Shown: in pieces, positions 1-57,961 of the stretch
How the letters are laid out: every line of letters begins with the position of its first letter
Numbering within the stretch: position 1 is the stretch's first letter
IMG/VR virus record: IMGVR_UViG_3300031463_000009
Coordinates: 1-57,961 of that record
From: a virus
Taxonomy: Duplodnaviria > Caudoviricetes
Length of the DNA: 57,961 nucleotides
Direction: 5' to 3' (one strand)
Made by a program: the position numbers and the translations under genes
Notes under the pieces: model-generated
Databases searched by the model: none
Told to the model about the DNA's origin: nothing
The model's input: the letters and a program-made list of their open reading frames with translations, nothing else

Positions 1-1386
1 CTTGATTTTCCAGAAGTTTTGGGTGACTACAATTTGAATTACATCCTATATGGGAATACGATACTTACACCCAACTTTGAAACAAGAAAAGTTGTTATTT
101 GCCCACACTGCAGAGAAAAGGTAATATTGTCCGCTACACCAAAGCCAAATTTTGAGGTTGTAATCGGAAGAGGAAAGGACGACCACGATGTGCGTATGAC
201 CTGTTCTAGGTGTTCTAGTAGCTATGGTGCTAAAATAATAGAAGAGCTTGTTCTGCCTGGGCGTGTTAATCTTATCATGTGGGACCTAAAAACCATAGAC
301 ATTCAATATAACAATATAGCTGATACATCTGTATATGTTGTTACTGCATCAAGAAATCAGAGATTGCTAAATCCAAAGACACCAGACGACTTTGAATATT
401 GGCTGGGGTTTCCGATAGATTATATTAGAGCGCTTGTCAAAGGAAAAAGTATGCGTCTTGATTCTGACAAAGTTTTCCACATGCGCTCACCTATATTATC
501 ATCACTATTTCCTGGGTGGGGAATCCCAATCTTATATTTTGCACTTAGAAAAATGCATCACATGGAGGTGGCGTTACAATCTCAGGAAAATCTTATGAAA
601 GACCACTTTAATGTGTACCGTTACGTTTTTCCCAATATGCAAGGTGGTATACCCGGACTTGGGGAAATGAACTTAGCTAAATGGTCTGATACTATAAAAT
701 TAAATCTTCAGAGATATAGACTAGATCCTCTGCGGGTGATGATTTCACCTATCCCAATAGGTTCTGGTGAGATTGGTGGAAAGGGAAAAATGTATGATAT
801 TACTCCAGAGATTCAGGAGTGGACTAAACAATTAATAGCTACAACTGGGGCACCACTTGAGTTGGCTTATGGAGGTTTGTCTTGGAGCGGATCTAATGTT
901 TCTTTAAGGATACTTGAAAATACACTTTTAACTCTTAGGAAATATGACCAGAAGCTGATAGATTGGGTTATTAAACAGGTTGCAAAGGCCTATCCTGGGT
1001 TGACCCCGATAGAAGTCAAATTAAGCCAGTTTAGAATGGCTGAGGATGTTCAGAGGAAAAACATGGCTGGTAGCCTGTATGGACAAGGCTTGATTTCGGC
1101 TACAACTCTTATGGCAGAGAATGGATTTGATCTTGAAGATGAGATCCGTAAGAAAGAGAAAGAACTTGTGCTGTTGGCGAAAATAAAGAAGAAAGAGATG
1201 GAAATACAGGCTGAGATAACACAGGAAGTTTCAAGGGAACAACAGCTTGCCATGATGCAGAACGCCCAAGCGCAGCAGCAACAAGCTCCTGTAAATCCTA
1301 TGAGCGAAAGAGAAAAAGAACAATTAGAGCAGGGTCAAATTCCTACAGCTGAACCGCCAGTCTATCCACCAAGAGGACAAGGCTAA
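1..1386 (+). CDS. Portal protein (5'-truncated by window edge) with Zn-ribbon insertion
   Basis: Frame is open from base 1 (LDFPEVL...). Portal-like features: 'VFHMR..S..FPGWGIP' segment, helical 'KQLIATTGAPLELAYGGLSWSGSNVSLRILEN', 'GLISATTLM' and a Q/P-rich tail. CPHC...CSRC insertion. Confidence 0.7.
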   Translation, partial: LDFPEVLGDYNLNYILYGNTILTPNFETRKVVICPHCREKVILSATPKPNFEVVIGRGKDDHDVRMTCSRCSSSYGAKIIEELVLPGRVNLIMWDLKTIDIQYNNIADTSVYVVTASRNQRLLNPKTPDDFEYWLGFPIDYIRALVKGKSMRLDSDKVFHMRSPILSSLFPGWGIPILYFALRKMHHMEVALQSQENLMKDHFNVYRYVFPNMQGGIPGLGEMNLAKWSDTIKLNLQRYRLDPLRVMISPIPIGSGEIGGKGKMYDITPEIQEWTKQLIATTGAPLELAYGGLSWSGSNVSLRILENTLLTLRKYDQKLIDWVIKQVAKAYPGLTPIEVKLSQFRMAEDVQRKNMAGSLYGQGLISATTLMAENGFDLEDEIRKKEKELVLLAKIKKKEMEIQAEITQEVSREQQLAMMQNAQAQQQQAPVNPMSEREKEQLEQGQIPTAEPPVYPPRGQG

Positions 1387-1412
1387 AAAAGAGGGAGAAC
1401 TAACTCTCCCTC
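1381..1412 (-). terminator. Intrinsic terminator for minus-strand accessory cluster
   Basis: Minus strand reads GAGGGAGA-GTTAGT-TCTCCCTC-TTTTTTAGCC; lies between convergent genes. Confidence 0.75.
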
Positions 1413-1423
1413 CTAGTTAAGCA

Positions 1424-1714
1424 TCAAGCAGGTTCCCAATATCCTGGTTGTTCTTCAAAGATATTCGAAATCATTCGTAAATCATCAATATCTCCGTCGC
1501 TTTCCTCGTTGTTTTCCCATAGGATAGTGGCACAGTGTGGGCATACTATGCTATGCACTCGATAAAAAGCATCTACTTCTTCTGCTTCTTCGGGGTGGTC
1601 TATTTTGCCTATATAAGTTATTATGGTTGAATAGTGTATTTCGAATTCGTTTTCTTTTGATACTTTTGAGCACTCTTTGCATTTATATTTCTTCCACTTC
1701 TCTTCAGATTGCAT
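1424..1714 (-). CDS. Small Zn-ribbon protein
   Basis: CKEC and CPHC pairs; AGGAGG RBS upstream. Confidence 0.7.
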   Translation of the reverse strand: MQSEEKWKKYKCKECSKVSKENEFEIHYSTIITYIGKIDHPEEAEEVDAFYRVHSIVCPHCATILWENNEESDGDIDDLRMISNIFEEQPGYWEPA

Positions 1715-1794
1715 CGGATTCCTCCTTTCAAGATTTATATTTTTTATTACGTTTCAGGAAAGATTAGACAACTTTATTACCTCAAAATATATTT

Positions 1795-1832
1795 TTTATA
1801 AAAAATTTATAAAAAATTTATAAAAAATTTAT
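1795..1832. repeat. Tandem 11-bp repeat TTTATAAAAAA x3.5
   Basis: Exact copies at 1795, 1806 and 1817; partial copy at 1828. Confidence 0.9.
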
Positions 1833-2098
1833 GACTTTTCGTCTTTATCCCCGAAGATCTCAAGTAGAGTATTGGTAATGGCATCTTTAAAAGAAACATC
1901 TCCATAGAAACCAATACTTTCTTCATCTACAAGATTACTTCCGCATTCTGGGCATATTACATCAGTAACTTGAAGATATTCTTCAAACGGCTCTAACGCA
2001 TCAAGTTTCCCTTTTTTAACATTAACCTTTGATACGGATAAATCTAAATCGTTGATTCCTATAAGTTTATCGCATTCTGGACATCTTATCTTAGCCAC
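1829..2098 (-). CDS. Small Zn-ribbon protein
   Basis: Two CPEC motifs; AAGGAGG RBS before GTG start. Confidence 0.75.
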   Translation of the reverse strand: MAKIRCPECDKLIGINDLDLSVSKVNVKKGKLDALEPFEEYLQVTDVICPECGSNLVDEESIGFYGDVSFKDAITNTLLEIFGDKDEKS

Positions 2099-2115
2099 GG
2101 TTACCTCCTTTGATT

Positions 2116-3024
2116 TTAGTATCGTTTAGGTCCAACCAGGTTTATGTGGGGAAGTTTCTTAAACACGCTCCTGCGCGCTTCTCGTACATCCTCTTTTTCT
2201 CTTTTAGCTTTTGGGTGAGCACATCTATTTATTCCGGGTGTTTCTTGTCCTCTAAAATACATGCATTCTACACAGTCCCTGTAGTCTACCCAATTTTTTT
2301 CTTCACTTTTTGGGCAAGTATCAAGAATACATTCTAATTCCGTGATTTTTTCTTTCCTTTTTTTCTGTTTTTTGCTGGTTTGATAAATACCACCAGAGAC
2401 CTTCAAATTTTTTGGCAACTTTGTTATTTTTGTATTGCGTAAGTCCAAGCTTAGACCAACTTCCAAACCTTCAGGAAGTGCTTTGACGTCGGAATTCTGT
2501 AAGAATAAACTGCCACCAATTTTTAGTCCTTTGGGTAATTCCTTAATTTTGCTTCTCGATAGATCCAAGTGACCTTTTACTTTCAAATCCTTAGGCAAAT
2601 GTGTTATTTTTGTCCCACATAAATTTAGTTCATAACCTACCTCCAGGCCAGTTGGAAGCTCTTTTATATCGGTCCCTTGTAGGAGCAAAGTTCCGGTAAC
2701 CTTCAGGTTGTTTGGAAGCTTCTTTATTTTACTTCCAGATAAATCTAAGTCTCCTTGGATGGTAGCTCCTGGAGGCAGAACTTTGCTGACCAGTACATCC
2801 CAGCTTTCAAAATTTTCTACTATGCAAGATCTATATAACTCGTCTCTACCGTCATCACATTTTATTTTTATGTTATTTTTTCCTGGGCCTGTCCACGTGG
2901 CTTCCACATAGCTTCCTGGGGGTAGTTTCCTTTTTATGGCAGTATCTATGTGGGATGTAGGATTATCAAAATAAATTATTGGTTCCTGTTCTTTTGTAAG
3001 CACCAATGAAACAAACTTAGTCAT
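2116..3024 (-). CDS. Leucine-rich-repeat protein with C-terminal Cys-rich domain
   Basis: About 6.5 copies of a 20-aa repeat LPxxLxVxGxLxLxxSxIxx; C-terminal C-x4-C, CxxCxxC, C cluster. Confidence 0.8.
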   Translation of the reverse strand: MTKFVSLVLTKEQEPIIYFDNPTSHIDTAIKRKLPPGSYVEATWTGPGKNNIKIKCDDGRDELYRSCIVENFESWDVLVSKVLPPGATIQGDLDLSGSKIKKLPNNLKVTGTLLLQGTDIKELPTGLEVGYELNLCGTKITHLPKDLKVKGHLDLSRSKIKELPKGLKIGGSLFLQNSDVKALPEGLEVGLSLDLRNTKITKLPKNLKVSGGIYQTSKKQKKRKEKITELECILDTCPKSEEKNWVDYRDCVECMYFRGQETPGINRCAHPKAKREKEDVREARRSVFKKLPHINLVGPKRY

Positions 3025-3245
3025 TGTTTACTTTCCTCCTTTTTTTCAGTAATGTCCCATCCACTTTCTTTTACAATTTCTTCTGTATCAACATTTTCTA
3101 TTTCAAAGAAATCTCTCCATAGGTTGCCAACAACTTTGATTTCTTTAACTTTTCCGGCTCTGAATTTCTCAAGAGCACTTTCTGCACTTTCAGCTTCAAC
3201 TAAGGTTTCGAATTCATCTCTGTAAGTTACTCTGTATGTTGGCAT
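3021..3245 (-). CDS. Hypothetical protein
   Basis: ORF with AAAGGAG RBS; overlaps both neighbours. Confidence 0.7.
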   Translation of the reverse strand: MPTYRVTYRDEFETLVEAESAESALEKFRAGKVKEIKVVGNLWRDFFEIENVDTEEIVKESGWDITEKKEESKQ

Positions 3246-3576
3246 TTTTCTCGACTCCTTTCTCAGTTTGTTTGGAATAAAATAAAGGATACAAATAGTT
3301 CTTGGCTATTGCACATATCCCACGTATTGTTTCTACGTTTTCAGGATGATCATCTGCCATCTTCAAATTGTAGTTCTCATCGTCAGAGTACTCTGATGAC
3401 AGAAGCGTCTGCGCGAAACGCTTAAGGTCTTGATAGTTCCAGCAGAATCCATTTCTGTCATAGTGGGCTATAAAGCCCATATGTAGTGTTATAAACTCAT
3501 AGGCATTTTTACTAAGAAGATCAATGTTTTGTTTCTCAAACACCTTTCTAATGTTTTCAACAACACCATTTTCCAT
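3214..3576 (-). CDS. Hypothetical protein
   Basis: ORF with AAGGAGG RBS; first gene after promoter-like motif. Confidence 0.75.
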   Translation of the reverse strand: MENGVVENIRKVFEKQNIDLLSKNAYEFITLHMGFIAHYDRNGFCWNYQDLKRFAQTLLSSEYSDDENYNLKMADDHPENVETIRGICAIAKNYLYPLFYSKQTEKGVEKNANIQSNLQR

Positions 3577-3628
3577 TTTTTCTTTTTCCTCCTTCTAATT
3601 TTTTTAAGCATACATGGTATGTAGCATG

Positions 3629-3667
3629 CTTTCTCGTATTTATATCATTTTTAGGGCTGTTTTTTCA
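3629..3667 (-). promoter_or_regulatory. Putative phage promoter (TGAAAA-N18-ATAA motif)
   Basis: Minus strand TGAAAA AACAGCCCTAAAAATGAT ATAAA; similar layout at four other cluster starts. Confidence 0.5.
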
Positions 3668-3682
3668 AAGGGTATAGTGGGT

Positions 3683-5275
3683 TTATAAAGCATAGTATGG
3701 GTTACCGGGAAGCCAGAATTCTGGTATGGAAACAACTCTTTGGGCGGCTATTAAGGCGAATGTAAGGGCGTGTAAAAAATCATCTGGTTTGTCTATGCTT
3801 CTGGCATATCTGAATTTGGTTTCTCCTGTACGCAGTTGGGTTTCCTCTATATACACGGTAGTAAGGTCATCTCCGAACTCAGGTATGAACTGGTCAGCAG
3901 AGTAAAAGCTGATTTTCTTGTTTTTTATTAGATGATAGGTATCAGATACGACCATAGTCCTATTTGTAACTAGTCTATAGCCTTCTGCATCCCATTTGAA
4001 TTTTTCAGATGATTGGCCTACATAGGCTATAGGCAGGACTTTGTCTTCTCCAACCTGTTTCATCAGGTCTTGATTCCATTTGAATCCAAACCCCCAGTCA
4101 GCACCGACTATTTTGCAATTGAACGCTTTGATCCATTTTACAAGGTCATTTAGAGCAAGTTCTGGATGAGCTTCTATACCTGTATAACGTTTTGCAAATA
4201 AGGTATCAAATCTTGCACCATTCCAACAAATTATTACTAATACTGTGTATGACTTTAGTCCAGGTCCCCAGTCTACGCCGGCTATATTTAATGTGTGCTT
4301 TGGGGCTTTTGATGGATCTGTCAATTTCTGATAAGACCCACAGACCGATTTTAGTGTATCAAGAGTGAGTATGCCTGTTCCGAAGTCGTATGCTTCACCG
4401 AGTATTTCATTATAGAACTTAGATGTAGGCCACCTTTTCATCTTTGCGATGATTTCTTGCCAAGCTTGCTGATTTAATGCATACTTTGGGTTCAATATCT
4501 GATTGAAGTGGTATCCTTCAAATTCAGCTTCTTTGGCTCTTACCCATTCTCCATTTCTTACGTCTACTGGTCCTTTACATTTAGTGCAGATTGGTCCGTT
4601 TTCTCCTATCATATCTATTGTTGGAAAATTGTGGTGCCCGCAAGCATCGCACCGCATTACCCATTCACAGGCGGTAGAGAATTTAGAGTATAGCTGACTA
4701 AGATAGTTTGACTGGGTAAGAGGTGTCCCAGCTATAAATATTTTGTATTCCCCAGGGAACATCAGTGTGCACGCTTCAATTATGAAGAAAGCATCTTCTG
4801 GTATCTCCTGAGCTTCGTCGATACACAGAACTTTTCCAGTATAGGTTCTTAGCTGATCGCCTCTAGTATAAGCTGTTCTGACCCTGATTATAGAGCCTGT
4901 TCTGGTTTCAATATCTCTAATAGGAATGGGGTTTTTGAAAAGACTTGATAGACCTGGAGAATATTCTATTACAGACCTTAATCGGTCTTTTCCAAAAGCT
5001 TTGGCTTTGTCATCTGAACTTGATACATAAAGCTCTTTTATTGGATGCTCAAGTATCGCATGTGTTAGTAATATGTTTCCCAAGGTGGTGCTTTTACCGA
5101 TCTGACGAGAGCATTTGAATATTATCTTTCTGGATGGGTTATCGTAAGCATCACGAAGATAGTGCCAATTGTCGAACCCACATTTACCCTCCCATGGGTT
5201 GCCATCCACTCTAATTAGTTTGCTTACGAACTCGCTAGGTTTTATTCCTTGTTTTTCAGCTGCTTGTTCGCTCAT
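3683..5275 (-). CDS. terL: Terminase large subunit
   Basis: Walker A 'KCSRQIGKST', Walker B 'LCIDEAQE', 'AGTP' coupling motif, CDAC/CTKC Zn ribbon, nuclease 'IAGVDWG' and 'PDDFLHA'. Confidence 0.92.
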   Translation of the reverse strand: MSEQAAEKQGIKPSEFVSKLIRVDGNPWEGKCGFDNWHYLRDAYDNPSRKIIFKCSRQIGKSTTLGNILLTHAILEHPIKELYVSSSDDKAKAFGKDRLRSVIEYSPGLSSLFKNPIPIRDIETRTGSIIRVRTAYTRGDQLRTYTGKVLCIDEAQEIPEDAFFIIEACTLMFPGEYKIFIAGTPLTQSNYLSQLYSKFSTACEWVMRCDACGHHNFPTIDMIGENGPICTKCKGPVDVRNGEWVRAKEAEFEGYHFNQILNPKYALNQQAWQEIIAKMKRWPTSKFYNEILGEAYDFGTGILTLDTLKSVCGSYQKLTDPSKAPKHTLNIAGVDWGPGLKSYTVLVIICWNGARFDTLFAKRYTGIEAHPELALNDLVKWIKAFNCKIVGADWGFGFKWNQDLMKQVGEDKVLPIAYVGQSSEKFKWDAEGYRLVTNRTMVVSDTYHLIKNKKISFYSADQFIPEFGDDLTTVYIEETQLRTGETKFRYARSIDKPDDFLHALTFALIAAQRVVSIPEFWLPGNPYYAL

Positions 5276-6039
5276 GGTTTATCTTCTGAACTTGGTTTTT
5301 TCTTTATGAAATATTGCCAGAATTTAGGTTCATCTGTCATCAGATAAGACCCTATAGGTATAGATTTTCCGAAGAAATTTTTGGCTTCTTCAGGAAGACT
5401 GTTTTTAGCTTTGTCAAGTATATTCTTCATTTCATCCCAATCTCCAATTCTTACTTTGACAAACAATTCATCTACATTAGCGGGGAGTATGCAAAACTTG
5501 TATAGGTTAGGGATAACCATCCATTTGGTGAGGAACCCTGGGATAAACTCGCTGATTTTTTCTCCGGTGTTTGTCAGCACATATCCTCTTTCTCCCGCAG
5601 ATATTTCGGCCAAAGAAGCTAAGAAACCTCCTTTTTCTTTATATATATTTTCAGCGACTTGCCTGACCGTGACTTTTTTGTCTGTGTAGTCAGAAAGTGC
5701 CTGCACTAGCGCTGAAAAAAACGGGGCACCATGAAGAGGCTCTTTTAAATCTAGCAAAAAATAACTTGCTATACATATTCCTCCAGATGTTAAATTGAAG
5801 AATCTTAGGACATCTGCGCAGAACGGAAATATGTCTTGCTGATGCTTAAGGAAATAGTCTGCATCGTAATCCAGGTCGCCTCTATCTGTTCTTATGATTA
5901 TTCTTCCCTCTTTACCTGTACCTATGTTTACTACCGCGTATCTTGTAGGTAAAGGGAATACAATAAGGCGATCTTCAGAACGACACAACGCTGCCAGCTG
6001 GCGTGCTTCCGCACTTACGGTTTGAAATTTTTGTGCCAA
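5272..6039 (-). CDS. Hypothetical protein
   Basis: 255-aa ORF, GGAGG RBS, stop overlaps terL start. Confidence 0.75.
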   Translation of the reverse strand: MAQKFQTVSAEARQLAALCRSEDRLIVFPLPTRYAVVNIGTGKEGRIIIRTDRGDLDYDADYFLKHQQDIFPFCADVLRFFNLTSGGICIASYFLLDLKEPLHGAPFFSALVQALSDYTDKKVTVRQVAENIYKEKGGFLASLAEISAGERGYVLTNTGEKISEFIPGFLTKWMVIPNLYKFCILPANVDELFVKVRIGDWDEMKNILDKAKNSLPEEAKNFFGKSIPIGSYLMTDEPKFWQYFIKKKPSSEDKP

Positions 6040-6053
6040 GATTTATCCTCCCT

Positions 6054-6668
6054 TCATTCTTCAGGTTTTTTAAGTTTGCTAAATTCTTCGGGGATTATAA
6101 TCCCATCTACAGGTGTCCCAAGCATTTTTCTCGACGCTAGGTAATCAGCATAGTATAGGGTAAGTTCAAGACTATCGTATTTATCCAAAGGTTTTCTACA
6201 TTCTTCAGGAGTCCATGGTCCCATGTGATAGGTTATTAGCCTGCAAACGGTATTTAAAAAATCCTTTCCACCGTCTCCGTAAGCTGTTGCCAGGATAGAA
6301 CTTTTTTCTTTTATTAATTCTACGGCGATTAGCGGATGTCTCTCATAATCGTTTGTCCCTTTTTCATATTTATCCTTTTTTCCAATGTCATGCAGTATGG
6401 CAGCGCAATATAGAGCTTCTTTATCTTCTTGTGAATTCTGCGCAGCCTCGCATAGTTGATGCACAACATACCCAACCCGTTTTGTATGCACTATTAGACC
6501 TCCAAGTCTATGCGTGCAAGTTGGGTGATGCTTTCCTGAACTACTAGGTGGTATGGCCCAAAAATGATCGGGTATGACTTCGGTTATAGCTTTTTCGGCA
6601 AAAGTTCTAACATGATCCCTCATTTGCGCCAATTCCCATTCAAACATTGCCAATTTAGATTTATTCAT
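6054..6668 (-). CDS. HD-domain phosphohydrolase
   Basis: 'PSSSGKHHP...GGLIVHT', 'AAILHDIGK', 'YHMGPW', 'YADYLAS'. Confidence 0.88.
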   Translation of the reverse strand: MNKSKLAMFEWELAQMRDHVRTFAEKAITEVIPDHFWAIPPSSSGKHHPTCTHRLGGLIVHTKRVGYVVHQLCEAAQNSQEDKEALYCAAILHDIGKKDKYEKGTNDYERHPLIAVELIKEKSSILATAYGDGGKDFLNTVCRLITYHMGPWTPEECRKPLDKYDSLELTLYYADYLASRKMLGTPVDGIIIPEEFSKLKKPEE

Positions 6669-7611
6669 TCAGTGCTTCCTCCCACACTTTATAATCAAGT
6701 ATATAGTTTTCGGCGTATTTTCTGCAAGCCTCTCCAATGTCGTTTCTAAGACCTTTATCGTTGAGCAGTTTCTTTATTGCCGACTCCCAATCTGACGCAC
6801 TATTAGTGACTAATACTGCTGGAGAATCCTCGTAAGGGCCAAAATTCGTGGCTATTATAGGCAGCTTACGAGAACCGTATTCAAGTAATTTAAGGTTGGA
6901 TATACACCTATTAAATTCGTTTGTGATTATTGGTATTACTCCGATGGTCCATTTTTTTGTTGCGAATAGTTGGAACCATTTAGCGGCTACCGTTCCGTGG
7001 GTATGTTTTATAGCTTCATGTTTGAACGGGGGAGGACAGCACACAAATTCGTAGTTGACATTTTTGTAGTTTTCGTCACTAAGAAGCCTTCTTATCGGTC
7101 CAACTAATAGTTTTACATCCTCTATATGATTTATCCCACCTGCGTATCCTATAGTAGGAACATCTGGTTCTTTCATAGGATAGTCGAAATACTCTTTTGG
7201 TACTAAATTTGGAACTACTTTTGTGTTTTTATTGTATTCTCTCATTACTCCAGCTAAGTATTTAGTTGTTACTATTACCGATCGGCACTCCTTTATTATT
7301 TCTAGGGCTTTTTTTCCCTTATTTTTCCATCTTTCGTAGGCTCTTCCTCTGCTACTTGGTATAGCCAAAAAATTATCATCTAAAGAATACACGCAAATCT
7401 TCTTATTTTTCTTCACAAATTGGAAAGTTACCTCATCCGAAGGGAAATACAATATCATTATGTCTGGGGAGTGCTTTTCTTTTACTTCATCTAGGTTCCT
7501 TATTGATGGTACAAGCGCTGTATCATGCTTTTTTCCTAACTCCTTAAATGGGAGGAACGTTCTATAATACCCAGACCCGGATTCTGCAGAGCCTACAAAG
7601 ACTATTTTCAT
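6661..7611 (-). CDS. Glycosyltransferase (GT-B fold, GT4-like)
   Basis: 'SGSGYYR..P', 'YSLDDN', 'VVPN', 'IGYAGG..H..D', 'FNRCISNLKLLEYG...PIIATN..PY'. Confidence 0.85.
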   Translation of the reverse strand: MKIVFVGSAESGSGYYRTFLPFKELGKKHDTALVPSIRNLDEVKEKHSPDIMILYFPSDEVTFQFVKKNKKICVYSLDDNFLAIPSSRGRAYERWKNKGKKALEIIKECRSVIVTTKYLAGVMREYNKNTKVVPNLVPKEYFDYPMKEPDVPTIGYAGGINHIEDVKLLVGPIRRLLSDENYKNVNYEFVCCPPPFKHEAIKHTHGTVAAKWFQLFATKKWTIGVIPIITNEFNRCISNLKLLEYGSRKLPIIATNFGPYEDSPAVLVTNSASDWESAIKKLLNDKGLRNDIGEACRKYAENYILDYKVWEEALNE

Positions 7612-7660
7612 TTAATCCTATTTTTACATATTTTTTGGCAAAAAACAAGGCCAAATATTG

Positions 7661-7700
7661 TGAAAATACGTCACTGTTTTTCGGTATAAATTCATATGAA
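7661..7700 (+). promoter_or_regulatory. Putative phage promoter (TGAAAA-N19-ATAA)
   Basis: TGAAAA TACGTCACTGTTTTTCGGT ATAAA upstream of a small ORF. Confidence 0.45.
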
Positions 7701-7781
7701 ATAGGAAAACACCCCTAGGAAAGCTCAATGAGGGTCATTGAGCAGACCGGGGGGGCTAAATAAACCCAAAAGGAGGTCCAA

Positions 7782-7949
7782 ATGAAATACTTACTGCTGG
7801 TAATTGCGTCCACCGTAATTGGTGGATGCGTATATGGTGTAATGTCCCTGGAACATGGGGCACTTATACCAATTGCACAAGCCATGGTCGTCGTGGCTTG
7901 TGCAACATGGTCCTACCTTCGTGGTAGGTCCAAAAAAATCCCCTGCTGA
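7782..7949 (+). CDS. 55-aa small membrane protein (not in ORF track)
   Basis: AGGAGGT RBS; MKYLLLVIASTVIGGCVYGVMSLEHGALIPIAQAMVVVACATWSYLRGRSKKIPC has two hydrophobic helices and a basic tail. Confidence 0.65.
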   Translation: MKYLLLVIASTVIGGCVYGVMSLEHGALIPIAQAMVVVACATWSYLRGRSKKIPC

Positions 7950-7963
7950 AAAGTAGGGGGTTT

Positions 7964-8039
7964 AAACTTGGGTTGGGGGGGAAATGCCTCCTTGTTCCCT
8001 CCCAACCCGAGGTTGAAAAAAGAAGAACTTTTTTTAGCT
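7964..8039 (+). terminator. Long hairpin plus T-tract terminator
   Basis: AACTTGGGTTGGG...CCCAACCCGAGGTT stem, followed by CTTTTTTTAGC. Confidence 0.6.
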
Positions 8040-8078
8040 GAAAAAAACTTATTTTTTATGTGATAACAATTAGTGAAA
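8039..8078 (+). promoter_or_regulatory. Putative phage promoter (TGAAAA-N18-ATAA)
   Basis: TGAAAA AAACTTATTTTTTATGTG ATAAC. Confidence 0.45.
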
Positions 8079-8176
8079 GGGGGTGTTTATCAAACTAATC
8101 TAAAGAAACAGGTGATTCATAGTCATTTGCGGAATTAGGACGGGGCGTGTTTTGCTTTGATTGAAAGGAGATTAAA

Positions 8177-8449
8177 ATGACTAGAGAAGATTTTGAAGGT
8201 TTAGTTGTAGCAGCACTTGTCGGGTTCGGAATCGGTGCTGCAGCGTCTGCCCTTAAGGCAGCCCTAGCTAGCCAAGGGACAGGCTTAGCCTTGTCCAGGA
8301 AGATCGTTCCTATTGGTCTTGCTTTAACCCAGCAGTATTTGGCAAGGCGTGATTCTGAACCGGTCGATTCAGAATATCATGATGCTAGACCAAGCTGTGA
8401 AGAAGCGAAAGAGATAGTTGAGCTTCTTAGGCCCAATAGGCTTCCTTGA
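8177..8449 (+). CDS. Small membrane-anchored hypothetical protein
   Basis: AAAGGAG RBS; N-terminal hydrophobic helix 'LVVAALVGFGIGAAASAL'. Confidence 0.7.
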   Translation: MTREDFEGLVVAALVGFGIGAAASALKAALASQGTGLALSRKIVPIGLALTQQYLARRDSEPVDSEYHDARPSCEEAKEIVELLRPNRLP

Positions 8450-8474
8450 TTTTTTGAACTGAATCGACTATAAT
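8446..8474 (+). promoter_or_regulatory. Sigma70-like promoter
   Basis: TTGATT-N17-TATAAT directly upstream of the helicase ATG at 8482. Confidence 0.6.
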
Positions 8475-8478
8475 ATCC

Positions 8479-9804
8479 TTGATGTTTCTCCTTAAGCCTC
8501 CTTTTGGAAAAGTCGCGATTAGAGAAGGTCTCTATATCCCGACCGAAAAAGTGCGGATGTCTGCTATTCAGACCTCCCTCACTTTTTTTTACTATGGAAA
8601 GAATATCCAACCTGTAAAACTTTATTATTTATTGGATACCCATGTGCTTGTTCCACGTAATTTTTTACCTCTGTCAAATTTTCCAGACTATTTGAACTAT
8701 ATTCCAAAGTTTGAATCAGTTGATTTTACTGATAATATCAAGTTCCTTCCTGAATATGCGGAAGTTCAGGAAGAAGCTTTTGAGTCGTTGGTAAATAGCC
8801 CAGGTGGCATACTTAAAATTCCGTGTGGTTATGGAAAAACAGTGCTTTCTCTAAAAATGATTGCTACTAAAAAACTACCAGCTTTAGTTATCGTACATAC
8901 CACAGACCTATTGAAGCAGTGGGCGATGGAAGCTGAGAAGCATTTAGGAATTACCCCTACAATTATTCAAGGTGAACAGAGCGAATTTCGCAAATCTCCT
9001 ATTACAATAGCGATGCTTCATACTCTAGCCAAATATAGAGACGAAATTCCTGAAGATATGAGGGCATATTACGGAGTAATTGTATGGGATGAAGTAGATG
9101 TGATTGGTACCCCTTATTTCATTCGCACAGCTGATCTGTTTTTTGGGCAACGCTTCGGTCTCTCGGCTACTACAAGAAGAGATGGTATGGATTTAGTCTA
9201 TAAATACCATTTAGGAAGGGTAATTTACTCTCACGAAGGATATAAGTTGTCACCGAAAGTATTTATTGTTAGTAACTTTAATTACTACCCGGAGTTTATG
9301 GATTGTGAACCGACTAATATTAGAATGTATGGAAAGGTATATACTCACCTGTCCAAATGTCCTAAAAGAAGAGAATTAGTCATTAGACTAATAAACGAGC
9401 TTATTGCACGGGGAAGAAAAATATTAGTTCTTGGTGAGCGAAAAGAAGAACTCCGCGAACTACACGAGCATTTCCCAGGGTCTGGTATTTGCGTGGCTGA
9501 AGTAGACCCTAATGAGCGTCGGGATTTTCTTGCTAATTCGCAAGTAATTTTTGGGATACGCTCGTTAGCTAAAAGAGGTTTAGATCAGCCAGATCTTGAT
9601 ACTCTAGTGGTATTGTATCCAATGTCAGACCCAGGGGGTATCCAGCAAAGCGCTGGGCGTATCTTGAGGCTTGCCGGAAACGAAAAATCCCCTGAGATAT
9701 ACGTGCTTCAAGATTTGAATATCCCACTTATGAGAAGTTTGGCAACTAAGATGTTAGTTCATCTGCGAAAAATGGGTTATGATGTTTTGGATCATTCCAT
9801 TTGA
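8479..9804 (+). CDS. Superfamily 2 (DEAD/H-box) helicase
   Basis: 'PCGYGKT', 'WDEVD', 'GLSAT', 'RGLDQPDL', 'QSAGRILR'. ATG at 8482 is the more likely start. Confidence 0.9.
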   Translation: MMFLLKPPFGKVAIREGLYIPTEKVRMSAIQTSLTFFYYGKNIQPVKLYYLLDTHVLVPRNFLPLSNFPDYLNYIPKFESVDFTDNIKFLPEYAEVQEEAFESLVNSPGGILKIPCGYGKTVLSLKMIATKKLPALVIVHTTDLLKQWAMEAEKHLGITPTIIQGEQSEFRKSPITIAMLHTLAKYRDEIPEDMRAYYGVIVWDEVDVIGTPYFIRTADLFFGQRFGLSATTRRDGMDLVYKYHLGRVIYSHEGYKLSPKVFIVSNFNYYPEFMDCEPTNIRMYGKVYTHLSKCPKRRELVIRLINELIARGRKILVLGERKEELRELHEHFPGSGICVAEVDPNERRDFLANSQVIFGIRSLAKRGLDQPDLDTLVVLYPMSDPGGIQQSAGRILRLAGNEKSPEIYVLQDLNIPLMRSLATKMLVHLRKMGYDVLDHSI

Positions 9805-9829
9805 CTTTTGACAGGCTTTTGTTTAGAAT
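9801..9829 (+). promoter_or_regulatory. Sigma70-like promoter for replication operon
   Basis: TTGACT-N17-TAGAAT. Confidence 0.6.
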
Positions 9830-9848
9830 CTGAAAAAGGGGAGAAGAT

Positions 9849-10505
9849 ATGATGAACGAACAGGAAATTCTGAGAGAGATTTCTGTCTGCACAAGATGTT
9901 CTCTACATAAAACGGCGGATTTAAAAGTCCCAGGGAGAGGTGATACTACAGCTGATATTGTCATCGTCGGTATAGGACCAGGACCTATGGAGAATAAGCA
10001 GGGAACGGCATTTGTTGGGGATTCTGGAAGAGTTCTTGAAAGCGCATTAGCTGAGATTAAAGCAGATTACGACTATTCAAAAATTACATATTACTTGACG
10101 AATCTTATAAGGTGCGCTCCGTGGAAGGACAAAAGTCGTGGTCAGGTTAGAGACCCTTCTCAGGATGAGATAGATAGTTGCGCTTCTTTTTTAGATGCTG
10201 AATTAAATATGATTAACCCTAAACTAGTAATCGCTCTTGGCGAGGTTCCTATGCATGCTTTTGGAAGAAGAGCCAAAATGGCTAAAGTTAGAGGAAGAGT
10301 ATTTGACGGAAAGTGGTTGAATAGATCATGGCCAGTTCTTCCTACATGGCACCCAGCCCACATAGTTAGATCAGGACCAGGACAGGCGTCGAAGGATTTT
10401 TACAAAGACCTTCGTTTAGGTTTTTTTATTGTCCACGAACTAAAGTATTTGAAATATTCTAACACGTGCAGTATTTCTTCTGGTATAGTAGAACAGGCTA
10501 GATAA
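9849..10505 (+). CDS. Uracil-DNA glycosylase, family 4 type
   Basis: 'CTRCSL', 'VGIGPG..E...G.AFVG.SG', 'TNLIRC.P', 'P...EI..C', 'PTWHPA'. Confidence 0.9.
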   Translation: MMNEQEILREISVCTRCSLHKTADLKVPGRGDTTADIVIVGIGPGPMENKQGTAFVGDSGRVLESALAEIKADYDYSKITYYLTNLIRCAPWKDKSRGQVRDPSQDEIDSCASFLDAELNMINPKLVIALGEVPMHAFGRRAKMAKVRGRVFDGKWLNRSWPVLPTWHPAHIVRSGPGQASKDFYKDLRLGFFIVHELKYLKYSNTCSISSGIVEQAR

Positions 10506-10528
10506 AAATACAAAGAAGGAGGATTAAG

Positions 10529-10951
10529 ATGCCGGGAGATATTAACAGAGAGGACATTACAATTGAGGCTGGTTTTGTGACAGGGAGAGGAAACCAAGTT
10601 ACAGATTATGACAGACAAGAAAAGAAGATGAGCACGGTTGTGGAAGGAATACCTTGTTGGGTTGGCGGGAGCACGCAGATAACCCATCAAATGCCAAATG
10701 GTGATTGGGTAAAGATTGGTGTATCTGTAAAGTTCCCGCTTGGAAAGCCGATTAGCGAAGAGACCAGAAAATTGGTTCAAGATGCTCTTCAGGACATATT
10801 TAAGATTGTTAACGCTGAGGCTTTGAACCAAAACAAGATTTGGCGCAAGGCTTATAACGCTGCTCAGAGGATACCGGTTCAAACTCAGCCCAGACCTTCT
10901 GAAATCACCCCAGTTAGTGAATTATTCAATGTTGGAGTAAATGATGACTGA
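10529..10951 (+). CDS. Hypothetical protein
   Basis: GGAGG RBS; co-oriented in operon. Confidence 0.75.
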   Translation: MPGDINREDITIEAGFVTGRGNQVTDYDRQEKKMSTVVEGIPCWVGGSTQITHQMPNGDWVKIGVSVKFPLGKPISEETRKLVQDALQDIFKIVNAEALNQNKIWRKAYNAAQRIPVQTQPRPSEITPVSELFNVGVNDD

Positions 10952-11159
10952 AAATTTAAAACTTGATATTAAAATAACAGAGATTCATTGGAAGGCTCCT
11001 GAAGCGCTTAGCTACAAGATTACGATCAATGATTTTGTAACTGAGACATTTTTGTTCACCCCGACAGAGTCAGAGGCAACAGAGAAGTTCTTTGAGTTTA
11101 TTAAAACATTGCTTAAAGAAACAGAAGAATTTGTTAAGTCTAAGTTTAGTGCTGAATAA
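10941..11159 (+). CDS. Hypothetical protein
   Basis: GGAG RBS; overlaps previous stop. Confidence 0.7.
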   Translation: MMTENLKLDIKITEIHWKAPEALSYKITINDFVTETFLFTPTESEATEKFFEFIKTLLKETEEFVKSKFSAE

Positions 11160-11177
11160 CTTTTGGGATGATGTGTT

Positions 11178-12515
11178 ATGGCTAATTGGGAAAGGATATT
11201 ACTTTCTCAGCTTATTAAGAGAGACCGTGAACAAGGATTTACCTATGTAAAATCATCTGGAATATCATCAGACGATTTCTCTGACCCTATAGCAAGGGGT
11301 GTATATCAATTCATAGAACTTTTTTACTCTAAGTATAATAGTCTGCCTTCTGATGAGGCCGTTCTTGAAAAGTTCCCAGATTTTCAGTTTACAAATACAG
11401 CCGATCCATTGGAGGCGGTAGTAAAGCAAGTTATTTCTGGATCCGTGCATACACATATAAACTACTGTTTTCAGAGCCTTAAAGAGAAGTTTTATAGCAA
11501 CCCATGGGAAGCCTGCGCTAGGATTGAAGACACCATATACAGATTACGCAAGAGGTTCGATTCAAATGCAAATAAATATTTGAATATAGGTTCAGCTATT
11601 TCTAACTTTGAGATTGAATATAAGCAGGTACAGGAAGGCATCCTTATAGGACTTCCTTATCCTTGGCACACACTTACTAAAGTTACTAGGGGAGCGAAAT
11701 CTGGAGAATTGATCGCTTTTTATGCCCTTCCAAAAATGTGTAAAACATGGTTGTTACTTGTGTGTTGTGCTGAGGTGCTGAAGGCTGGTAATAAAGTTTT
11801 ACTTATCTCTAGGGAAATGCATCCTGAGATACTGTTCAGAAGACTTTTAGTTATCTTGGCAAAAGTTAATTACTCTTCATTTAACTACGCGTCGTTGAGC
11901 GAAGCTGAGATGCAACGAGTAAAGGATGCTTCGAAGTGGCTTATGGAGCACAAAGATTTATTGTGTATCAGCGACGCTAGGACAGAATCTGGAGAGGTTA
12001 ATGTTTCATCTATTAGAGAGACAGCTAAATCTTTGATTCCTAAAGCTATTTTTATAGATGGTATTCATAGATTAGATGACGAATTGTCTAAGGATAGAGT
12101 GAAAGACCATAGAGCATTCATAAATGTCACACAGAATCTAAAAGACTTAGCTATGCAACTAAATGTCCCTGTATTCATAACATCTCAAGCAAACAGATAT
12201 GGAGAAGCTGGAAGGCATTTCAAAGATGTTGGGTATGGATTATCTTTAGCCCAAGACGCAGATATTCTTCTTCGTCTTTATCATTCGAAGACAAACAATC
12301 AGATATTGGCATTAGTAGTTGCTGCCAGGGAAACAGATGTTGAAAGTTTTTTAGTACGGGCTAATATAGCAACTGATTTTTCTGAAAGTCCTAAACCGGT
12401 TGCTTTTGACCCTAAAGAATTCATAGCTCAGACAGAATCAGAAGCTCTTCGTGATAACGGAGAATCTGTAGCTGGTATAGCGGAAAGCTTTAAGGATGAG
12501 AAGACGGAGTTCTGA
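11178..12515 (+). CDS. dnaB: DnaB-like replicative helicase
   Basis: 'GLPYPW..L...TRG...GEL', atypical Walker A 'ALPKMCKT', 'SREM', 'FIDG', 'LKDLAMQLNVPV..TSQANR', 'QDAD'. Confidence 0.88.
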   Translation: MANWERILLSQLIKRDREQGFTYVKSSGISSDDFSDPIARGVYQFIELFYSKYNSLPSDEAVLEKFPDFQFTNTADPLEAVVKQVISGSVHTHINYCFQSLKEKFYSNPWEACARIEDTIYRLRKRFDSNANKYLNIGSAISNFEIEYKQVQEGILIGLPYPWHTLTKVTRGAKSGELIAFYALPKMCKTWLLLVCCAEVLKAGNKVLLISREMHPEILFRRLLVILAKVNYSSFNYASLSEAEMQRVKDASKWLMEHKDLLCISDARTESGEVNVSSIRETAKSLIPKAIFIDGIHRLDDELSKDRVKDHRAFINVTQNLKDLAMQLNVPVFITSQANRYGEAGRHFKDVGYGLSLAQDADILLRLYHSKTNNQILALVVAARETDVESFLVRANIATDFSESPKPVAFDPKEFIAQTESEALRDNGESVAGIAESFKDEKTEF

Positions 12516-13447
12516 TGTTTTTTCCTCAACCGTTTACATTCGTTGATGCCACAGTTAGAGCATATGTCAACGACTTTGGTTATTCTGGCACTGACTTTCA
12601 CCATCCTAAATCCATAGTAATCAAATGCCCATTTCATGGGGATAAAAAGCATAAACATTTATACATATTTCTTAAGACTGGAAAATGGGTATGTTTTAGG
12701 TGTGGAGCTCATGGTTTCTGGGAGGACCTTTTGCAGGAACTAAATTGGGTGGAGACGCATATCCCAGATAGAATTTTGCCACCGTCTGAAAATATCAAGA
12801 AAGATGAGCTTCTTGTTCTACCAGAAAGTGTTCTAGCGTCATATAGGATAGTTCCAAAATTATTGCTCGACAAAGGGTTTGATCCGATGCTTTTAATAAA
12901 ACATCAAGTTGGATTTGACAGAATAAACATGCGGATTGTTTTTCCTATACGCTCTTACAAAGGAGAATTAGTTGGGATTGTTGGAAGAACCATTTTCTCA
13001 GATGTTGAACCTAGATACATGGCTTATACCTCCATATTAAAAGAGAGCTACCCCAATTACAATTTTTATAAGGGTCATCATCTGTATAATTTCAACAACA
13101 TCTACTCAAAGTATTACAATTCCAGTACTCAACCAAAAATAATTATTGTGGAAGGTTTCAAAGCATGTTTGTGGTTAGTACAACAGGGTTGGGAAGACAC
13201 GTGTGCTCTAATGGGTAGCAATATGACTAAAGAGCAAGCCAATCTTCTGTCGTCGCTTACTAATAGATTTGTGCTTTTTCTTGATAATAATCCAGCTGGA
13301 AGGAGCGGCTCTAAAAAAATTGTCACGTTTTTGCAGAATTATGGTATAGTTGATGATGTGGTAACTCCTAAGATGACTAAAGAACAGCCAGATGATTTTA
13401 GTAAGGCTGAACTTAAGGATATTTTGGATCCTGTGTTAAATAATTAA
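12515..13447 (+). CDS. dnaG: DNA primase (DnaG-type)
   Basis: Zn finger 'CPFH...WVCFRCG', 'RIVFPI...G.VGR', TOPRIM 'IIVEG' and 'LFLDN..AG', 'QPDD'. Confidence 0.9.
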   Translation: MFFPQPFTFVDATVRAYVNDFGYSGTDFHHPKSIVIKCPFHGDKKHKHLYIFLKTGKWVCFRCGAHGFWEDLLQELNWVETHIPDRILPPSENIKKDELLVLPESVLASYRIVPKLLLDKGFDPMLLIKHQVGFDRINMRIVFPIRSYKGELVGIVGRTIFSDVEPRYMAYTSILKESYPNYNFYKGHHLYNFNNIYSKYYNSSTQPKIIIVEGFKACLWLVQQGWEDTCALMGSNMTKEQANLLSSLTNRFVLFLDNNPAGRSGSKKIVTFLQNYGIVDDVVTPKMTKEQPDDFSKAELKDILDPVLNN

Positions 13448-13471
13448 ATAAAAAGAGAAAGGAGAAGAAAG

Positions 13472-14575
13472 ATGGACACATTTACTAGCGGTGTTAAGGA
13501 CATGTTGGAAGGGGAGTCGTCAGGGTTCGGCAATTTTTTTAGGTTGGATAGTAACCAAGAAGCAGTCGTGAGGATATTGCCTTTTCCTCCGTATCGTTTC
13601 TTACAGCACACGGCATTTATCAATGGTAAATTCAGGTCTTTCCCATGCTCTGCAAAGTCAGACCCAGAAGGAAAATGTATAGGTTGCTATCTTGTAAACC
13701 GTGGGGACAAGCGGGTCAATACAAGAAAAGTAGCTTTATATGAAATACTTGATTTGAGAAAAATGCATGTGCTGGATATGGGTATCCAAGGAGAGCAGAT
13801 ATATTACTGCACAGCGGACCCAAGATACGGAACAGCATGTTCGTTATGTAACCAAGGCAATAGACCAGTGTGGGCAGGTAGAAAAGTCTGGCAACTACCT
13901 CCGTTTTACCTGCAAGCAATCTTTCAACACCATCTTGAAATGAATCTATTTTGCCGGACATGCGGAGTCGGTGCTATACGTGTGAAGGCTTTGATGTGCC
14001 CTGAGTGTAAGGCCGATATTTTCCCACCTGATAAACTCCCACTTGTTAAACCCCTTGATCTGGCTAGGCTTGTTGCCACATCAGCTATATGTCCGTCTTG
14101 TAGGAAAAAAGTCGTTCCTGTAGAGACTATAGAGTGTTCTTCAAGATGTAAAAATCCAATGAGAGCGGGGATACATGATGTTGACCTTAAAGTCCAAAAG
14201 ATTAAACAGTTAGGAAAATCAGGAGCATCCTACTGGACGCTTGTTGTTAACAAGGTTGAGAACAACGTAATGCCGATACCAAAGGAGTTTTTAGATGAGT
14301 TGAACAAACCAAGTGACTTGGCTAATATGTGCAAACCACCTTCTCTTGATAAACAAGCCAGTATACTTGGAATTCCAAATCCATTTGCATCTCCAGCTGA
14401 TTATGGTCCATCCTACGCCAGTTTCGGGCAACCGATTGGTAGTGGGGCATCTGCACCCCCACAACCACCACATAGGACGATGCCTTCTTATCCAGGGGTA
14501 CATAATCAAGGCAATGTTCCAGATGGGGATTTGCCAATAAACTTTCCAGAGTCTGAAGAGGATATTCCATACTAA
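13472..14575 (+). CDS. Probable single-stranded DNA-binding protein (gp32-like) with multiple Zn-finger inserts
   Basis: 'FFRL..NQEAVVRILP...H......SFPC......CIGC' N-terminus, acidic tail 'EEDIPY', position between primase and polymerase. Confidence 0.65.
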   Translation: MDTFTSGVKDMLEGESSGFGNFFRLDSNQEAVVRILPFPPYRFLQHTAFINGKFRSFPCSAKSDPEGKCIGCYLVNRGDKRVNTRKVALYEILDLRKMHVLDMGIQGEQIYYCTADPRYGTACSLCNQGNRPVWAGRKVWQLPPFYLQAIFQHHLEMNLFCRTCGVGAIRVKALMCPECKADIFPPDKLPLVKPLDLARLVATSAICPSCRKKVVPVETIECSSRCKNPMRAGIHDVDLKVQKIKQLGKSGASYWTLVVNKVENNVMPIPKEFLDELNKPSDLANMCKPPSLDKQASILGIPNPFASPADYGPSYASFGQPIGSGASAPPQPPHRTMPSYPGVHNQGNVPDGDLPINFPESEEDIPY

Positions 14576-14581
14576 TCATGG

Positions 14582-16402
14582 GTGTATGGTATGCTGTTCC
14601 CAAAAGTGGAAATACTTAGGGATAAATCTGAGCTATTAACTCCAAAAGAGTTTTTGGCTATAGATACTGAAACTACAGGAGATTCCATAAAAATGGATTA
14701 CACACCTTTACTCGACAAGATTGTTCTGGTTACAATCAGCGACGGTGAGAGAAGACAAGTAGTTTCACCTGAGATGCTGCCTGTAGTTAAGGGTCTTCTC
14801 GAAGATCCACAAATTCCCAAAGTGTTTCATAATGCCAAGTATGATTTACATGTTTTGGCTAATCATGGGTATTTTCTGAAAGGACCTATTTGGGATACGA
14901 TGGTAATGGCTTGGTTGATTTGTGTCAACGACAAATTCAGTTTGGATGCTGTGGCTGAACAGTATCTTGGGGAAGGAAAGAGGTCTTATGCAAAAATATT
15001 TAGTTCTAAAAATCCGTTTTTGTCTGACCTTGAATTGAGCTTTGAGTACGCATCAAGAGATGCGTTTTTGACAGCAACTGTTTTTCCAATTCTCAGAGAT
15101 AAACTAAAAAGTTTTCCCTGGATACTTAAGGAAGGTAAAACGCTTTGGGACTATTACTGCGAAATAGAATCTAAGTTTACTCTTGTTCTTTTTAATATGG
15201 AGCGTAGGGGTATTAAAGTAGATGTTCAGTATTTAGTTGAGCTTGGAAAAACTCTAAACGAAAAGATAAGTCAGATTGAAGAGGAGATAAATGCTGCGGC
15301 TGGAAGACCTATAAATTTACGGTCGCATCAACAGCTGGCTAAATTCTTGTTTAATGACCTTGGCATTGTATCTGCAGCTAAAACCCCTGGCGGTAAATTC
15401 TTATCTACTAATGAAGATGTACTAAAAGACCTAGCAAGTAAAGGGTACAAGCTTGTAGATCGTATCTTAGAACACAGGAAATTGTCTAAACTACTTAGCA
15501 CTTATGTGACAGGTTTAATAGAAAAGGTAAATCTGACAGGCGGTAGGCTGTATCCAACATTTAATCAGACTAATGCTAGGACGGGAAGGCTTTCAGCATC
15601 TAACCCCAATACACAAAACTTTCCAAAACAGAAGGACCAATATAAGATTCGTTCCGCATTTATTGCCGACAAAGATAATTGTCTTATTGACGCTGATCTT
15701 AGTCAGGCCGAGGTAAGACTAATAGCCCATATATCAGGCGATCCAGCACTAATAAAATCAGTTATGCAAAAAGATGTGTACACTGCTATAGGATCCGAAG
15801 TGTTTGGTGTTCCTCCAGATAAGATAACTAAACCGATGCGTGAAAGGATAAAGAGGTTAGTTCTCGCCACTAATTATGGGATGAGTGCTAAGAGGTTAGC
15901 TGTGGAACTAACCGAAGGTGGTATACCCACAACTTCGGCAGAAGCAGAAAATCTTTTGGACAGGTACTTTAAGGTATTTCCATTGTTGCACAAGTATATT
16001 GAAAATATCCCATATATAATCAAGCAGAATGGAGGTAAATTCTATACATTACTAGGTCGTCATAGGGATATTATGGAGCTATTTTCAAGTTCGTTTAACA
16101 CTAAGGCGGAAGGTGAACGGCAAGCTGTGAATACAGGTCCACAGGCCGGTGTAGCTGATGTACTTCGTATGAGTATGATCTATCTGGAGTCCGACCAGGA
16201 GCTTAGCGAGTATGGAGTAAGAATGCTTCTACAGATTCATGATGAGTTGCTGTTCGAAGCACCGTGCGATAAGGTTACAGATAAAGTTTTAGATAGAATA
16301 AAACATATTATGGCTAATAGTTTGGAACAGGTAGGTATTAACCTGACAGTTCCTTTGAATGTTGACATTCAGAAGATTTATAGATGGAGCGATAGAAAAT
16401 AA
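14582..16402 (+). CDS. polA: Family A DNA polymerase (3'-5' exonuclease + polymerase, no 5' exonuclease)
   Basis: 'AIDTETTG', 'FHNAKYD', 'YASRDA', 'TGRLSASNPNTQN', 'DLSQAEVR', 'RERIK...ATNYG', 'LQIHDEL'. Confidence 0.95.
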   Translation: MYGMLFPKVEILRDKSELLTPKEFLAIDTETTGDSIKMDYTPLLDKIVLVTISDGERRQVVSPEMLPVVKGLLEDPQIPKVFHNAKYDLHVLANHGYFLKGPIWDTMVMAWLICVNDKFSLDAVAEQYLGEGKRSYAKIFSSKNPFLSDLELSFEYASRDAFLTATVFPILRDKLKSFPWILKEGKTLWDYYCEIESKFTLVLFNMERRGIKVDVQYLVELGKTLNEKISQIEEEINAAAGRPINLRSHQQLAKFLFNDLGIVSAAKTPGGKFLSTNEDVLKDLASKGYKLVDRILEHRKLSKLLSTYVTGLIEKVNLTGGRLYPTFNQTNARTGRLSASNPNTQNFPKQKDQYKIRSAFIADKDNCLIDADLSQAEVRLIAHISGDPALIKSVMQKDVYTAIGSEVFGVPPDKITKPMRERIKRLVLATNYGMSAKRLAVELTEGGIPTTSAEAENLLDRYFKVFPLLHKYIENIPYIIKQNGGKFYTLLGRHRDIMELFSSSFNTKAEGERQAVNTGPQAGVADVLRMSMIYLESDQELSEYGVRMLLQIHDELLFEAPCDKVTDKVLDRIKHIMANSLEQVGINLTVPLNVDIQKIYRWSDRK

Positions 16403-16427
16403 TAAAATAAAGAAAGGAGAGTAAACA

Positions 16428-16754
16428 ATGAGTGCGAATGGTAGATGCGGAGAATCTAACGGGAGAGTTGTGGGTGAGAAGAGTTGCCCATTCTGTGGGC
16501 GTGTTCATTCATGGAGATCATCCGCTGTGAATTGTTGCGCCAGTTTTATGCTGCAGATTCATAAGGAAAACGTAGCTATTCTTAAGAAATTGGAAGCAGA
16601 ACATGGAAGCGTGAGAGCTTCTGTTATTAAGCTTTTGTTCAAAGATTTAATTAAAAGATTCAAGATGCTGTGGTATTTCTGCTCTCTACCATCCCGCGAG
16701 AAACAGCCAGATGTTAAGGAGCACTACGTTTCTAGTTCTGAACAAGGGGAATAG
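16428..16754 (+). CDS. Hypothetical protein (CPFC Zn motif)
   Basis: AAAGGAG RBS; CPFC...H...CC. Confidence 0.7.
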   Translation: MSANGRCGESNGRVVGEKSCPFCGRVHSWRSSAVNCCASFMLQIHKENVAILKKLEAEHGSVRASVIKLLFKDLIKRFKMLWYFCSLPSREKQPDVKEHYVSSSEQGE

Positions 16755-16756
16755 CT

Positions 16757-17068
16757 ATGATAAAGAAAGATACTGAAGTACTTTTGAGGATACCTTATGG
16801 CTTGGTTCCTGTGCTAATCAAATTGATAGACGCAGGTTCTAAACTTATGGAAAGAGAGATAGGTGGGAAAATGCTCGATTGGATAACAAAGCTTAATTCT
16901 AATCGAGAATTGCTAATCGTCAAAGATTGCCCAAGATGCCACTATCAATTTGTCCAAGAAAAAGGAAAAAAATGTAGCAGTTGTGGCAACCCTCTGATAA
17001 AACGTGGCGATGACTATTACTGCCCGATGTGTGGAGGTTCTCTTGGAAGAAATACACAAAAAGTTTGA
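16757..17068 (+). CDS. Zn-ribbon protein
   Basis: CPRC, CSSC and CPMC motifs. Confidence 0.65.
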   Translation: MIKKDTEVLLRIPYGLVPVLIKLIDAGSKLMEREIGGKMLDWITKLNSNRELLIVKDCPRCHYQFVQEKGKKCSSCGNPLIKRGDDYYCPMCGGSLGRNTQKV

Positions 17069-18104
17069 TTGGTTAGGCAAGCTGGATGTCGAGAAGAGGG
17101 AGATTTGTATTTTGTCTGGTAATGACATCGCAAATACTCAAGAACTCACCAGAATTAATACAGGTATATTAGCTCTCGATGTTACTCTCGGTGGAGGTTT
17201 GCCTAAGGCGTCTATTATAGAATTTTGGGGTCCTGAAAGTGTTGGTAAGACTTCCATAGCTCTAAAGTGTGCTTCATCGGCCATGAAACAGCTATCAGAC
17301 GCATGTGTCGGTTATGTGTGTATGGAATCGCCTGTATCTGAGGATTGGGCTAGGAAATTAGGCGTTCCTCTCGATGATAGGCTAAATGTGGTTTATCCTA
17401 ATAAGGCTGAAGATGCGTTAGAGGTAGCTTTTCGGATGATTACAAGCAGGAAATTTTCATTGGTTATACTTGACTCTGTTCCTGCACTTACAGCTGAGAC
17501 TGAAGCAAAAAGTCAGATAGGGAAACGCTATATAGCTCCTGTAGCGTTATTGAACACGTTCCTTCGTAAAGTGATAAACACTTTGGGAAAAGGAACGGAT
17601 CCTAATCAAACATCTGTTATTCTCATAAATCAGGTAAGAGTTCAATTCGGTCTTGGTTGGGACTATTCTCCAGATGAACTTGAATACACCCCAGGTGGAA
17701 GAGGTCTTAGGCATTTCAAGAATTTGTCAATAAAATTTATACGGCAGGATCTGATAAGGAGCGAGGAAGACGAGGTTGTTGGAATGGCTGTTAGATTCAT
17801 TATAACTAAAAGCAAAATCTCTAATTGTCTTGAGCATTCCGATGGGAATTTTGATTTTTATATCAAGGATAATCCTCCATTTAAGGCTGGAGAAATAGAT
17901 TACATCAAGGATGTTCGTCAGGAAGCATGCAAAGCCAACGTCATTACGAGATCTGGGGCATACTATGAATACGCAGGTAGGAGTTTTCACGGTCAAGCAT
18001 CTTTGGATAAGTATTTGATGGAACAGCCAGATATACGTGAAGAGATACATAAGAAGGTTGTTGAGTTCTGGAGTAATAAAAGAAAAGTTGATAGTGTAGA
18101 ATAA
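17004..18104 (+). CDS. recA: RecA-like recombinase
   Basis: 'TGILALDVTLGGGLP', 'GPESVGKT', 'ILDSVPAL', 'ILINQVR', 'TPGGRGLRH', 'SGAYY'. Start uncertain. Confidence 0.93.
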   Translation: MAMTITARCVEVLLEEIHKKFDWLGKLDVEKREICILSGNDIANTQELTRINTGILALDVTLGGGLPKASIIEFWGPESVGKTSIALKCASSAMKQLSDACVGYVCMESPVSEDWARKLGVPLDDRLNVVYPNKAEDALEVAFRMITSRKFSLVILDSVPALTAETEAKSQIGKRYIAPVALLNTFLRKVINTLGKGTDPNQTSVILINQVRVQFGLGWDYSPDELEYTPGGRGLRHFKNLSIKFIRQDLIRSEEDEVVGMAVRFIITKSKISNCLEHSDGNFDFYIKDNPPFKAGEIDYIKDVRQEACKANVITRSGAYYEYAGRSFHGQASLDKYLMEQPDIREEIHKKVVEFWSNKRKVDSVE

Positions 18105-18124
18105 CTAAAAAAGGAGAATTTACC

Positions 18125-18592
18125 ATGACTAACGAACTAGTAAAAATTAAGAGAAGAGCAACGACAAATAAGATCATAATCCATCACAGTTTGACCGAAG
18201 ATGGTAAAACTGTTAGTTGGCAGGCAATAAGGAACTACCATATAAACACTAACGGATGGTCGGATATTGGCTATCATTTCGGCATTGAGCTTATCGATAA
18301 TAGCCTAGAGATACTTGTCGGTCGTCCTTTGCTGTCTGTTGGTGCTCATACTGTTGGCCAGAATGAGAACAGCATTGGGATATGCTGTGTGGGGAACTAT
18401 GACATTGTTTCACCTACTTTTAAGATGTATGCAAAACTTGCAGAGCTAGTAGCCAATCTGTTAATTGTGTTCAAACTTGATATTAACTCTATATATGGGC
18501 ATAGAGATTTCGCTCCTAAATCTTGCCCAGGTAAACTGTTCGACATTAATGAACTTAAGCGTTTAGTATCAGAGTATCTATCTAAATACTGA
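18125..18592 (+). CDS. N-acetylmuramoyl-L-alanine amidase (T7 lysozyme/Amidase_2 type)
   Basis: 'IIIHHS', 'GWSDIGYHF', 'GAHTVGQN..SIGIC.VGN', 'GHRD...KSCPG'. Confidence 0.92.
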   Translation: MTNELVKIKRRATTNKIIIHHSLTEDGKTVSWQAIRNYHINTNGWSDIGYHFGIELIDNSLEILVGRPLLSVGAHTVGQNENSIGICCVGNYDIVSPTFKMYAKLAELVANLLIVFKLDINSIYGHRDFAPKSCPGKLFDINELKRLVSEYLSKY

Positions 18593-19465
18593 TTGGAGGT
18601 GGTATTTTTGGAAATACCAGTGCTTAGTACAACTCAGGTCCAGGACTATTTGAAATGTGGAAGGTTTTACTATTATAAGTATCTTTGTCCTGAAGTTCCT
18701 GATCCGCCAAAAAACTATTATTTGCTTCGTGGGACAGCTGTGCATGCGGCTCTTGAGCATAACTATAGATTTAAGGTGTATCATCGCCAGGACATGCGTC
18801 TGTCACAAGTTCTTGAGATATACGAAAAAGAGCTATCTTTTGAAAAAGACTCTGTCGACTGGTTGGATTCTTCCTACGGAGAAATGCTCGATTTAGGAAC
18901 ATCTGTTCTTGGTGAGTATTTTGACAAAATAGCCCCATATACTTTTCCATACCCTACAGATTGGAGCGTAGAGTATCCGTTCCTTATGCCATTTCCATTT
19001 ACTCAGAACAAGATAAACTTTAGTGGGGTAATAGACCTATTAACAAACGAATTAGTTCTCATAGACCACAAGACTAAAGAAAAAAGTCCAAGCAAAGGAG
19101 AGTTTTCAAGAAGTCTGCAGATGCAAGGATACAGCTATGCAGTAATGAGACAGATAAAAGAAAACATATTAGGTCCTATCCCAAAACCTCTTCTTGAATC
19201 ATTCAGGAAAAAACGGAAATTTTCTGCTAGAGTAGATTGTCTGGTTTTTGGTAAAAATCCTAAGGTTGTGTCAGAGAATGTAAAGTTCGGTGTAGAGGAT
19301 TTTGAATCTTTTCTTCAGACTACGTATGAGGTATGGAAAAGTATAATATCTGGTAGTTTCCCACCAAACAGAATGGCGTTCTATGGTCACTGTGACAAGT
19401 ATTGTTCTTATTACAAGTACTGCAGTAAAAACGAGTACGTAACACCCAGACCGAAAGGAGAGTGA
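18593..19465 (+). CDS. PD-(D/E)XK nuclease (AddB/Cas4-like exonuclease)
   Basis: 'YLKCGRFYY', 'GTAVHAALE', 'SGVIDL...IDHKT', 'QMQGY', C-terminal C-x3-C-x5-C. True start may be TTG at 18608. Confidence 0.85.
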   Translation: MEVVFLEIPVLSTTQVQDYLKCGRFYYYKYLCPEVPDPPKNYYLLRGTAVHAALEHNYRFKVYHRQDMRLSQVLEIYEKELSFEKDSVDWLDSSYGEMLDLGTSVLGEYFDKIAPYTFPYPTDWSVEYPFLMPFPFTQNKINFSGVIDLLTNELVLIDHKTKEKSPSKGEFSRSLQMQGYSYAVMRQIKENILGPIPKPLLESFRKKRKFSARVDCLVFGKNPKVVSENVKFGVEDFESFLQTTYEVWKSIISGSFPPNRMAFYGHCDKYCSYYKYCSKNEYVTPRPKGE

Positions 19466-19471
19466 TTTTCA

Positions 19472-19960
19472 ATGACTGTGGATATTAAGGCGTTTTACAA
19501 CGCTCAGGCAGAAATTTTCAAAGAATTTGGTGTTATGGGTCTTCGTGTAGAAGAGCCGGTTCCAGAAAATGAATCAGAGCCGGTATTTCCTAAGGATGTT
19601 GGAGAGCTAAATCTTAGAGAGCTATCTTCTTTGATGAGCAAATTCACTATGTGGGCTAACTATATAAACTCTAAACTTTCTTTATTCACAGCCCGTAAGC
19701 ATGAGCAAGAACGTAAGATAAGACTTTTTAAAAAGGCGTTTGAGAGAAAGTATGAAGGGACGAAAACAGAGTTTGATACTACTTTGATGACAGACCCAGA
19801 GTTCATAGAACTAGATCAAACGCTACTTTTTCTTGAAAATTCTTGCACCCTTTTGGAAGCAAAACAGGATATTTATCTTCGCTATTTGAAAGCTCTATCC
19901 AGAGAGATAACTTTGAGAGGAATAAACTTGGAAGGAGAAAAATATGGAGGGAGAATTTGA
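19472..19960 (+). CDS. Coiled-coil protein, possibly a UvsY-like recombination mediator
   Basis: All-helical, ends 'LSREITLR'; lies among recombination genes. Confidence 0.45.
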   Translation: MTVDIKAFYNAQAEIFKEFGVMGLRVEEPVPENESEPVFPKDVGELNLRELSSLMSKFTMWANYINSKLSLFTARKHEQERKIRLFKKAFERKYEGTKTEFDTTLMTDPEFIELDQTLLFLENSCTLLEAKQDIYLRYLKALSREITLRGINLEGEKYGGRI

Positions 19961-20411
19961 TAATACTGAAAAAACAAAGGGGAATCAGAATGTTTCTACT
20001 CTTAAGATGTGGCTTCCAATGTGGCCTCCAACTTCAAATGAGATGTATATCACCATTTGGGACCAGAAAAGAAGAGTTTTGTCCCCAAAAGCCAGAAAAT
20101 TTGTTATTGACGCAACTTCCTACCTGACTCAAAACTATTTCAAAGAGATTTCTGAGTTCCCTAATGAAGAAAATATGACATATCTACTAAATCTTGTATT
20201 TGTAGGTCCATGGCTTACAAAGACAGAGAAGGCGAAAAGCAAATTCCGCAGACACGACATATCAAATTGTATTAAGCTGGTAGAAGATGTTGTTAAAAAT
20301 ATCTTAGGAATTGATGATATGGCTAATTTTAGGTTGGTTATAGATAAACAACATTCCTTTGATGTAACAGGCATGTGGATTATATATTCCCAATTGGAGA
20401 AACTAGGATGA
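19944..20411 (+). CDS. rusA: RusA-like Holliday junction resolvase
   Basis: 'PPTSNEMY', 'HDISNCIKLVED....GIDD'. Confidence 0.8.
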   Translation: MEGEFDNTEKTKGNQNVSTLKMWLPMWPPTSNEMYITIWDQKRRVLSPKARKFVIDATSYLTQNYFKEISEFPNEENMTYLLNLVFVGPWLTKTEKAKSKFRRHDISNCIKLVEDVVKNILGIDDMANFRLVIDKQHSFDVTGMWIIYSQLEKLG

Positions 20412-21079
20412 ATTTGGATGATGTTAGAAGGGTTATGAAATCATATGTTGATGCCGATAGGAGTATTTTATTACTTACATCTAATTGCACATTAGATTGT
20501 ATGAACTGCTCTGACGCCGTTCTTGTAAACTGCTGGATAACCAATGTTGTCCGTATAGCCAACACCCAACCGGACAAAATAATCCCCTTGGTTGGGTCAA
20601 TGTCTAGTAAATTTCTCAAATTTTTATGTAATAAATTACAGTGTGGGTCGGCAAACGAGATTATTGCCAAATTAGGTTCTATAAAGATAGAACCAGCCTT
20701 TGATTTTAAAAAGCCTATTGTTCGAGTATCTCACGATTTGGTCCTTCCTTCCGCAGTATGGGATTCCCCCCGTTTTGTATGCCTGTCACATATCGCAAAG
20801 TTGATTTTACTTGAGATTTACTATAGAATTACTGATGTGCCAACTATTTGTAATAGACATGGGATTTCAATCCCAGTTCTTCATGAGGTTCTTGATACAC
20901 TAAAGAATTACTTAATAATTAGTTCATGGTCTATAAAAGATGGGGTATTAAACTGTGTAATAAATGATAACTGGGTAAAAGGGGATATTGGTTTAAGTAA
21001 TGATAACCAAAGAAAGGAGAAAGAGGATGAAACCAGAACCAGAAGAAAAATTCAAACAGATGGCGGAAGCCCACAATAA
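20408..21079 (+). CDS. Hypothetical protein with C-terminal winged-HTH-like region
   Basis: ATG at 20408 with GGAG RBS; 'AKLILLEIY...ICNRHGIS..VLHEVLDTL...LII'; N-terminal Cys cluster. Confidence 0.5.
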   Translation: MNLDDVRRVMKSYVDADRSILLLTSNCTLDCMNCSDAVLVNCWITNVVRIANTQPDKIIPLVGSMSSKFLKFLCNKLQCGSANEIIAKLGSIKIEPAFDFKKPIVRVSHDLVLPSAVWDSPRFVCLSHIAKLILLEIYYRITDVPTICNRHGISIPVLHEVLDTLKNYLIISSWSIKDGVLNCVINDNWVKGDIGLSNDNQRKEKEDETRTRRKIQTDGGSPQ

Positions 21080-21428
21080 ATTAGTGGGAAAAATAATAGG
21101 GCTTGAGCCGATAACAGCCTTGGAAATTGCCGAGGCCGATCCAACATCAGTGTGCTTCATGGGTTATAAAGCGTTCAATAAGATGTTGGAGGATGAACAT
21201 GTTGAAGACTTTCCTGAACATCTGAAAAAGCTAGCTAGAGAGGATTATCGTTTGGACAATGAATCTAGGGATTTGGACTACAAACTTTCAAAGCTAGGCA
21301 AAAGAGCCACTCCTGAAGAAAAGGAAAAAATAAAACTTAGAAAACGCCAAATCAGGGAGCGTCGAGAAGAGATTAGGCGTTTACTGTATGATGAAAATGG
21401 TAATTTCAGAAAAAAAGAGGGAGAGTAA
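21027..21428 (+). CDS. Hypothetical coiled-coil protein
   Basis: AAAGGAG RBS before ATG 21027. Confidence 0.7.
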   Translation: MKPEPEEKFKQMAEAHNKLVGKIIGLEPITALEIAEADPTSVCFMGYKAFNKMLEDEHVEDFPEHLKKLAREDYRLDNESRDLDYKLSKLGKRATPEEKEKIKLRKRQIRERREEIRRLLYDENGNFRKKEGE

Positions 21429-21430
21429 GC

Positions 21431-21760
21431 ATGAAGGCCAAAGAGAAAAAAGAGTATGTTGAAGCTCTGCAGATATGCTTAGAGCAGCAAAGTTATGGCG
21501 ATCCTAATGTGTGTCATCTATGTAAGTCATTTGGGTGTAGGAAATGTCCTTGTTATAAGTATGCAAAAGCTAGGGGGATCCGTCATATCAAAGGTAATCC
21601 ACCATTTAGTCATGATCAAATTCCATGCTGTGCTATATGGGAAGATTACTTGCGTAAAGAAGAACTACCAGATGATTTCGAAATGGAAGATCATCCTTTA
21701 GATTGTAAGGTGGTATTGCGGAAGATTCTGTGGTGGGTAAAAAGACAGCCTGTAAAATAA
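21431..21760 (+). CDS. Cys-rich hypothetical protein
   Basis: CHLC, CRKCPC, CC; RBS present. Confidence 0.7.
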   Translation: MKAKEKKEYVEALQICLEQQSYGDPNVCHLCKSFGCRKCPCYKYAKARGIRHIKGNPPFSHDQIPCCAIWEDYLRKEELPDDFEMEDHPLDCKVVLRKILWWVKRQPVK

Positions 21761-21779
21761 TTTAGAAAGGAGAATAAAT

Positions 21780-22640
21780 ATGGGTGAAAGAAAAAACATG
21801 GGGGTCGCCCAAAAATGGGCACTGGTAGAGCAGATAAAACAGAAATGCCCAGTCCTGCAAGACATTGTCGGGGCTAAGTACGGTAAGGCGGCTAGAAAGA
21901 GTTTCTTTGTAGCTGCTAAAATAGACGTACTTGAGAAAATTATGGAATTAATCAATCAAGGTCGCAGCCCAGAAGAAATTGTAGATTCTGTGGCTGATGG
22001 CATAGTTGTATCATCACCACAGGAAGGCGGACCAGGTCGCGATCCCAAACAAGTCAAGGAGAGACACTTTGAGAGCGTGCCTGACAAGCAGGTTATAGCC
22101 GATCCATTCAGTCCTACAGGTGAGTCTGTTATAACAGTAGGAAAGCCTACCGTAACAGAGGCTAAGAAACCAGATAAAAAGGAAGCTGCAAAGCCTCAGC
22201 CAGAATCAACTGATTTGTTTGACTCCATATGCAAAGAACTAGGGATTAGCAGAGGATTGCCGATAGCAACTAGAATAGCGCAGCTGAAGTATTTGGCCAC
22301 AGCCGGTAAGCTTGCTATATCAGCGTCGGACAAAATTTCAGTCGAAGGCGCTATCCAGGACATAGATAATATTGTCCGAAAAATGATGGTTACGATCATG
22401 GATGATCATGACAAGATAGTTCGTCTCCTAGAGAGGCTTGAGACCATTATCTCAGGTAGGAAACCTGACACTGACAATCCATCTGAAGATTCAACAGAGC
22501 GGAGAAATCTACTTATCAGAAAGCTGGTATCTTTTGGTTACAAAGAAGAAGATATTGCAAATAGTTCTGAAGACGATCTTGAAAAACTTCTGTTGACTGC
22601 CCTAGGTGTTCCTTTGGAACACGATATATTTGATTCTTGA
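21780..22640 (+). CDS. Hypothetical protein
   Basis: 286-aa ORF, AAAGGAG RBS, last gene before terminator. Confidence 0.8.
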   Translation: MGERKNMGVAQKWALVEQIKQKCPVLQDIVGAKYGKAARKSFFVAAKIDVLEKIMELINQGRSPEEIVDSVADGIVVSSPQEGGPGRDPKQVKERHFESVPDKQVIADPFSPTGESVITVGKPTVTEAKKPDKKEAAKPQPESTDLFDSICKELGISRGLPIATRIAQLKYLATAGKLAISASDKISVEGAIQDIDNIVRKMMVTIMDDHDKIVRLLERLETIISGRKPDTDNPSEDSTERRNLLIRKLVSFGYKEEDIANSSEDDLEKLLLTALGVPLEHDIFDS

Positions 22641-22659
22641 TAATTGCCACCTCCTTGAT

Positions 22660-22726
22660 AAGTCTCCCCGGTCTTGGACTAATTAGACTTTAGTCTGAGC
22701 CGGGGAGACTAATTATTTTTTTAGTC
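22660..22726 (+). terminator. Intrinsic terminator ending replication operon
   Basis: AGTCTCCCCGG...CCGGGGAGACT long stem, then TTTTTTTAGTC. Confidence 0.8.
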
Positions 22727-22774
22727 CTATCGTTAGTGGCGTCTTTTAGTAATTTAGAGTAAAATTTTATAGAG

Positions 22775-25700
22775 ATGATTGACCCTATTGAGCATAGCCG
22801 AGACATTGCCAAATCGGTTGCAGATGCGTTTATGCAAGTATTCCCTATAGAAGGGAGTAAGCATATTCTGCGACTAAACGGTGTTGATGTTGAGCCTAAT
22901 GAGTATATGTCAGACTACCCAGCCCAACTTAAGGCTAAGTTAAGCCATAGAAGTCTGTTTCAGAGGGTGGTGGGGGATTTTTCTCTCATAGATAAAGCCA
23001 CAGGAAAGGTATTGGATCGGAAGAAAATGACTTTGGCACATCTTCCTGCATTGACAGACAGATACTCATATATTGTAGGTGGCACTGAATATACTGTTCC
23101 TATACAGCTTAGGTTGAAACCTGGGGTTTATACAGAGCGTAAAGAGGATGGAACCATTCAAGCCAAACTTAATTTGGTTAACCTAAGAGGTAAAAGTGCC
23201 GCAGTTGTTTTTGACCCTGCTACGAGGATATTTAGTTTCAACTACGGGTCTTCAGAACTTCCGCTATTCCCGATATTAGAGCATCTTGGAGTTTCTGGTC
23301 AAGAATTAAAATCATTAGTTGGAGAAGATGTTTATAACGCAAACATAAAAGACAGAGAAAAAGCGGTTGCTCGTTTTGCTAGGGCGCTAGGAGTAAGCCC
23401 TGAGGATATTAGTAAAGTATTCAACGAGACCGTGCTTGATCCAAATGTTTCTAAATTGACGCTTGGACGATCTTTCTCTAAGGTAGATGGAAATGTGTTA
23501 TTGCTTGCCACAAAAAAAGTTATTGGTGTTTCTAAAGGGATGGCTAAGGAAGATGATAAAAATTCTCTTGCATTCAAAACCCCGATAGATACAGCCGATT
23601 TTTTGAAAGAAAGGATACTAAAATCAAAACAGGTTTTACATAACAGAACTCTAGCAAGGCTCGACAGGCTAAATGATATATCTAAGATTGTTATATCTGA
23701 ACATTTTTCTCATCCTATTCTTACTTTTTTTACCTCCAGCCAAGTTGTTGGACTTCCTTCTCAGGTAAATCCTGTAGATATTGCTTCGTCTGGTTCTAAG
23801 GTTACAGTTCTGGGAGAAGGTGGTATCTCATCTCTCGATCAGATTGTAGAGAAACAACAACAATTGGACCCATCTACTTTTGGTTTTTTAGACCCCATAA
23901 TGACTCCAGACAATTCAAAAGCCGGGCTTGTTGTTCATATGGCTGTTGGAGCCAAAAAGAAAGGAGACTCTTTAGTCTCCAAAGTGTGGGATATTAAAAA
24001 TAAGCAATACACTTATATAACACCTGAGAAAGCTTTTGAGTCTTTCGTGGTTCTTCCAGATCAGGTGAAAATCGTGGATGGCAAGATTAGTTTTGTTTCT
24101 CCAAGAGTAAAAGCAATTCATAAGCATGAAATAGTAGATATACCAGCCAGCAAGGTAGATTATGTGTTTGATGTACCAGAGGCACTTTTCGACATAGCTT
24201 CTTTGGGTATACCTTTTTTAGCTCATGATTCTGGCAATAGAGCTCTTCTTGCTACTAAACATATTGAGCAGAGTTTGCCTCTTGTCGATGCTGATCATCC
24301 ATTAGTTGATGTTGAAGTGGCGAAAGGGCATGGTTGGTCTGACGTTGGAAGAGCCGCGTTCCCGATGGTTGAATCACCTATTGACGGCGTTGTGTCCAAA
24401 GTAACCAAAGACCAAATAGTAATAAAATCTGGAAAGAACGTGGCTAAAGTTCCTCTTCTTAATTATTTCCCTCTTGAAGACGGTGGTTATGCCCATTCTA
24501 CCCCAGTAGTCAAACCAGGCGACAAGGTTAAAAAGGGAGATATTGTTAGCGAAACAAATTTTACAGATAAACAAGGAAAACTCAAGATAGGTAAGAATCT
24601 TTTAGTTGCTTATGTTCCATATAAAGGATTAAATTTTGAAGACGGAATAGTAGTATCTGAAAGTGCAGCTAAAAAGCTAACATCACGCCATTTGTATAGA
24701 GAGAATGTTTATACTTCAAAAGGAATAGCTGTATCCAAAAATAAGCTACTCGCTTTGTATCCTGGGATTTTTAATACTAATCAGTTGAATAAGTTGGATT
24801 CTGATGGAGTAATTAAGGAAGGTGAATATATTGATGAAGGGGATCCTTTAATAGCTGTACTCCAGCATGACATACAACCAAAACCTGAAGAACTTCTCTT
24901 AGCAAGGTTCTCAAAGAAATTGTACCAACCTTGGAAAAATAAGACTGTTACTTGGACTAATCCATTTAGGGGTAGAGTTGTAAGAGTTGTAAAAGGCAAA
25001 AATATAGATGTCTACATAGAAACAGAGGAACCTGCTCAGGTCGGGGACAAGCTGAGTACTAGAGCCGCTCCTAAGGGAATAATAACCTACATAGTCCCAG
25101 ATGCAGAGATGCCAAAAACAGAATCAGGAAAGACCGTAGATGTAATTGTGAACCCGTTGGGGATACCTTCAAGACTCAATTTTGGTCAAGTATTAGAGGC
25201 AGCTGCTGGAAAGATAGCAGAAAAGACAGGAAAACCTAAGATGGTTGCTCAATTTAAGAAGGGCGACCTTGAAGAACTAGAGAAGGAACTTAAAGAGCAT
25301 GGAATTTCGGACAAAGAATATCTAATAGACCCAACGACAGGGGTCAAAACAGAGCATCCTGTTTTGGTAGGTCCTGAATATATTTTGAAACTTAAACACA
25401 CTGCCTTGACGAAAGCCACCGCTCGTGGAGGTGGGGTAGGAGAAAAGTATTCTTATGATTCCATTCCTTTAGGTGGAGAAGGAGCCCAATCTTTAGGTCA
25501 CCTTGGTCTTTATGCGATGCTTGCTCATGGGGCATTGAAGAACCTGTATGAAATGCAGACATATAAAAGTTCGGCGAATCCTGAGTTTTGGTTCGCTTTG
25601 CAATCTGGAGCCCCTCTTCCTCCTCCATCTGTGCCGGTCCCCTATAAAAAATTTGTCGACTATTTGCGCACGCTCGGAGTAGATGTAAAGAAAACAGGAA

Positions 25701-28700
25701 ATGTGCTGCAGCTATACCCACTGTATGACGAAGATATTCTCAAGCTTAGTTCAGGTGAAATAGATCCAACCAAAATAATTAGAGGTAAAGATTTAAGAGA
25801 AGAACCTGGCGGTTTGTTTGATCCTGTTAAAACAGGTGGTATTACAGGGACTAAATATTCTCATATTACACTTAATGCATCGTTTCCTAATCCTATTTAC
25901 AAGGATGCTTTTGCCATTCTGTTTGGTATGACAAGGACTCAATATGATGAGCTAATACAGGGTAAGTTAGGTGTTACTGACGATGGCAAATTATCACCAG
26001 ATGGAAAATACCGACTTGATAAAGCCTTTAAGAAGTTGCTATCCACGCTTGATGTGAAAAAGGAACTGGCAGAATCAGAGGAAAGAATAAAGAACACATC
26101 AGGCATTGAGCGGGCAAAACTGGCCAGAAAAATTAGAATACTTCGTCATCTTGCTGAGTTGAAAAGAAACCCCGAAGATGTTTACATGACTAAGCATGTG
26201 TTGGTTATCCCTCCTTATTTTAGGCCTATAACTGAGACTAAGGATGGAAATATTTCTGTCAATGACCTGAATGGGCTGTATAGAAACATCGGTATTCTAA
26301 ATCAACAGCTTAAACAAGCAAAGGAGCTAACAGATAAAGAACAAGCAGACGCTTATGCGTCAGTTTATTCAGCCCTTGAGGCGTTACAGATGAATGGGCT
26401 TTCAGTTGGGTCTAAGCAATACAGGTCCGTTCTCGATATTATAGCTGGGCCACAACCTAAATTAGGATATTTCCAACAGTCACTTTTGAAGCGGAGGCAG
26501 GATCTAAGTGCAAGGGCTGTCATTGTTGTTCCTAAAGAAAGTATGCCTCTTGATGAAGTAGGACTTCCTGAGAAAATGGCTTGGACAATTTTTGGTCCTT
26601 TGGTTATAAGAAGATTGACCAGAGCCGGTTATACCACCCTACAGGCTACTGAGATGGTAAAAAACAAAGTTCCGGCCGCAAGGACAGCCCTAGAAAGAGA
26701 AATGAAAGAGCGACCTGTATTACTAAAGAGAGACCCGGTATTGCATCGTTATAATGTGATGGCTTTTTACCCCAAGCTTGTTTCTGGAGAAGCTATACAC
26801 ATCCACCCATTGACCTTACAGGGTTTCGGCGGAGACCTTGATGGAGATGCATTTTCTGTGTTTACCCCTGTAACAGAAAATGCTGTAAAAGAGCTACAGA
26901 ACTTATTACCATCTAACAACCTGTTTTCTACTACTTCAGGAAAGGCTTTGTACGCCCCAAGACACGAAGGGTTGATGGGGCTATATCTTTTATCCCGCGT
27001 GGAGAAAAAATCGGATAAGAAATTCGACTCGGTACAAGATTTGATGGCTGCTGTAAATGAGAAAAAAGTTTCCCTTAATGAGGAAGTAACTGTCGCAGGG
27101 AAAAGGACTACTGCCGGAAGAATACTTATTCAAGAGGCACTGCCAAAAGGCTATGAAGTAGATGTTTTAACAGGTAAAAATCTTGCCAAACTACTTTCGG
27201 ACATTGGGCATAAACATCCTAATGATTATCCATCGGTAGTTGAAAAGCTAAGAGTTCTTGGTAATGACTATGCGTTTAGATACGGCGTCAGCATGGGTAT
27301 AGAAGATGTAAAAGTGCCTAAATCCTTACAGGAATATACTAAACGGGTCTGGGACAAAGCTGAGCGTATGGCAGCCAATACTAGAGATCAGGACAAGAAA
27401 ACTAAGATTTTATTAGCTGCGAAAGAGTCCATAGAGAAAAAAGCATTGGAAACTCTTCCAAAAGATTCATTCCTTTACAAAATGGTTGAATCTGGAGCAA
27501 GAGGTAACCCTGGGCAACTTTTGCAAATGACTGTCGGACCTGGTTTGGTAGAACAACACGGGAAATTGATTACTGTTCCTATAAAATCTGGTTATGGCGC
27601 TGGGATGGATGTGACCGATTATTTTACATCGATGCTTGGGGCAAGATCCGGTCTGGTTTCTGGAAAAGCTCGTGAAATTAGAGACCCGGGCTGGCTATCA
27701 AAACAAATGTTGGCGTCGGTATTAGACGTTAGAGTGACCTCCGACGACTGTGGGGTTAAAAAGGGCACTTATATGAGTGTTGATGACGACCAAATTCTAG
27801 GAAGGTATTTGCCTAACGATGTGACCATAAATGGTAAAGTATATCGTAGGAATACATTAGTTACTCCGGAACTTTTGTCCGAAGCGAAGAAGGCTAAGAT
27901 CAAAGAATTAGAGGTTAGATCCCCTTTGAATTGTCAGGCTCCTCATGGAGTTTGTAAGAAATGTATGGGATTAAACCCAAGTGGAAAAGAACATAGGCTA
28001 GGCGAATTTGTTGGGGTATCTGCTGCCCATGCCATAGGTGAACCGAGTTCACAGCTTGCTCTTTCTGGGTGGCATACCGGAGGCGCTGTAGGTGCGCAAA
28101 TATCTCCTTTTAATAGACTACGTCAACTTTTGGCATTCCCAGAGAATTTGTCAGGAGAATCAGTATTAGCCCAGACTTTTGGAAAAGTTGAAGCCATACA
28201 CAAAAAGCCTTTAGGGACAGAGGTAGTAATAAATAATGTTACTCATTGGGTTCCTTCTGACAAGAAAGTAACAGTCTCTGTAGGCGACAAGGTTACTAAG
28301 GGTCAGCCAATTTCTACAGGACTATTTAATCCGAGAAAACATATGGAGCTCGTCGGGGTTGAAGGAACTAGAAATAAGTTGGTTGATGAAATATACAATT
28401 TACTTCGGACACAAACTCCTATTAGAAGAACTAATGTTGAACTTATAGTAAAAGCCTTGACTAATGTAGCAGAAGTAGACGATAGAGGTGGTCACCCACA
28501 TTGGTTAGAAGGAGACCTTGTGCCATTGAATCATGCTAATTGGTTCAACAAATCTGGTAGATTTGCAGAGATTTCTAAAGGAAATGCTGTCGGTGGGAAA
28601 CTATTGGAAAACTACAAAGGATTCAAGAAAGGCACAATTGTGGACAGGAGTATGCTGCCTCATCTTCCTGACCAGGTTAAAGTAGAGTTGCCTCCAGTCA

Positions 28701-28918
28701 AATATAAACCGGTGTTGAAGGGAATTAATGTTCTACCTCTGGAAGTTGGAAGCGACTGGATGACAAAGCTTAATTTCGAGCGCATTAAAACAAGTGTTAT
28801 TGAAGCGGCTATAACTGGGGGGAAATCTAAACTTCAGTCGTTTAATCCAATCCCAGATTTGGTGTATGGCACGGACTTTGCTGACGTTTCTCAAATAATG
28901 GACAAGAAGACAAAATAA
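22775..28918 (+). CDS. rpoBC: Fused beta-beta' DNA-directed RNA polymerase (multisubunit type)
   Basis: Beta motifs: 'FFTSSQ..NP..LGEGG', 'GKNLLVAYVPYKGLNFEDGIVVSE', 'GDKL....PKG', 'NPLGIPSRLNFGQVLE', 'KLKH'. Beta' motifs: 'GLFDP', 'VIPPYFRP', 'LLKRRQDLSARAVI', 'KRDPVLHR', catalytic 'GGDLDGD', 'SGARG', 'AIGEP..QL...HTGG'. Single uninterrupted ORF. Confidence 0.97.
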   Translation: MIDPIEHSRDIAKSVADAFMQVFPIEGSKHILRLNGVDVEPNEYMSDYPAQLKAKLSHRSLFQRVVGDFSLIDKATGKVLDRKKMTLAHLPALTDRYSYIVGGTEYTVPIQLRLKPGVYTERKEDGTIQAKLNLVNLRGKSAAVVFDPATRIFSFNYGSSELPLFPILEHLGVSGQELKSLVGEDVYNANIKDREKAVARFARALGVSPEDISKVFNETVLDPNVSKLTLGRSFSKVDGNVLLLATKKVIGVSKGMAKEDDKNSLAFKTPIDTADFLKERILKSKQVLHNRTLARLDRLNDISKIVISEHFSHPILTFFTSSQVVGLPSQVNPVDIASSGSKVTVLGEGGISSLDQIVEKQQQLDPSTFGFLDPIMTPDNSKAGLVVHMAVGAKKKGDSLVSKVWDIKNKQYTYITPEKAFESFVVLPDQVKIVDGKISFVSPRVKAIHKHEIVDIPASKVDYVFDVPEALFDIASLGIPFLAHDSGNRALLATKHIEQSLPLVDADHPLVDVEVAKGHGWSDVGRAAFPMVESPIDGVVSKVTKDQIVIKSGKNVAKVPLLNYFPLEDGGYAHSTPVVKPGDKVKKGDIVSETNFTDKQGKLKIGKNLLVAYVPYKGLNFEDGIVVSESAAKKLTSRHLYRENVYTSKGIAVSKNKLLALYPGIFNTNQLNKLDSDGVIKEGEYIDEGDPLIAVLQHDIQPKPEELLLARFSKKLYQPWKNKTVTWTNPFRGRVVRVVKGKNIDVYIETEEPAQVGDKLSTRAAPKGIITYIVPDAEMPKTESGKTVDVIVNPLGIPSRLNFGQVLEAAAGKIAEKTGKPKMVAQFKKGDLEELEKELKEHGISDKEYLIDPTTGVKTEHPVLVGPEYILKLKHTALTKATARGGGVGEKYSYDSIPLGGEGAQSLGHLGLYAMLAHGALKNLYEMQTYKSSANPEFWFALQSGAPLPPPSVPVPYKKFVDYLRTLGVDVKKTGNVLQLYPLYDEDILKLSSGEIDPTKIIRGKDLREEPGGLFDPVKTGGITGTKYSHITLNASFPNPIYKDAFAILFGMTRTQYDELIQGKLGVTDDGKLSPDGKYRLDKAFKKLLSTLDVKKELAESEERIKNTSGIERAKLARKIRILRHLAELKRNPEDVYMTKHVLVIPPYFRPITETKDGNISVNDLNGLYRNIGILNQQLKQAKELTDKEQADAYASVYSALEALQMNGLSVGSKQYRSVLDIIAGPQPKLGYFQQSLLKRRQDLSARAVIVVPKESMPLDEVGLPEKMAWTIFGPLVIRRLTRAGYTTLQATEMVKNKVPAARTALEREMKERPVLLKRDPVLHRYNVMAFYPKLVSGEAIHIHPLTLQGFGGDLDGDAFSVFTPVTENAVKELQNLLPSNNLFSTTSGKALYAPRHEGLMGLYLLSRVEKKSDKKFDSVQDLMAAVNEKKVSLNEEVTVAGKRTTAGRILIQEALPKGYEVDVLTGKNLAKLLSDIGHKHPNDYPSVVEKLRVLGNDYAFRYGVSMGIEDVKVPKSLQEYTKRVWDKAERMAANTRDQDKKTKILLAAKESIEKKALETLPKDSFLYKMVESGARGNPGQLLQMTVGPGLVEQHGKLITVPIKSGYGAGMDVTDYFTSMLGARSGLVSGKAREIRDPGWLSKQMLASVLDVRVTSDDCGVKKGTYMSVDDDQILGRYLPNDVTINGKVYRRNTLVTPELLSEAKKAKIKELEVRSPLNCQAPHGVCKKCMGLNPSGKEHRLGEFVGVSAAHAIGEPSSQLALSGWHTGGAVGAQISPFNRLRQLLAFPENLSGESVLAQTFGKVEAIHKKPLGTEVVINNVTHWVPSDKKVTVSVGDKVTKGQPISTGLFNPRKHMELVGVEGTRNKLVDEIYNLLRTQTPIRRTNVELIVKALTNVAEVDDRGGHPHWLEGDLVPLNHANWFNKSGRFAEISKGNAVGGKLLENYKGFKKGTIVDRSMLPHLPDQVKVELPPVKYKPVLKGINVLPLEVGSDWMTKLNFERIKTSVIEAAITGGKSKLQSFNPIPDLVYGTDFADVSQIMDKKTK

Positions 28919-28955
28919 CTAACTTATTGTATTTTTTTAGTTAGAGGTATGAAGT

Positions 28956-29729
28956 GTGAGTACTAGGTCGAATATGGTTGATCCTAACTTGGAAAGAGCA
29001 AAAGCTCTTGTTGAGCTTTCTAAATTTCCAAAAGCCAGCAAGAAATACGGTCCTGCGTATTCAAAGGTGCTTATGGGTTTCCCAAGTTCTACTATAGATA
29101 GTCTCATCAGAAAAATTAGAGGAATACCTAAAGATGCCCCACATTTCAATGAGCAGGCTCTGCTAGAACTTTTAAAAAGAAAAGACCTAGCAGAGACCTA
29201 TGTGGCACATGCAGTTCCTTCGGCTAAAGTAATTTATGCGTTATCAGAAAAACGAAAACAGCAGCTACGAGAACTTGCGGATTTAGAAGACTATTTGCGC
29301 ACGGCTAAAGCTATTCTTCCTCAGAGGCCACCTCTTGGTAGAATAAGACTAAATAAAGAGCAACTAAGGAAACTAAAAGAACTAGTAATAGCTCACGAAC
29401 TTGATGAAAAAGAACTAGCTGATAAGTACACTAAAGGATTGATTTTCAAGCGCTTAGATGCACCTAGAGTAGCTGGTCATATAGCGCCGGACATATTACT
29501 TAGAGAGAGTAACAGACTATATCTACAGCATGATAGACAACTGTGGAAAGCTATGGCCGCTGTAAGGATGGTTACTGGCGAGTATTCGTTACTAAAATCC
29601 TGTGGGATTAATTATGGTAAAGAGTATATCTCACCTGGGAGTAATAGATATAAAGCGGCAGTAAAACGAATAAATGAACTATGGAGTAATGTAGGAACTG
29701 TTTTGTATGGAGGTGCAGGTATAGACTAA
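28956..29729 (+). CDS. Hypothetical basic protein (HELDE motif)
   Basis: 257-aa ORF after GAGG; 'AHELDE...GH.AP..L.RESN'. Confidence 0.7.
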   Translation: MSTRSNMVDPNLERAKALVELSKFPKASKKYGPAYSKVLMGFPSSTIDSLIRKIRGIPKDAPHFNEQALLELLKRKDLAETYVAHAVPSAKVIYALSEKRKQQLRELADLEDYLRTAKAILPQRPPLGRIRLNKEQLRKLKELVIAHELDEKELADKYTKGLIFKRLDAPRVAGHIAPDILLRESNRLYLQHDRQLWKAMAAVRMVTGEYSLLKSCGINYGKEYISPGSNRYKAAVKRINELWSNVGTVLYGGAGID

Positions 29730-29768
29730 TCTTTTAGAATGCACTAATATTTTTTTAGGAGGATTTAT

Positions 29769-30560
29769 ATGAACACTTTGCAAAAATTGGCAGACGAGGC
29801 TCAGGGAATCGATCCTTGGGCGTCCCCAGTATATCAAGCAGCTGTAAATAGAGCACTTGCGGATTTGGACAGAAAAGCACGTTTGGCATTTAGGAAAGTT
29901 AAAAAGCCGGTTGTTGATACAGAGAAAGAAGCACCATCACCTCTCTTGGCTTCCATGACAGGACACCCAGGTGCTCCATGGACTCCTTCATGGGCAAATC
30001 CACCAAAACAACAAGCGACAAAACAAGAAACACCAACATCAACGCCGACAGCGTCGGCTCTTTTGTCTGCTATATCAAGACATCCTGTCGCTGCTGGATT
30101 AGGAGCAGCCGGCACACTTGCTGGAGTTGGAACCCTTGCAGCGCTTTTAGCAAGACGAAGGGCAGAGAGATCATTCGCTGAGGCACTTGCACAAAGAGCT
30201 CCAGCAGCATTCGGAGGTTTAGGCAGCCTTGCTCCCCTTGGTGGTGGTTTACTCGCTGGCTACTTATTAGGACGTAGGAGCCAGAAACAGGCTTCTGCTT
30301 TGCCAACAGTTGAAGAATTGATTAATGAATTAAGGAATGGTCTTGAAAAATTGGGGTTCGATATGGTTAGTCCTCTTAGCTCATTGCCGGCAGTTAAACC
30401 CCAGATTGCCCCTATCTTTCCTGGGGCTATACCTCAAGCAGTCGCTAAACCTGGGGTGAACCCACTTGGACCACCAGGTCCTTCTGGTAGAGCTTTGTAT
30501 AGAGTTAGAACTCCTACGGCTGGTGAGTTGGCTGGTTACTCTATGCTTAGAAACAAATAG
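29769..30560 (+). CDS. Putative virion precursor protein (Gly/Ala-rich TM-like segments, K-x-A/G linkers)
   Basis: Starts MNTLQKLA; shares 'HPVA.GLGAAG.L.G.G.L.ALLARRRA' with next gene; linker 'KQASA...GLEKLG'. Confidence 0.65.
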   Translation: MNTLQKLADEAQGIDPWASPVYQAAVNRALADLDRKARLAFRKVKKPVVDTEKEAPSPLLASMTGHPGAPWTPSWANPPKQQATKQETPTSTPTASALLSAISRHPVAAGLGAAGTLAGVGTLAALLARRRAERSFAEALAQRAPAAFGGLGSLAPLGGGLLAGYLLGRRSQKQASALPTVEELINELRNGLEKLGFDMVSPLSSLPAVKPQIAPIFPGAIPQAVAKPGVNPLGPPGPSGRALYRVRTPTAGELAGYSMLRNK

Positions 30561-30685
30561 ACACAGACACTTAAATGTTAAGTAAAAAATTGATGGTTTT
30601 GTAGTAATAGAGTAAATAGACTTATGATTAGTTAGAGCTATACTTATCATTTAGTCTATTTTATTATTTTTTTAGGAGGACTATT

Positions 30686-32368
30686 ATGAACACTTTGAGA
30701 AAACTGGCCGGTTGGAGAGAATCCTACAATAAAGCAATGAATGTAATTGGCTATCCCGGAGAAGCTCTTGCTGGAATTATGGAGAAAAAGTTCAATCCTG
30801 ACGCATATTATGCTGGAAAAACTCCACCGTCTCCACCCCCTAGACAGAAAATACCGAAAGAGCCACAATATAGTACTCGTGGTCCTGTAGATGAGATTGT
30901 ACACACGTACACTAGTGCTGGATACCCAGCCCCCGAAACAGTGATACTTCCTGGTGTTCAAGCCACATTTCAGACCGAAGCAGGAAGGGAAGCTGTTGAT
31001 AAAGCTATAGCAGAGGACGAACTGAAAGCAAGGATGGAAGAATACAGGCAAATGATGCGTGGGCAGTCGGATGTTAAACCCAGACTTCCGTCGGCTACTA
31101 CTAGTCAACTAATTGACGAACTGCTTGGAAGAGCTAAAGAGAATATCAAAGCCAAAGCTTATAGTGCTAAGGCGGATCTTGGGAAAGTCTATCAAGAACG
31201 GGCTAAACCGTCAGCTGAAGCTGCTTTATCTGCTGTTAAAGGACATCCTGTCGCTACTGGATTGGGAGCCGCCGGTGCACTTGGGGGACTTGGAGCTCTC
31301 ATAGCCCTTTTGGCAAGACGAAGAGCACAGAAGGCTATGGCTACATCACTTGCAGCAAATGCCCGACCTGCATTAATGGAGGGATTGGCTAAATATGGTC
31401 CTCTTGCTCGTAGGTTTGGTCCTTGGTTGGGCGCTGGTTTAGTAGCTGGGTATTTACTGAACAGGGGTAAAAGCGCATCTGCCCCACAGACATTCCAAGA
31501 ATGGGCTGATGGGATAAGGAGCAGCATCGAAAAAGTTGGAGATGATGGGGATCTGCAAGGAGCATATCAACAGAATGTCAGGCCACATCTTGAATCTGCT
31601 ACCAGATCCGCGCTGCGGGCATATCAGCAAAATGTCAAACCTGTTGTTGGGGCAGCTGCTGGTACACCTGTAGGGCGTGCACTGGCAAATCAAGCCAATT
31701 TGATTGGGAACACTTTTAGGCAAGGTGTTCAGAATGTGCAGAGAGGGTATCAGCAAAATGTCAAACCAGTTGTTGAAGCTGCTGCTGGTACACCATTAGG
31801 ACGTGGAATAGCAGACCAAGTCAACTTAGTTGGAAACTATTGGAGGAACGCCGGCAATAAGGCTTATCAGAATGTTGTTAAACCTTTAGCTGGAGAAATA
31901 GCGTCTACTGTTAGACAACATCCTGTTGGTACGATGCTTGCACCTGGGGCTGTAATTGGGACTAGTTTAGGGGCTGGTTTAGGGGCTGGTTTAGGTTCTT
32001 TGCTGAGAAATAAAAAACAATCATCGGCACCACAGACATTCCAAGAATGGGCCGCTGGAGTGAGGGAAGGAATTGAAAAAGTCGGATTCGGTTGGGGAGA
32101 TGTTAGACAAGGTTTATCACGGGCAGGCGGTTTTGTTGCTGATCAAGGACGCTTAATCGGCAATTACTGGGGAAATGTTGGTAGAAGGGCGAACGAATAT
32201 GTCAGGTCTAATATTATAGACCCTACTCCCCAGATGCAGCCTCAAACCCCTGCTCAACCCCAAGCTAAAAAACCGTCTGGGGGTGGAGGCTTGGGGACGT
32301 TCTTCTTAGGCACTCCACTAAAGTCTCCTGCAAGAGAGCAACTTAAGGGGGTAGATTTTGGTGACTAA
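30686..32368 (+). CDS. Putative virion polyprotein with internal repeats
   Basis: Starts MNTLRKLA; two 'K.(A/S)SAPQTFQEWA.G.R..IEKVG' linkers; YQQNVKP repeats; three Gly/Ala hydrophobic stretches. Confidence 0.65.
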   Translation: MNTLRKLAGWRESYNKAMNVIGYPGEALAGIMEKKFNPDAYYAGKTPPSPPPRQKIPKEPQYSTRGPVDEIVHTYTSAGYPAPETVILPGVQATFQTEAGREAVDKAIAEDELKARMEEYRQMMRGQSDVKPRLPSATTSQLIDELLGRAKENIKAKAYSAKADLGKVYQERAKPSAEAALSAVKGHPVATGLGAAGALGGLGALIALLARRRAQKAMATSLAANARPALMEGLAKYGPLARRFGPWLGAGLVAGYLLNRGKSASAPQTFQEWADGIRSSIEKVGDDGDLQGAYQQNVRPHLESATRSALRAYQQNVKPVVGAAAGTPVGRALANQANLIGNTFRQGVQNVQRGYQQNVKPVVEAAAGTPLGRGIADQVNLVGNYWRNAGNKAYQNVVKPLAGEIASTVRQHPVGTMLAPGAVIGTSLGAGLGAGLGSLLRNKKQSSAPQTFQEWAAGVREGIEKVGFGWGDVRQGLSRAGGFVADQGRLIGNYWGNVGRRANEYVRSNIIDPTPQMQPQTPAQPQAKKPSGGGGLGTFFLGTPLKSPAREQLKGVDFGD

Positions 32369-32426
32369 TGTGCCAATCTTGGCAATACTAAATAATTAGT
32401 ATAAATTTACTTTAGGAGGTAAAAAC

Positions 32427-32867
32427 ATGGAAGACTATGAACTGTTAAAAACAGCAGCTGCATTAGATGCAGCCAAGAACAATGATGTCAACACTTTAGC
32501 AGAGCTATTCGTCATGGATCTGGATGACGCTACTAAAGAGGCATTGGCGAATGCTCTTGTGAAGGAGGCTGACTGGAACCTCTTTACAGGCGACGCTGGA
32601 GAGGCCCTTGCTCGTCTGTACGAGAGAATATTCCACCCAGAAGCCTACAGGGCTGGTCAGATCACGCCGGAAGATATTGAGGGTATAAAGAACAGAAATA
32701 CCATTGCACAACAGCGTGAGTTGATCAAAAAACTCAAATTAGGTGTTGGTGGAGCAACTGGGGCAGCTGGATTGGCTGGTCTTTTGGCAGCAGCGTTGGC
32801 ACTTCGTGGGCGTGCTCGCGGAGGCAGCAAACTCGTTTCCTTGCTAAGAAAGGTTCGTCCTCGGTAA
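32427..32867 (+). CDS. Leader-cargo precursor, array member 1
   Basis: 48-aa acidic leader ending VKEA; variable middle; hydrophobic plus basic tail ending LRKVRPR. Confidence 0.8.
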   Translation: MEDYELLKTAAALDAAKNNDVNTLAELFVMDLDDATKEALANALVKEADWNLFTGDAGEALARLYERIFHPEAYRAGQITPEDIEGIKNRNTIAQQRELIKKLKLGVGGATGAAGLAGLLAAALALRGRARGGSKLVSLLRKVRPR

Positions 32868-32950
32868 GTCTCTGGTAAACGCTTAAAGCCCTGTTTGACA
32901 ATCGTCAGATTTGTCAATCGGGTCTTGTAGACTAGATGAAGGAGGATAAC

Positions 32951-33322
32951 ATGGAAGACGATTATGAACTGTTAAAAACAGCAGCAGCATTGAACGCTGT
33001 AGAGAATGATGATGTCAACACTTTAGCAGAACTATTCGTCATGGAACTGGATAACGATACTAAAGTGGCACTGGCTAATGCTCTTGTAAAAGAGGCTGAA
33101 GGAGAAATAGGAAGAGATGAGAAAATTCCACCTTGGCTAGGTTCGGGTTTGCGATACGAAAGAATCAAAAAAATTCTTAGCGGACCTGCTGGATGGGGTG
33201 GAGCAGCTGGGTTGGCTTCTATACCGGGCATTTTGGCACTAGCATTAGCGCTTCGCAGACGTGGTGGTGCTAAAGGAGCTAACAAGCTCGTTTCTATGCT
33301 AAGAAAGGTTCGTCCTCGGTAA
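32951..33322 (+). CDS. Leader-cargo precursor, array member 2
   Basis: ATG at 32951 after GGAGG; same leader; same C-terminal LRKVRPR. Confidence 0.8.
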   Translation: MEDDYELLKTAAALNAVENDDVNTLAELFVMELDNDTKVALANALVKEAEGEIGRDEKIPPWLGSGLRYERIKKILSGPAGWGGAAGLASIPGILALALALRRRGGAKGANKLVSMLRKVRPR

Positions 33323-33418
33323 GCGGGGATATTGGTAAGAGCTTGGAGACCTGTTTTTGATACCCACCTTGCTGTCATCAGGTTTTAGACGCTGTGTAGC
33401 TAGCATAGTGAGGTCGAC

Positions 33419-33709
33419 ATGAAAGACGACTATGAACTGTTGAAAACAGCAGCAGCGTTAGATGCAGCCAAAAACAATGATGTTAACACTTTAGCAGAGC
33501 TATTCGTCATGGATCTGGATGACGCTACTAAAGAGGCATTGGCGAATGCTCTTGAGAAAGAGGCTTCATCTAAGTTACTAGCAAGACTTGCAAGAAGAAC
33601 TGCTAGTAGAAGTGCCGGTCTAAGGACTGCATTGGCTTCTCTTCTATTGGCTAGGGGTAGAGGTAAGTCTAACCAGATCAAGACTTTATTACGATTTTTG
33701 AGGAAGTAA
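33419..33709 (+). CDS. Leader-cargo precursor, array member 3 (cationic cargo)
   Basis: Same leader ending EKEA, then a 47-aa Arg/Leu-rich peptide. Confidence 0.8.
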   Translation: MKDDYELLKTAAALDAAKNNDVNTLAELFVMDLDDATKEALANALEKEASSKLLARLARRTASRSAGLRTALASLLLARGRGKSNQIKTLLRFLRK

Positions 33710-33710
33710 C

Positions 33711-34196
33711 TTGAAAGAGTATTTTAAGCTGGCGGATGATAATAATGATCATAAAGTAATTGATACTCTTAACGAGTATTTTTTCCGCCCTGGCATCATG
33801 AGATTAGTCACTGAGATAATAAGAAAGAAGAGTGTTCCACAAACTGTGAGAACCCCTGAATTGCTTCCAGTAGTTCTTCTTCTTGCAGCTATTGGAAAAA
33901 GCGCTGAAAAGAAAGCAAGTGAGCCATATTTTCCTCCTCCTCCGGTTGTGCAGCCTCCGCCTCCTCCTAGTTTTTATAATGCCCAGCAATTTCTTAAGGA
34001 AGAACAGAAGAGTAATAAATCTAGGTGGCTTATTCCAGTTGTAGCCGCTGGATTATTTCTTTACTTACTATCTCAGCAGAGACCTATTTCTGAAATAAGG
34101 GAGTTCATAGGTAGGAATAGGCCTTTACTAACTATGATTCCTGTGCTAAGCTATTTTTTAGGTAAGAAACCTGAGGAAGAAAATGCGACTAAATGA
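33711..34196 (+). CDS. Putative membrane-associated virion protein (Pro-rich linker)
   Basis: 'FKLA' and 'EKKAS' sites, poly-Pro, TM-like 'WLIPVVAAGLFLYLL'. Confidence 0.65.
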   Translation: MKEYFKLADDNNDHKVIDTLNEYFFRPGIMRLVTEIIRKKSVPQTVRTPELLPVVLLLAAIGKSAEKKASEPYFPPPPVVQPPPPPSFYNAQQFLKEEQKSNKSRWLIPVVAAGLFLYLLSQQRPISEIREFIGRNRPLLTMIPVLSYFLGKKPEEENATK

Positions 34197-34449
34197 GGAA
34201 GATCTAATAAAACTGGCACAGATTTCAGAACTATTAGAATCTGATGGGACGAACGTCCCTTTGTTTATAGGATCTCTTCCTGATAGAGTAATAGAACAAT
34301 TCTTGAGTATAGATCAAAATGACTTGGAAAAGACTGCGGCCTTTCTTTCACTTCGTGGACTTGGCAGACTTTTTGGAGGCTTAGGACGTGCGGTTAGAAG
34401 AACGAGTAGATTTTTAAAACTAAGACGACCTTTTCCACGATTCCTTTAA
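34183..34449 (+). CDS. Acidic leader + cationic amphipathic peptide precursor (divergent array member)
   Basis: Leader resembles array leader (LIKLA...LFIGSLPD...EKTA), then AFLSLRGLGRLFGGLGRAVRRTSRFLKLRRPFPRFL. Confidence 0.75.
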   Translation: MRLNEEDLIKLAQISELLESDGTNVPLFIGSLPDRVIEQFLSIDQNDLEKTAAFLSLRGLGRLFGGLGRAVRRTSRFLKLRRPFPRFL

Positions 34450-34543
34450 AAATCGTTTGATTTTTTGATATAGATAAACGAGGAGTAGTTAAACACTGAA
34501 CTACTCGTTTATTTAATGTTTTTTCAGTAGAAGGAGGTAGAAA

Positions 34544-35191
34544 ATGACTTGGATTAAAGGAATCGTTATTTCTGTTGTGTCTGTGCTTGTCTGTTCTGCT
34601 GGTTGGTTGTTGCTTATTTTATTTTCTAATGTGCCAAACTTACATGTCAAAGATGGTTACTTCGTGGACCAGAAATACCATGTCTATCAGGTGTTTGAAG
34701 ATGGAGTTATTTGTCTGTATGTTCCAAAAAGAAACGGGTATGTGTGTAAGGGTGTTCCACCAGAATTCTTTAGTGCACTAAATACTATATTTGATGCTGA
34801 TCTGTTCAAGGCTACTGAAATGAAGGCTGGGAGCATAGAGAAAGTAATAGAGGAAGCAAGTGCTGTGCATGGTGTAGATCCAAAGCTCGCAAAGGCGGTT
34901 GCAAAGGTAGAATCCAATTATCGTGCTGATGCTACATCACCTAAAGGATGCAAGGGGGTGATGCAGATTTGCACTTATACTGGTGAATCTGATCTTTATA
35001 ACCCGGTTATTAATGTTTATGTCGGTGTTCAAAAGTTGAAAGCGTTGATTGATGAGTTCGGGGATGAGGAACTCGCATTAGCAGCTTACAATTCAGGCCC
35101 AACTGCTGTGCGTAGATATGGTGGTGTCCCTCCATACAAGGAAACTCGTGAGTATATCAAAAAAGTGCTAAAGATTAAAAATGAAATTTAA
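34544..35191 (+). CDS. Lytic transglycosylase (SLT domain) with N-terminal membrane anchor
   Basis: 'VDPKL.KAVAKVESNY...A.SPKG.KGVMQ', 'ALAAYNSG', 'GGVPPYKETREY'. Confidence 0.92.
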   Translation: MTWIKGIVISVVSVLVCSAGWLLLILFSNVPNLHVKDGYFVDQKYHVYQVFEDGVICLYVPKRNGYVCKGVPPEFFSALNTIFDADLFKATEMKAGSIEKVIEEASAVHGVDPKLAKAVAKVESNYRADATSPKGCKGVMQICTYTGESDLYNPVINVYVGVQKLKALIDEFGDEELALAAYNSGPTAVRRYGGVPPYKETREYIKKVLKIKNEI

Positions 35192-35240
35192 ATAGCTACT
35201 TCAATTAGTTGCATTTAGACGACTAATGTAATAAACTAAT

Positions 35241-35320
35241 AAAGGCGGGGTAAAAACCCTGATGATGTAAGTAATAAGTATTCTGTGGGTTAGTCGATAA
35301 TACCCCGCCTTTTTTAGTCT
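35241..35320 (+). terminator. Long-loop hairpin terminator or candidate small RNA
   Basis: AAAGGCGGGGTA/TACCCCGCCTTT stem enclosing AACCC/GGGTT, then TTTAGTC. Confidence 0.55.
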
Positions 35321-35372
35321 GTTCAATTGACTAATCTTTAGTTAAGCGGTATCACTTTATTTGGAGGTTAAT

Positions 35373-37058
35373 ATGATGAATTTTTACAAGACAAGGGTCT
35401 TAACTAAAACTGCTACAGTCAAAGTTCCTTTAGATCCTTCTATATGGGTTGACTTTATATCTCAATATGTTGCAAAGGAACATCCAGAACTTGTTGGTAA
35501 TAAAATAGCTGTTGAGTTTGACAAAGCCGATCCTGAAAAAGGATATGCTTTTGGAACTGTTAAAGTTTCTTCTTCTCAGGATACAACTAAAACTGTGGCT
35601 CTTCCGATAGTAATTGAAAATTTTAAGATATACCCATTGGATCTTATGTTAAAAGAAGGGGATCTAGCCCCTTATAATGAGGATGAGGTTTCGAGAATTT
35701 TGTTCTCTCCAAGCTTTGTAAACAAACTTGTTCCTCGTCCTAAAAATATGCCTGATGCCCCTATAGTTGTTCCTTTTGCTAGTTTGAATAAAGGGGCTTC
35801 TAAAACGGCCTTGTTTGAAGACTTGGGACCACTGACAGATGACAAAACCAAAAAGGAGTTCTTAAAGGAACTAAAAAATCATCCCGATTTACTGAAAGTA
35901 GCTGGTATAAAAGAGTTTTTCGAGAGTAAATATTCTCCTATGTCTAAAACACCGTTAGCTTACCTTTCAGACGGAAAGAAAGGATATACACTTGCTCAGA
36001 ATATATTCGACGGCTCATTCGAAGTGATAGAGAAAGACGCATCTGAAGCGGAAGTAGTCCAGTTTACTGAAGGAGAAGCATCTGAGGTCCCGCCTCCTCT
36101 TAATACTCCTGAATCAGGTCCTTGTCTTGTAAAGTGTGGCAATTCTATCATATCTGCTTACAGAATAAGTAAGGTGACTGACTTCGAACGGGTCTATGAA
36201 AGACCTATGTATGTTCTTCCTGAAGGGCTTTATTCTTTTTCAAAAGTGGCTGCTTCCAAATTTGACGAGGCAGTGGATGTATTCGGCCCTCCTGAGGGTT
36301 TTGGAATGTTCCTTTTCAATTCTAAAATAGCAAGCGTTCCTATGACCATCAATAGGGTAGGAGATGATTACTTTGCTAACGCTGGAACAGTCCCAATGCG
36401 TCTGATTTTTGTTCCAGAGCTTGCTTATCCTGTAAAATTAGCAAGCGAACTATTCATTCCTTATGACGCAGAATTTATACCTATGCGGAAACAGATAACC
36501 CTAGATGAGATGACCGGTCTTCCTGAAGAATCTTACCAGTATCATCTGATAAAACAGGGTAATAGCTTTTATCTTGGTGGAGACGCCAGAAACTTGTCTA
36601 ATCTATCTGCAAGAGATGCTTTCTTGCATCTAATATCACTTGGATGTTCTGACAAGCTGGCATCAAAAATCATTAAAGAAGCTTCATCAAATCCTAATGG
36701 GAAAACTTTCTGGTCGAATTCTCCTGAGTTTGCTTGCGCTGACCTGCAGAAAACCGCAGACCTTATAGATGAGCTTAAGGAATCTTTATTTGACGAGAGC
36801 GAAGATCTTAAGGCAACCCCTGCGGTGGATAAAGTCCTGGCTCTTTCTGTTTTAACTCCAGAGAACCTAGGGGTTTTCTTGAATCATGCCGATGAACTTG
36901 AAGATTCAATTTCTTATTTATCTAAGCTGTTACTTTTATGTAGGCTTGGTTTGAGAGATGTTCCAGAGTCGAGTGTAAAAACCTCATTATCTTCTTTGGC
37001 CAAACTTAAGAATATATTGGGGTTAATACAAGAATCTATACCAAAGGAAGGGGAATGA
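35373..37058 (+). CDS. Large hypothetical protein, probable virion/prohead component (many K-x-A sites)
   Basis: GGAGG RBS before ATG 35373; TKTA, SKTA, LKVA, VKLA, KEAS, QKTA sites. Confidence 0.6.
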   Translation: MMNFYKTRVLTKTATVKVPLDPSIWVDFISQYVAKEHPELVGNKIAVEFDKADPEKGYAFGTVKVSSSQDTTKTVALPIVIENFKIYPLDLMLKEGDLAPYNEDEVSRILFSPSFVNKLVPRPKNMPDAPIVVPFASLNKGASKTALFEDLGPLTDDKTKKEFLKELKNHPDLLKVAGIKEFFESKYSPMSKTPLAYLSDGKKGYTLAQNIFDGSFEVIEKDASEAEVVQFTEGEASEVPPPLNTPESGPCLVKCGNSIISAYRISKVTDFERVYERPMYVLPEGLYSFSKVAASKFDEAVDVFGPPEGFGMFLFNSKIASVPMTINRVGDDYFANAGTVPMRLIFVPELAYPVKLASELFIPYDAEFIPMRKQITLDEMTGLPEESYQYHLIKQGNSFYLGGDARNLSNLSARDAFLHLISLGCSDKLASKIIKEASSNPNGKTFWSNSPEFACADLQKTADLIDELKESLFDESEDLKATPAVDKVLALSVLTPENLGVFLNHADELEDSISYLSKLLLLCRLGLRDVPESSVKTSLSSLAKLKNILGLIQESIPKEGE

Positions 37059-37913
37059 GTGTTCGGTTCGGAGTTTCCTTTAGGTCTTCCTGTAGACACA
37101 CCATATTGGAGATACTTAATCTATCTTTTTCTTGAGGAATACCCAAAAGGTTTGGGAGCATCAGAAAGGGTTAAGGGAAGACTAGTAAGAGAAGATGTAG
37201 TAGACGCTCTTCCTATATTCTATGATTCCCTGGAGAAGTTAGTCAAAGAGAAGCCTAAAAAAGAACTAATAGAGGCGTTTGACCTATTCTTTGCTTTTGA
37301 CACAAACTCTGGTAAATGCATGGAATGGGATAAGGTGCAATATCTATTTTTCAACTTCAGACACTATATCGACATATTCTTATTCAGTGTGTCCTTTAAG
37401 TTTGATGAAGCATCAGAATTGATAAGTGATAAACTCAAGTTCGTTGTCGACAGCAATAGCTTAGGTATATATGCTCATTATTTCTTTGACCCAATGTTTG
37501 TATACTCCTACCAATTATTTACTGATTTTCTACAAAGATGCCGAAACTTCTCCACATCTCTGCCTTATTTCTTCGCACATGCTGGAGAAATAGATGCGGC
37601 ACTATGTGCTATAAATGCTAGGCGTTTAAGCAAGGAACTAATGCTCCAAAGAACAGCGGAATTAAATTTCCTTAAGTTTCTAAAGGTTGCTAAGATAGAC
37701 AGGGACCGTGGGGAGTCAACAGCAAAAGAAATGTTCCTATACACACAAGGAATTGCAATTGCACAACGTGAACTCGGAAAGGCTACAGGGGACCAATCAG
37801 AGCTTCAAAATGTCCTTGACAAATTCAGACTCGAGGAAGACAAATCTGTTGCTAAAAAGAAAGTCGTGTTTGAACTTCCGTCTGCAAGTCAATCAGAAGA
37901 AGCTAAAAAATAA
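37059..37913 (+). CDS. Hypothetical protein
   Basis: 284-aa ORF abutting the upstream gene. Confidence 0.75.
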   Translation: MFGSEFPLGLPVDTPYWRYLIYLFLEEYPKGLGASERVKGRLVREDVVDALPIFYDSLEKLVKEKPKKELIEAFDLFFAFDTNSGKCMEWDKVQYLFFNFRHYIDIFLFSVSFKFDEASELISDKLKFVVDSNSLGIYAHYFFDPMFVYSYQLFTDFLQRCRNFSTSLPYFFAHAGEIDAALCAINARRLSKELMLQRTAELNFLKFLKVAKIDRDRGESTAKEMFLYTQGIAIAQRELGKATGDQSELQNVLDKFRLEEDKSVAKKKVVFELPSASQSEEAKK

Positions 37914-37941
37914 AGAATTTTCTGGCATAACTATTAGGAAG
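37903..37941 (+). promoter_or_regulatory. Putative phage promoter (motif variant)
   Basis: CTAAAA AATAAAGAATTTTCTGGC ATAAC. Confidence 0.4.
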
Positions 37942-37970
37942 CCACAAACTAAAACCAAAGGAGGAAGACT

Positions 37971-38174
37971 GTGGAATGGAAGAAGAATAAAAAACCTAGA
38001 AAAGTGTTGAGAAGGGTTGTTCTGCTCAGCTTTTCTATCAACACAGAATATCCCAGAAAATTCATTGACGATCTTGACGAGTTATGTAAAAGTTATGTCT
38101 TTGATGACAAAGTAAATCTTTACTCGTTTGAATACAAGATTGAAAGCGTAAATAAACCGAATCGTTCTGATTAA
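37971..38174 (+). CDS. Hypothetical protein
   Basis: AGGAGG RBS, GTG start. Confidence 0.65.
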   Translation: MEWKKNKKPRKVLRRVVLLSFSINTEYPRKFIDDLDELCKSYVFDDKVNLYSFEYKIESVNKPNRSD

Positions 38175-38194
38175 ATATGCTATAATTATCCATT

Positions 38195-38695
38195 ATGGAA
38201 GAGGATTGGGTTCATAAAGTAATTTCACCAGAAGCTATTGCTGAGGTTAGAGAAACTAGAAAGCTGGCTATTTCTGTTCTTAGTAATAGACTAAAAAAGA
38301 AGATTGGAATGTCTAAAGGGGTCACAAATTTTGCGTGTGACCAAATGGCTAGGGCTTTAGTATTGTTAAGCGAGATTACTCGAAGATACGAGTATATTAT
38401 TGACCACGCGGAACTAACAGCTTTGACTAATGCTCAACGAAGAGAGTTGTATGATGTATACTCACATTTTGAGGTTATACGGGCTAGCCTGTTATCACAG
38501 TTGTATACTTCATACCAAATTATTAAGTATTCGTTAGGAGGTTTTAATGCGAAGAAATCAGCAGACTCTCCAACGCGTATTCGGAAGTTGGTCTCAAGAT
38601 ACTACCGAGCACCTGTATCGCCTTTCGTTAATTCTGGGCCCCTTAGAGCGAGCTTTGGATACATGGACTGGGAAAGGTTGCGCATTATGCGGTAG
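38195..38695 (+). CDS. Hypothetical protein
   Basis: 166-aa ORF preceded by extended -10 TGCTATAAT and no RBS. Confidence 0.7.
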   Translation: MEEDWVHKVISPEAIAEVRETRKLAISVLSNRLKKKIGMSKGVTNFACDQMARALVLLSEITRRYEYIIDHAELTALTNAQRRELYDVYSHFEVIRASLLSQLYTSYQIIKYSLGGFNAKKSADSPTRIRKLVSRYYRAPVSPFVNSGPLRASFGYMDWERLRIMR

Positions 38696-38891
38696 TAAAC
38701 AATCTAAAGAAGTTCTCTGTTTAAGATGTGTTCGTGATTATGACGCTTTTCATATTGATAAGTATTTTGAGTGTGTCGAAGAAGGGTATATGCGGTTTCT
38801 TCGCAGACAGTATATCCACGCGAAACATATGGGATGGAGGTCAAAACGATGCAAAAAAAGAAACCTAACAGACGTAACTATACGCAAGTAA
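38655..38891 (+). CDS. Small Zn-finger protein
   Basis: CALC...CLRC; probable TTG start at 38655 within the longer ORF. Confidence 0.5.
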   Translation: MDTWTGKGCALCGSKQSKEVLCLRCVRDYDAFHIDKYFECVEEGYMRFLRRQYIHAKHMGWRSKRCKKRNLTDVTIRK

Positions 38892-39067
38892 AAATATCTT
38901 TCATCGTTCCTAAAGTGGCAGGTAAAGAATTTGCCAGAGACCTAATTGATTATGCCTACGAAATAGCTTCAAGCTATCTAGTGTATGCTTGGGTTGGAGA
39001 AATTCCTAAAAGTACTTGGAAAGAGTTTTGTGATTATTATGAAGAGTATTTGGAGGAGGAAAGATGA
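38849..39067 (+). CDS. Hypothetical protein
   Basis: GGAGG RBS before ATG 38849. Confidence 0.6.
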   Translation: MQKKKPNRRNYTQVKISFIVPKVAGKEFARDLIDYAYEIASSYLVYAWVGEIPKSTWKEFCDYYEEYLEEER

Positions 39068-39426
39068 ACGAAGCCGTACCACATTTAGAAGATCTAGTAA
39101 AAGCAGGTTCTTCAGACTCTTATATAAGTGAACTGTTATGTTCTAAAATTCCATTTTTGGTTGGTGTAGGTAATACACATTTTGTTATATTTCTTGATGA
39201 ACCTTGGGATGAGATTCCAGAGTCTTTCAAAGTTGAATATGCTTTAATTCTCTCTGAGGTTAGTACACCACAAGGGGTTTTAATGGGTTTTACCAAGATG
39301 GGACTAACCTACTTCAACAACGTAGATTTTGTGTCACTACTTCCTGAGGACCATCCTATCGTCGGTGCTTTGAAGAAGGCGTTTTTTAAGGTAGTTCCTG
39401 GTAGGTTAATAGCGCCGACAAATTAA
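39064..39426 (+). CDS. Hypothetical protein
   Basis: GGAGG RBS; ATGA overlap. Confidence 0.75.
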   Translation: MNEAVPHLEDLVKAGSSDSYISELLCSKIPFLVGVGNTHFVIFLDEPWDEIPESFKVEYALILSEVSTPQGVLMGFTKMGLTYFNNVDFVSLLPEDHPIVGALKKAFFKVVPGRLIAPTN

Positions 39427-39427
39427 T

Positions 39428-39480
39428 GGCTAAAAAAGAAGGGAGGATGTTTTATCCCTCCCCCCTTCTTTTTTTTAGTC
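39428..39480. terminator. Bidirectional intrinsic terminator
   Basis: GGCTAAAAAAGAAGGGAGG...CCCCTTCTTTTTTTTAGTC between convergent clusters. Confidence 0.85.
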
Positions 39481-39720
39481 TACATATATGTGATGAACAT
39501 CTGCATCTTTGTCGTAAGCTACTACAACCCCACGACGAAGTTTTAGATATGTGAATTTTTTTCCTCTATGCTGTGGAAGTCCACCATTACTTACGAATTC
39601 TTTTTTAGACATCTTCTTACCTTCTTCCAGTGCCTGAGCAAATTCTGTGGCATCTCTGAATATATCATATATTGGATGATTACTGTTTCCTATGTCCTTG
39701 CATGATCCGATGTATTGCAT
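39475..39720 (-). CDS. Hypothetical protein
   Basis: 81-aa ORF ending at the terminator. Confidence 0.7.
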   Translation of the reverse strand: MQYIGSCKDIGNSNHPIYDIFRDATEFAQALEEGKKMSKKEFVSNGGLPQHRGKKFTYLKLRRGVVVAYDKDADVHHIYVD

Positions 39721-39872
39721 TGTTTATCTCTCTGTTGCTCTTGTTCCATAAGCCCTGGATAAAAAGTGTTGCATAGCTTGGAGAACCCACATACTTTTTG
39801 TCTATGTGAAGGACAAATCTGCTTGTTTTTTATTATCCTACATGGCACAGCTACTTTATTTTTATCGTTCAT
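39690..39872 (-). CDS. Small Cys-containing hypothetical protein
   Basis: GGAGG RBS, ATGA overlap with radical SAM stop. Confidence 0.55.
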   Translation of the reverse strand: MNDKNKVAVPCRIIKNKQICPSHRQKVCGFSKLCNTFYPGLMEQEQQRDKQCNTSDHART

Positions 39873-40750
39873 ATACTACCCTCCTGCTTAAGGTATGATG
39901 TTTTTTCAACAACTAACATAGTCCCCTTTCTGCTTTTTACTTCTTTGAAATTAAGACCAGGTTTTTTGTCCAAAGGGCAAACGATTGTTTTAACCTTAGC
40001 CCAGGTATCTGATAAATTAGTGTATTCAACATAGTCTTTTGAATTAGAACAAATAGATGCTCTTCCTTTGTAGTCTATGCACATACTTATTTTACCCTGA
40101 TCGCATTGTTTAATCACACCTGTTTTTTCTGATATATTCATCGTCTTCCACAAGCATGGGTCAAACCAGAATGCGTGCGAGTTGTCGTCTATTAGAGTTA
40201 AAACTTTGTCTATTACTTTGTTAGTTCCTTTTCCAGCCACTGGTTTTTTGAGTAATAGAGTAATCTTATTGATGTCTTCTTTTAACAGACTATAAGCGTC
40301 TGCAAAGTCTTTTGGGTTAGTGACTATATGATTTATTCCTATGCTTTTTACTTCCATGTCTCTGAAGTGCCTTATGGCTTTTATAGCCTGCTTTTTCTTT
40401 AGTGGATGTACATCGTCATACGAAATGTGTATCCTGTCCGGAACCACTGGAAAGTCCTTTTTAGTTGGAAGGATACTCCCGTTAGTGGTCACGGCCACAA
40501 ACATTCCGTATTCTTTAGCTTTGGCGATTATTCTTGGGAGAGGTTCATAGAGGAAAGGCTCTCCTCCACCAATAGCCAAAGACCTAACAATCCCTTTCCA
40601 TTGGTATAACCATGTAGAAACAGTCTTTTCAGGCAGTTCACCATCTCCCCGTTTATAAAAGCATTCAGGACAATTGAAATTACATCTGCTAGTTATCAGC
40701 AGATGTATTGTTAATGGGTAGTCACCCTCATATCTTATTGGTATTATCAT
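39869..40750 (-). CDS. Radical SAM enzyme
   Basis: 'CNFNCPEC' (CxxxCxxC), 'IGGGEP', 'TTNG', 'ISYD', C-terminal Twitch/SPASM-like cysteines. Confidence 0.92.
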   Translation of the reverse strand: MIIPIRYEGDYPLTIHLLITSRCNFNCPECFYKRGDGELPEKTVSTWLYQWKGIVRSLAIGGGEPFLYEPLPRIIAKAKEYGMFVAVTTNGSILPTKKDFPVVPDRIHISYDDVHPLKKKQAIKAIRHFRDMEVKSIGINHIVTNPKDFADAYSLLKEDINKITLLLKKPVAGKGTNKVIDKVLTLIDDNSHAFWFDPCLWKTMNISEKTGVIKQCDQGKISMCIDYKGRASICSNSKDYVEYTNLSDTWAKVKTIVCPLDKKPGLNFKEVKSRKGTMLVVEKTSYLKQEGSI

Positions 40751-41204
40751 TGGTCTTTTTTTCCTTTCGTTTTTGTTCAGTCCTCATCGTTACTTTAAGC
40801 TCCCCGTCCTCTAGCAGCAACTCACCGGTCCTATCTCTATCATCATATATCATTACTATTTTTCCTACATACCCATTCTCCCAAATAACATCTATTACCA
40901 GGTGATAGTAATTTTCTGGTTTTTTTCGCATCATTTTTAGAGCTTCTTTTACCCCAATTAGACCTGGAGGAAGATGGTGGGCAGCATCAAACGGGCAGTC
41001 TTCTTTTAGCTGAAGACCATAAGTTTTGGCTATTTTGGCTTCTGGGGTTAGTTGCAGTTTCTTTTTTCCTTTAGCAACTCTGAATATGTCGGAACGAAAC
41101 ATCACACCGCGAGTTGAAAAAAACACCTCCAATATATACCTTACCTGCTCATTAGAACATATTGACTCTACTGTATTGATAAGTGCTTCTAATGTATGGT
41201 ACAT
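40728..41204 (-). CDS. Hypothetical protein, paralog of 41227-41844
   Basis: AGGAGG RBS before ATG 41204; 'LPPGLIGVKEA...KKP...L.I.VIW'. Confidence 0.75.
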   Translation of the reverse strand: MYHTLEALINTVESICSNEQVRYILEVFFSTRGVMFRSDIFRVAKGKKKLQLTPEAKIAKTYGLQLKEDCPFDAAHHLPPGLIGVKEALKMMRKKPENYYHLVIDVIWENGYVGKIVMIYDDRDRTGELLLEDGELKVTMRTEQKRKEKKTNDNTNKI

Positions 41205-41226
41205 TGAATACCTCCTTTTGTAGTTT

Positions 41227-41844
41227 TTACTCTTCATCACCACTCTCTGAAGGCTCTATGCATCCTTCAATTCCTATTACTTTAGATAACTGTGCACAGT
41301 GCTCTTTATATTTTGGGCTCTTTATATAATAGTCTTGATTTGAAAAGTCAACTTCTGTGTCCCCTCCATCTGGCATAGGTGGGTATTCAATAAAGTCGGA
41401 ACAATTATGTTCCATAAATGCTTTCCATATGACCCCTATAGTAAGCACTTTGAATTGCCTGGGGCGCTTTTTTATTAGTTCTATTGCCTTTTTTACCCCT
41501 TCTAGTCCGTGGGGTAATTTTCTAATTCCAGGTTCAAGACCCATAACTTTAGACCTCGCTGTTACCAACCCATCAATTTTATTGGCAATAGTTTTACCAC
41601 TTATATATCTCTTATCTATCTTTGTGTAATCGAGGAATCCAGATTTGTAGTATATACACTCATCCGATCCGGATTCCTTTTTGTTTTTATAAAACTCTAA
41701 ATTTACATACACTATGTATCTAACAACATCGCTCTCGCATACCCTTTCTATTGCATCTAAAACTTCATACATTGTATCAAAGCAAACTATATGTGGATCA
41801 GCCGTGCAATCACAAGTATCTGGATTGAAGAATCTTACTCTCAT
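41227..41844 (-). CDS. Hypothetical protein, paralog of 40728-41204
   Basis: 'LPHGLEGVKKA...KRP...L.I.VIW'. Confidence 0.75.
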   Translation of the reverse strand: MRVRFFNPDTCDCTADPHIVCFDTMYEVLDAIERVCESDVVRYIVYVNLEFYKNKKESGSDECIYYKSGFLDYTKIDKRYISGKTIANKIDGLVTARSKVMGLEPGIRKLPHGLEGVKKAIELIKKRPRQFKVLTIGVIWKAFMEHNCSDFIEYPPMPDGGDTEVDFSNQDYYIKSPKYKEHCAQLSKVIGIEGCIEPSESGDEE

Positions 41845-42380
41845 TTTTTACTCCTTTTCTGTTTCTTTTTTGGTTTCTGCTTTCTGTCAATATCCGCATT
41901 AGTGCTGATGTATTTCAATTTGTAATACTCCTTAGAGAATTCTCCACACTTACGACAATAAGTGTTGTAGATCAACCAATCGTCGTCTACTGCATAACTT
42001 TCATATGATAACTTCTCGCTTCCACATATAGGGCATTTTCCCCTGTCGCATTTAGCGATTTCCTCAGATTGTTCTTCGAAGAATTTAACTGCTGAATCTG
42101 ATTGTTTATATGGTGGAAATTCAACATATGGGATGTCGTGCAGATATTCCAGAATATCTCCTTCATCAGCAACATGTTTGTCTATGAGAAATGAAAGGAC
42201 ATCTTCAATAGTATGCCCAGGTTTTAGTTTTAGTTTATTTATCTCCATAATTGATTTTAGGTCTTCTCCACTTAGGGTGTTCAGTGCAACATTTTCAGCT
42301 TTTGCAACTGACGATATGCTGAGGTCTCCTTGTTTAATTTTGGAAAGATCCTCTTTTGTAACTAAGTAGTAGAACATCAT
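41841..42380 (-). CDS. Hypothetical protein with C-terminal Zn ribbon
   Basis: CPIC...CRKC; GGAGGTG RBS. Confidence 0.75.
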   Translation of the reverse strand: MMFYYLVTKEDLSKIKQGDLSISSVAKAENVALNTLSGEDLKSIMEINKLKLKPGHTIEDVLSFLIDKHVADEGDILEYLHDIPYVEFPPYKQSDSAVKFFEEQSEEIAKCDRGKCPICGSEKLSYESYAVDDDWLIYNTYCRKCGEFSKEYYKLKYISTNADIDRKQKPKKKQKRSKK

Positions 42381-42420
42381 CCTATTTCACCTCCATTCTT
42401 AAGTAACTGAAATCAAACGT

Positions 42421-42837
42421 TCAGGGCCTATCATCCCTTGCGTTTTCTTTATAGGTTTGCACTTCGTTTTCTATAGAGTCTTCACATTTTTCGATCATTA
42501 GTTCGTAGTAATAGTCGTATTCTTTCTCTGATAAGTATGGATAGAGATCTACCCATTTGTCCCCAAGTTTGATGTGTATGTCAAAGTCATCTACCTCTGG
42601 TGGATCTGGTGGGGATGGAGGGTCCCAGGAGAATGGTGTATAGCTAGGTCCTTTCTCTCCAGCTTTGAAATTCCCCCTCAACATTAGTTCAAACCCGTGT
42701 TCGTATCCGTCTTTTAACTTAGCTTTTTCTTCTGGTGGCAGGTAATTAGTTATATCAAAGTTTTTTCCACCAAGAATAATTTCTATTTTGTCTCCTACGG
42801 ACATTTCAAAATATTCTGTAATATGTATTTCGTGCAT
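42421..42837 (-). CDS. Hypothetical acidic protein
   Basis: AAAGGAG RBS before ATG 42837; 'PP.PP.PPEV' motif. Confidence 0.7.
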   Translation of the reverse strand: MHEIHITEYFEMSVGDKIEIILGGKNFDITNYLPPEEKAKLKDGYEHGFELMLRGNFKAGEKGPSYTPFSWDPPSPPDPPEVDDFDIHIKLGDKWVDLYPYLSEKEYDYYYELMIEKCEDSIENEVQTYKENARDDRP

Positions 42838-42860
42838 ATTATTCTCCTTTTTTGCTTTCT

Positions 42861-43241
42861 CTATTCTTCTATAAACCCTTGTTCTTTCCCAAGTCTTATA
42901 GCCGTTTCCTCGAACGCGAACCAAGCTAACAGGTTCTTGTTCAAGTCATTGCGAGCTAGTGGGTCTTCTTTGTCCCATTTGTCTCCGAAAACCATCTCCG
43001 GTCCTCCGCCGAATGATTCGCAAGTATCAGCCAACAACTCGGAAATTTCTTTTCTATGTCTATTAAAGAATCTTGTGGTGTCATTGTAGTAGATAAGCTC
43101 TCCCACCAAACCTGAGGAACATCCATCTGACATCAAGTCCGCCAAAAATCCAGTAACTCCATTGTCGTAATCCTTTGCGTAGCTGTTAACGATTCTCGCC
43201 ACAGCTTTTTCAAGTTTAGTCTCTCCGATCATTTTCTTCAT
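42861..43241 (-). CDS. Conserved phage hypothetical protein
   Basis: 'GCSSGLVGELIYYNDT..FF..H..EI' and 'NLLAWFAFEE', a motif pair recalled from small phage proteins. Confidence 0.75.
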   Translation of the reverse strand: MKKMIGETKLEKAVARIVNSYAKDYDNGVTGFLADLMSDGCSSGLVGELIYYNDTTRFFNRHRKEISELLADTCESFGGGPEMVFGDKWDKEDPLARNDLNKNLLAWFAFEETAIRLGKEQGFIEE

Positions 43242-43512
43242 TTTCTTTTTCTCCTTTCTGGTTTTCTATATTTGCTAGTTCTAAATAGTTTCTAAAGACT
43301 TCTAAAGTTCTTGCTATAGCCTTCTCTTCTTTTTCCTTTGGGAGTTTGCATTTTTTAATAAAGTCTAAAGCCTTTTTTACAGAAACTTCATATGAATAGC
43401 CACGAGGCGGGTAATACAGCATCCATAACGACCAATCACTTTCCTTAACGCACAGAGCTTCCAGACCTCTTTTAGTTTCTCTGGACGCTATTGTTTCTGG
43501 TCTTCCTGACAT
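43216..43512 (-). CDS. Hypothetical protein
   Basis: AGGAGG RBS. Confidence 0.7.
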   Translation of the reverse strand: MSGRPETIASRETKRGLEALCVKESDWSLWMLYYPPRGYSYEVSVKKALDFIKKCKLPKEKEEKAIARTLEVFRNYLELANIENQKGEKENEENDRRD

Positions 43513-43655
43513 TTTTGTCCTCCTTTCTTTTCGGTTTTTTCTTTGGTAGTCTTCGTTTCTTTTTCCCGATTGGTTAATCTAAGGAGCCAATTCCGAATAT
43601 AATCAGTGGTTGTATCTGTTTTATCAACTGACACTGTTTTTGTCTTTTTTTTCAT
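43488..43655 (-). CDS. Small Lys/Thr-rich hypothetical protein
   Basis: 55-aa ORF filling the gap; the longer 43488-43877 frame overlaps the repeat gene. Confidence 0.4.
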   Translation of the reverse strand: MKKKTKTVSVDKTDTTTDYIRNWLLRLTNREKETKTTKEKTEKKGGQKCQEDQKQ

Positions 43656-44463
43656 AGTGTCCACTTTTGTCAATTGCACTCTGTTCCGGTTCGCCTGGCA
43701 CCTGTGTATTCCTAGAGACTCGCGTATTACCGTAAATCCGTGCGTCTCCGTAAACCTGTGCATCACCCGAGACCCGTGCGCGATCAAATACCCATGCATT
43801 ACCTGAGACAATAGCATTACCGGAAACCCGTGCGTGACCAAAAACCTTAGCATCTCCACAGACCTGGGCGTTGCCATTTACCTCTGCATCATCAAAGATT
43901 AATGCATCATCATAAACTTGTGCACTGCCATAGACTTGTGCACTACCGGTGATTCGTGCGTGCCCTAAGACCTGTGCATTATCAAGGATCATCGCATCCC
44001 CGGCTATCCATGCATTACCTGCTATCTGTGCATCATCACCGACACCTGCATTATCAGATACTTGTGCGTTATCGAAGATTTGTGCGTTATCATCAATCCA
44101 CGCATTACCGAATACCTGAGCATTACCAAACACTTTTGCATTAGAAGAGACTACTGCATTGCCGAAGACACGAGCATTACCGAAAACTTTTGCATCATCG
44201 TAGACCAAGGCTTCACCAAAAACTGTTGCATTTCCGCTTACCAATGCATCGTCAAAGACCCGTGCGTCATCAGAGATCCACGCATCACCTTCGTGCGATA
44301 AGTTATTCTCAGATTCTACCCATCCTCCGAGATCTCCCCGTTTAACCGCACCGAAATCCCGCAAAGCACGAATGCGTCTCAGTCCATTTTTGGTTTCATT
44401 AGTCAATTCGTATTTTTTCGTTTCCACTTTCGAATCCTTTTGTTCTTTTTTACATTCGCTCAT
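43624..44463 (-). CDS. Hexapeptide-repeat (left-handed beta-helix) protein
   Basis: 'KYELT...RIRALRDFG.VK.GDLGGW.E.E.NLS', then about 30 (G/D)(N/D)AxV/I hexapeptides. Confidence 0.88.
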   Translation of the reverse strand: MSECKKEQKDSKVETKKYELTNETKNGLRRIRALRDFGAVKRGDLGGWVESENNLSHEGDAWISDDARVFDDALVSGNATVFGEALVYDDAKVFGNARVFGNAVVSSNAKVFGNAQVFGNAWIDDNAQIFDNAQVSDNAGVGDDAQIAGNAWIAGDAMILDNAQVLGHARITGSAQVYGSAQVYDDALIFDDAEVNGNAQVCGDAKVFGHARVSGNAIVSGNAWVFDRARVSGDAQVYGDARIYGNTRVSRNTQVPGEPEQSAIDKSGHYEKKDKNSVS

Positions 44464-44693
44464 TTATTTCTCCTTTCCTGCCTTTTTTTGCAATGCGGGC
44501 AGAGATTTTCATAACTGCCCCATTCCCAATTTTCTGGGAATGCCCCCAATTCCGGAATCTCCGTTCCGCACTGCCCACAGACGATAGGATCCGGTTCCTC
44601 TTCATAAAACCCATTTTGAAGAGGGTAAATAACCTCTGTCTCAGCAGGGGTTTGTGGGTTCACCAGCTGACAGTCCAAAATCTCTCTTTTCAT
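44460..44693 (-). CDS. Zn-ribbon protein
   Basis: CGQC...CPHC. Confidence 0.7.
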   Translation of the reverse strand: MKREILDCQLVNPQTPAETEVIYPLQNGFYEEEPDPIVCGQCGTEIPELGAFPENWEWGSYENLCPHCKKRQERRNK

Positions 44694-45103
44694 TTTATTT
44701 CCTCCATCCCATTTGTTCTTTGTGTGCTTCCTACTAAATCGGTAACAATTAGTGTTATTTCTCCTTTCCCATCAAGAAACACCTGATAAAGATATTCTAT
44801 ATCTGTGTCCTTTTCTTTTAACGGATCCCTGTGTGTAAGATACACGCTTGAGTTACCTTCATTAAAAAGATAAGCTATGAGACCAGTTGCAAACCTTGAT
44901 GGCTCTAGGGCAACATTCGTCCCAAAAATGTTTCCATAGCATGCTTGATAGTTTCCTGTAACCTTTGGGTCAGATTCCTTAGCCTTTTTTATGAAGGCTT
45001 CTAACCTAATCCCCAACCATTCTGGATACCCATCTCCATGAACATAGATTTTCCATTTTTCGTTAAATGAATCAACAACTTCTACGATTGCTCTGGTACT
45101 CAT
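44690..45103 (-). CDS. Conserved phage hypothetical protein (Y.H.DGYP motif)
   Basis: 'MSTRAIV...IYVHGDGYPEWLG...DIEYLY'; ATG at 45103. Confidence 0.75.
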   Translation of the reverse strand: MSTRAIVEVVDSFNEKWKIYVHGDGYPEWLGIRLEAFIKKAKESDPKVTGNYQACYGNIFGTNVALEPSRFATGLIAYLFNEGNSSVYLTHRDPLKEKDTDIEYLYQVFLDGKGEITLIVTDLVGSTQRTNGMEEIK

Positions 45104-45150
45104 ACTAATCCCCCTTTCTTGTTTTAGTAGACCGTTTAGCATTGAAACGG

Positions 45151-45190
45151 TCTCCTTAGATGTTATATCAAAAATATGCAGTAATTTTCA
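45151..45190 (-). promoter_or_regulatory. Putative phage promoter (TGAAAA-N18-ATAA)
   Basis: Minus strand TGAAAA TTACTGCATATTTTTGAT ATAAC, heading the 5.6 kb accessory cluster. Confidence 0.5.
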
Positions 45191-45275
45191 CACTAATTAG
45201 TGTAAACTAATCATTTGCATTGCTGGGGCTAGTAAAAGTTAGTAATCTCTATTAAAATTTGGTTGGAGGACTGTA

Positions 45276-45767
45276 ATGAGTATTGTCGACAAACTAAGCA
45301 AGGTTCTTAAAAATAAGCAAGTTACTTCGAAGATTCTCCCAACTGTTGGAGGATTAGCTGCAGCTGGTGGTCTTGGGGGACTAATCGGAGCGGAAATTAC
45401 AAGACACGAAGAAGAATCTGGAAAAGGCCCAATCAAAACAACAACTAAAGGTATTTCTGGTAAAGTTCGTGTAGGGCCGTTAAACATAGAAGCCGAAAAG
45501 ACCGACCGAAGTGCTGGAATCGGTCCTGCCAAAGTCAGAATTGGAGGTTCTTCAAGAACTAAAGTAACTATTGGACCTTTTACTTACGATAGCGAGAAAG
45601 GAACTATCCGTTGGGATACCTTTAATGGTGGTCCTGTTTTAGAAGGACCTTCCGAAGTAATGTTAGATGTTATTAGAAAAGGGCAGGAGAACAAACAAGA
45701 GGGAATAGCTACGCTCACTCGATACATGCGTATGGGTGCAATAAGACAGGTTGGTGTGGTAAAGTAA
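45276..45767 (+). CDS. Putative virion protein with Gly/Ala TM-like helix
   Basis: 'VGGLAAAGGLGGLIGA'; repeated KV(R/T)(V/I)G(P/G) strands. Confidence 0.7.
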   Translation: MSIVDKLSKVLKNKQVTSKILPTVGGLAAAGGLGGLIGAEITRHEEESGKGPIKTTTKGISGKVRVGPLNIEAEKTDRSAGIGPAKVRIGGSSRTKVTIGPFTYDSEKGTIRWDTFNGGPVLEGPSEVMLDVIRKGQENKQEGIATLTRYMRMGAIRQVGVVK

Positions 45768-45768
45768 T

Positions 45769-46038
45769 ATGAAAGATTTTTCAGCACTCAAGAAACTTTT
45801 GGGTTTGCAGAAAATAGCCGTATCGCCACCCGGTTGGGCAGGGACTGTTGAAGCTATGAAGGAAAGGCACCCAGAAATCACTAACCCATGGGCGTTGGCG
45901 TGGTGGCAGTATAAGCGTGGGCATAAGTCGCATATACCCGAAAGTGCTGAGCATAAAGCCAAGAAAGCCGCCGAAAAGAAGGCCAGTTATTCAGCTTTGG
46001 CTAAACTAAAAGAGATTGCTGAAAAATACAAACGTTAA
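45769..46038 (+). CDS. Small putative virion protein
   Basis: 'SPPGWAGTVEAMK..HPEI.NPWALAWW' module flanked by QKIA and EKKA. Confidence 0.7.
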   Translation: MKDFSALKKLLGLQKIAVSPPGWAGTVEAMKERHPEITNPWALAWWQYKRGHKSHIPESAEHKAKKAAEKKASYSALAKLKEIAEKYKR

Positions 46039-46052
46039 GGAGATTGATCACA

Positions 46053-46928
46053 ATGGAAGTAACTAAAGAATTAATCCAAGACATAGTGCAGAAGGCATCG
46101 TCTTTGTTTTTAGAAGGTAGGGTATCCACTCCTACCGAGGCCACGATAAGTGTGCTGAAGACTGTGGATCTTCCTGTTCCTGCAATAGAGAGGGTATGTG
46201 AAGGTGTTAACACGGCTATTTATAGAGATTTATATTTGAATGGGAAGAAAAACCGGGCTGCAAAGTTTCCATTGTGTAATAAAGAAGAAGTTATCAGGGC
46301 TGTAAAAGGTAAGGTTGCAACTTCTCTTGGGTGGAAGATCCCACCTGAAAAAGCAAGTCTGCCGGGAGCTAAAACAGCATCCGCCGATATGAAGAAAGCT
46401 GCAAGTGCTGAGCTAGCTACTAATAAAGATTATTTACATCCTCCTGAGGTGTCTTTGACATCTAAAAGGGCATTACAAGCCCTTGAAAAGTGGGCATCTC
46501 AACCCAAGCTTGCTCCAGATACTCTTGTGTTTGACAACGTTTTTATTGCCGATAAATGGTTAAGGATCATCGTGGATGCTGAACAAAAGATGAACACCAA
46601 GCTTGCTTCATTACAGAACGAGATCAGCAAGTTGATAGGCGCTATTAGTGACACAGCTTGGAGAACCTGTTTGGATGGAGTCCCTGTTGGAGATATTGTT
46701 AAATTGGCGGAGAGTAATCCGGGCATAGTCAGGTTCGTCCAAGAATGGACTTTGAGTAGAACAGGTAAACCAAATGATTTACAATCTACAGATAAGGAGA
46801 TAAATCCGGAGCATCCTTTAGTTAAGATGCTTATGGAATATGAACTGGCTACTGCCACCACTCGAAAGGTAGCTAGTGCTTTGAAAAAGATAGTTAAACT
46901 TAGAAAAAGGGTGGAAAAAGTAAGATGA
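46053..46928 (+). CDS. Putative prohead protein (many K-x-A-S sites)
   Basis: KTAS, KKAAS, KWAS, KLAS, KVAS; AAGGAG RBS. Confidence 0.65.
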   Translation: MEVTKELIQDIVQKASSLFLEGRVSTPTEATISVLKTVDLPVPAIERVCEGVNTAIYRDLYLNGKKNRAAKFPLCNKEEVIRAVKGKVATSLGWKIPPEKASLPGAKTASADMKKAASAELATNKDYLHPPEVSLTSKRALQALEKWASQPKLAPDTLVFDNVFIADKWLRIIVDAEQKMNTKLASLQNEISKLIGAISDTAWRTCLDGVPVGDIVKLAESNPGIVRFVQEWTLSRTGKPNDLQSTDKEINPEHPLVKMLMEYELATATTRKVASALKKIVKLRKRVEKVR

Positions 46929-47176
46929 AAGCTTTTGTTAAAGAGTTTGAGAAACAGGCCGGTGCTCTTAAGCTGTTGACAGCCCCTTTAAGAATTTTAA
47001 ACCCATTTGCTGCTAGGAATGGTCTATTTCGCGAAGTTAGGGCTGCCGTTCCATGGGCGCTTTGGGATGTTCCTTTTGATATTAAATCTACTATTAATGA
47101 TATTGGACAAATGGGGGCTAGGAGACATTTGGCAAGGTATGGCTATTGGCCTCAGCCTCCTTTAGGAGAAGACTAG
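46925..47176 (+). CDS. Small precursor with MKAFVKEFEKQA leader
   Basis: Leader nearly identical to that of the next gene. Confidence 0.75.
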   Translation: MKAFVKEFEKQAGALKLLTAPLRILNPFAARNGLFREVRAAVPWALWDVPFDIKSTINDIGQMGARRHLARYGYWPQPPLGED

Positions 47177-47178
47177 AT

Positions 47179-47436
47179 ATGAAGACATTTGTTAAAGAGT
47201 TTGAAAAAGCAGCCGCCGCTCCCGAAGAGGGCGCCCCATTGTCGGCAATAGCGTTTAATCTTCTGCGTCTTCCGTTTGAATTATATGGATTAGGTCTACA
47301 GAAGTATCCGCTACTTACTATAGGTGGAACAGCTTATCTGTTGTACAAGAGACCTTGGGAGCGCTTTTTCAACAGAGATCAAGAGGCTGGACCGATGCCT
47401 GGATATTCTGGTGGCGGAGGTCAATTTAGTCTATGA
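47179..47436 (+). CDS. Small precursor with MKTFVKEFEKAA leader
   Basis: AGGAG RBS before ATG 47179; TM-like segment. Confidence 0.75.
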   Translation: MKTFVKEFEKAAAAPEEGAPLSAIAFNLLRLPFELYGLGLQKYPLLTIGGTAYLLYKRPWERFFNRDQEAGPMPGYSGGGGQFSL

Positions 47437-47945
47437 ATAAAAATGCAGGAATACTGGATCGGACTGCATGGGAGGCTTCCTATAAGCCTTTCAAACCCAT
47501 TCTTCCGTTATGGATGGATATTATCCCTGGAGGGGCTAACGGAATAAAGAAGCTGTTTAAGACCTTGGCTTTTCCGGTTGCCTTGTCCGCGGTATATCTC
47601 ATAGGTCAGGGTGTGTGGAAGGCTAAAGATAAGTTGTTGATAAATAGGAATTTGGATGCTGTTTTGGAGCAACGACCCGAACTAAAAGAGTATCCTGTGG
47701 AAGACGTACGTAAAGCTTTAGGGGCAATATATACAATTAATCCTGATATAGCTTCTAATCCTGTGTATGCAGCTGATTTGATAAAGCAGACACTTGATGC
47801 TGGAGCAAAAGCTCCTCCTTTGGCGGCAGTTAAAGAACTTGGAGAAATCAAAAAGATTATGAAAGGACCCGGTTCATCAGAGACGATGAAAAATCTTGCT
47901 GTGCGCATCATTGGTAGTCTTCCTTCAGTGATATTAAAAGGTTAG
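47433..47945 (+). CDS. Putative virion protein
   Basis: Starts MNKNA; hydrophobic helix; immediately upstream of protease. Confidence 0.65.
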   Translation: MNKNAGILDRTAWEASYKPFKPILPLWMDIIPGGANGIKKLFKTLAFPVALSAVYLIGQGVWKAKDKLLINRNLDAVLEQRPELKEYPVEDVRKALGAIYTINPDIASNPVYAADLIKQTLDAGAKAPPLAAVKELGEIKKIMKGPGSSETMKNLAVRIIGSLPSVILKG

Positions 47946-47959
47946 AATTGGGATAAACA

Positions 47960-49384
47960 ATGATAAAAAGAATTTTTACAGGTGGTCAGAAACCGGTAGC
48001 AGGATGGGGGAGTAGACAAGGATTAGTTCTTTCCCCTCAGATAGGTCTTGTTAAATTCGGAGCTTCTGGGTCTGCTGTAGAACTTGGATATAGGCCAAAA
48101 GAGGTTCATGAGTTTTTACAGACATATAAGGTGACCCCTGGGCATTTTGCTCTTAGGATAGTCCCTATGGGAGCTTCTGAGGTTTGGGGACCTAATGATA
48201 GAGGAGACATCTGGCCTGAATCTGGCCTCCATCCGACAGACGAACAAGGAAGAGAACTTACGGATGTTTGGTGGGGATACAAATCTTTTGAAAAGAATGC
48301 CCACGTGTATCGGCATCATTTTAATTTTGATCCGAGTTTTTCCATTGGAAGAATCGTTAAAGCGTTCTGGGACCCAGATATGCACCGCATTGAGTTGGTT
48401 GCTGAAGTAAATTCTGAACAAGCTCCAGACATTAAAGAAGCCGCCGAAAGAGGTGATGTAATTGAAGGTTCTATGGGAGCCAAAATCCCAGAAGGCGATG
48501 TATGTTCTGTGTGCTATAACAGAGCTCTCAACAGAAGCATGTATTGTACCGACCTTCGTGAGCATATGGGAGAATTAACAAAAGAAGGTGCTTATATAGG
48601 GGCGATTAACGAGAAGCCAAAGTTTTTTGATTACTCTATCGTAACAAAGCCAGCAGCCAAAGAGAGTGGCACTGTAGAATTTCTAAAAGCAGCATCAGCT
48701 AAACTATCCAGTGCAGACCTTGCTTACGAAATAAAATATGATCCTGATAAAGTGGCTATGGAGCAGATGATCTATGAATATAGTCCAAAAGCCCACAGGA
48801 TTATGTCCAGGGAGAAAGAAATCCCAACAAACTATTTACTCAAGTTAGGAAGTTCTGTTCCCCTCCCTGTAAGTGTTTCAACTTTGTATTCTCTGGGGAT
48901 TCTTTTGAATCCTCTTGAGTTCCAGACATTGGTTTTGTCTGGGACTAATACTAAACTGGCTGAGGCGTATGCTTCTAATAGATTAGTGTTTCCACCAAGC
49001 AAATACTCTGAGCCCTTTACTATTGACCTATCATTAGTCGACAAAGAATTAGTGCAACAATTAGTAAAGTTTGCAGACTATAGAAGTGGCTTTGAGCCTT
49101 ATTTTCTGGCACGCTGGAGAGGTATTATACCTCCTGATATTCCACAGGTATTTAGAGTATTTACTGGTGATGCTCTTCTCAATAAGATTGGTAGTATTTA
49201 CAATGGATATAGAGAGGAAGCCTTGAAAAATTTAGGCAAGCTCATTGATTATTATAAAACGAGTCCGTCGACCGTAACGCCGTTCGGAATTACTTTGGAA
49301 AAATCGGCGTGCTGGTTGGGGGGTCTTGAAAGCCCGGTTACAAGACTTTATTTTAGGGCTTTCTGCAATTATTCATGGAAATAA
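47960..49384 (+). CDS. Prohead maturation protease (HK97/herpes-fold serine protease) with Zn insert and C-terminal extension
   Basis: 'VYRHH....SIGRI' (His), 'EGSMG' (Ser), 'CSVC...C..L..H' insert, 'FFDYSIVTKPA'; upstream of capsid gene. Confidence 0.8.
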   Translation: MIKRIFTGGQKPVAGWGSRQGLVLSPQIGLVKFGASGSAVELGYRPKEVHEFLQTYKVTPGHFALRIVPMGASEVWGPNDRGDIWPESGLHPTDEQGRELTDVWWGYKSFEKNAHVYRHHFNFDPSFSIGRIVKAFWDPDMHRIELVAEVNSEQAPDIKEAAERGDVIEGSMGAKIPEGDVCSVCYNRALNRSMYCTDLREHMGELTKEGAYIGAINEKPKFFDYSIVTKPAAKESGTVEFLKAASAKLSSADLAYEIKYDPDKVAMEQMIYEYSPKAHRIMSREKEIPTNYLLKLGSSVPLPVSVSTLYSLGILLNPLEFQTLVLSGTNTKLAEAYASNRLVFPPSKYSEPFTIDLSLVDKELVQQLVKFADYRSGFEPYFLARWRGIIPPDIPQVFRVFTGDALLNKIGSIYNGYREEALKNLGKLIDYYKTSPSTVTPFGITLEKSACWLGGLESPVTRLYFRAFCNYSWK

Positions 49385-49434
49385 GTACTGGCTCGACCAG
49401 TAGTTTCCGTGGAAAGAAATTTGGAGGAATTACT

Positions 49435-49788
49435 ATGGAAAAAGTAAAAGCTAGTGAGTTGATCAGGGACATTACCGAGGCTCCGATTGAGGATCTTGAG
49501 GAAGCGTTTCTCAGCATGGTGGTTGGTGATCAGTCTAAACAGGCGGCGTCCGGTATTGACGAGTCAGTGATTGTGGACATTGCTGAGCAGTATGGTGTGT
49601 CTCCGGAGTCTTTGCTTGAAGCGGTTGAGCTACTTGGGGAGGAACCAGATATTGGGCAGGCTCCTGTGGAAAGAAAGGTAGCAGACCTTGGCATCAGCGA
49701 AGAAGAGTATCGGGAAGTTCTTGGATCAGCTATCCTGGAGGCCGCCTCTGATTTAGGGCTTCTGGAAGATGATCTTTCTTCCAAATAA
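49435..49788 (+). CDS. Acidic scaffold-like protein
   Basis: Very Glu/Asp rich; KQAA and KVAD sites; GGAGG RBS before 49435. Confidence 0.55.
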   Translation: MEKVKASELIRDITEAPIEDLEEAFLSMVVGDQSKQAASGIDESVIVDIAEQYGVSPESLLEAVELLGEEPDIGQAPVERKVADLGISEEEYREVLGSAILEAASDLGLLEDDLSSK

Positions 49789-49809
49789 TTTTAAGGAGGT
49801 TAGATTACA

Positions 49810-50205
49810 ATGGTGTGGGATAAAGTAGATGCGCTTGATCCTATTGTAAGAATCCTCAGTGGATTCAATGCCACTGATGCTTCTATTACTAAAGAGGCCC
49901 AGAAACAGTCCGAAGTTACCGAACAGGCCGACGGACTTTTGGCTGCTTTAGGGATTTCTGATCTTGCAGACGAGAGTGTTGATTCTAGCCTAAAAGGTGG
50001 GAAGAAAGAGGCGGAGTCGCCTAATCCTGAGGCGGAACTGGCGAATAGACTTGGGGTTATTATGGCTGACTCCTGTGCTAACAGACTGGATGAGCTTCTG
50101 TCTGGAGAATTTGAAGCAAAGGAAGCTGAAAGTTCAAGCTATGATAAGACCCAGCTTTTCGACGACGCTCTCGCTTTGGTCTTGGCCAGACGTGGTTTGA
50201 TCTAA
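49810..50205 (+). CDS. Acidic scaffold-like protein
   Basis: Three KEA sites; 'LGVIMADS' helix. Confidence 0.55.
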   Translation: MVWDKVDALDPIVRILSGFNATDASITKEAQKQSEVTEQADGLLAALGISDLADESVDSSLKGGKKEAESPNPEAELANRLGVIMADSCANRLDELLSGEFEAKEAESSSYDKTQLFDDALALVLARRGLI

Positions 50206-50229
50206 TCTTGCCATTTCTGGAGGTGCCAG

Positions 50230-50592
50230 ATGAATGAAGAAGAGGCTAAACTCTTTGGAGAGCTTTGTGCGGAGATGACTTTTACCAAATTGGCACAAGC
50301 CAAACTTTTGGCTCCACTTGTTATGGGTGCGGTAAAAAAGTTTGGCGGGAGACTTGTGCTTGACAAGCTTCTAGCAAAAGAAGGAATTAAAGGTCTTGAA
50401 GAATTTGGTACTTTGGATATTTTCAAAACACTCACACACACCCTTTTTCACCCTCAGCTTGGCTGGAGCCATCCTGTAACTAGGCAGCTTGCTGGAGAGT
50501 TATTTTCTCGTCCTGCTACATGGGGAACTCTTTATGCCGGCCACCAAATGCTTACCGGTCGTCCACTTATTCCTAAATTAAGGAGTGATTAA
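50230..50592 (+). CDS. Putative virion precursor (acidic leader ending TKLA)
   Basis: 'EEEAKLFGELCAEMTFTKLA', then an amphipathic segment. Confidence 0.65.
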   Translation: MNEEEAKLFGELCAEMTFTKLAQAKLLAPLVMGAVKKFGGRLVLDKLLAKEGIKGLEEFGTLDIFKTLTHTLFHPQLGWSHPVTRQLAGELFSRPATWGTLYAGHQMLTGRPLIPKLRSD

Positions 50593-51198
50593 ATGCCGAC
50601 ATTTAAGGAGATATTTGATCCTGAGCTTGACAAAGAAGCAGCGGGTCCTAGTTTCTGGTTTTGGCGTCTTCTTGGTGAAGGACTGAAGAAAGTCCCATTA
50701 CTCAAAGGAGTAGGTGAACAATCCTTAGTGAGAGCTGTACGTGGTGCACTTACTCCAAAAGGCATAATACCTTATGAACTTCACGTTCCTAGTGTTCTCG
50801 CAGAAGATACAGCAGTTAAAAATTTGTTTAACTCTCTTTCTCGTCAAGGCAAGACTAGACTTCTTGGTACAATGTTTGAAAGAGGTGGTGAGCCTGCACT
50901 TAAGTCCATAGCTACTGAATATAAGCTCGGTAAAAAACACCAAGAAAGCATGTTAGGCCTACTTAAAGAGAGAGCTAAATCTAGTAACATACCGGTCCCT
51001 GGTGTTTTTAATCCTGCGAAAGAAAAAGCCGAACAAGAAGCTGCAGAACTCGCAAAAAATGAGACTAAAAAAGGTTGGGGGGAGAAAATTCCTTGGTGGG
51101 CTGGTGGATTGGCCGGCTATGCCGCTCACGATTTAATTTCGGGTGGCGGAGGAGGAGGGGTAGGAAACGGTAAACAAAGGACGGTGATTATAGGATGA
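50593..51198 (+). CDS. Putative virion precursor (leader ending DKEA)
   Basis: 'MPTFKEIFDPELDKEA'; C-terminal 'WWAGGLAGYAA'. Confidence 0.65.
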   Translation: MPTFKEIFDPELDKEAAGPSFWFWRLLGEGLKKVPLLKGVGEQSLVRAVRGALTPKGIIPYELHVPSVLAEDTAVKNLFNSLSRQGKTRLLGTMFERGGEPALKSIATEYKLGKKHQESMLGLLKERAKSSNIPVPGVFNPAKEKAEQEAAELAKNETKKGWGEKIPWWAGGLAGYAAHDLISGGGGGGVGNGKQRTVIIG

Positions 51199-51854
51199 CT
51201 TTATCTCCACTTACACAAGGTTTGATGGCAGGTTCTGTTGTATCTCCTTTGCTTAGTCCGATTGCAGGGATTCCTGTTGGATATGGAGTTTATAGGCATG
51301 CGAAGAAGAATGTCGTTCCACAGGAAGTTGTTCCACAAGAAGAAGCTCCTAATCCACCTAGTAGCCATCTTGGACTGAAAGCAGGTCTTTTAGGGTTAGG
51401 GCTATTAGGCGTTGGTGGAGCTTTAGCAGCTTTGGCAAGTAGAAGATGGGGAGTTCCATCGTTAGCTTTTGCTAAGGCTTCTAGGTTAATAAGTAGAGCG
51501 GTTAAAAGCACTAATCCGGAGATAGCTCAGTTCTATGCTTCTGAAGCTGGGTCTTTAGTTGGGCAGATTCTTAATAGAGCTCCCGCTCCAGCTATTGGTC
51601 TTCTTGAGCATTTCGCTAAAAAACTTCCAAGTAATGAGATGAGACATCAGTTTTATACTTCCGCCGGTCATTTCTTTGAACCAGCAAGTACTATTGCAAA
51701 TGCCCTTAGACCAGAAAAGGCTAAACAGCTATTACTGAGCCCGGCTACAGCTGGAGCTTTAGGAGTCGGTGGTCTTCTGATTGGTCATCAGTTGGGAAAA
51801 CGGAGATCTTCTGGTGGTGGAGCTAAGAATGTAAGGCTTTACAATATAGAGTAA
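51195..51854 (+). CDS. Putative membrane-inserting virion protein
   Basis: Three Gly-rich hydrophobic helices, each followed by basic residues. Confidence 0.65.
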   Translation: MTLSPLTQGLMAGSVVSPLLSPIAGIPVGYGVYRHAKKNVVPQEVVPQEEAPNPPSSHLGLKAGLLGLGLLGVGGALAALASRRWGVPSLAFAKASRLISRAVKSTNPEIAQFYASEAGSLVGQILNRAPAPAIGLLEHFAKKLPSNEMRHQFYTSAGHFFEPASTIANALRPEKAKQLLLSPATAGALGVGGLLIGHQLGKRRSSGGGAKNVRLYNIE

Positions 51855-51868
51855 TGAGGAGGAATTAG

Positions 51869-52117
51869 ATGCCGACCATATTAGATCTTTTAGAAAAAGA
51901 ACTAACAGAAGCTGAGGAAAAGAAAAAAGCAAAAGCTCAGCCTGTGCAGAAGGATGAAAGCGAGAAGACTGAAGCTTCTGCACCTAAGGAGGCATCCGTT
52001 ACTCAAAATACTCCAACAGACTCCGAATTAGTCCAAGCCAGTATTACTCTATTACACGGCTTGGCAGAACTAATAGAGAATGATAGATTAGTCATTGAAG
52101 GATTAGGAAATGACTAA
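51869..52117 (+). CDS. Small acidic protein (scaffold-like)
   Basis: GGAGG RBS; KEAS site. Confidence 0.6.
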   Translation: MPTILDLLEKELTEAEEKKKAKAQPVQKDESEKTEASAPKEASVTQNTPTDSELVQASITLLHGLAELIENDRLVIEGLGND

Positions 52118-52400
52118 ACATGAATTAGTTGGAGCTCTTAGAAAAACAGCTGAGTTGTTAACTAAACTCAGCGAAGAAAATCAAGAGCTTCGGCAAAAGA
52201 TAGCCTCTATGGAAGAGGCATCGAAGATTGAGGACTTTGAAATTAAGTCAGCTTCAGCTGCGCCAAATATTGTGGCCAGAGAAGAAGCGACTAAGACAGC
52301 GTCTGGATGGATAGAGTCTCTTGGTGAACCTGCAGTTCCACAGATGACCGATCCTGTGCAGACCCTGATAGATATGATTTTTGAAAAAGGAGGTAACTAA
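52110..52400 (+). CDS. Coiled-coil scaffold-like protein
   Basis: KTAE, KIAS, KSAS, KTAS sites; just upstream of capsid genes. Confidence 0.6.
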   Translation: MTKHELVGALRKTAELLTKLSEENQELRQKIASMEEASKIEDFEIKSASAAPNIVAREEATKTASGWIESLGEPAVPQMTDPVQTLIDMIFEKGGN

Positions 52401-52402
52401 TA

Positions 52403-52807
52403 ATGATCGAACTAAAAGATAGTCTTGGAGTAAATGTGGTCAAAGATTCCATGGCAGTTGCAGATACTACTGACTGGGATAATATCAACGAGGGTATGTT
52501 CCTTGCTATTGGTGATACTGGGTTGCTCGAGAGGTCTTCTGCTAACAGCAAACCTAAGTATTTCCCAGTGCTTTCTAAAGATAAGTCTGGGAAGGCGCTT
52601 GGTCAGGTTGTATATCTGAGAGGAAACTCTTATATTATCAAGACCGACCAGGTTGCTGGTAGTATGTCTGTTGGTGGTTCTTGCACAGTAGATACCACTG
52701 CCAAAGGCAAGTTGACTACAGCTAGTGGGTCTGCGACTGTTGTAGGAATTGTTTTGGAAAAAGAAACCGTTGGTGGGACCGATTATTACACCATTCTGGT
52801 TCTTTAA
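52403..52807 (+). CDS. Probable capsid decoration/cement protein
   Basis: 134-aa beta-rich protein ('GKL......VVGIV') directly before MCP. Confidence 0.6.
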   Translation: MIELKDSLGVNVVKDSMAVADTTDWDNINEGMFLAIGDTGLLERSSANSKPKYFPVLSKDKSGKALGQVVYLRGNSYIIKTDQVAGSMSVGGSCTVDTTAKGKLTTASGSATVVGIVLEKETVGGTDYYTILVL

Positions 52808-52832
52808 TTTGTATAAAAGGAGGTAATTAACA

Positions 52833-53936
52833 ATGACTTATCCGTATACAACCCTTGAAGTCAATACTGGGTTTTGGGACAATTTTACTGGTAATCTTAT
52901 TTGGGCTAAAGAGGCTCAGCAGGTTGCTGGATCTATTGTCACCAATATCGTTCGTGAGACCAGTTTTGCGGAAAAAATATTGGATTTCAAACCTGCGATT
53001 GGAAACGAGGTTGTTCCATATCCTAATTCCAAAGAACTGGCGATTGTGGCGTGGTTAGAGAAAGGGGCGAGAGCAGGTGTTTATCCTTTCTATCATGCTG
53101 GCAGCGGAGTTGGAGAAGCTAAACTGTTTACTACAGACAAATTCTTCGTTCCGTTCATTACTCTTAAAACCACTGAGATGAACTTCACCAGAGCAGAGCT
53201 TGCGGCATATCCGAAACCGATAACATCTATCTTTCAGGATGACATCGGAACTTATTTATCAACCATTCTTGACTGGTATTTCCTAAAGACAGCAGAGGCG
53301 GCTGTGACAGCGTCTGGTCAAGATGTGGCGGTCGGTTCAAGCACCGATCTTTCTTTGCCTGATGCTATAGATAAGACCGATATTACTCGGCTGCAGAATT
53401 TGTCTACAGATGGCAAAGACCTCAAGACCATCCTTATTTGCTTTAAGGATTGGAATAGGTTGTTTGAACTTCCTCATACTACTTTGTCTACCGACCTTAT
53501 CGCGCAGGTAGAAAAGAAGGGTGCTGATGCTTTCCAAGGATTCGGGGACTGCACCTGGATCGTTTCACGGAAGGAGCGCCTGTTAAGGCCTGGTATTATT
53601 TATGGGTTTGTCAATGATGAGAATATGAGGAGAATCGCTGGAGCGTCTGAAGACAGGACCTTCTTGGGTATTGCTAGGACACTTGGAAATACCGTGGTGT
53701 TGCTTGACAATACTATGGGTCGTCTGAGAATAGCTGGCGAGCGTTGGGTTGCGTTTGCTATTGGCAATATAACCAGTGTAGGCAGAATAGCGTTGTTTGA
53801 TGCTGATATATCTGAGCCTTACGGTGATGGGCTTACTGGAGAAGCAGCGCTTGACGCTTACAAAGAAGTTCCTGCTTGGACAACTGTTTGGCCTTCTGAC
53901 CTTTCTGCATCTAATGTGCAGGGAGGTATTGCATAA
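52833..53936 (+). CDS. Major capsid protein (probable HK97 fold)
   Basis: 367 aa, strong AAGGAGGT RBS, follows protease/scaffold/decoration genes, followed by a strong terminator. Confidence 0.75.
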   Translation: MTYPYTTLEVNTGFWDNFTGNLIWAKEAQQVAGSIVTNIVRETSFAEKILDFKPAIGNEVVPYPNSKELAIVAWLEKGARAGVYPFYHAGSGVGEAKLFTTDKFFVPFITLKTTEMNFTRAELAAYPKPITSIFQDDIGTYLSTILDWYFLKTAEAAVTASGQDVAVGSSTDLSLPDAIDKTDITRLQNLSTDGKDLKTILICFKDWNRLFELPHTTLSTDLIAQVEKKGADAFQGFGDCTWIVSRKERLLRPGIIYGFVNDENMRRIAGASEDRTFLGIARTLGNTVVLLDNTMGRLRIAGERWVAFAIGNITSVGRIALFDADISEPYGDGLTGEAALDAYKEVPAWTTVWPSDLSASNVQGGIA

Positions 53937-53978
53937 CCATTTGCTAATCGCTTAATCCTCTTCTCCCTTTTGGTGGAT

Positions 53979-54028
53979 GACCCGGTGGCTGGTTACAACA
54001 ACCAACTCACCGGGTCTTTCCTTTTTTA
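53979..54028 (+). terminator. Intrinsic terminator after MCP
   Basis: GACCCGGTG...CACCGGGTC stem, then TTTCCTTTTTT. Confidence 0.8.
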
Positions 54029-54054
54029 CTGGTTATTTTCAACGATACTTTGTC

Positions 54055-54083
54055 TTGACAGAATACAAGTTTCTAGTTATCTT
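54055..54083 (+). promoter_or_regulatory. Sigma70-like promoter
   Basis: TTGACA-N17-TATCTT. Confidence 0.55.
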
Positions 54084-54098
54084 TAGTTTAGGGATAAC

Positions 54099-54668
54099 AT
54101 GGAGGATACCTATATAGTAGTGTTGAAAGACCCAACAAAGACTCCTATTGCTGAATATTGCCCTGCAGTACGGGTTGCTGAGCGCTGGCATCAGGTTGAT
54201 ATAGCTGGTCAATGGAGAGACCCTGGATATACATTTAAGGTTAATCCAGAGTCTAAACCAAGATATTTAAAAGATTTGATCAGACTAGGTCTGGTAGAAC
54301 TAGTGAATACAGATTCGGAGGAAATAATGTCTTGGGTGGTAACTAACAAATCTAGGTTTAATGTCGCTTTCGAAGGTAAGTATCTTAAGCCTAATGAATC
54401 TGTGCACCTGACAGAGCTTACCGAGCCTATTATGAGGCTTATTAACGCCGGCAAACTTGTTTGCTCTTCTTCCAAAGAGTTAAGCACTGAGTATTTCTTT
54501 GAAACCGCACCTTTCACAGTTGGGTTTGTTCCAGTAATTGATCTAAAAGAACTAAACCATGATCAACTGACGGCATTTTTGACTGATTATGATATAAAGT
54601 TTGATCCAACTATGTCAATTGAACAGTTGCGAGAGTTGGCACTTTCGCATTTAGAGAAGGCGGCTTAA
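54099..54668 (+). CDS. Hypothetical head-associated protein with C-terminal HeH-like motif
   Basis: Ends 'LKEL..DQL..FL..Y.I......EQL.EL'; follows MCP. Confidence 0.55.
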   Translation: MEDTYIVVLKDPTKTPIAEYCPAVRVAERWHQVDIAGQWRDPGYTFKVNPESKPRYLKDLIRLGLVELVNTDSEEIMSWVVTNKSRFNVAFEGKYLKPNESVHLTELTEPIMRLINAGKLVCSSSKELSTEYFFETAPFTVGFVPVIDLKELNHDQLTAFLTDYDIKFDPTMSIEQLRELALSHLEKAA

Positions 54669-54669
54669 A

Positions 54670-55452
54670 ATGACAAAGACTAGATTCAGACAGGATGAGT
54701 TGGCTTATTGGGATCTTTATTTCAAAGATAAAAACGGGAACTACGTTTGGCCTGAGAAATTTTCAGCTGATATTTATGACTCTGAGGGTAATCTTCAGAC
54801 CACTGTAGCAGAGAATGGTGATGTGAGCTACTCACAAAAAACCGATCCTAATGGTCACAAGTGTATCCACATAAGTAAAATACCAATCGATAATTACTCT
54901 GAGGGAGTTGTTACTATAAAATCCAAAGTAACTATTGATGGTCTTAGCAAAGAGGTAAGTGAGCCTGCGTTTGAGGTGTCATTTTATACACCTATAAACT
55001 CTATAGGTGTGGATTCTATGGTCAGAAAGGTCAGAAGGTTCCTTAGAGATCATAAGGAGCTTAATGAACTTCTGGGGGACTATGAATCCACAGATGAATC
55101 TATCAAAGAGGCTATCAGAGAAGCTATATCTGATTACAACACCGAGCCGCCTTTAATTGAATCGATTTCTCTGAATAGTTTTCCTTCAGGTGCTGATGGG
55201 ATATTAGTTTTAGGGGCATCTTATCACATACTTAATTCTGTCTTAAACTGGAGAGCCAGAGAAGGGCTTCCGTTTTCTGATGGTAAGATGAACATGGACC
55301 CAATAGGAGGTCCTGCAAACGCACAAAACAATAGATTACAGACACTCTATCAGATTTACAAGGATCGTCTAAGAAGATTTAAGATGCTTAGAAATATTGA
55401 TTCAATGTATGATTCTGTTGAGTGGCTATATGATACTTGGTTTTATTTTTAG
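54670..55452 (+). CDS. Probable head-tail adaptor/neck protein
   Basis: N-terminal Ig-like part, then 'VRRFLRD...N.L....E..DE.I..AI..AI..YN..PP'; position after MCP. Confidence 0.55.
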   Translation: MTKTRFRQDELAYWDLYFKDKNGNYVWPEKFSADIYDSEGNLQTTVAENGDVSYSQKTDPNGHKCIHISKIPIDNYSEGVVTIKSKVTIDGLSKEVSEPAFEVSFYTPINSIGVDSMVRKVRRFLRDHKELNELLGDYESTDESIKEAIREAISDYNTEPPLIESISLNSFPSGADGILVLGASYHILNSVLNWRAREGLPFSDGKMNMDPIGGPANAQNNRLQTLYQIYKDRLRRFKMLRNIDSMYDSVEWLYDTWFYF

Positions 55453-55468
55453 TAAAAAGGAGGTTAAC

Positions 55469-55792
55469 ATGGGTAACGAGAATACAATTAATAATGAGAA
55501 CCAGGAATTGACAGAGACTCAACCGGTAGAACAGACTCCTGAACCTTTGCCTGATTTAAGTATGTTTTCAGGAGATCAGGAACGAGAGGCGTTGGAAAAC
55601 GGTATTTTGAAGTATGGCGGGTTGCTAGATGCTGCAGACAAGGTGAGTGATATTCTTGCAGGATCAATACTTGGCCAAATTGATTCCAAAGCAGCTGAAG
55701 AACAGACCCTTGAGGATGTGGCTGCCCAACTTGGAGAGATGCTTGCTGTAAGCATTTACACAGATCTACTTTATGGCTCTCCGCAAGAATGA
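55469..55792 (+). CDS. Acidic scaffold-like protein
   Basis: AAGGAGG RBS before ATG 55469; 'LGEMLAVS' helix like 49810. Confidence 0.6.
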   Translation: MGNENTINNENQELTETQPVEQTPEPLPDLSMFSGDQEREALENGILKYGGLLDAADKVSDILAGSILGQIDSKAAEEQTLEDVAAQLGEMLAVSIYTDLLYGSPQE

Positions 55793-55998
55793 AAACAAAA
55801 GCGATTGTAAGTGACGAAAACGGGGACCTGTTAATATTTGAATTTGTGGTTCCTGAGTGTTCTTGCGCGCACACAAAAGAAAAGGGGCGTAAAGAATTTT
55901 TCAGACTGTTGGGCAATGAATATGCAGCTTTCTGTTCTCATTGTGGGAAAGAACTGATAAGAACTAAACCGATTGAGACAGCTAGTTCAACCTTATAA
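55789..55998 (+). CDS. Small Zn-ribbon protein
   Basis: CSC...CSHC; ATGA overlap. Confidence 0.6.
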   Translation: MKTKAIVSDENGDLLIFEFVVPECSCAHTKEKGRKEFFRLLGNEYAAFCSHCGKELIRTKPIETASSTL

Positions 55999-56025
55999 GG
56001 AATACGATTCTAGGGGCAATTATAG

Positions 56026-57771
56026 ATGACGTTAGAAAAACAAATAAGTTATTCTCAAGCAATTCTTAATCCAGAAACTGAACTGGAAAAGTTTGAGAAT
56101 AATTCAAAAATAAGGCTCAAACCTTTGAATAATCTTGGTGCACTTTGGCATTGTGACGATACTGATGGATATGTTTCTGGTGATTCAATTTATCCGATTT
56201 CAATTAAAGATGCCTGTTATGGTTTAAGACTTCACGCAGTAGGTGGATATACTTATACTCAAACAACAACAAAAAAGCTAGGGACAAGAGCGGTTGGAAG
56301 TTATCGTGGTGGGTTAGCTGGTCATCTACCAGCTAATATTTTACAAAACCCTCCTAAATCTTGGACTGTAGAACTATTTTTCAGATGGGATGATATATTA
56401 GCTACAGGCAATTATTTTTTATTCGGTCAATGGGATAATCTCAGAGATCAAGGAAAACTTTGGAGGCTAGCAGCTACTACTGATGCTACTGCTAATACTA
56501 TTACTGCTCTTATTTTTGAGATGTATGATAGCAATAATACTTTAAAGAGTTTTACTGTTACTTTAGGAACTCCGCTTCAGCCAAATACTTGGTATCATAT
56601 ATCAGCTAGTTATAATTCAGAGACAGGTATTGCTAATATATTTGTAGACGGAACAAGTATAGGTTCTCAAAATCTAGGCACAATGAGATCAAGCCCAAAT
56701 AAACAGGCATTGACTTTTCATTGTATAATTCAGAATGGGTCTTTAAATCAAGCATCAGTTTATAATTATAATTTTTATGATGAAATTTGTATTTGGAATT
56801 ATGCTCGCTCTGCGAATTTTACTCCACCTACTTCTCCAATTATCCCATTCAGTATAACTCATCCTACAGCAACTGTTATATTAGATAGCGGATATGTAGA
56901 CTCTAATTGGAATCTTAATTCTTTGTCATTTTTTGATGAGACCTATTGGAATTCAGGCAATCTTAAAATCAGAGGATCCGCGGGGAATACAGAACCTACA
57001 TTATCCGGGGACCCAATGACACTATCTGAGTTCAAAAACTATGGTTTTATGACTGGGCAGTATCTCAAACTAGAATTCACATTTATCTCTGACGGTAATC
57101 AGCAGGTAGAATTAACAGCAGGAGATATAGAGTTTAGTATTGCAGGACCGTCCAAACCCATATTAAGCAATTTTTCAAGGAATGGAGATACAGGGTCTTG
57201 CGAGGTTTCCGGGGTTGATGATGATACCATAGTTTATGCTTATTGCCGAAAAGATTTTGACCCACATTGCCCGAAGAGGCTTATAGGACAGCGCACTGGA
57301 AACGGGACAATCACTCTTGATTATTCTCAGTTTAAGATCAATCTTGGAGAAGCTTTAGGCAATGCAGACATATACTATCCGGGCAAGACATACCTCGTGG
57401 CATATAAAAACGGGCTCTGGAGCGCAGACTCCGATTATGCAGAGCCGACATTTTTTACATTTGACTCTCCGACAATTTCAAATTACAAACGCTCTGGCTC
57501 TACTGCTACATTCACGGTATCAGATATGACTGAGGGCATGAGGATGTTTGTAATGTGGACAAATGTCAACAACGTAATACAAGCGTTGTTGATTACTGCC
57601 GACGGAGATTATGAGATAACAGGATTAAACGAAGCATGGAGCTATACTTTCATTCCAATCCTTAATCCTGCTTCTGGCAAAATTGGATTTGCTCTTCCAT
57701 TTGGAGACACACCTGGGACTTTTTCGTCTGGAGGAACTAGTAGGTCAATGGTTCTTAACTTTAAAGTTTAG
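56026..57771 (+). CDS. LamG/concanavalin-like domain virion protein (fibre or decoration)
   Basis: 'WTVELFFR', 'NTWYHISASY...IFVDG', 'YDEICIWNYAR..NF.PP'; Thr/Ser/Gly-rich beta domains. Confidence 0.75.
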   Translation: MTLEKQISYSQAILNPETELEKFENNSKIRLKPLNNLGALWHCDDTDGYVSGDSIYPISIKDACYGLRLHAVGGYTYTQTTTKKLGTRAVGSYRGGLAGHLPANILQNPPKSWTVELFFRWDDILATGNYFLFGQWDNLRDQGKLWRLAATTDATANTITALIFEMYDSNNTLKSFTVTLGTPLQPNTWYHISASYNSETGIANIFVDGTSIGSQNLGTMRSSPNKQALTFHCIIQNGSLNQASVYNYNFYDEICIWNYARSANFTPPTSPIIPFSITHPTATVILDSGYVDSNWNLNSLSFFDETYWNSGNLKIRGSAGNTEPTLSGDPMTLSEFKNYGFMTGQYLKLEFTFISDGNQQVELTAGDIEFSIAGPSKPILSNFSRNGDTGSCEVSGVDDDTIVYAYCRKDFDPHCPKRLIGQRTGNGTITLDYSQFKINLGEALGNADIYYPGKTYLVAYKNGLWSADSDYAEPTFFTFDSPTISNYKRSGSTATFTVSDMTEGMRMFVMWTNVNNVIQALLITADGDYEITGLNEAWSYTFIPILNPASGKIGFALPFGDTPGTFSSGGTSRSMVLNFKV

Positions 57772-57779
57772 GGGGAAAT

Positions 57780-57961
57780 ATGTACACTATCAAAATGGGT
57801 TCAGCACCTAAAAAGTTAATATTTATGACTGGCACAGATCATATAACTGGTAAGACCGGTCTTACTTTGAGTGTGTTTATAAGTAAAAACGGTGGGCCAT
57901 TCACGCAAATAGATAGAACGGTTACAGAACTTGGTTTTGGTTGGTATTGTATTAACTTAAC
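57780..57961 (+). CDS. Virion structural protein (3'-truncated)
   Basis: MYTIKMG...DHITGKTGLTLSVFISKNGG...VTELGFGWY, open to window end. Confidence 0.6.
   Translation, partial: MYTIKMGSAPKKLIFMTGTDHITGKTGLTLSVFISKNGGPFTQIDRTVTELGFGWYCINL

Follow-up and report, generated by a model that had tools for sequence, protein, structure and literature searches.

Locus and gene neighborhood

The window is the whole stretch of DNA that was analyzed, 57,961 nucleotides, and it is an entire IMG/VR record. It was 32% complete by CheckV, and the phage genome was estimated at roughly 180 kb. Judged by its shared genes, the phage is a distant relative of Salmonella phage Arash and Vibrio phage D69. The window shares with Arash the portal protein, TerL, PolA, the capsid protein, and two structural proteins (tblastn), and the polymerase described below is therefore taken to be of phage origin. 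The portal protein gene (positions 1 to 1386, +) is cut at the window start and matched Arash gp204 at E 3e-38. The major capsid protein gene (52833 to 53936, +) matched Arash gp226 at E 7e-9 by tblastn and had no match in a Pfam search. TerL matched PF05876 at E 1e-14 and PF03237 at just E 4.5e-4, under the cut-off.

The polymerase gene lies at 22775 to 28918 (+). A hairpin followed by a U-run, resembling a terminator, was found directly 5' of it by RNA folding (22656 to 22724, +). The hairpin was predicted at -37.5 kcal/mol with a z score of -5.78, and 0 of 200 shuffles were equally stable. A same-strand block of ORFs, mostly without a family match, follows at 28956 to 39426 (+). The earlier note held that the gene heads a block of putative core proteins. 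It does head a same-strand block, with the hairpin and U-run on its 5' side and short gaps downstream, but a "core" nature of the block is not supported: only one ORF, at 34544 to 35191, has a recognizable domain, an SLT transglycosylase domain. Most of the 20 flanking ORFs had no match in PHROG and Pfam. The ESM Atlas gave no usable match for the ORFs flanking the polymerase at 21780 to 22640 (upstream) and 28956 to 29729 (downstream). Homologues of the ORF at 35361 to 37058 also lie downstream of the polymerase gene in two relatives, L011 and L012.

Canonical sigma70-type promoters were not enriched at 20 to 40 kb (39, versus 41.6 +/- 6.2 in shuffles). A k-mer search for a phage promoter returned a T-run motif only, TATTTTTTTAG, which was rejected because it lies too near start codons to be a promoter alone.

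The polymerase gene

The gene starts with ATG and encodes 2047 amino acids. The ORF list supports its limits. Beta motifs are followed by beta' motifs in one ORF, as first noticed from the letters alone, and the translation, the order of Pfam domains, and the PDB matches all agree. Both modules are complete, with the three catalytic Asp, the beta Lys and Glu-Asp motifs, the bridge helix, the trigger-loop His, and the second zinc site present. The chain is about 25% smaller than the E. coli beta and beta' pair; the quoted total of about 2750 amino acids for that pair agrees with PDB chain lengths of 1342 and 1407. The term "minimised" is apt to a modest degree: the two halves have 973 and about 1075 residues, and none of the listed PDB chains is shorter than 1070 (beta) or 1161 (beta'). 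Comparison with the sister gene gave 36 nonsynonymous versus 242 synonymous differences. With a dN/dS of 0.039 over both halves, the gene is evidently under strong purifying selection. In predicted structures, both halves fold confidently onto solved bacterial subunits.

(a) Beta half. The beta module covers residues 1 to about 973 (22775 to 25693, +), and its alignment with bacterial beta extends as far as the C-terminal region of the latter. It contains Rpb2_2 (weak, E 0.051), Rpb2_3 (residues 330 to 393), and Rpb2_6 (residues 537 to 887, E 3e-61). With phmmer, bacterial beta in the PDB was matched at E 2e-76, and the alignment runs up to residue 973, opposite residue 1158 of chain 8i23_C (1250 residues). 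The AlphaFold2 model of residues 1 to 985 had a mean pLDDT of 85.3 and a pTM of 0.80, and Foldseek matched it to bacterial beta chains at TM 0.73 to 0.78 (by query). The NFEDG motif is at residues 620 to 624 (24632 to 24646, +), and its E622 and D623 are invariant in 30 family sequences. Residues ~680 to 725 (24812 to 24949, +) align, pairwise to 8i23_C and in the family consensus, with the bacterial beta flap tip. The active-center motif GDKLSTRAAPKG, a variant of GDK..RHGNKG, is at residues 757 to 768 (25043 to 25078, +), and D758, K759, and K767 are invariant in the family. Its "AAP" occurs in only 2 of 112 family proteins, the window protein and its sister.

(b) Beta' half. The beta' module covers residues about 985 to 2047 (25727 to 28915, +) and was assigned by Pfam and PDB matches. 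It contains Rpb1_1 (residues 1082 to 1190), Rpb1_2, Rpb1_3, Rpb1_4, and Rpb1_5 (the last reaching, from 1610, to 1900). Residues 1083 to 1918 matched bacterial beta' in the PDB at E 6e-102 (phmmer). The predicted model of residues 973 to 2047 had a mean pLDDT of 86.6 and a pTM of 0.81. Among its top 50 Foldseek matches, TM by query was 0.80 to 0.85 for most bacterial beta' chains and went down to 0.72 for some Thermus entries. The region aligned to the bacterial clamp helices is at residues ~1135 to 1215 (26177 to 26419, +). It was modeled as two long helices (model residues 192 to 235), and its scaffold is kept while its surface residues have diverged from the bacterial consensus. The catalytic motif GGDLDGD is at residues 1352 to 1358 (26828 to 26848, +). 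The DxDGD metal-binding loop is present, and D1354, D1356, G1357, and D1358 are invariant in 30 family sequences and 9 bacterial beta' sequences. The bridge-helix motif TSMLGARSG is at residues 1618 to 1626 (27626 to 27652, +), and the trigger-loop motif QLALSGWHTGG, with its His kept, is at residues 1760 to 1770 (28052 to 28084, +). The second zinc site (C1659, C1720, C1727, and C1730; 27749 to 27964, +) is invariant against 9 bacterial beta' sequences and nearly so in the family.

The four Cys columns of the bacterial beta' N-terminal zinc ribbon are gapped in the window protein, and 0 of 46 fused members had three or more Cys in that region. By these alignments, the ribbon is absent from the whole phage family. 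A map of other bacterial beta' segments missing from the phage protein gave four short blocks, with an unsure N-terminal alignment, and we therefore limit the description to the loss of the zinc ribbon.

Junction and fused family

The beta-to-beta' junction is at residues about 960 to 996 (25652 to 25762, +) and has no spacer domain in the alignments. The beta alignment stops at residue 973, and a beta' N-terminal motif conserved in the family begins at ~985. The junction had been placed near 25620 to 25760, and the strings quoted for it do fall within that interval, one at residue 960 (nt 25652) and the other at residue 992 (nt 25748). The family search returned 318 matches at E <= 1e-3 among 7998 scored candidates. 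The 120 listed included 111 of phage type, and all 111 span residues 940 to 1010 in one alignment. Forty of them are full fusions of <= 2160 aa, and 25 are full fusions with inserts (65 full in all). Another 39 end near residue 1440, and 7 have other forms. The family occurs on contigs up to 215 kb.

With at least 111 clusters listed, this family of fused phage polymerases is large, yet it is barely described. Fusion in phages with cellular-type polymerases was not described in the literature searched, which included term look-ups in PMC7598289, PMC7824862, PMC12619734, and PMC13282480. How polymerase genes fuse and split in evolution is clearly illustrated by the common junction and by the two fixed sites inside beta' at which secondary breaks occur.

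Sigma, alpha, and omega

A six-frame search of the window at E <= 1 was negative for sigma region 2 (PF04542), for alpha (PF01000), and for omega (PF01192). In 14 control genomes, the same models were positive in 11/14, 14/14, and 14/14, respectively. As the record is 32% complete, little can be concluded from this about the phage as a whole. Arash gp10, gp196, gp205, and gp8 and the sigma-like ORF of D69 were compared with all window ORFs of at least 60 aa by BLASTP and phmmer, and no match was better than E 0.06.

The sister contig (G001) is collinear with window positions 1 to 31556 at ~94.5% nucleotide identity. It encodes a complete RpoD-like sigma70-family protein of 496 aa with regions 1.2, 2, 3, and 4. 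The sigma gene lies ~7.4 kb to the left of the window start and is flanked by homologues of Arash gp236, gp237, and gp217. The earlier remark that no alpha, omega, or sigma gene is visible thus describes the window correctly, but the missing sigma is an effect of the window edge. Sigma region 2 also passed the Pfam cut-off in Arash gp196 and in one D69 ORF. Fragment G002, 73% complete, had no PF04542 match, so a recognizable sigma is not universal in the family. The G001 sigma closely resembles bacterial RpoD (E 8e-84), whereas the phage beta' has diverged from the bacterial consensus on its clamp-helix surface. This sigma might therefore serve the host polymerase instead. Complex prediction with its region 2 (residues 225 to 350) and beta' residues 975 to 1420 scored 0.00 in both runs, which is neutral on binding.

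Alpha and omega (PF01000, PF01193, and PF01192) were absent at E <= 1 from the complete Arash and D69 genomes and from fragments G001 to G003, with controls positive in 14/14; these are three Pfam models, which a very divergent substitute would escape. The phage enzyme probably works with a phage sigma and without an alpha subunit.

Comparison with known polymerases

The window polymerase is a real new member of an already known kind of phage enzyme. Arash Gp206 and Gp216 and their homologues in Vibrio phages D69, D148, and D181 have the same beta-to-beta' junction. Identity to the window protein was 28 to 31%, over 98% of it for D69 and over 70% plus 23% for Arash. In the beta' tree, this group and the fully fused clade are sisters (support 99, LG+G4 only). 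The gene of this group is cut near window residue 1440 to 1449 into a beta plus N-terminal beta' piece and a C-terminal beta' piece, and the distance between the two is 0.6 kb in D69 and 4.8 kb in Arash. The window gene has no such break.

Natural rpoB-rpoC fusions occur in Helicobacter and Wolbachia, and E. coli fusions have been engineered; the beta C terminus is joined to the beta' N terminus, giving one active chain. Such enzymes are otherwise of the ordinary bacterial type and retain alpha, omega, and the zinc ribbon of beta'. The window family differs from them in forming a phage clade separate from all 34 sampled bacteria and in having no beta' N-terminal zinc ribbon.

Rhizobium phage RHph_TM3_3_6, Vibrio phage Va2, and Cobetia phage Carin-5 group with the fused family against 16 bacteria (support 92, LG+G4 only). 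They are ~27 to 29% identical to part of the window protein and have a separate beta' gene of 927 to 1192 aa, unlike the fused window gene. In Carin-5, an annotated sigma gene immediately precedes the beta gene; this phage is on a very long branch (3.7).

The mReC lineage comprises metagenomic tailed phages, some on contigs of >200 kb, whose beta and beta' align with cellular ones and form their own clade (PMC7481178). The window family resembles it in both the alignable cellular-type subunits and the separate phage clade. The window enzyme is fused, whereas the mReC text available to us does not mention a beta-beta' fusion (PMC7481178). The mReC filter required NADxDGD in beta' (PMC7481178), which the window's GGDLDGD fails. 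The mReC capsids matched PF07068 (gp23 type), with only 8 capsids among 97 contigs, and the terminase was PF03237 (PMC7481178); the window departs from both, and no PF07068 capsid was found in it or in the records of 5 relatives. On the motif and the capsid, membership in mReC as published, which the earlier note had raised, therefore cannot be shown. Among the phage and bacterial sequences sampled, the window family forms one clade and groups with other phage beta' proteins.

The crAss-like virion polymerase, the phiKZ/AR9 multisubunit polymerases, and YonO are two-barrel enzymes without alpha, and some are packaged in virions (PMC7598289, PMC7481178). They are barely detected by cellular HMMs, whereas the window protein reaches E 6e-102 to bacterial beta'. 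In PHROG, phiKZ-type families matched at E 1e-26 to 3e-4, versus 4e-102 and 1e-74 for the two best families. The phiKZ/AR9 and crAss types have 4 to 5 pieces or extreme divergence, and the window enzyme is one chain.

Proposed function and virion packaging

We consider it likely, with a probability of about 0.7, that the gene product is the catalytic core of the phage's own bacterial-type polymerase, an enzyme that has beta and beta' in one chain, lacks alpha, uses a phage sigma, and is partly delivered by the virion. The covalent beta-beta' link would replace the assembly role of the alpha dimer, since two complete related genomes encode no alpha or omega. Promoter recognition would be provided by a phage sigma70-family protein, because sigma is present in G001, Arash, and D69. 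The enzyme would be produced late, together with virion proteins. At least part of it would be packaged and delivered with the DNA, and phage genes would then be transcribed without the host polymerase.

A core from a single gene without alpha or omega would be a handy object for structural and mechanistic work. If alpha-free, it would be a direct test of any need for the alpha dimer other than in assembly. Because this large family includes cultured phages (Arash and D69), virion delivery, sigma usage, and independence from the host polymerase are testable now.

Virion packaging of the window enzyme is supported only indirectly, by published data on Arash particles. In mass spectrometry of Arash particles, Gp206 had the most spectra (3516), above the major capsid protein; Gp216 had 1210, and the sigma-like Gp10 had 467 (PMC10585845). 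The preparation contained 116 proteins, many of them enzymes, and its authors allow for carry-over of abundant proteins (PMC10585845). Such carry-over could account for the Arash detection if the polymerase is made after infection and reads middle and late genes, while the host polymerase, perhaps redirected by the RpoD-like phage sigma, reads early genes. We regard this as unlikely, though it has points in its favor. The nearly canonical G001 sigma would fit the host core enzyme. The window polymerase gene comes after replication and recombination genes and not after the portal gene. Some phages carry separate virion and non-virion polymerase sets, and Arash (where the two places are its two pieces) and D69 each have one set. 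Against it stand the rank of Gp206 in Arash particles and the position of the gene beside the portal gene in 4 of the 5 relatives examined. In Arash, D69, L011, and L012, the portal gene adjoins the polymerase gene or lies upstream of it, at 3.4 to 4 kb for the portal homologues of L011 and L012.

Active-center variants

The window protein has GGDLDGDAFSVF versus NADFDGDxMAVH, RAAPKG versus RHGNKG, GARSG versus GARKG, and LSGWH in the trigger loop. Each variant occurs in just 2 to 4 of 112 family proteins. The "NA" of NADxDGD, replaced in the window's GGDLDGD, is present in 53/112, and other members are also variable at the deviating positions. From these comparisons, the active-center motifs of the window lineage are remodeled under strong purifying selection. 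The changes place Gly for Asn in NADFDGD, RAAP for RHGN in beta, Ser for Lys in the bridge helix, and Ser for Arg in the trigger loop. The Asn of NADFDGD reads the ribose hydroxyls of the incoming nucleotide. It is conceivable, though doubtful, that the family is a self-sufficient, alpha-free, single-chain polymerase injected with the DNA and that the nucleotide-binding pocket of the window lineage was rebuilt under strong selection in a way that alters the accepted substrates. Such a pocket could discriminate less strongly against deoxy or modified nucleotides, or it could allow a modified template to be read.

The same departures from the family consensus, each in so few proteins, could mark the window copy as degenerate or repurposed and perhaps no longer a standard RNA polymerase. 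We give this very little credence, as dN/dS is 0.039 over both halves, the three catalytic Asp, both beta Lys, the Glu-Asp pair, and the trigger-loop His are all kept, and the same positions vary in other family members.

Phylogeny and origin

Trees were built with LG+G4 for the larger sets, of 81 and 37 rows and including 41 phage and 34 bacterial proteins, and with a mixture model on 32 rows only. The 41 phage proteins formed one clade with support 100 (LG+G4), apart from all 34 sampled bacteria, and 12 phage proteins formed one clade under the mixture model. The phylogeny that the earlier note had proposed thus sets the phage proteins apart from the sampled bacteria, but a place outside all Bacteria is not robust. 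Its term "deep-branching" is likewise not robust. Bacterial monophyly had a support of just 65 under the mixture model, and a phage plus CPR clade was not rejected (p-AU 0.66), its tree being 4.7 log-likelihood units better than the free tree.

That CPR result and the strong similarity to bacterial subunits would fit a host rpoB-rpoC pair captured recently and then fused, or bacterial DNA misassembled into a viral contig. Such an origin is very improbable, and contamination or recent capture was rejected. The best 80 of at least 600 bacterial rpoC loci were all 27 to 32% identical, versus 32 to 40% within the phage family; the phage clade was recovered under both models; phage genes surround the polymerase gene on two collinear contigs that are independent of each other; and the family is spread over contigs up to 215 kb.

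Anatomy of the polymerase gene

The polymerase gene lies on the plus strand at 22775-28918 of the window. The ORF list and translation show one ORF there, 2047 codons long and starting with ATG. Its N-terminal half contains the Pfam domains Rpb2_3 and Rpb2_6 (E 3e-61) and, weakly, Rpb2_2. The beta' domains Rpb1_1 to Rpb1_5 follow. Among PDB sequences, the N-terminal half has its counterpart in bacterial beta (8i23_C, E 2e-76) and the C-terminal half in bacterial beta', where 8i23_D is the top match (E 6e-102, query residues 1083-1918). The earlier note had described one ORF holding beta and then beta'. The 2047-aa ORF, the Pfam order and the PDB matches bear this out, and the single-chain polymerase is real.

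The 8i23_C alignment ends at query residue 973, opposite position 1158 of the 1250-residue chain. The beta' N-terminal motif that is conserved across the polymerase family begins near residue 985. The two strings that had been quoted to place the junction lie at residues 960 and 992. The beta-to-beta' junction is therefore where it was first set, and it contains no spacer domain.

The two halves were modeled separately with AlphaFold2, each on a 30-row family alignment. The model of residues 1-985 was confident (mean pLDDT 85.3, pTM 0.80), and Foldseek placed it onto full-length bacterial beta with a TM of 0.73-0.78 by query. The model of residues 973-2047 was also confident (mean pLDDT 86.6, pTM 0.81). 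It matched bacterial beta' with a TM of mostly 0.80-0.85, down to 0.72 for some Thermus entries.

The polymerase family and its junction

A large protein database contained 318 matches at E <= 1e-3 among 7998 scored candidates. Among the best 120 of the 318, one protein, encoded on a 73-kb contig, is 98% identical to the window protein and 110 more are phage-type at 27-40% identity; bacterial beta' follow from E 1e-98 on. Full fusions of up to 2160 aa account for 40 of the 111 phage-type relatives listed. Another 25 are full fusions lengthened by inserts, many with intein or homing-endonuclease Pfam families. A further 39 consist of beta and the N-terminal portion of beta' and end near window residue 1440; the remaining 7 are partial or of another form. 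Window residues 940-1010 are spanned in one alignment by each of the 111 listed relatives, so none of them lacks the junction. Family proteins are public and recognized as polymerase, since one database relative is titled 'rpoB ... [uncultured Caudovirales phage]' and Gp206 of Salmonella phage Arash is annotated as a beta subunit.

Twelve proteins of the beta plus N-terminal beta' class were examined singly; 11 end at 1440-1443 and the other at 1426. About a dozen additional phage-type proteins came from a further search among proteins of <1125 aa. Six of these were examined. Four end at window residues 1062-1075, one ends at 1021 (on a 4.8-kb contig), and one aligns only to residue 761; none of the six ends exactly at the beta/beta' junction. 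The relatives P0066-P0110 and P0123-P0126 are split at two fixed sites within beta' (~1440 and ~1062-1075) and never at the beta/beta' junction.

The cultured phages carry a polymerase gene of the split kind. Arash encodes Gp206 (1525 aa) and Gp216 (606 aa) 4.8 kb apart, and Vibrio phage D69 encodes proteins of 1527 and 609 aa 0.6 kb apart, whereas the window gene is unbroken. In Vibrio phages D148 and D181, an annotated homing endonuclease lies beneath the match. The most parsimonious interpretation is a junction inherited from the family's ancestor, with the breaks in beta' introduced later by mobile elements. That the whole family shares the junction and is broken secondarily at two fixed sites goes beyond the earlier note.

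The available sections of a study of Arash report mass spectrometry of its particles (PMC10585845). Gp206 was top in spectra (3516); the counts for Gp216 and the sigma-like Gp10 were 1210 and 467. With 116 proteins detected, many of which are enzymes, the authors in these sections also allow for carry-over (PMC10585845).

Five matches from the phage collection (H5, H6, H9, H15, and H17) are in unannotated records named as Enterococcus, Staphylococcus, and Listeria phages. Some of these records are only 3.6-5.8 kb, and the matches resemble host rpoB/rpoC. Host DNA may have been deposited as phage in these cases.

Conserved and altered sites

Thirty family members share, without exception, the three metal-loop Asp, the beta Glu-Asp, and the Asp-Lys and Lys of the beta GDK...KG. 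The trigger-loop His and the four Cys that form the second zinc site vary little or not at all in the 30 members. Comparison with nine bacterial beta' likewise shows no change at the metal-loop Asp or the zinc-site Cys. The window protein lacks the N-terminal zinc ribbon of bacterial beta' and has gaps in the columns of the ribbon's Cys. None of 46 fused, intein-free family members has at least three Cys in this region; the loss of the ribbon is family-wide.

The window protein and its 98% identical sister are atypical at four active-centre motifs, each in a variant found in 2-4 of 112 family proteins. The beta' metal loop (26828-26863) reads GGDLDGDAFSVF versus NADFDGDxMAVH in the family and bacteria; 'GG' occurs in 4/112 and 'NA' in 53/112. 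The beta active centre (25043-25078) reads RAAPKG versus RHGNKG in the family and bacteria ('AAP' in 2/112). The same comparison gives GARSG versus GARKG in the bridge helix (27626-27652; 'S' in 2/112) and QLALSGWH versus QLxM(R/K)xFH in the trigger loop (28052-28084; 'ALSGW' in 2/112).

The window and sister genes differ by 242 synonymous and 36 non-synonymous changes. The resulting dN/dS of 0.039, similar in both halves, shows that this is a working gene. The active centre in the window lineage is remodeled but selected. Neither this nor the family-wide loss of the zinc ribbon was part of the earlier note.

Partner subunits

No match to sigma, alpha, or omega was found in the window, which is the whole record at 32% completeness. 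The earlier note had seen none of the three either. That holds for the window, but the absence of sigma is partly an edge effect, as the sister record G001 carries a sigma gene ~7.4 kb to the left of the window start. G001 is collinear with window positions 1-31556 at ~94.5% nucleotide identity and extends 30 kb further left. Its sigma70-family gene is at G001 38711-40201 (L013:1015-2505, minus strand). It encodes 496 aa with regions 1.2, 2, 3, and 4. The protein is near bacterial RpoD (E 8e-84 to 7ye1_F) and is similar to Arash gp196 (E 1e-12). The surroundings contain homologues of Arash structural gp236 and gp237 and helicase gp217, and the GC content is even across the region. The gene may be a fairly recent capture from a host.

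Sigma region 2 scored above the Pfam cut-off in Arash gp196 and in one D69 ORF, and Arash gp10 matches sigma region 3. No sigma matches were found in G002 (73% complete) or G003 (31%), which are fragment records of relatives. Alpha (PF01000 and PF01193) and omega (PF01192) gave no matches in Arash and D69, both complete genomes, or in G001-G003; the searches were positive in 14/14 control genomes. The sigma gene just outside the window and the complete relatives without alpha and omega are additions to the earlier note.

Stretches that align to the bacterial sigma-docking elements, the beta' clamp helices and the beta flap tip, are present in the window protein. The clamp-helix residues that are near-invariant in bacteria are largely replaced. 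The covalent beta-beta' link may substitute for alpha-driven assembly, and promoter specificity would come from a phage sigma. The RpoD-like sigma of G001 may work with the phage enzyme or with that of the host.

In Cobetia phage Carin-5, a cultured 155-kb phage, genes annotated as a sigma factor, as beta (1083 aa), and as beta' (927 aa) stand side by side (L219, 1835-8660), which makes a compact transcription module of three genes.

Phylogeny

Prokaryotes were scanned with one genome per species, which yielded at least 600 rpoC stretches. The top 80 of these were all bacterial, from many phyla, with 27-32% identity to the window protein. Giant-virus RPB1 genes, fetched by motif pattern, served as the outgroup. 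An LG+G4 tree contained 81 rows and 1012 columns, with a maximum of four rows each for Clostridia and Actinomycetes and with bacterial rows of <1050 aa left out. It placed the 41 fused phage proteins in one clade (SH-aLRT 100) and the 34 bacteria (14 phylum labels) in another (SH-aLRT 99). Under LG+C20+F+G4 (32 rows, 894 columns), support for the phage clade was 100 and that for bacterial monophyly was down to 65.

A tree with cultured phage beta' added was run under LG+G4 only, with 37 rows. Arash and D69 were the sister of the fused clade (support 99). Outside these fell Rhizobium phage RHph_TM3_3_6 and Vibrio phage Va2, in which beta' is encoded separately. All phage rows were together (support 92), and the Carin-5 branch was very long. 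Every rooted tree carries a long-branch warning.

The window polymerase is not nested in any of the sampled non-CPR phyla, and it is no recent capture from a host. In the AU test, a tree forced to join the phages with three CPR bacteria, a group picked after the tree was seen, scored better than the free quick tree by 4.69 log-likelihood units, and the test did not reject it (p-AU 0.659). The trees fit a placement outside all Bacteria or as sister to CPR and cannot tell the two apart. The bacterial monophyly of 65 and the p-AU value leave the 'deep-branching' claim on a weak basis, a point that goes beyond the earlier note.

Comparison with known systems

The mReC phage lineage also has a cellular-type polymerase. 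In the available sections of its description, beta and beta' are two subunits and fusion is mentioned for crAss-like phages only (PMC7481178). The survey covered 97 contigs, its filter demanded NADxDGD, and mReC capsids matched PF07068 (PMC7481178). The window protein fails this filter, although 'NA' is kept in about half of the family. PF07068 is absent from the window, from the complete genomes of Arash and D69, and from three fragments.

Term look-ups in the accessible text of the jumbo-phage transcription reviews (PMC7598289, PMC7824862, and PMC13282480) and of a paper on a new phage lineage (PMC12619734) returned no mention of a cellular-type polymerase fusion in phages. Full-text searches of the accessible literature found none either. 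The window polymerase is best filed as a somewhat atypical phage-encoded cellular-type RNA polymerase from the Arash/D69 and mReC-like world.

Gene neighborhood

The window is an entire, linear IMG/VR virus record. CheckV completeness is 32%, and the full phage genome should therefore be ~180 kb. Every window ORF of 60 aa or more was compared by tblastn with the complete 181-kb Arash genome, and the homologues had 22-36% identity. They include the portal (19-1386), the large terminase (3683-5275, minus strand), a family A DNA polymerase (14582-16402), the RNA polymerase gene itself (22775-28918, plus strand), and the major capsid protein (52833-53936). Homologues of the structural proteins gp222 (47960-49384) and gp233 (54670-55452) were also found. 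The genes upstream of the polymerase gene include several for replication and lysis; they encode a helicase, a DnaB-like helicase, a primase, PolA, a UvsX-like recombinase, an amidase, and an exonuclease, and there is a weak RusA-like match. No tRNA genes were found in the window.

In Arash and D69, a single small ORF separates the portal gene from the neighboring polymerase gene. The portal gene is 3.4-4 kb upstream in L011 and L012, the loci of fused relatives. In the window the two genes are ~21 kb apart, with the terminase and replication genes in between.

A hairpin (-37.5 kcal/mol, z -5.78) and then a U-run lie directly upstream of the polymerase start. Same-strand ORFs continue downstream with gaps of 37-169 nt as far as 39426. 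For these reasons the polymerase gene plausibly heads a transcription unit; the earlier note had it heading a block of putative core proteins. The downstream ORFs are at most putative core proteins. Their sole known domain is an SLT transglycosylase (34544-35191). PHROG matches of that ORF include internal virion proteins. Homologues of the ORF at 35361-37058 also lie downstream of the polymerase gene in L011 and L012. At 20-40 kb, canonical sigma70-type promoters show no enrichment (39 versus 41.6 +/- 6.2 in shuffles). Terminator-like hairpins in the same interval are enriched (29 versus 15.0 +/- 4.4).

The string TATTTTTTTAG followed by G or T occurs on the plus strand at 22717, 28933, 29751, and 30668. 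These sites are just before the ribosome-binding sites of four consecutive genes, the polymerase gene included. TTTTTTTAG is present in 6 of 26 intergenic stretches. The neighboring plus-strand ORFs at 29769-30560 and 30686-32368 have near-identical starts (MNTL, Q or R, KLA) and near-identical upstream bases. They may be paralogues; neither has a family match. The G+C content is 45-46% at 30001-34000 versus 37-42% elsewhere in the window, and the ORFs in this interval have no family match. A G+C-rich hairpin at 39427-39474 has flanking T-runs on both strands and is at the meeting point of the plus-strand and minus-strand blocks. By eye, it looks like a two-way terminator.

Follow-up and report, generated by a model that had tools for sequence, protein, structure and literature searches.

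The window, that is, the whole stretch of 57,961 nucleotides analysed here, represents about 32% of a tailed-phage genome of approximately 180 kb related to Salmonella phage Arash. It carries a gene for a candidate prohead protease 3.4 kb upstream of the gene for an HK97-fold major capsid protein (MCP), in the same order as in Arash, Vibrio phage D181 and phage G, together with several groups of late genes whose products contain the short motif K-x-A (Table 1). For the MCP, Foldseek hits in the PDB at E<=0.001 numbered 263, every one a capsid or encapsulin shell, and tblastn matched the Arash major capsid protein.

Table 1 Late genes, candidate motif sites and proposed catalytic residue in the window
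Feature	Position	Strand	Basis
Seven small proteins (29769, 30686, 32427, 32936, 33419, 33711, 34183)	29769..34449	+	sequence
565-aa protein, leader R-V-L-T-K-T-A	35361..37058	+	site count
Five proteins 5' of the protease (45769, 46044, 46925, 47146, 47433)	45769..47945	+	site lists
Candidate prohead (capsid maturation) serine protease, 474 aa	47960..49384	+	fold, conservation, gene position
Protease candidate site 1, L-V-K32-F-G34, end of N-terminal propeptide	48053..48061	+	A1 conservation, low-pLDDT segment
Ser171 codon (EGSMG), proposed nucleophile	48470..48472	+	invariant in 20/20 sequences of alignment A1
Protease candidate site 2, F-L-K243-A-A245(-S), just past catalytic domain	48686..48694	+	conservation, linker position
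Protease candidate site 3, L-E-K448-S-A450, before C-terminal tail	49301..49309	+	low-pLDDT segment, orthologues
Proteins between protease and MCP, seven carrying sites	49375..52400	+	site lists
Major capsid protein, HK97 fold, 367 aa	52833..53936	+	Foldseek, tblastn
MCP candidate site I-W-A-K26-E-A28	52908-52916	+	orthologue alignment

The initial annotation had singled out the gene at 47960 as a candidate protease, and both fold and conservation agree with this assignment. In the AF2 model (pLDDT 77.5), an N-terminal propeptide is followed by a catalytic domain at residues ~44-243, a helical C-terminal domain at 251-440 and a short C-terminal tail. VIA-align superimposed the model on T4 gp21 (5jbl_A) with Z 10.1 (rmsd 2.9 over 126 aa), on the VZV protease (1vzv_A) with Z 9.5 and on the HCMV protease (8j3s_A) with Z 7.0, against Z 5.3 for the best unrelated fold, MlaD. 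Herpesvirus proteases were also on top in Foldseek, with probabilities of at most 0.97 and every E above 0.01. By this comparison the catalytic domain has the gp21/assemblin fold of the herpesvirus-like protease clan. In alignment A1 (20 sequences), Ser171 within EGSMG, Asp180, Asp224 and a Cys cluster (C182, C185, C196) are invariant and His120 is at least 90% conserved; the SMG[C/A] motif was likewise found in the protease family representatives, and tblastn matched the 'capsid maturation protease' of Gordonia phage Pupper and gp19 of phage G. Profile searches with the protease brought up neither a Pfam family at E<=0.01 nor an NCBIfam family at E<=1, and there was no significant match to the MEROPS S77 or Pfam Peptidase_S77, S78 and S21 families. 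PDB chains gave nothing beyond chance against the family profile, and hhalign of A1 with T4 gp21 (probability 0.09) detected no sequence similarity. Because no family matches at the sequence level, the catalytic residues are assigned from conservation only, and we infer that the gene encodes a prohead serine protease with Ser171 and His120 as candidate catalytic residues. A scan of 64 window proteins revealed no further protease.

All K-x-A peptides listed in the initial annotation were found at the genes it had named. Against expectations from per-protein shuffles, which retain each protein's own composition, the 29 late proteins (5727 aa) contain 79 K-x-A where 42.1 +/- 5.7 are expected, a count reached in 0 of 1000 shuffles, whereas the remaining 51 proteins (12881 aa) show no enrichment (53 versus 62.3). 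Reversed and re-spaced patterns were flat in the late proteins (A-x-K, 44 versus 42.3; KA, 41 versus 42.2; K-x-x-A, 47 versus 42.1), as were substituted ones (R-x-A, 28 versus 28.8; K-x-S, 26 versus 27.4), and removal of four paralogues left 69 K-x-A versus 34.2 expected (0/1000 shuffles). At least one K-x-A occurs in 25 of the 29 late proteins. A hydrophobic residue two positions before the Lys sharpened the signal to 39 versus 13.1, of which the first 60 residues held 21 versus 4.3; this extended form lies in the first 60 residues of 17/29 late proteins and 6/51 others. The over-representation of K-x-A, with its restriction to late genes and its N-terminal bias, is therefore confirmed. The proposed K-x-G alternative did not hold as such (30 versus 33.2 expected in the late proteins) and is a rare variant, weakly enriched in the window when a hydrophobic residue stands at -2 (18 versus 10.6, reached in 20/1000 shuffles). 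An unbiased ranking of all spaced residue pairs placed K-x-A first of 1236 in the late proteins, compared with 1347th of 1572 for the other proteins. Nine T4 head proteins, scanned in the same way as a positive control, gave I-x-E in first and L-x-E in eighth place of 1013, which recovers the known gp21 motif L/I-X-E (PMC9026906). K-x-A ranked 22nd of 1013 there (z 2.2), implying that a slight background preference may exist.

All seven small proteins at the start of the late region carry the motif within their first 60 residues, at the end of a short leader (hydrophobic-x-K-x-A) that precedes Gly/Ala-rich hydrophobic stretches and Arg-rich tails. The peptides are MNTLQKLA (29769), MNTLRKLA (30686), LVKEA (32427 and 32936), LEKEA (33419), MKEYFKLA (33711) and LEKTA (34183). 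No Pfam or PHROG family matches these proteins, which are candidate internal or ejection proteins. The 35361 product has 12 K-x-A sites versus 3.4 expected, and its orthologue in related locus L003 has 13; it gave no Pfam, PHROG or Atlas match and is a candidate multi-cut core or scaffold-like protein. Immediately 5' of the protease, 45769 carries GLQKIA and 47433 MNKNA, while 46925 and 47146 are paralogues with VKEFEKxA leaders (FEKQA and FEKAA). Scaffold-like 46044 has 10 sites versus 3.3 expected, and its orthologues have 8 in L003 and 12 in L077; by position, two genes upstream of the protease, it corresponds to Arash gp220, and phmmer found no similarity between the two. Between protease and MCP, the site-bearing proteins include 49375, 49810 (three sites), 50230 (FTKLA), 50593 (ELDKEA), 51869 and 52110 (four sites); 51195 has no K-x-A site.

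The same pattern extends across related viruses, whose genomes are about 130-185 kb in size. Eighty IMG/VR loci were recovered through the protease gene, and the motif accompanies that gene in 80/80, with an observed/expected ratio of K-x-A above 1 in each. Their 1556 protease-strand ORFs contain 4712 K-x-A versus 2621.6 expected and 2331 of the reversed A-x-K, whereas the 343 opposite-strand ORFs show no enrichment (143 versus 161.8). In the spaced-pair scan of these loci, K-x-A came top at z 34 (3690 versus 2116), followed by L-x-K, M-x-K and F-x-K. Consistently, [LMF]-x-K-x-A was found 1521 times versus 290 expected (5.2x), while the forms with G (239 versus 227) or S for the Ala or R for the Lys stayed at 1.05x, 1.06x and 1.15x, respectively, so that [LMF]-x-K-x-G is not enriched in the relatives. 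These near-flat ratios indicate that the motif is strict for both K and A. Ser, Ala and Glu are enriched directly after the motif Ala, Glu is favoured in the position directly preceding Lys (21% of sites, 3.1x), and over the first 30 residues of the relatives' proteins the motif is 2-3 times denser. The full motif can accordingly be written [L/M/F]-x-K-x-A-[S/A/E].

The protease itself carries the motif, and the three occurrences noted initially, FLKAAS (243-245), DKVA (264-266) and EKSA (448-450), are all present. Sites 1 and 3 lie in segments with pLDDT<50 (1-43 and 441-451) and site 2 at the edge of a low-confidence linker (244-253) that begins at its second residue; these are the three low-pLDDT segments of N-terminal or internal location. 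Site 1 is a K-x-G variant in the window and K-x-A in relatives; its columns K32 and A34 are nearly invariant in A1, and 139/147 protease family representatives have hydrophobic-x-K-x-A in their first 70 aa. K243 and A245 are likewise nearly invariant, and site 2 is kept in 131 of the 139 anchored representatives when A and G forms are pooled (121 A, 10 G, 8 neither). Among anchored orthologues from related loci, sites 1, 2 and 3 occur in 35/46, 45/46 and 44/46, site 3 being counted as hydrophobic-x-K-x-A in the last 150 aa. Such placement at conserved inter-domain linkers is as expected for autoprocessing sites, and site 2 may be regarded as analogous to a release site.

Of 36 unique MCP orthologues, 28 keep K-x-A where the alignment places the window site, as read by eye, with QGLVKEA in Arash and QGLTKEA in D181; one further sequence has a truncated N-terminus. 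Its absence from the remaining seven counts against cleavage here, as do the lack of K-x-A in the phage G MCP and the location of K26-A28 within a confidently predicted helix (22-43, pLDDT ~90) rather than a disordered linker.

Cultured relatives show a similar arrangement. Direct homologues of the protease were detected by tblastn in Arash (gp222, 1e-28) and phage G (gp19, 2e-5), the former with GGLTKQA and SVLEKVA and the latter with LGLVKTA, ILEKVAS and LLKIAS in the same layout as in the window protease. The motif also occurs in D181 and in the phage G portal, gp14. Site-rich proteins include Arash gp220 (10 versus 3.0 expected), gp223 (8 versus 3.0) and gp225 (7 versus 1.8) and the D181 product of 16343-17152 (10 versus 2.9), the last three corresponding to window genes between protease and MCP. 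Phage G gp19 has been named a head maturation protease (PMC12484599), whereas Arash gp222 is annotated only as 'structural protein', was detected in virion preparations (Arash paper, Table 2) and is described in a text with 0 occurrences of 'protease' or 'cleav'. The accessible portions of PMC12484599 and of the Arash paper report no cleavage motif for gp19 or gp222. According to the latter paper, peptides cover 100% of gp221, gp223 and gp224, all of them multi-site proteins; if fragments were completely removed, such coverage would not be expected, but the preparation also contained many non-structural enzymes.

Taken together, it is likely that the window encodes a head module with proteolytic maturation of the T4/phiKZ kind that uses a distinct code, [L/M/F/I]-x-K-x-A, mostly followed by S, A or E. 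The proposal that K-x-A is a maturation code is supported by the enrichment, the clade-wide spread, the strictness for K and A, the protease fold and the linker sites, and we regard the motif as a probable recognition code of a prohead protease with a new specificity. The protease would cut after Ala, with Ala at P1, Lys at P3 and the hydrophobic residue at P5. This position of the scissile bond is suggested by the enrichment of S, A and E after the Ala and by the HCMV protease, which has been assayed on ...Asn-Ala-Ser-Ser... and Ala-ACC substrates (PMC13486704) and so resembles the present motif in its small P1 Ala and P1' Ser, if P1 is placed correctly here. The enzyme would free itself at K32-F-G34, K243-A-A245 and K448-S-A450, and its catalytic domain would thereby come away from the C-terminal domain, which would be of a docking or scaffold-like type, in a manner akin to the release and maturation sites of herpesvirus pUL26. 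Leaders of 5-50 residues would be removed from the MCP and many small internal proteins and, like those of T4, may also serve in capsid targeting. Multi-site 46044, 35361, 52110 and 49810 would act as a disposable scaffold or core that is chopped up ahead of DNA packaging. The remodelling of 'a large protein core' envisaged initially is suggested by analogy with T4 and phiKZ. A sizeable group of large bacterial viruses would tag head proteins for cutting by a rule unlike the Glu-ending ones of T4 and phiKZ.

It seems unlikely that the motif is instead a docking or capsid-targeting signal into the procapsid, bound by scaffold, portal or the protease C-terminal domain and either uncut or cut nearby. 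Its concentration in N-terminal leaders and the helical MCP site would suit such a role, and in the 10-residue capsid targeting sequence of T4 the targeting and processing residues are separable (PMC9026906). However, targeting leaves unexplained up to 12 sites along one protein and the linker sites at both borders of the catalytic domain, conserved in thousands of homologues, and the T4 control indicates that such enrichment is what a cleavage motif yields. Cutting by another protease, from the host or encoded by the phage outside the window, with the 47960 product only a substrate or scaffold, is more improbable still. The window covers only about a third of the genome, the 47960 product lacks a sequence match to curated protease families, and phage G also encodes ClpP (PMC12484599); yet the gp21/assemblin fold scores well above background with Ser171 and His120 conserved, the gene lies just upstream of the MCP gene here and in all three cultured relatives, the motif accompanies it in every locus recovered through it, and the scan of window proteins yielded no second candidate. 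We give very little credence to K-x-A as a functionless by-product of composition, helical low complexity or paralogue ancestry. Although K, A and E abound in the late proteins, some of which belong to paralogue families, and T4 head proteins show a mild K-x-A excess as well, this reading is largely refuted by the shuffles, which remove composition effects, by the flat reversed and re-spaced patterns, the pair scan in relatives, the substitution tests (R for K, G or S for A) and the persistence of enrichment after paralogue collapse; moreover, aligned sites are conserved in proteins only 20-30% identical.

The proposed cleavage at K-x-A by the 47960 protease can be compared with three known systems. 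The T4 prohead protease gp21 belongs to MEROPS S77, and the T4 internal proteins IPI-III bear capsid targeting sequences. The candidate system resembles that of T4 in protease fold (Z 10.1), in a short linear motif with an upstream hydrophobic residue that an enrichment scan detects in both, and in leaders on internal proteins, a multi-cut core, a cleaved MCP N-terminus and self-processing, described for T4 in PMC9026906 and proposed here. Unlike gp21, with its L/I-x-E motif and acidic P1, the window protease would recognize hydrophobic-x-K-x-A, with a basic residue and a small putative P1; its length is more than double that of gp21, it has the invariant Cys cluster and a C-terminal domain of helices, and it shares no sequence similarity with gp21 (hhalign, 0.09). 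The herpesvirus protease consensus has a hydrophobic P3 and is not known to require Lys. Assemblin (pUL26/pUL80a, MEROPS S21) is similar in fold (VZV, Z 9.5; HCMV, Z 7.0), and in both cases the protease leads into a linker site and then into a scaffold-type C-terminal region that has another site close to its end; in assemblin these are the R- and M-sites (PMC4498786). The assemblin catalytic triad is Ser-His-His (PMC4498786), whereas Ser171 and His120 are proposed here, and a great distance separates the two systems in hosts and capsid proteins.

Prohead proteases of the giant phages phiKZ (gp175), SPN3US (gp245) and 201phi2-1 (gp268) act at S/A/G-X-E or A-X-E. As in these phages, many head and internal proteins with redundant propeptide sites would be processed in the candidate system, and a multisubunit RNA polymerase is packaged in the virion (PMC5694885, PMC10052503), as is also the case in Arash. 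In contrast, the genomes here are about 130-185 kb and the RNA polymerase beta and beta' subunits of the window are fused. Giant-phage cleavage occurs after Glu, whereas here Glu is preferred ahead of the Lys and Ala closes the motif. The specificity would indeed differ from the Glu-ending rules of T4 gp21 and phiKZ, as the initial annotation had anticipated: the top-ranked pair is K-x-A, not L-x-E, I-x-E or A-x-E, and the conserved linker sites of the window protease are K-x-A/G, not X-X-E.

Prohead proteases determine which proteins remain in the phage head, and in which form; to our knowledge, their cleavage rules are established for few lineages only. The window, an entire IMG/VR virus record (57,961 bp; estimated completeness ~32%), has only distant named relatives, the closest being Salmonella phage Arash (181 kb) and Vibrio phages D181, D148, and D69 (~187 kb). 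Its two late blocks include an SLT transglycosylase, a candidate protease, and an HK97-fold major capsid protein (MCP). The minus-strand insert between these blocks divides the head module, which is contiguous in Arash; the repeat protein of the insert matches phrog_7964 (E 4e-116). The fused RNA polymerase carries beta-like Rpb2 domains (residues ~330-890) and beta'-like Rpb1 domains (~1080-1900), while its counterparts are two separate genes in Arash (gp206 and gp216) and three in Vibrio D181; in virion preparations of Arash, RNA polymerase subunits rank highest in abundance by spectra. Four plus-strand genes, taken as longest ORFs, probably start too early: the likely true starts are the 12th codon of 47146 (MKTFVKEFEKAA), parallel to its paralogue 46925, codon 5 of 35361, because its ESM Atlas entry begins there, codon 21 of 49375, and codon 25 of 55397 (genes are named by their start positions).

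Features of the window and their coordinates
Feature	Position	Strand	Remarks
Portal gene	1-1386		window begins inside it; homologue of Arash gp204
Large terminase	3683-5275	-	
Replication block	8479-22640		helicases, primase, DNA polymerase, UvsX-like recombinase, exonuclease, amidase
RNA polymerase, beta/beta' fused	22775-28918	+	2047 aa, single ORF
Late block 1	29769-37058	+	mostly unannotatable genes
Insert between late blocks	39475-45142	-	includes small Cys-rich proteins
Radical-SAM protein	39869-40750	-	in insert
GNA-x-V/F repeat protein	43624-44463	-	in insert
Late block 2	45276-55792	+	mostly unannotatable genes
Candidate protease	47960-49384	+	474 aa
Cys group of candidate protease	48503-48547	+	C182, C185, C196
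HK97-fold MCP	52833-53936	+	
Small 'zipper' proteins	29769-34449, 45276-45767, 50593-51854	+	

The initial annotation had proposed that a K-x-A/G code marks cleavage sites in the late proteins, and all the peptides it quoted were found in window proteins. Using per-protein shuffles, we observed 79 K-x-A in the 29 late proteins compared with 42.1 +/- 5.7 expected, a count reached by 0 of 1000 shuffles, whereas the other 51 proteins contained 53 against 62.3 expected. The proposed code thus held for K-x-A but not for K-x-G as such (30 versus 33.2 expected). The control patterns A.K, KA, K..A, R.A, and K.S were all at expectation in the late proteins under the same shuffling, and K-x-A was still at 69 versus 34.2 expected after four obvious paralogues had been removed. 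A scan of residue pairs at spacings 0-3 placed K.A first of 1236 pairs in the late proteins, compared with 1347th of 1572 in the rest. Over the whole length of the late proteins, K-x-A preceded by a hydrophobic residue at -2 relative to Lys occurred 39 times versus 13.1 expected. The suggested N-terminal bias was also borne out, as this longer form was found 21 times within the first 60 residues of late proteins (4.3 expected), in 17 of the 29 late but 6 of the 51 other proteins.

As a positive control, we applied the same pair scan to nine head proteins from the T4 record. I.E ranked first (36 versus 17.1 expected) and L.E eighth of 1013 pairs, and the experimentally known motif of T4 gp21 is L/I-X-E (PMC9026906). 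The scan therefore recovers the known gp21 rule, indicating that a prohead-protease motif leaves this type of footprint and validating the approach. K.A ranked 22nd in the T4 head proteins (30 versus 20.2 expected, z 2.2), a small background that we counted against the cleavage-code reading.

A single protease sequence used as query retrieved no related loci, and an alignment-based profile scan was needed. A profile of 20 protease homologues searched against IMG/VR gave at least 582 related stretches. We retained 80 loci from these, with contigs reaching 185 kb, and called ORFs by a simple greedy procedure. In the 1556 protease-strand ORFs of these loci, K.A occurred 4712 times versus 2621.6 expected and the reversed pattern A.K 2331 times, while the 343 opposite-strand ORFs held 143 K.A versus 161.8 expected. 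The observed/expected ratio exceeded 1 in all 80 loci, the lowest being 1.20. Among the 1230 non-identical ORFs, K.A was the top pair (3690 versus 2116, z 34), followed by L.K, C.H (z 13.1), M.K, K..E, and F.K, and later by K..S (z 11.3). The motif logo reads [M/L/F] at -2 and E at -1 relative to Lys, then K, [V/Q/T/E], A, and [S/E/A]. [LMF].K.A was enriched 5.2-fold in these relatives (1521 versus 290 expected), compared with 1.05-fold on changing A to G, 1.06-fold for A to S, and 1.15-fold for K to R. The motif was denser, by a factor of two to three, in the first 30 residues. Only 24 of the 1230 ORFs begin with M-x-K-x-A, a number too small to establish how close to the N-terminus it can lie. 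By orthologue set, K.A observed/expected was 2.0 for the protease, 0.99 for MCP (60 versus 60.6), 0.75 for RNA polymerase (80 versus 107.1), and 0.71 for terminase (37 versus 51.9), so that folded enzymes and shells were not enriched. MCP orthologues are at expectation although their N-terminal site is conserved. This value and the lower ones may mean that proteins which need to survive the protease avoid the motif.

Sequence searches of Pfam, NCBIfam, and PDB returned nothing for the protease, the MCP, or several candidate substrates; PHROGs gave only two weak matches to the protease, unnamed or misnamed, and hhalign found no match between the protease and T4 gp21. An AlphaFold model of the protease built from the alignment (mean pLDDT 77.5) nevertheless matched, with its residues 58-244, T4 gp21 (5jbl_A; Z 10.1, rmsd 2.9, 126 aa), and the VZV and HCMV proteases at Z 9.5 and 7.0, compared with 5.3 for the next, unrelated, fold. 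Foldseek with this model gave only weak matches (E>0.01), headed by herpesvirus proteases. Ser171 (in EGSMG) is invariant and His120 nearly so in the alignment, making them candidate catalytic residues. C182, C185, and C196 are also invariant and form a probable zinc knuckle within the protease domain, to which we saw no counterpart in T4 gp21. This C-x-x-C ... C group is usually followed by x-H in relatives, with Asp replacing the His in the window protein.

Apart from its last three residues, the model is of low confidence in segments 1-43, 244-253, and 441-451, and the three conserved motif sites of the protease, L-V-K32-F-G34, F-L-K243-A-A245-S, and L-E-K448-S-A450, lie within or at the edge of these segments. 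The K32/A34 and K243/A245 columns are nearly invariant among aligned sequences 22-47% identical to the window protein. From the related loci we collected 62 unique orthologues, of which 46 have both anchor motifs; the first, second, and third sites were present in 35, 45, and 44 of these 46. An exhaustive profile search yielded 4871 representatives of 50%-identity clusters at E<=0.001 (2474 at E<=1e-30). The post-domain site was scored in the best 147 of the 4871, and the anchor was found in 139 of the 147: 121 carry hydrophobic-x-K-x-A, 10 M-x-K-L-G-S, and 8 neither. Because of these 10 sequences, we regard the replacement of A by G as rare but genuine; the N-terminal site of the window protease is another example.

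The MCP is a candidate substrate: of its 36 unique orthologues, as read from the alignment, 28 show G-[L/I/M]-x-K-x-A around residue 25-35, 7 do not, and one was N-terminally truncated by the ORF call. Leaders of 5-50 residues ending in the motif occur in seven small proteins at 29769-34449 and in several around the protease. Other late proteins are rich in sites, with 10 versus 3.3 expected in 46044, 12 versus 3.4 in 35361, 4 versus 0.9 in 52110, and 3 versus 1.1 in 49810, the same pattern as that of the multi-cut core proteins described for T4 (PMC9026906). The role of the 35361 protein is a guess; an ESM Atlas search with it gave no usable match. Many small late proteins also carry Gly/Ala-rich 'zipper' hydrophobic stretches (e.g. 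AAGLGAAGTLAGVGTLAALLA), often downstream of a K-x-A leader, and then Arg-rich tails. No family matches were found for them; a membrane-active role as internal or ejection proteins is possible.

The pattern extends to cultured phages. The candidate protease of Arash, gp222, contains GGLTKQA and SVLEKVA and the Arash MCP QGLVKEA, while Arash gp220, gp223, and gp225 hold 10, 8, and 7 sites versus 3.0, 3.0, and 1.8 expected; Vibrio D181 shows the same pattern. In phage G, gp19 carries LGLVKTA, ILEKVAS, and LLKIAS, the portal carries FQMAKQA, and K.A ranks first among the pairs in 15 head-region proteins (44 versus 24.2 expected). The phage G MCP has zero K-x-A; despite this, the code may reach this largest cultured phage. 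The phage G portal gp14, gp7, gp11, and gp21 (within 7337-14729) are also K-x-A-rich. A multi-omics paper names gp19 the head maturation protease, and no cleavage motif for it was found in the available text of that paper (PMC12484599). The distant homologue gp94 of Gordonia phage Pupper has AAKKYA after the domain, and the Pupper MCP has QVKLA; given this ambiguous picture, our claim for the code stops short of actinophages.

Some observations are less easily reconciled with cleavage at these sites. The window MCP site falls in a confidently predicted helix (22-43), which does not fit the picture of disordered linkers provided by the protease sites. Furthermore, the Arash paper, in which gp222 is listed as a structural protein and the words 'protease' and 'cleav' do not occur (0 occurrences), reports 100% peptide coverage for gp221, gp223, and gp224, which argues against complete loss of their fragments. 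This argument is weakened by the many non-structural enzymes also held by that preparation. The 86.6% coverage of the Arash MCP is compatible with a loss of ~29 residues but does not discriminate.

Taken together, we propose that the 47960 product is a prohead serine protease with hydrophobic(P5)-x-K(P3)-x-A(P1) as its probable recognition sequence, in which it would cut after Ala. Support comes from the preference for S/A/E at the next position and from the fold-related HCMV protease, whose assay substrates include ...Asn-Ala-Ser... and Ala-ACC (PMC13486704). The enzyme would release itself at its three linker sites, a layout reminiscent of herpesvirus pUL26 with its release and maturation sites (PMC4498786), trim leaders off MCP and internal proteins, and degrade multi-site core proteins. 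Reported phage rules end in Glu, namely L/I-X-E in T4, S/A-X-E in phiKZ (S/A/G-X-E for its group), and A-X-E in SPN3US (PMC9026906, PMC10052503, PMC5694885), and we found no Lys-x-Ala rule for any phage in the open-access literature searched. The case for hydrophobic-x-Lys-x-Ala as a rule unlike these is strong but purely computational. A new rule is drawn from sequence statistics alone for a family of thousands, with Arash, Vibrio D181, and phage G as cultured members; it proposes a function for an Arash gene annotated merely as 'structural protein', relates what a phage enzyme prefers as substrate to the preference of herpesvirus assemblin, predicts mature N-termini, disposable core proteins, and leader peptides in a form open to checking, and points to a tag for targeting and processing with which cargo might be loaded into these capsids.

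A wider reading, which we consider rather unlikely, is that the whole family (4871 50%-identity clusters, spanning ~130-185-kb environmental phages, Arash, and the 497-kb phage G) keeps a herpesvirus-like chemistry, with P1 Ala and P1' Ser and release and maturation sites laid out around a C-terminal scaffold-docking domain, to which Lys at P3 was added as a phage-specific determinant. If true, Ala-Ser cleavage could be ancestral in both tailed phages and herpesviruses, and the Glu-specific T4/phiKZ enzymes would form a derived branch; the mature virion proteomes of thousands of uncultured phages would be predictable from a five-residue code, and foreign proteins could be directed into these heads.

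Within this family, 46 of the 147 close representatives (P0022-P0168) exceed 800 aa and have their profile match broken into two or three pieces, near profile positions 159, 68, and 174. One representative, P0019, has Hint and LAGLIDADG Pfam domains; together with the long, split sequences, this suggests inteins or homing endonucleases inserted near the putative catalytic SMGC motif.

Follow-up and report, generated by a model that had tools for sequence, protein, structure and literature searches.

The question raised by this locus is what is done by three small, adjacent phage proteins that begin with nearly the same acidic segment and then continue with basic sequence. In the window, by which we mean the whole 57,961-nucleotide stretch of viral DNA that was analysed, these three genes do share a 48–49-residue acidic leader ending in K-E-A, as the initial annotation had noted. 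The foremost, m1 (32427..32867, + strand; 146 residues), has its leader at residues 1–48 (nt 32427–32570), with KEA at residues 37–39 and 46–48 and KTA at residues 8–10. Following this are a 56-residue helical middle and then a C-terminal module (C-module), in which a Gly/Ala-rich hydrophobic helix (residues 105–126) is succeeded by RGRARGG and then by KLVSLLRKVRPR. In m2 (32951..33322, + strand; 123 residues), the leader (residues 1–49, with the terminal KEA at nt 33089–33097) is joined via a hypervariable linker of ~25 residues to the same C-module as in m1. Here, the likely start is at 32951 (GGAGG, 5-nt spacer), an alternative one at 32936 giving 128 residues. Lastly, in m3 (33419..33709, + strand; 96 residues), the leader (residues 1–49, with the terminal KEA at nt 33557–33565) is fused directly to a diverged, non-hydrophobic, and strongly basic C-module. 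Among the three genes, the linker between leader and C-module takes lengths of 0, ~25, or ~52 residues, and the after-leader parts of m1, m2, and m3 have net charges of +8, +10, and +13, respectively. A Shine-Dalgarno site lies upstream of each gene. Antisense open reading frames over the array (e.g., 32962–33378) were dismissed as by-products of Ala-rich codons, since it is the sense frames that are preceded by ribosome-binding sites and show dN/dS below 1. Promoters of the sigma-70 type are not enriched (24 versus 21.9 in shuffles). An AlphaFold2 model of m1, based on a 6-sequence alignment, was too poor for a fold search (pLDDT 44.6), and the leader was modelled with low confidence as a three-helix unit of 48 residues.

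The paralogy of the leaders is clear at both the protein and DNA levels. When searched against the window DNA, m3 matched m1 (E 2.1e-24, 87% identity over residues 3–55) and m2 (E 7.5e-20, 74% identity), with no further leader match in the window at E ≤ 10. As had been reported, the leaders are conserved as DNA, the 135-nt core being 95% identical between m1 and m3 (7 mismatches), 86% between m1 and m2, and 84% between m2 and m3, and the divergence after KEA is abrupt, since DNA alignability ends there. Moreover, the 5′ untranslated regions of m1, m2, and m3 do not align to one another. In the window, the m3 leader differs from that of m1 at 7 of 135 nucleotides and from that of its own ortholog at 33 of 135, and the m2 and m3 leaders of the relative strain show 3 mismatches over the first 95 nucleotides. 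Judging from such comparisons, the leaders are homogenised by gene conversion, which fits with one partner common to all of them. The residue preceding K-E in six leaders is variable (V, V, E, E, V, and T), and the m2 leader of the relative strain has KED in place of KEA. Separately, we noticed one X1 contig (depth 10.1, side 54) in which a 32813→33270 joint would give an in-frame hybrid of the m1 and m2 tails, though this joint may reflect strain variation or the assembly of the repeat instead of a true hybrid.

According to the initial annotation, this was a case of "one leader, different cargo" with swappable peptides, and it is here that our analysis departs from it. The m1 and m2 tails do reconverge (local score z = 16.5, reached by 0 of 2000 shuffles), and the 47 residues after KEA in m3 do include 13 K/R and 0 D/E, both as claimed. 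In fact, the m3 "cargo" is also collinear with the m1 tail up to the C-terminus in a MAFFT alignment (z = 3.8, with 5 of 2000 shuffles reaching the score), while the score against the m2 tail is reached in 92 of 2000 shuffles. A homologous basic C-terminal module is therefore present in m1, m2, and m3, and only the linker varies. This module runs from a weakly hydrophobic helix rich in Gly and Ala, through an Arg/Gly cluster, to a helix that is cationic and amphipathic. Between strains, dN/dS is 0.10, 0.12, and 0.27 for the C-modules and 0.21–0.46 for the leaders, by which measure the C-module is the most constrained part and the array is under purifying selection. A match of m3 to PDC-S70 (1.9e-05, 22.9 bits), a PIN-nuclease defence candidate in PADLOC as given in the source (PMC12988326), was rejected as compositional, given that a PIN fold has conserved acidic residues in its catalytic site and the matched tail has 0 D/E; the same model does not match m1 or m2, and it also scores in 3 of 14 control genomes.

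A further gene, g88 (34183..34449, + strand; 88 residues), had been seen as a divergent member of the leader family. Its charges are as described, with an acidic 52-residue N-terminal part (11 D/E) that ends in EKTA (KTA at residues 50–52, nt 34330–34338), followed by a 36-residue tail with 10 K/R and 0 D/E that is cationic and amphipathic (hydrophobic moment 0.83). While the layout is alike, there is no significant similarity to the array proteins (leader and tail scores reached by 183 and 746 of 2000 shuffles, respectively), and family membership was also rejected by hhalign (probability 0.35%, E 0.17). By layout, g88 probably belongs to the same class of precursors, and its EKTA boundary fits a wider K-[E/T]-A signature.

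As to how widespread the array is, the arrays anticipated in related phages were not found. A profile search of 1.84 billion representatives gave five matches at E ≤ 0.001, of which four are family members, including P0006, which is the m2 of the relative called short, and one (P0007) is a Gly/Asp-repeat protein that matched in six weak stretches only and was rejected as spurious. Likewise, of 67 candidates from a word-based search, five proteins passed E ≤ 0.01, and each of these belongs either to this phage or to one relative. No family member was found in Arash or D69, no IMG/VR pattern scan hit with m1 was confirmed, the Protein Atlas gave no usable match for m1 or the neighbouring g565, and blastn of 30000–36000 against phages gave no match. 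The array is also absent at the corresponding position in more distant relatives, and positional analogs in L009–L011 were rejected for their dissimilar architecture. None of the array proteins matched PHROG at E ≤ 0.001, and we regarded two low-scoring hits as noise, these being m1 to PF00291 PALP (Pfam, E ≤ 0.01; 16.3 bits versus a curated 35) and m2 to NF011175 (NCBIfam, E ≤ 0.05; 14.6 bits versus a curated 301). As far as these searches indicate, the array family is confined to this phage and its close strains.

What connects this lineage-specific family with a recognizable part of the phage is the tripeptide that closes the leaders. KEA had been picked in the initial annotation before any test, and we took the expected counts from per-protein shuffles. 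The nine head-module proteins of the window (1953 residues) contain six KEA versus 0.92 expected, a count reached by 0 of 2000 shuffles, though this group was defined with the list of KEA sites already in view, and the other 42 proteins (11,999 residues) contain five versus 4.03 (reached by 746 of 2000). In Arash, a cultured relative for which the gene groups were set in the script ahead of the output, gp218–gp226 have 11 KEA versus 1.43 expected (0 of 2000 shuffles), and the tail genes gp227–gp251 have 2 versus 1.91. Moreover, 4 of these 11 head-module sites (in the capsid protein, twice in gp223, and in gp225) read LVKEA, which is the pentapeptide closing the m1 and m2 leaders as well. For G003, a distant uncultured relative, the head module has 15 K[ET]A versus 3.86 (0 of 1000 shuffles) and the remainder 28 versus 22.8, though the motif had been widened from KEA after the KTA of G003 was seen, making this test partly circular; with KEA alone, the head-module count is 6 versus 2.35 (21 of 1000 shuffles). 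The clean enrichment tests are consequently those of KEA in Arash and in G003. On these counts, the boundary tripeptide KEA appears as a head-module-specific signature in three phages. The block around the array, with the EKTA of g88 included, likewise has 6 K[ET]A versus 1.79 expected (15 of 2000 shuffles). No significant similarity was found between the leader itself and the head-module proteins of either the window (best 19 of 1000 shuffles, uncorrected for nine tests) or Arash (best 16 of 1000, uncorrected for 18 tests).

Where the motif lies in the head-module proteins is informative. In the major capsid protein (52833..53936, + strand; 367 residues), AKEA is at residues 25–28 (KEA at nt 52908–52916), and this KEA directly precedes the core that is conserved with relatives. 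When the capsid N-termini of the lineage were aligned, all four members were found to have a K-x-A before the core (AKEA, VKEA, VKTA, and EKLA), positioned 25–30 residues from the N-terminus. In the virion table for Arash, the capsid protein has 86.64% coverage (PMC10585845), a figure consistent with loss of the N-terminus, though no proof of it. The acidic scaffold-like protein (49810..50205, + strand; 131 residues, net charge −13) has KEA at residues 28, 66, and 104, these being evenly spaced 38 residues apart, and a basic head-module protein (50593..51198, + strand; 201 residues) has it at residues 14–16 after an acidic N-terminus.

The product of 47960..49384 (+ strand; 474 residues), with the motifs HH.N.DP and SMG...DVCS.C, is a candidate head-maturation (prohead) protease. 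It matches a G003 protein (BLASTP 1e-34) and Arash gp222 (1.2e-35), both of which match PHROG 18299 "head maturation protease" (2.9e-11 and 2.1e-06, respectively), though the window protein has no direct match to this PHROG, its best one being a family of unknown function (6.5e-4). A three-way alignment of the homologs shows invariant His and Ser residues. Within the window protein, KEA is found inside the domain at residue 159 and KES at residue 234, where the conserved domain ends, and two of the three homologs have K-E-S or K-T-A after this domain. No solved structure was matched by sequence. Pfam S77 and S78 had no match in the window or in the records of five relatives; in the controls, S77 was above the cut-off in no genome and below it in one, which makes that search uninformative, and S78 matched in 4 of 14 control genomes. 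We also observed that the Arash homolog gp222 is labelled only as a "structural protein."

Such positions allow two readings of the motif. The proteins could be incorporated into the head or core uncleaved, with K-E-A as a structural or docking signature and the leader as a retained scaffold-binding domain. Enrichment marks a head module and not proteolysis as such, the searches turned up no member of a characterised protease family, and the predicted three-helix leader of 48 residues (a low-confidence model) far exceeds the 10-residue tag of T4 as described (PMC9026906), all of which would suit this alternative. Against it are the capsid K-x-A, which coincides with the boundary of the conserved core and lies 25–30 residues from the N-terminus, the K-E-S or K-T-A after the protease domain in two of three homologs, and the even spacing in the acidic scaffold-like protein, and we consider it quite unlikely. 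Sites at a core edge, after a protease domain, and spaced along a scaffold are typical of maturation cleavage as described in T4 and SPN3US (PMC5694885), and the KEA sites here occupy positions at which other phages have cleavage sites.

Taken together, the enrichment of KEA in the head module, the capsid K-x-A, and the protease homolog make T4-style removal of the leader the best reading. This part of the initial proposal, in which a prohead protease would remove the leader, thus gains support, whereas the swappable cargo that went with it is not supported. By analogy with the T4 internal proteins, we would give somewhat better than even chances to m1, m2, and m3 being processed head-internal proteins. 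We infer K-E-A as the cleavage site, the cutting of the leader, the packaging, and the roles of the mature parts from sequence. An acidic helical propeptide of 48 residues, common to the precursors, would draw the proteins into the assembling prohead, where the head-maturation protease (candidate 47960–49384) would cut at or beside K-E-A. The basic products of ~98, 74, and 47 residues would then remain with the DNA, probably to be ejected along with it, and afterward bind DNA or insert in the host membrane.

The surroundings of the array also bear on its role. Upstream lies an RNA polymerase (22775..28918, + strand; 2047 residues) of the fused beta-beta′ multisubunit type, whose Arash homolog has the highest spectrum count in the virion mass spectrometry data as tabulated (PMC10585845), and this large uncultured phage probably packages its own RNA polymerase. 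Next are g263 (29769..30560, + strand) and its paralog g560 (30686..32368, + strand; BLASTP 2e-15). With KEA at residue 53, g263 has an HPVA-Gly/Ala-rich helix and then RRR, resembling the m1 and m2 tails, and homolog searches with it returned only itself and the relative. Internal repeats are found in g560, as are two Gly/Ala-rich helices with basic residues after each, and its repeat content is not the same in the relative strain. Between m3 and g88 is g161 (33711..34196, + strand; 161 residues), which combines a Pro-rich linker with short stretches of hydrophobic residues, and of which 151 of 161 residues are conserved in the relative. After g88 comes a lytic transglycosylase (34544..35191, + strand; 215 residues; SLT domain, PF01464, 1.8e-20) with a strongly hydrophobic N-terminal signal-anchor. 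Farther downstream is g565 (35373..37058, + strand), which is conserved beside the RNA polymerase in distant relatives (23–27% identity). A word search with g565 gave only the close relative, no PDB entry matched by sequence, an IMG/VR pattern scan confirmed no relative, and neither Arash nor D69 gave a match at E ≤ 1. Its model (five sequences; pLDDT 37.8) was too poor for a fold search, and its N-terminal KTA was discarded as a conserved site, not being kept in distant homologs. Nor did we retain the Gp8 hydrolase of Arash as a counterpart to the SLT gene, since it has 1165 residues and lies in a different setting.

Alternatively, the array proteins might be small, uncleaved, membrane-associated proteins of the infected cell, making up a lysis or envelope-remodelling cassette with the membrane-anchored transglycosylase, whose gene lies 0.8–2.1 kb downstream of the array genes. 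Here, m1 and m2 would be holin- or antiholin-like, or a releasable anchor, and the m3 and g88 tails would be disruptin-like helices. Eight consecutive genes from g263 to SLT have hydrophobic or amphipathic segments beside this murein hydrolase, the m1 and m2 helices have borderline Kyte-Doolittle values of 1.64 and 1.83 with basic tails after them, the g88 tail has its high hydrophobic moment, and phiKT gp28, described as a 56-residue cationic amphipathic lysis peptide, offers a precedent (bioRxiv 10.1101/515445). Yet a separate amidase-type endolysin (phrog_822, 3.8e-29) is encoded at 18125–18592, apart from the array, and the m1 and m2 helices are marginal at about +2.4 and +2.7 kcal/mol versus −2.0 for the SLT anchor. 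Moreover, m3 and g88 lack a membrane-spanning candidate, basic residues flank the helices on both sides, which makes either orientation difficult, and the head-protein signature at the end of the leader is left unexplained. The conserved neighbours g565 and g284, in addition, adjoin hub-like and terminase genes in relatives. We therefore view a lysis cassette as unlikely. A further possibility is that these are precursors of antimicrobial or bacteriocin-like peptides, to be secreted and then activated extracellularly. The order of an acidic pro-piece and a cationic peptide does correspond, but the acidic N-terminus has no hydrophobic core and the boundary is K-E-A without a double-glycine, meaning that there is neither a signal peptide nor an export leader. 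With no adjoining transporter or modification genes, and with the genes sitting in the structural region of a lytic phage, this idea is very improbable.

For processed head-internal proteins, the closest comparison is with IPI, IPII, IPIII, and Alt of T4, whose N-terminal propeptide, the capsid-targeting sequence (CTS), is cut by the prohead protease gp21, and which resemble the array as small basic proteins with one propeptide, encoded by non-core, lineage-specific genes. The propeptide closes with what is in T4, and would be in the array, the motif for head maturation, in which Glu precedes the presumed cut. The T4 cleavage motif is Leu/Ile-x-Glu, from which the K-E-A of the array differs, and the candidate protease has no match to the Pfam S77 (gp21-type) family. 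The array leader is also 48 residues long, acidic, and probably folded, in contrast to the 10–20 residues in T4, and the mature parts in the array are homologous to one another, whereas those of T4 are unrelated. Just as IPII and IPIII are described as having identical propeptides ahead of basic mature proteins, the m1 and m3 leaders are nearly identical (PMC9026906). The ejection and inner-body proteins of SPN3US and phiKZ, as far as they are described, offer a second likeness in their long N-terminal propeptides with multiple candidate sites inside, their tandem paralogs with identical N-termini and diverged remainders (e.g., SPN3US gp53 and gp54, identical at the N-terminus within long propeptides), a hydrophobic helix in a mature ejection protein (the transmembrane helix of gp47), and a virion multisubunit RNA polymerase nearby (PMC5694885). 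In contrast, the array proteins are far smaller (96–146 residues) with no detectable homology to these, the motif is K-E-A rather than A/S/G-x-E (the residue two before Glu being V, V, E, E, V, or T), and the RNA polymerase here is one fused beta-beta′ chain. By its description, phiKT gp28 "disruptin" is similar to the C-terminal parts of m3 and g88 in size, charge, and amphipathicity, though no pro-piece is included in that description of a 56-residue lysis peptide (bioRxiv 10.1101/515445).

A bolder version, which we offer tentatively and as doubtful in its full extent, is that an uncharacterised family of head-maturation proteases recognises Lys-Glu/Thr-Ala, and that the 48-residue acidic address loads pro-forms of tiny cationic peptides that bind DNA or act on membranes, which would be activated only in the head, delivered with the DNA and RNA polymerase, and perturb the envelope or hold the genome. 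The peptides would be those of 47, 74, and 98 residues, plus the 36-residue one from g88, and the protease family would span Arash, Vibrio D69-type phages (by RNA polymerase kinship only), and uncultured relatives. If so, the leader would be a natural cargo-loading tag for other proteins.

Were the processed head-internal reading to fail, the array would be an ordinary family of lineage-specific paralogs with no assigned function. If it is true, it would provide a testable cleavage signature, K-E/T-A and often LVKEA, for an orphan group of ~180-kb phages that includes the cultured Salmonella phage Arash, for which virion mass-spectrometry data exist. It would also be a second, independent case of the T4 principle whereby several small basic proteins enter the capsid by means of a single removable address, with the address here being long, acidic, and kept uniform through gene conversion. 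Finally, the mature parts would be candidates for cationic peptides that a phage delivers, with their activity masked until the capsid matures.

Three adjacent genes on the plus strand, m1 (32427-32867), m2 (32951-33322) and m3 (33419-33709), are each preceded by a ribosome-binding site and encode proteins of 146, 123 (from 32951, the better start) and 96 aa. Here, we noticed that all three share an acidic N-terminal leader of 48-49 aa (E of 2.1e-24 and 7.5e-20 versus m3), and no further leader match was found within the window at E <= 10 with m3 as the query. The leader DNA is 84-95% identical among the genes, this identity ends at KEA, and the upstream DNA sequences are unrelated to each other. 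By these E values and identities, the three-gene array with a common leader ending in KEA, as proposed in the initial annotation, is a real feature, and the charges stated there for the array proteins were confirmed as given. The window m3 leader differs from the m1 leader at 7 of 135 nt and from its own ortholog at 33, and in a relative, the m2 and m3 leaders show 3 differences in the first 95 nt and 19 in the last 40. As judged from the sequences, the array leaders undergo gene conversion among themselves. All four runs examined have contig breaks at the repeated leaders. A single run X1 contig (depth 10.1) skips 456 nt (32813-33270) and fuses the m1 tail in frame with that of m2; this may reflect recombination of the two tails into a two-gene variant, or an effect of assembly across the repeat.

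The array had also been described as one leader with different cargo, but this view gave way once we found that the C-terminal 45-50 aa of m1, m2, and m3 align together (MAFFT). Against composition-preserving shuffles (n = 2000), the m1/m2 tails gave z = 16.5 (0/2000 as high) and the m1/m3 tails z = 3.8 (5/2000 as high), and the m2/m3 score was reached in 92/2000. The alignment and shuffle scores indicate a common plan in which the N-module and C-module are separated by a linker whose length is 0, about 25 or about 52 aa. The C-module of m1 and m2 starts with a helix rich in Gly and Ala (Kyte-Doolittle 1.64 and 1.83) that rates as only marginally membrane-competent on a kcal/mol scale, followed by an Arg/Gly cluster and KLVS.LRKVRPR; the m3 version is non-hydrophobic and more basic. 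The gene g88 (34183-34449), previously credited with a divergent leader, does have an acid-then-base layout like that of the family, though significant similarity to m1-m3 was not seen. Searches of Pfam, PHROG, and NCBIfam with the array proteins gave no family above noise, and PADLOC linked m3 weakly to the PIN family PDC-S70, a match dismissed as compositional. The genes g263 (29769-30560) and g560 (30686-32368) form a second tandem paralog pair (BLASTP 2e-15); both products have the N-terminal sequence MNTL.KLA and a segment, 'HPVA + Gly/Ala-rich helix + RRR', that resembles the m1/m2 tails; the internal repeats of g560 vary between strains.

The gene order m1, m2, m3, g161 (33711-34196), g88, SLT transglycosylase gene, g565 (35373-37058) is kept in a related phage (loci L004, L005, and L008) with about 91-95% nucleotide identity in the flanking genes. 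Comparison of the window with one related phage, in which the counts behind the ratios are small, gave dN/dS values of 0.21, 0.43, and 0.10 for the m1 leader, middle, and C-module, 0.46 and 0.12 for the m2 leader and C-module, and 0.36 and 0.27 for the m3 leader and C-module. The m2 linker retains 10 of 29 identical aa (52% nucleotide identity), m3 has no linker, and a third strain (contigs only, run X4) carries yet another sequence past the m2 leader. From these ratios and the third-strain m2 sequence, the C-module appears to be the constrained part and the linker the free part. Leader arrays had been expected in related phages, but a word search returned five proteins, all from the window phage or close strains, and an exhaustive profile search likewise went no further, with one of its five proteins spurious. 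The family was not found in the cultured phages Arash and D69, nor at the corresponding position in relatives whose RNA polymerase is 33-39% identical; these relatives do retain g565 and g284.

The window (57,961 bp of an uncultured virus; CheckV completeness about 32%) includes replication genes, the large terminase, and a fused beta-beta' RNA polymerase of 2047 aa (22775-28918), a single chain in which Pfam clearly recognises Rpb2 and Rpb1 domains. By this polymerase, the nearest cultured phages are Salmonella phage Arash (31% identity) and Vibrio phages D69, D181, and D148 (28% identity, 98% coverage); the Arash polymerase homolog yielded the most virion mass spectrometry spectra (PMC10585845). 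The homologous region in Arash and D69 comprises at least two genes, with homing endonucleases interrupting in places. The octamer TAATTAGT occurs 9 times in the window versus 3.97 expected (9 reached by 1/100 shuffles), at positions including 22678, 22708, 32393, and 45192-45201; copies are intergenic, upstream of the polymerase, m1, and gene 45276, and may represent a phage promoter or operator. A radical-SAM/QueE-like protein (39869-40750, minus strand; E about 1e-6) and a glycosyltransferase (6661-7611, minus strand; phrog_7162, 9.1e-41) hint at DNA base modification. A 279-aa protein (43624-44463, minus strand), a widespread repeat protein, matches PHROG 7964 in three stretches (3.9e-116) and several further PHROGs of unknown function, and a 581-aa protein (56026-57771) with a Laminin_G_3/concanavalin-like domain (6.9e-10) probably acts in receptor binding or as a fibre.

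Scanning the 113-kb uncultured relative G003 revealed a head module in which a 'head maturation protease' (PHROG 18299, 2.9e-11) accompanies a major head protein and a sheath. Its protease resembles a 474-aa window protein (47960-49384; 1e-34), a candidate head maturation protease that also matches Arash gp222 (1.2e-35), and the three-way alignment contains invariant His and Ser residues. The window homolog did not reach PHROG 18299 directly, searches of Pfam S77, Pfam S78, and the PDB for a known protease gave nothing, and it is a candidate member of a family known only by its PHROG label. Arash gp222 (L022 5738-7213) matches PHROG 18299 at 2.1e-06 and is annotated only as 'structural protein'; the word 'protease' is absent from the text of the Arash paper. 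Between the protease and capsid genes (capsid 52833-53936; G003 capsid match 2e-13) lies an acidic 131-aa protein (49810-50205), which, like Arash gp223 (net charge -27, with a repeated AVELVKEAS unit), looks like a scaffold protein cut into pieces. The basic head-module protein g201 (50593-51198) begins MPTFKEIFDPELDKEA; it has a short acidic N-terminus with KEA at its end, similar in style to the 10-aa capsid-targeting sequence of T4.

KEA recurs among the head proteins: in the capsid protein (aa 26-28), three times in the scaffold-like protein (residues 28, 66, and 104, exactly 38 aa apart), in a basic head protein (aa 14), and within and at the end of the protease domain. Relative to per-protein shuffles, the window head module, a group defined once the KEA list was known, holds 6 KEA versus 0.92 expected (0/2000 shuffles) and 7 K[ET]A versus 1.54 (2/2000), and the other 42 proteins hold 5 versus 4.03 (746/2000) and 7 versus 6.99. 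The clean tests are KEA in Arash, with 11 versus 1.43 in gp218-gp226 (0/2000) and 2 versus 1.91 in gp227-gp251, and KEA alone in G003, with 6 versus 2.35 in the head module (21/1000) and 16 versus 11.80 in the rest (135/1000). Widened to K[ET]A, a form taken from G003 itself, G003 gave 15 versus 3.86 in the head module (0/1000) and 28 versus 22.8 in the rest. When the window, Arash, G003, and a further relative, G002, are aligned, their capsid N-termini have K-x-A at one place, just before the conserved core. The m1 and m2 leaders end in NALVKEA, sharing the LVKEA of 4 of the 11 Arash head-module sites (capsid protein, gp223 twice, and gp225). The block around the array holds 6 K[ET]A versus 1.79 expected (15/2000), including the EKTA of g88. 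The residue preceding K-E in the leaders varies, one ortholog reads KED, and no resemblance was found between the leader and the head proteins.

The main rival explanation would join the array with the SLT transglycosylase gene (34544-35191; strong N-terminal anchor) as a lysis or envelope cassette, but an amidase-type endolysin is encoded separately (18125-18592), the helices are only marginally hydrophobic, and the motif evidence weakens this reading. In T4 and giant phages, the prohead protease cleaves on the C-terminal side of Glu within a short motif common to capsid, scaffold, and internal proteins (PMC5694885; PMC9026906). Given this likeness, the simplest account would be that K-E-A marks maturation cleavage sites, that the leaders are propeptides carrying m1-m3 into the prohead, and that the basic C-terminal parts stay within the head. 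Against this account stand the protease family known only by its PHROG label, the lack of a direct PHROG 18299, Pfam S77, Pfam S78, or PDB match, the variable residue before K-E, the KED ortholog, and the leader's lack of resemblance to head proteins. Among the head-module proteins, mature m1-m3 would not stand out, as g170, g201, and g219 are likewise small and basic and have hydrophobic stretches rich in Gly. The role of m1-m3 may be DNA condensation, host membrane insertion on ejection, or both. The array proteins m1-m3 are probably a variant of the known propeptide-addressed head-internal proteins, a reading that gives a sharply testable prediction on the maturation motif of Arash-like phages.
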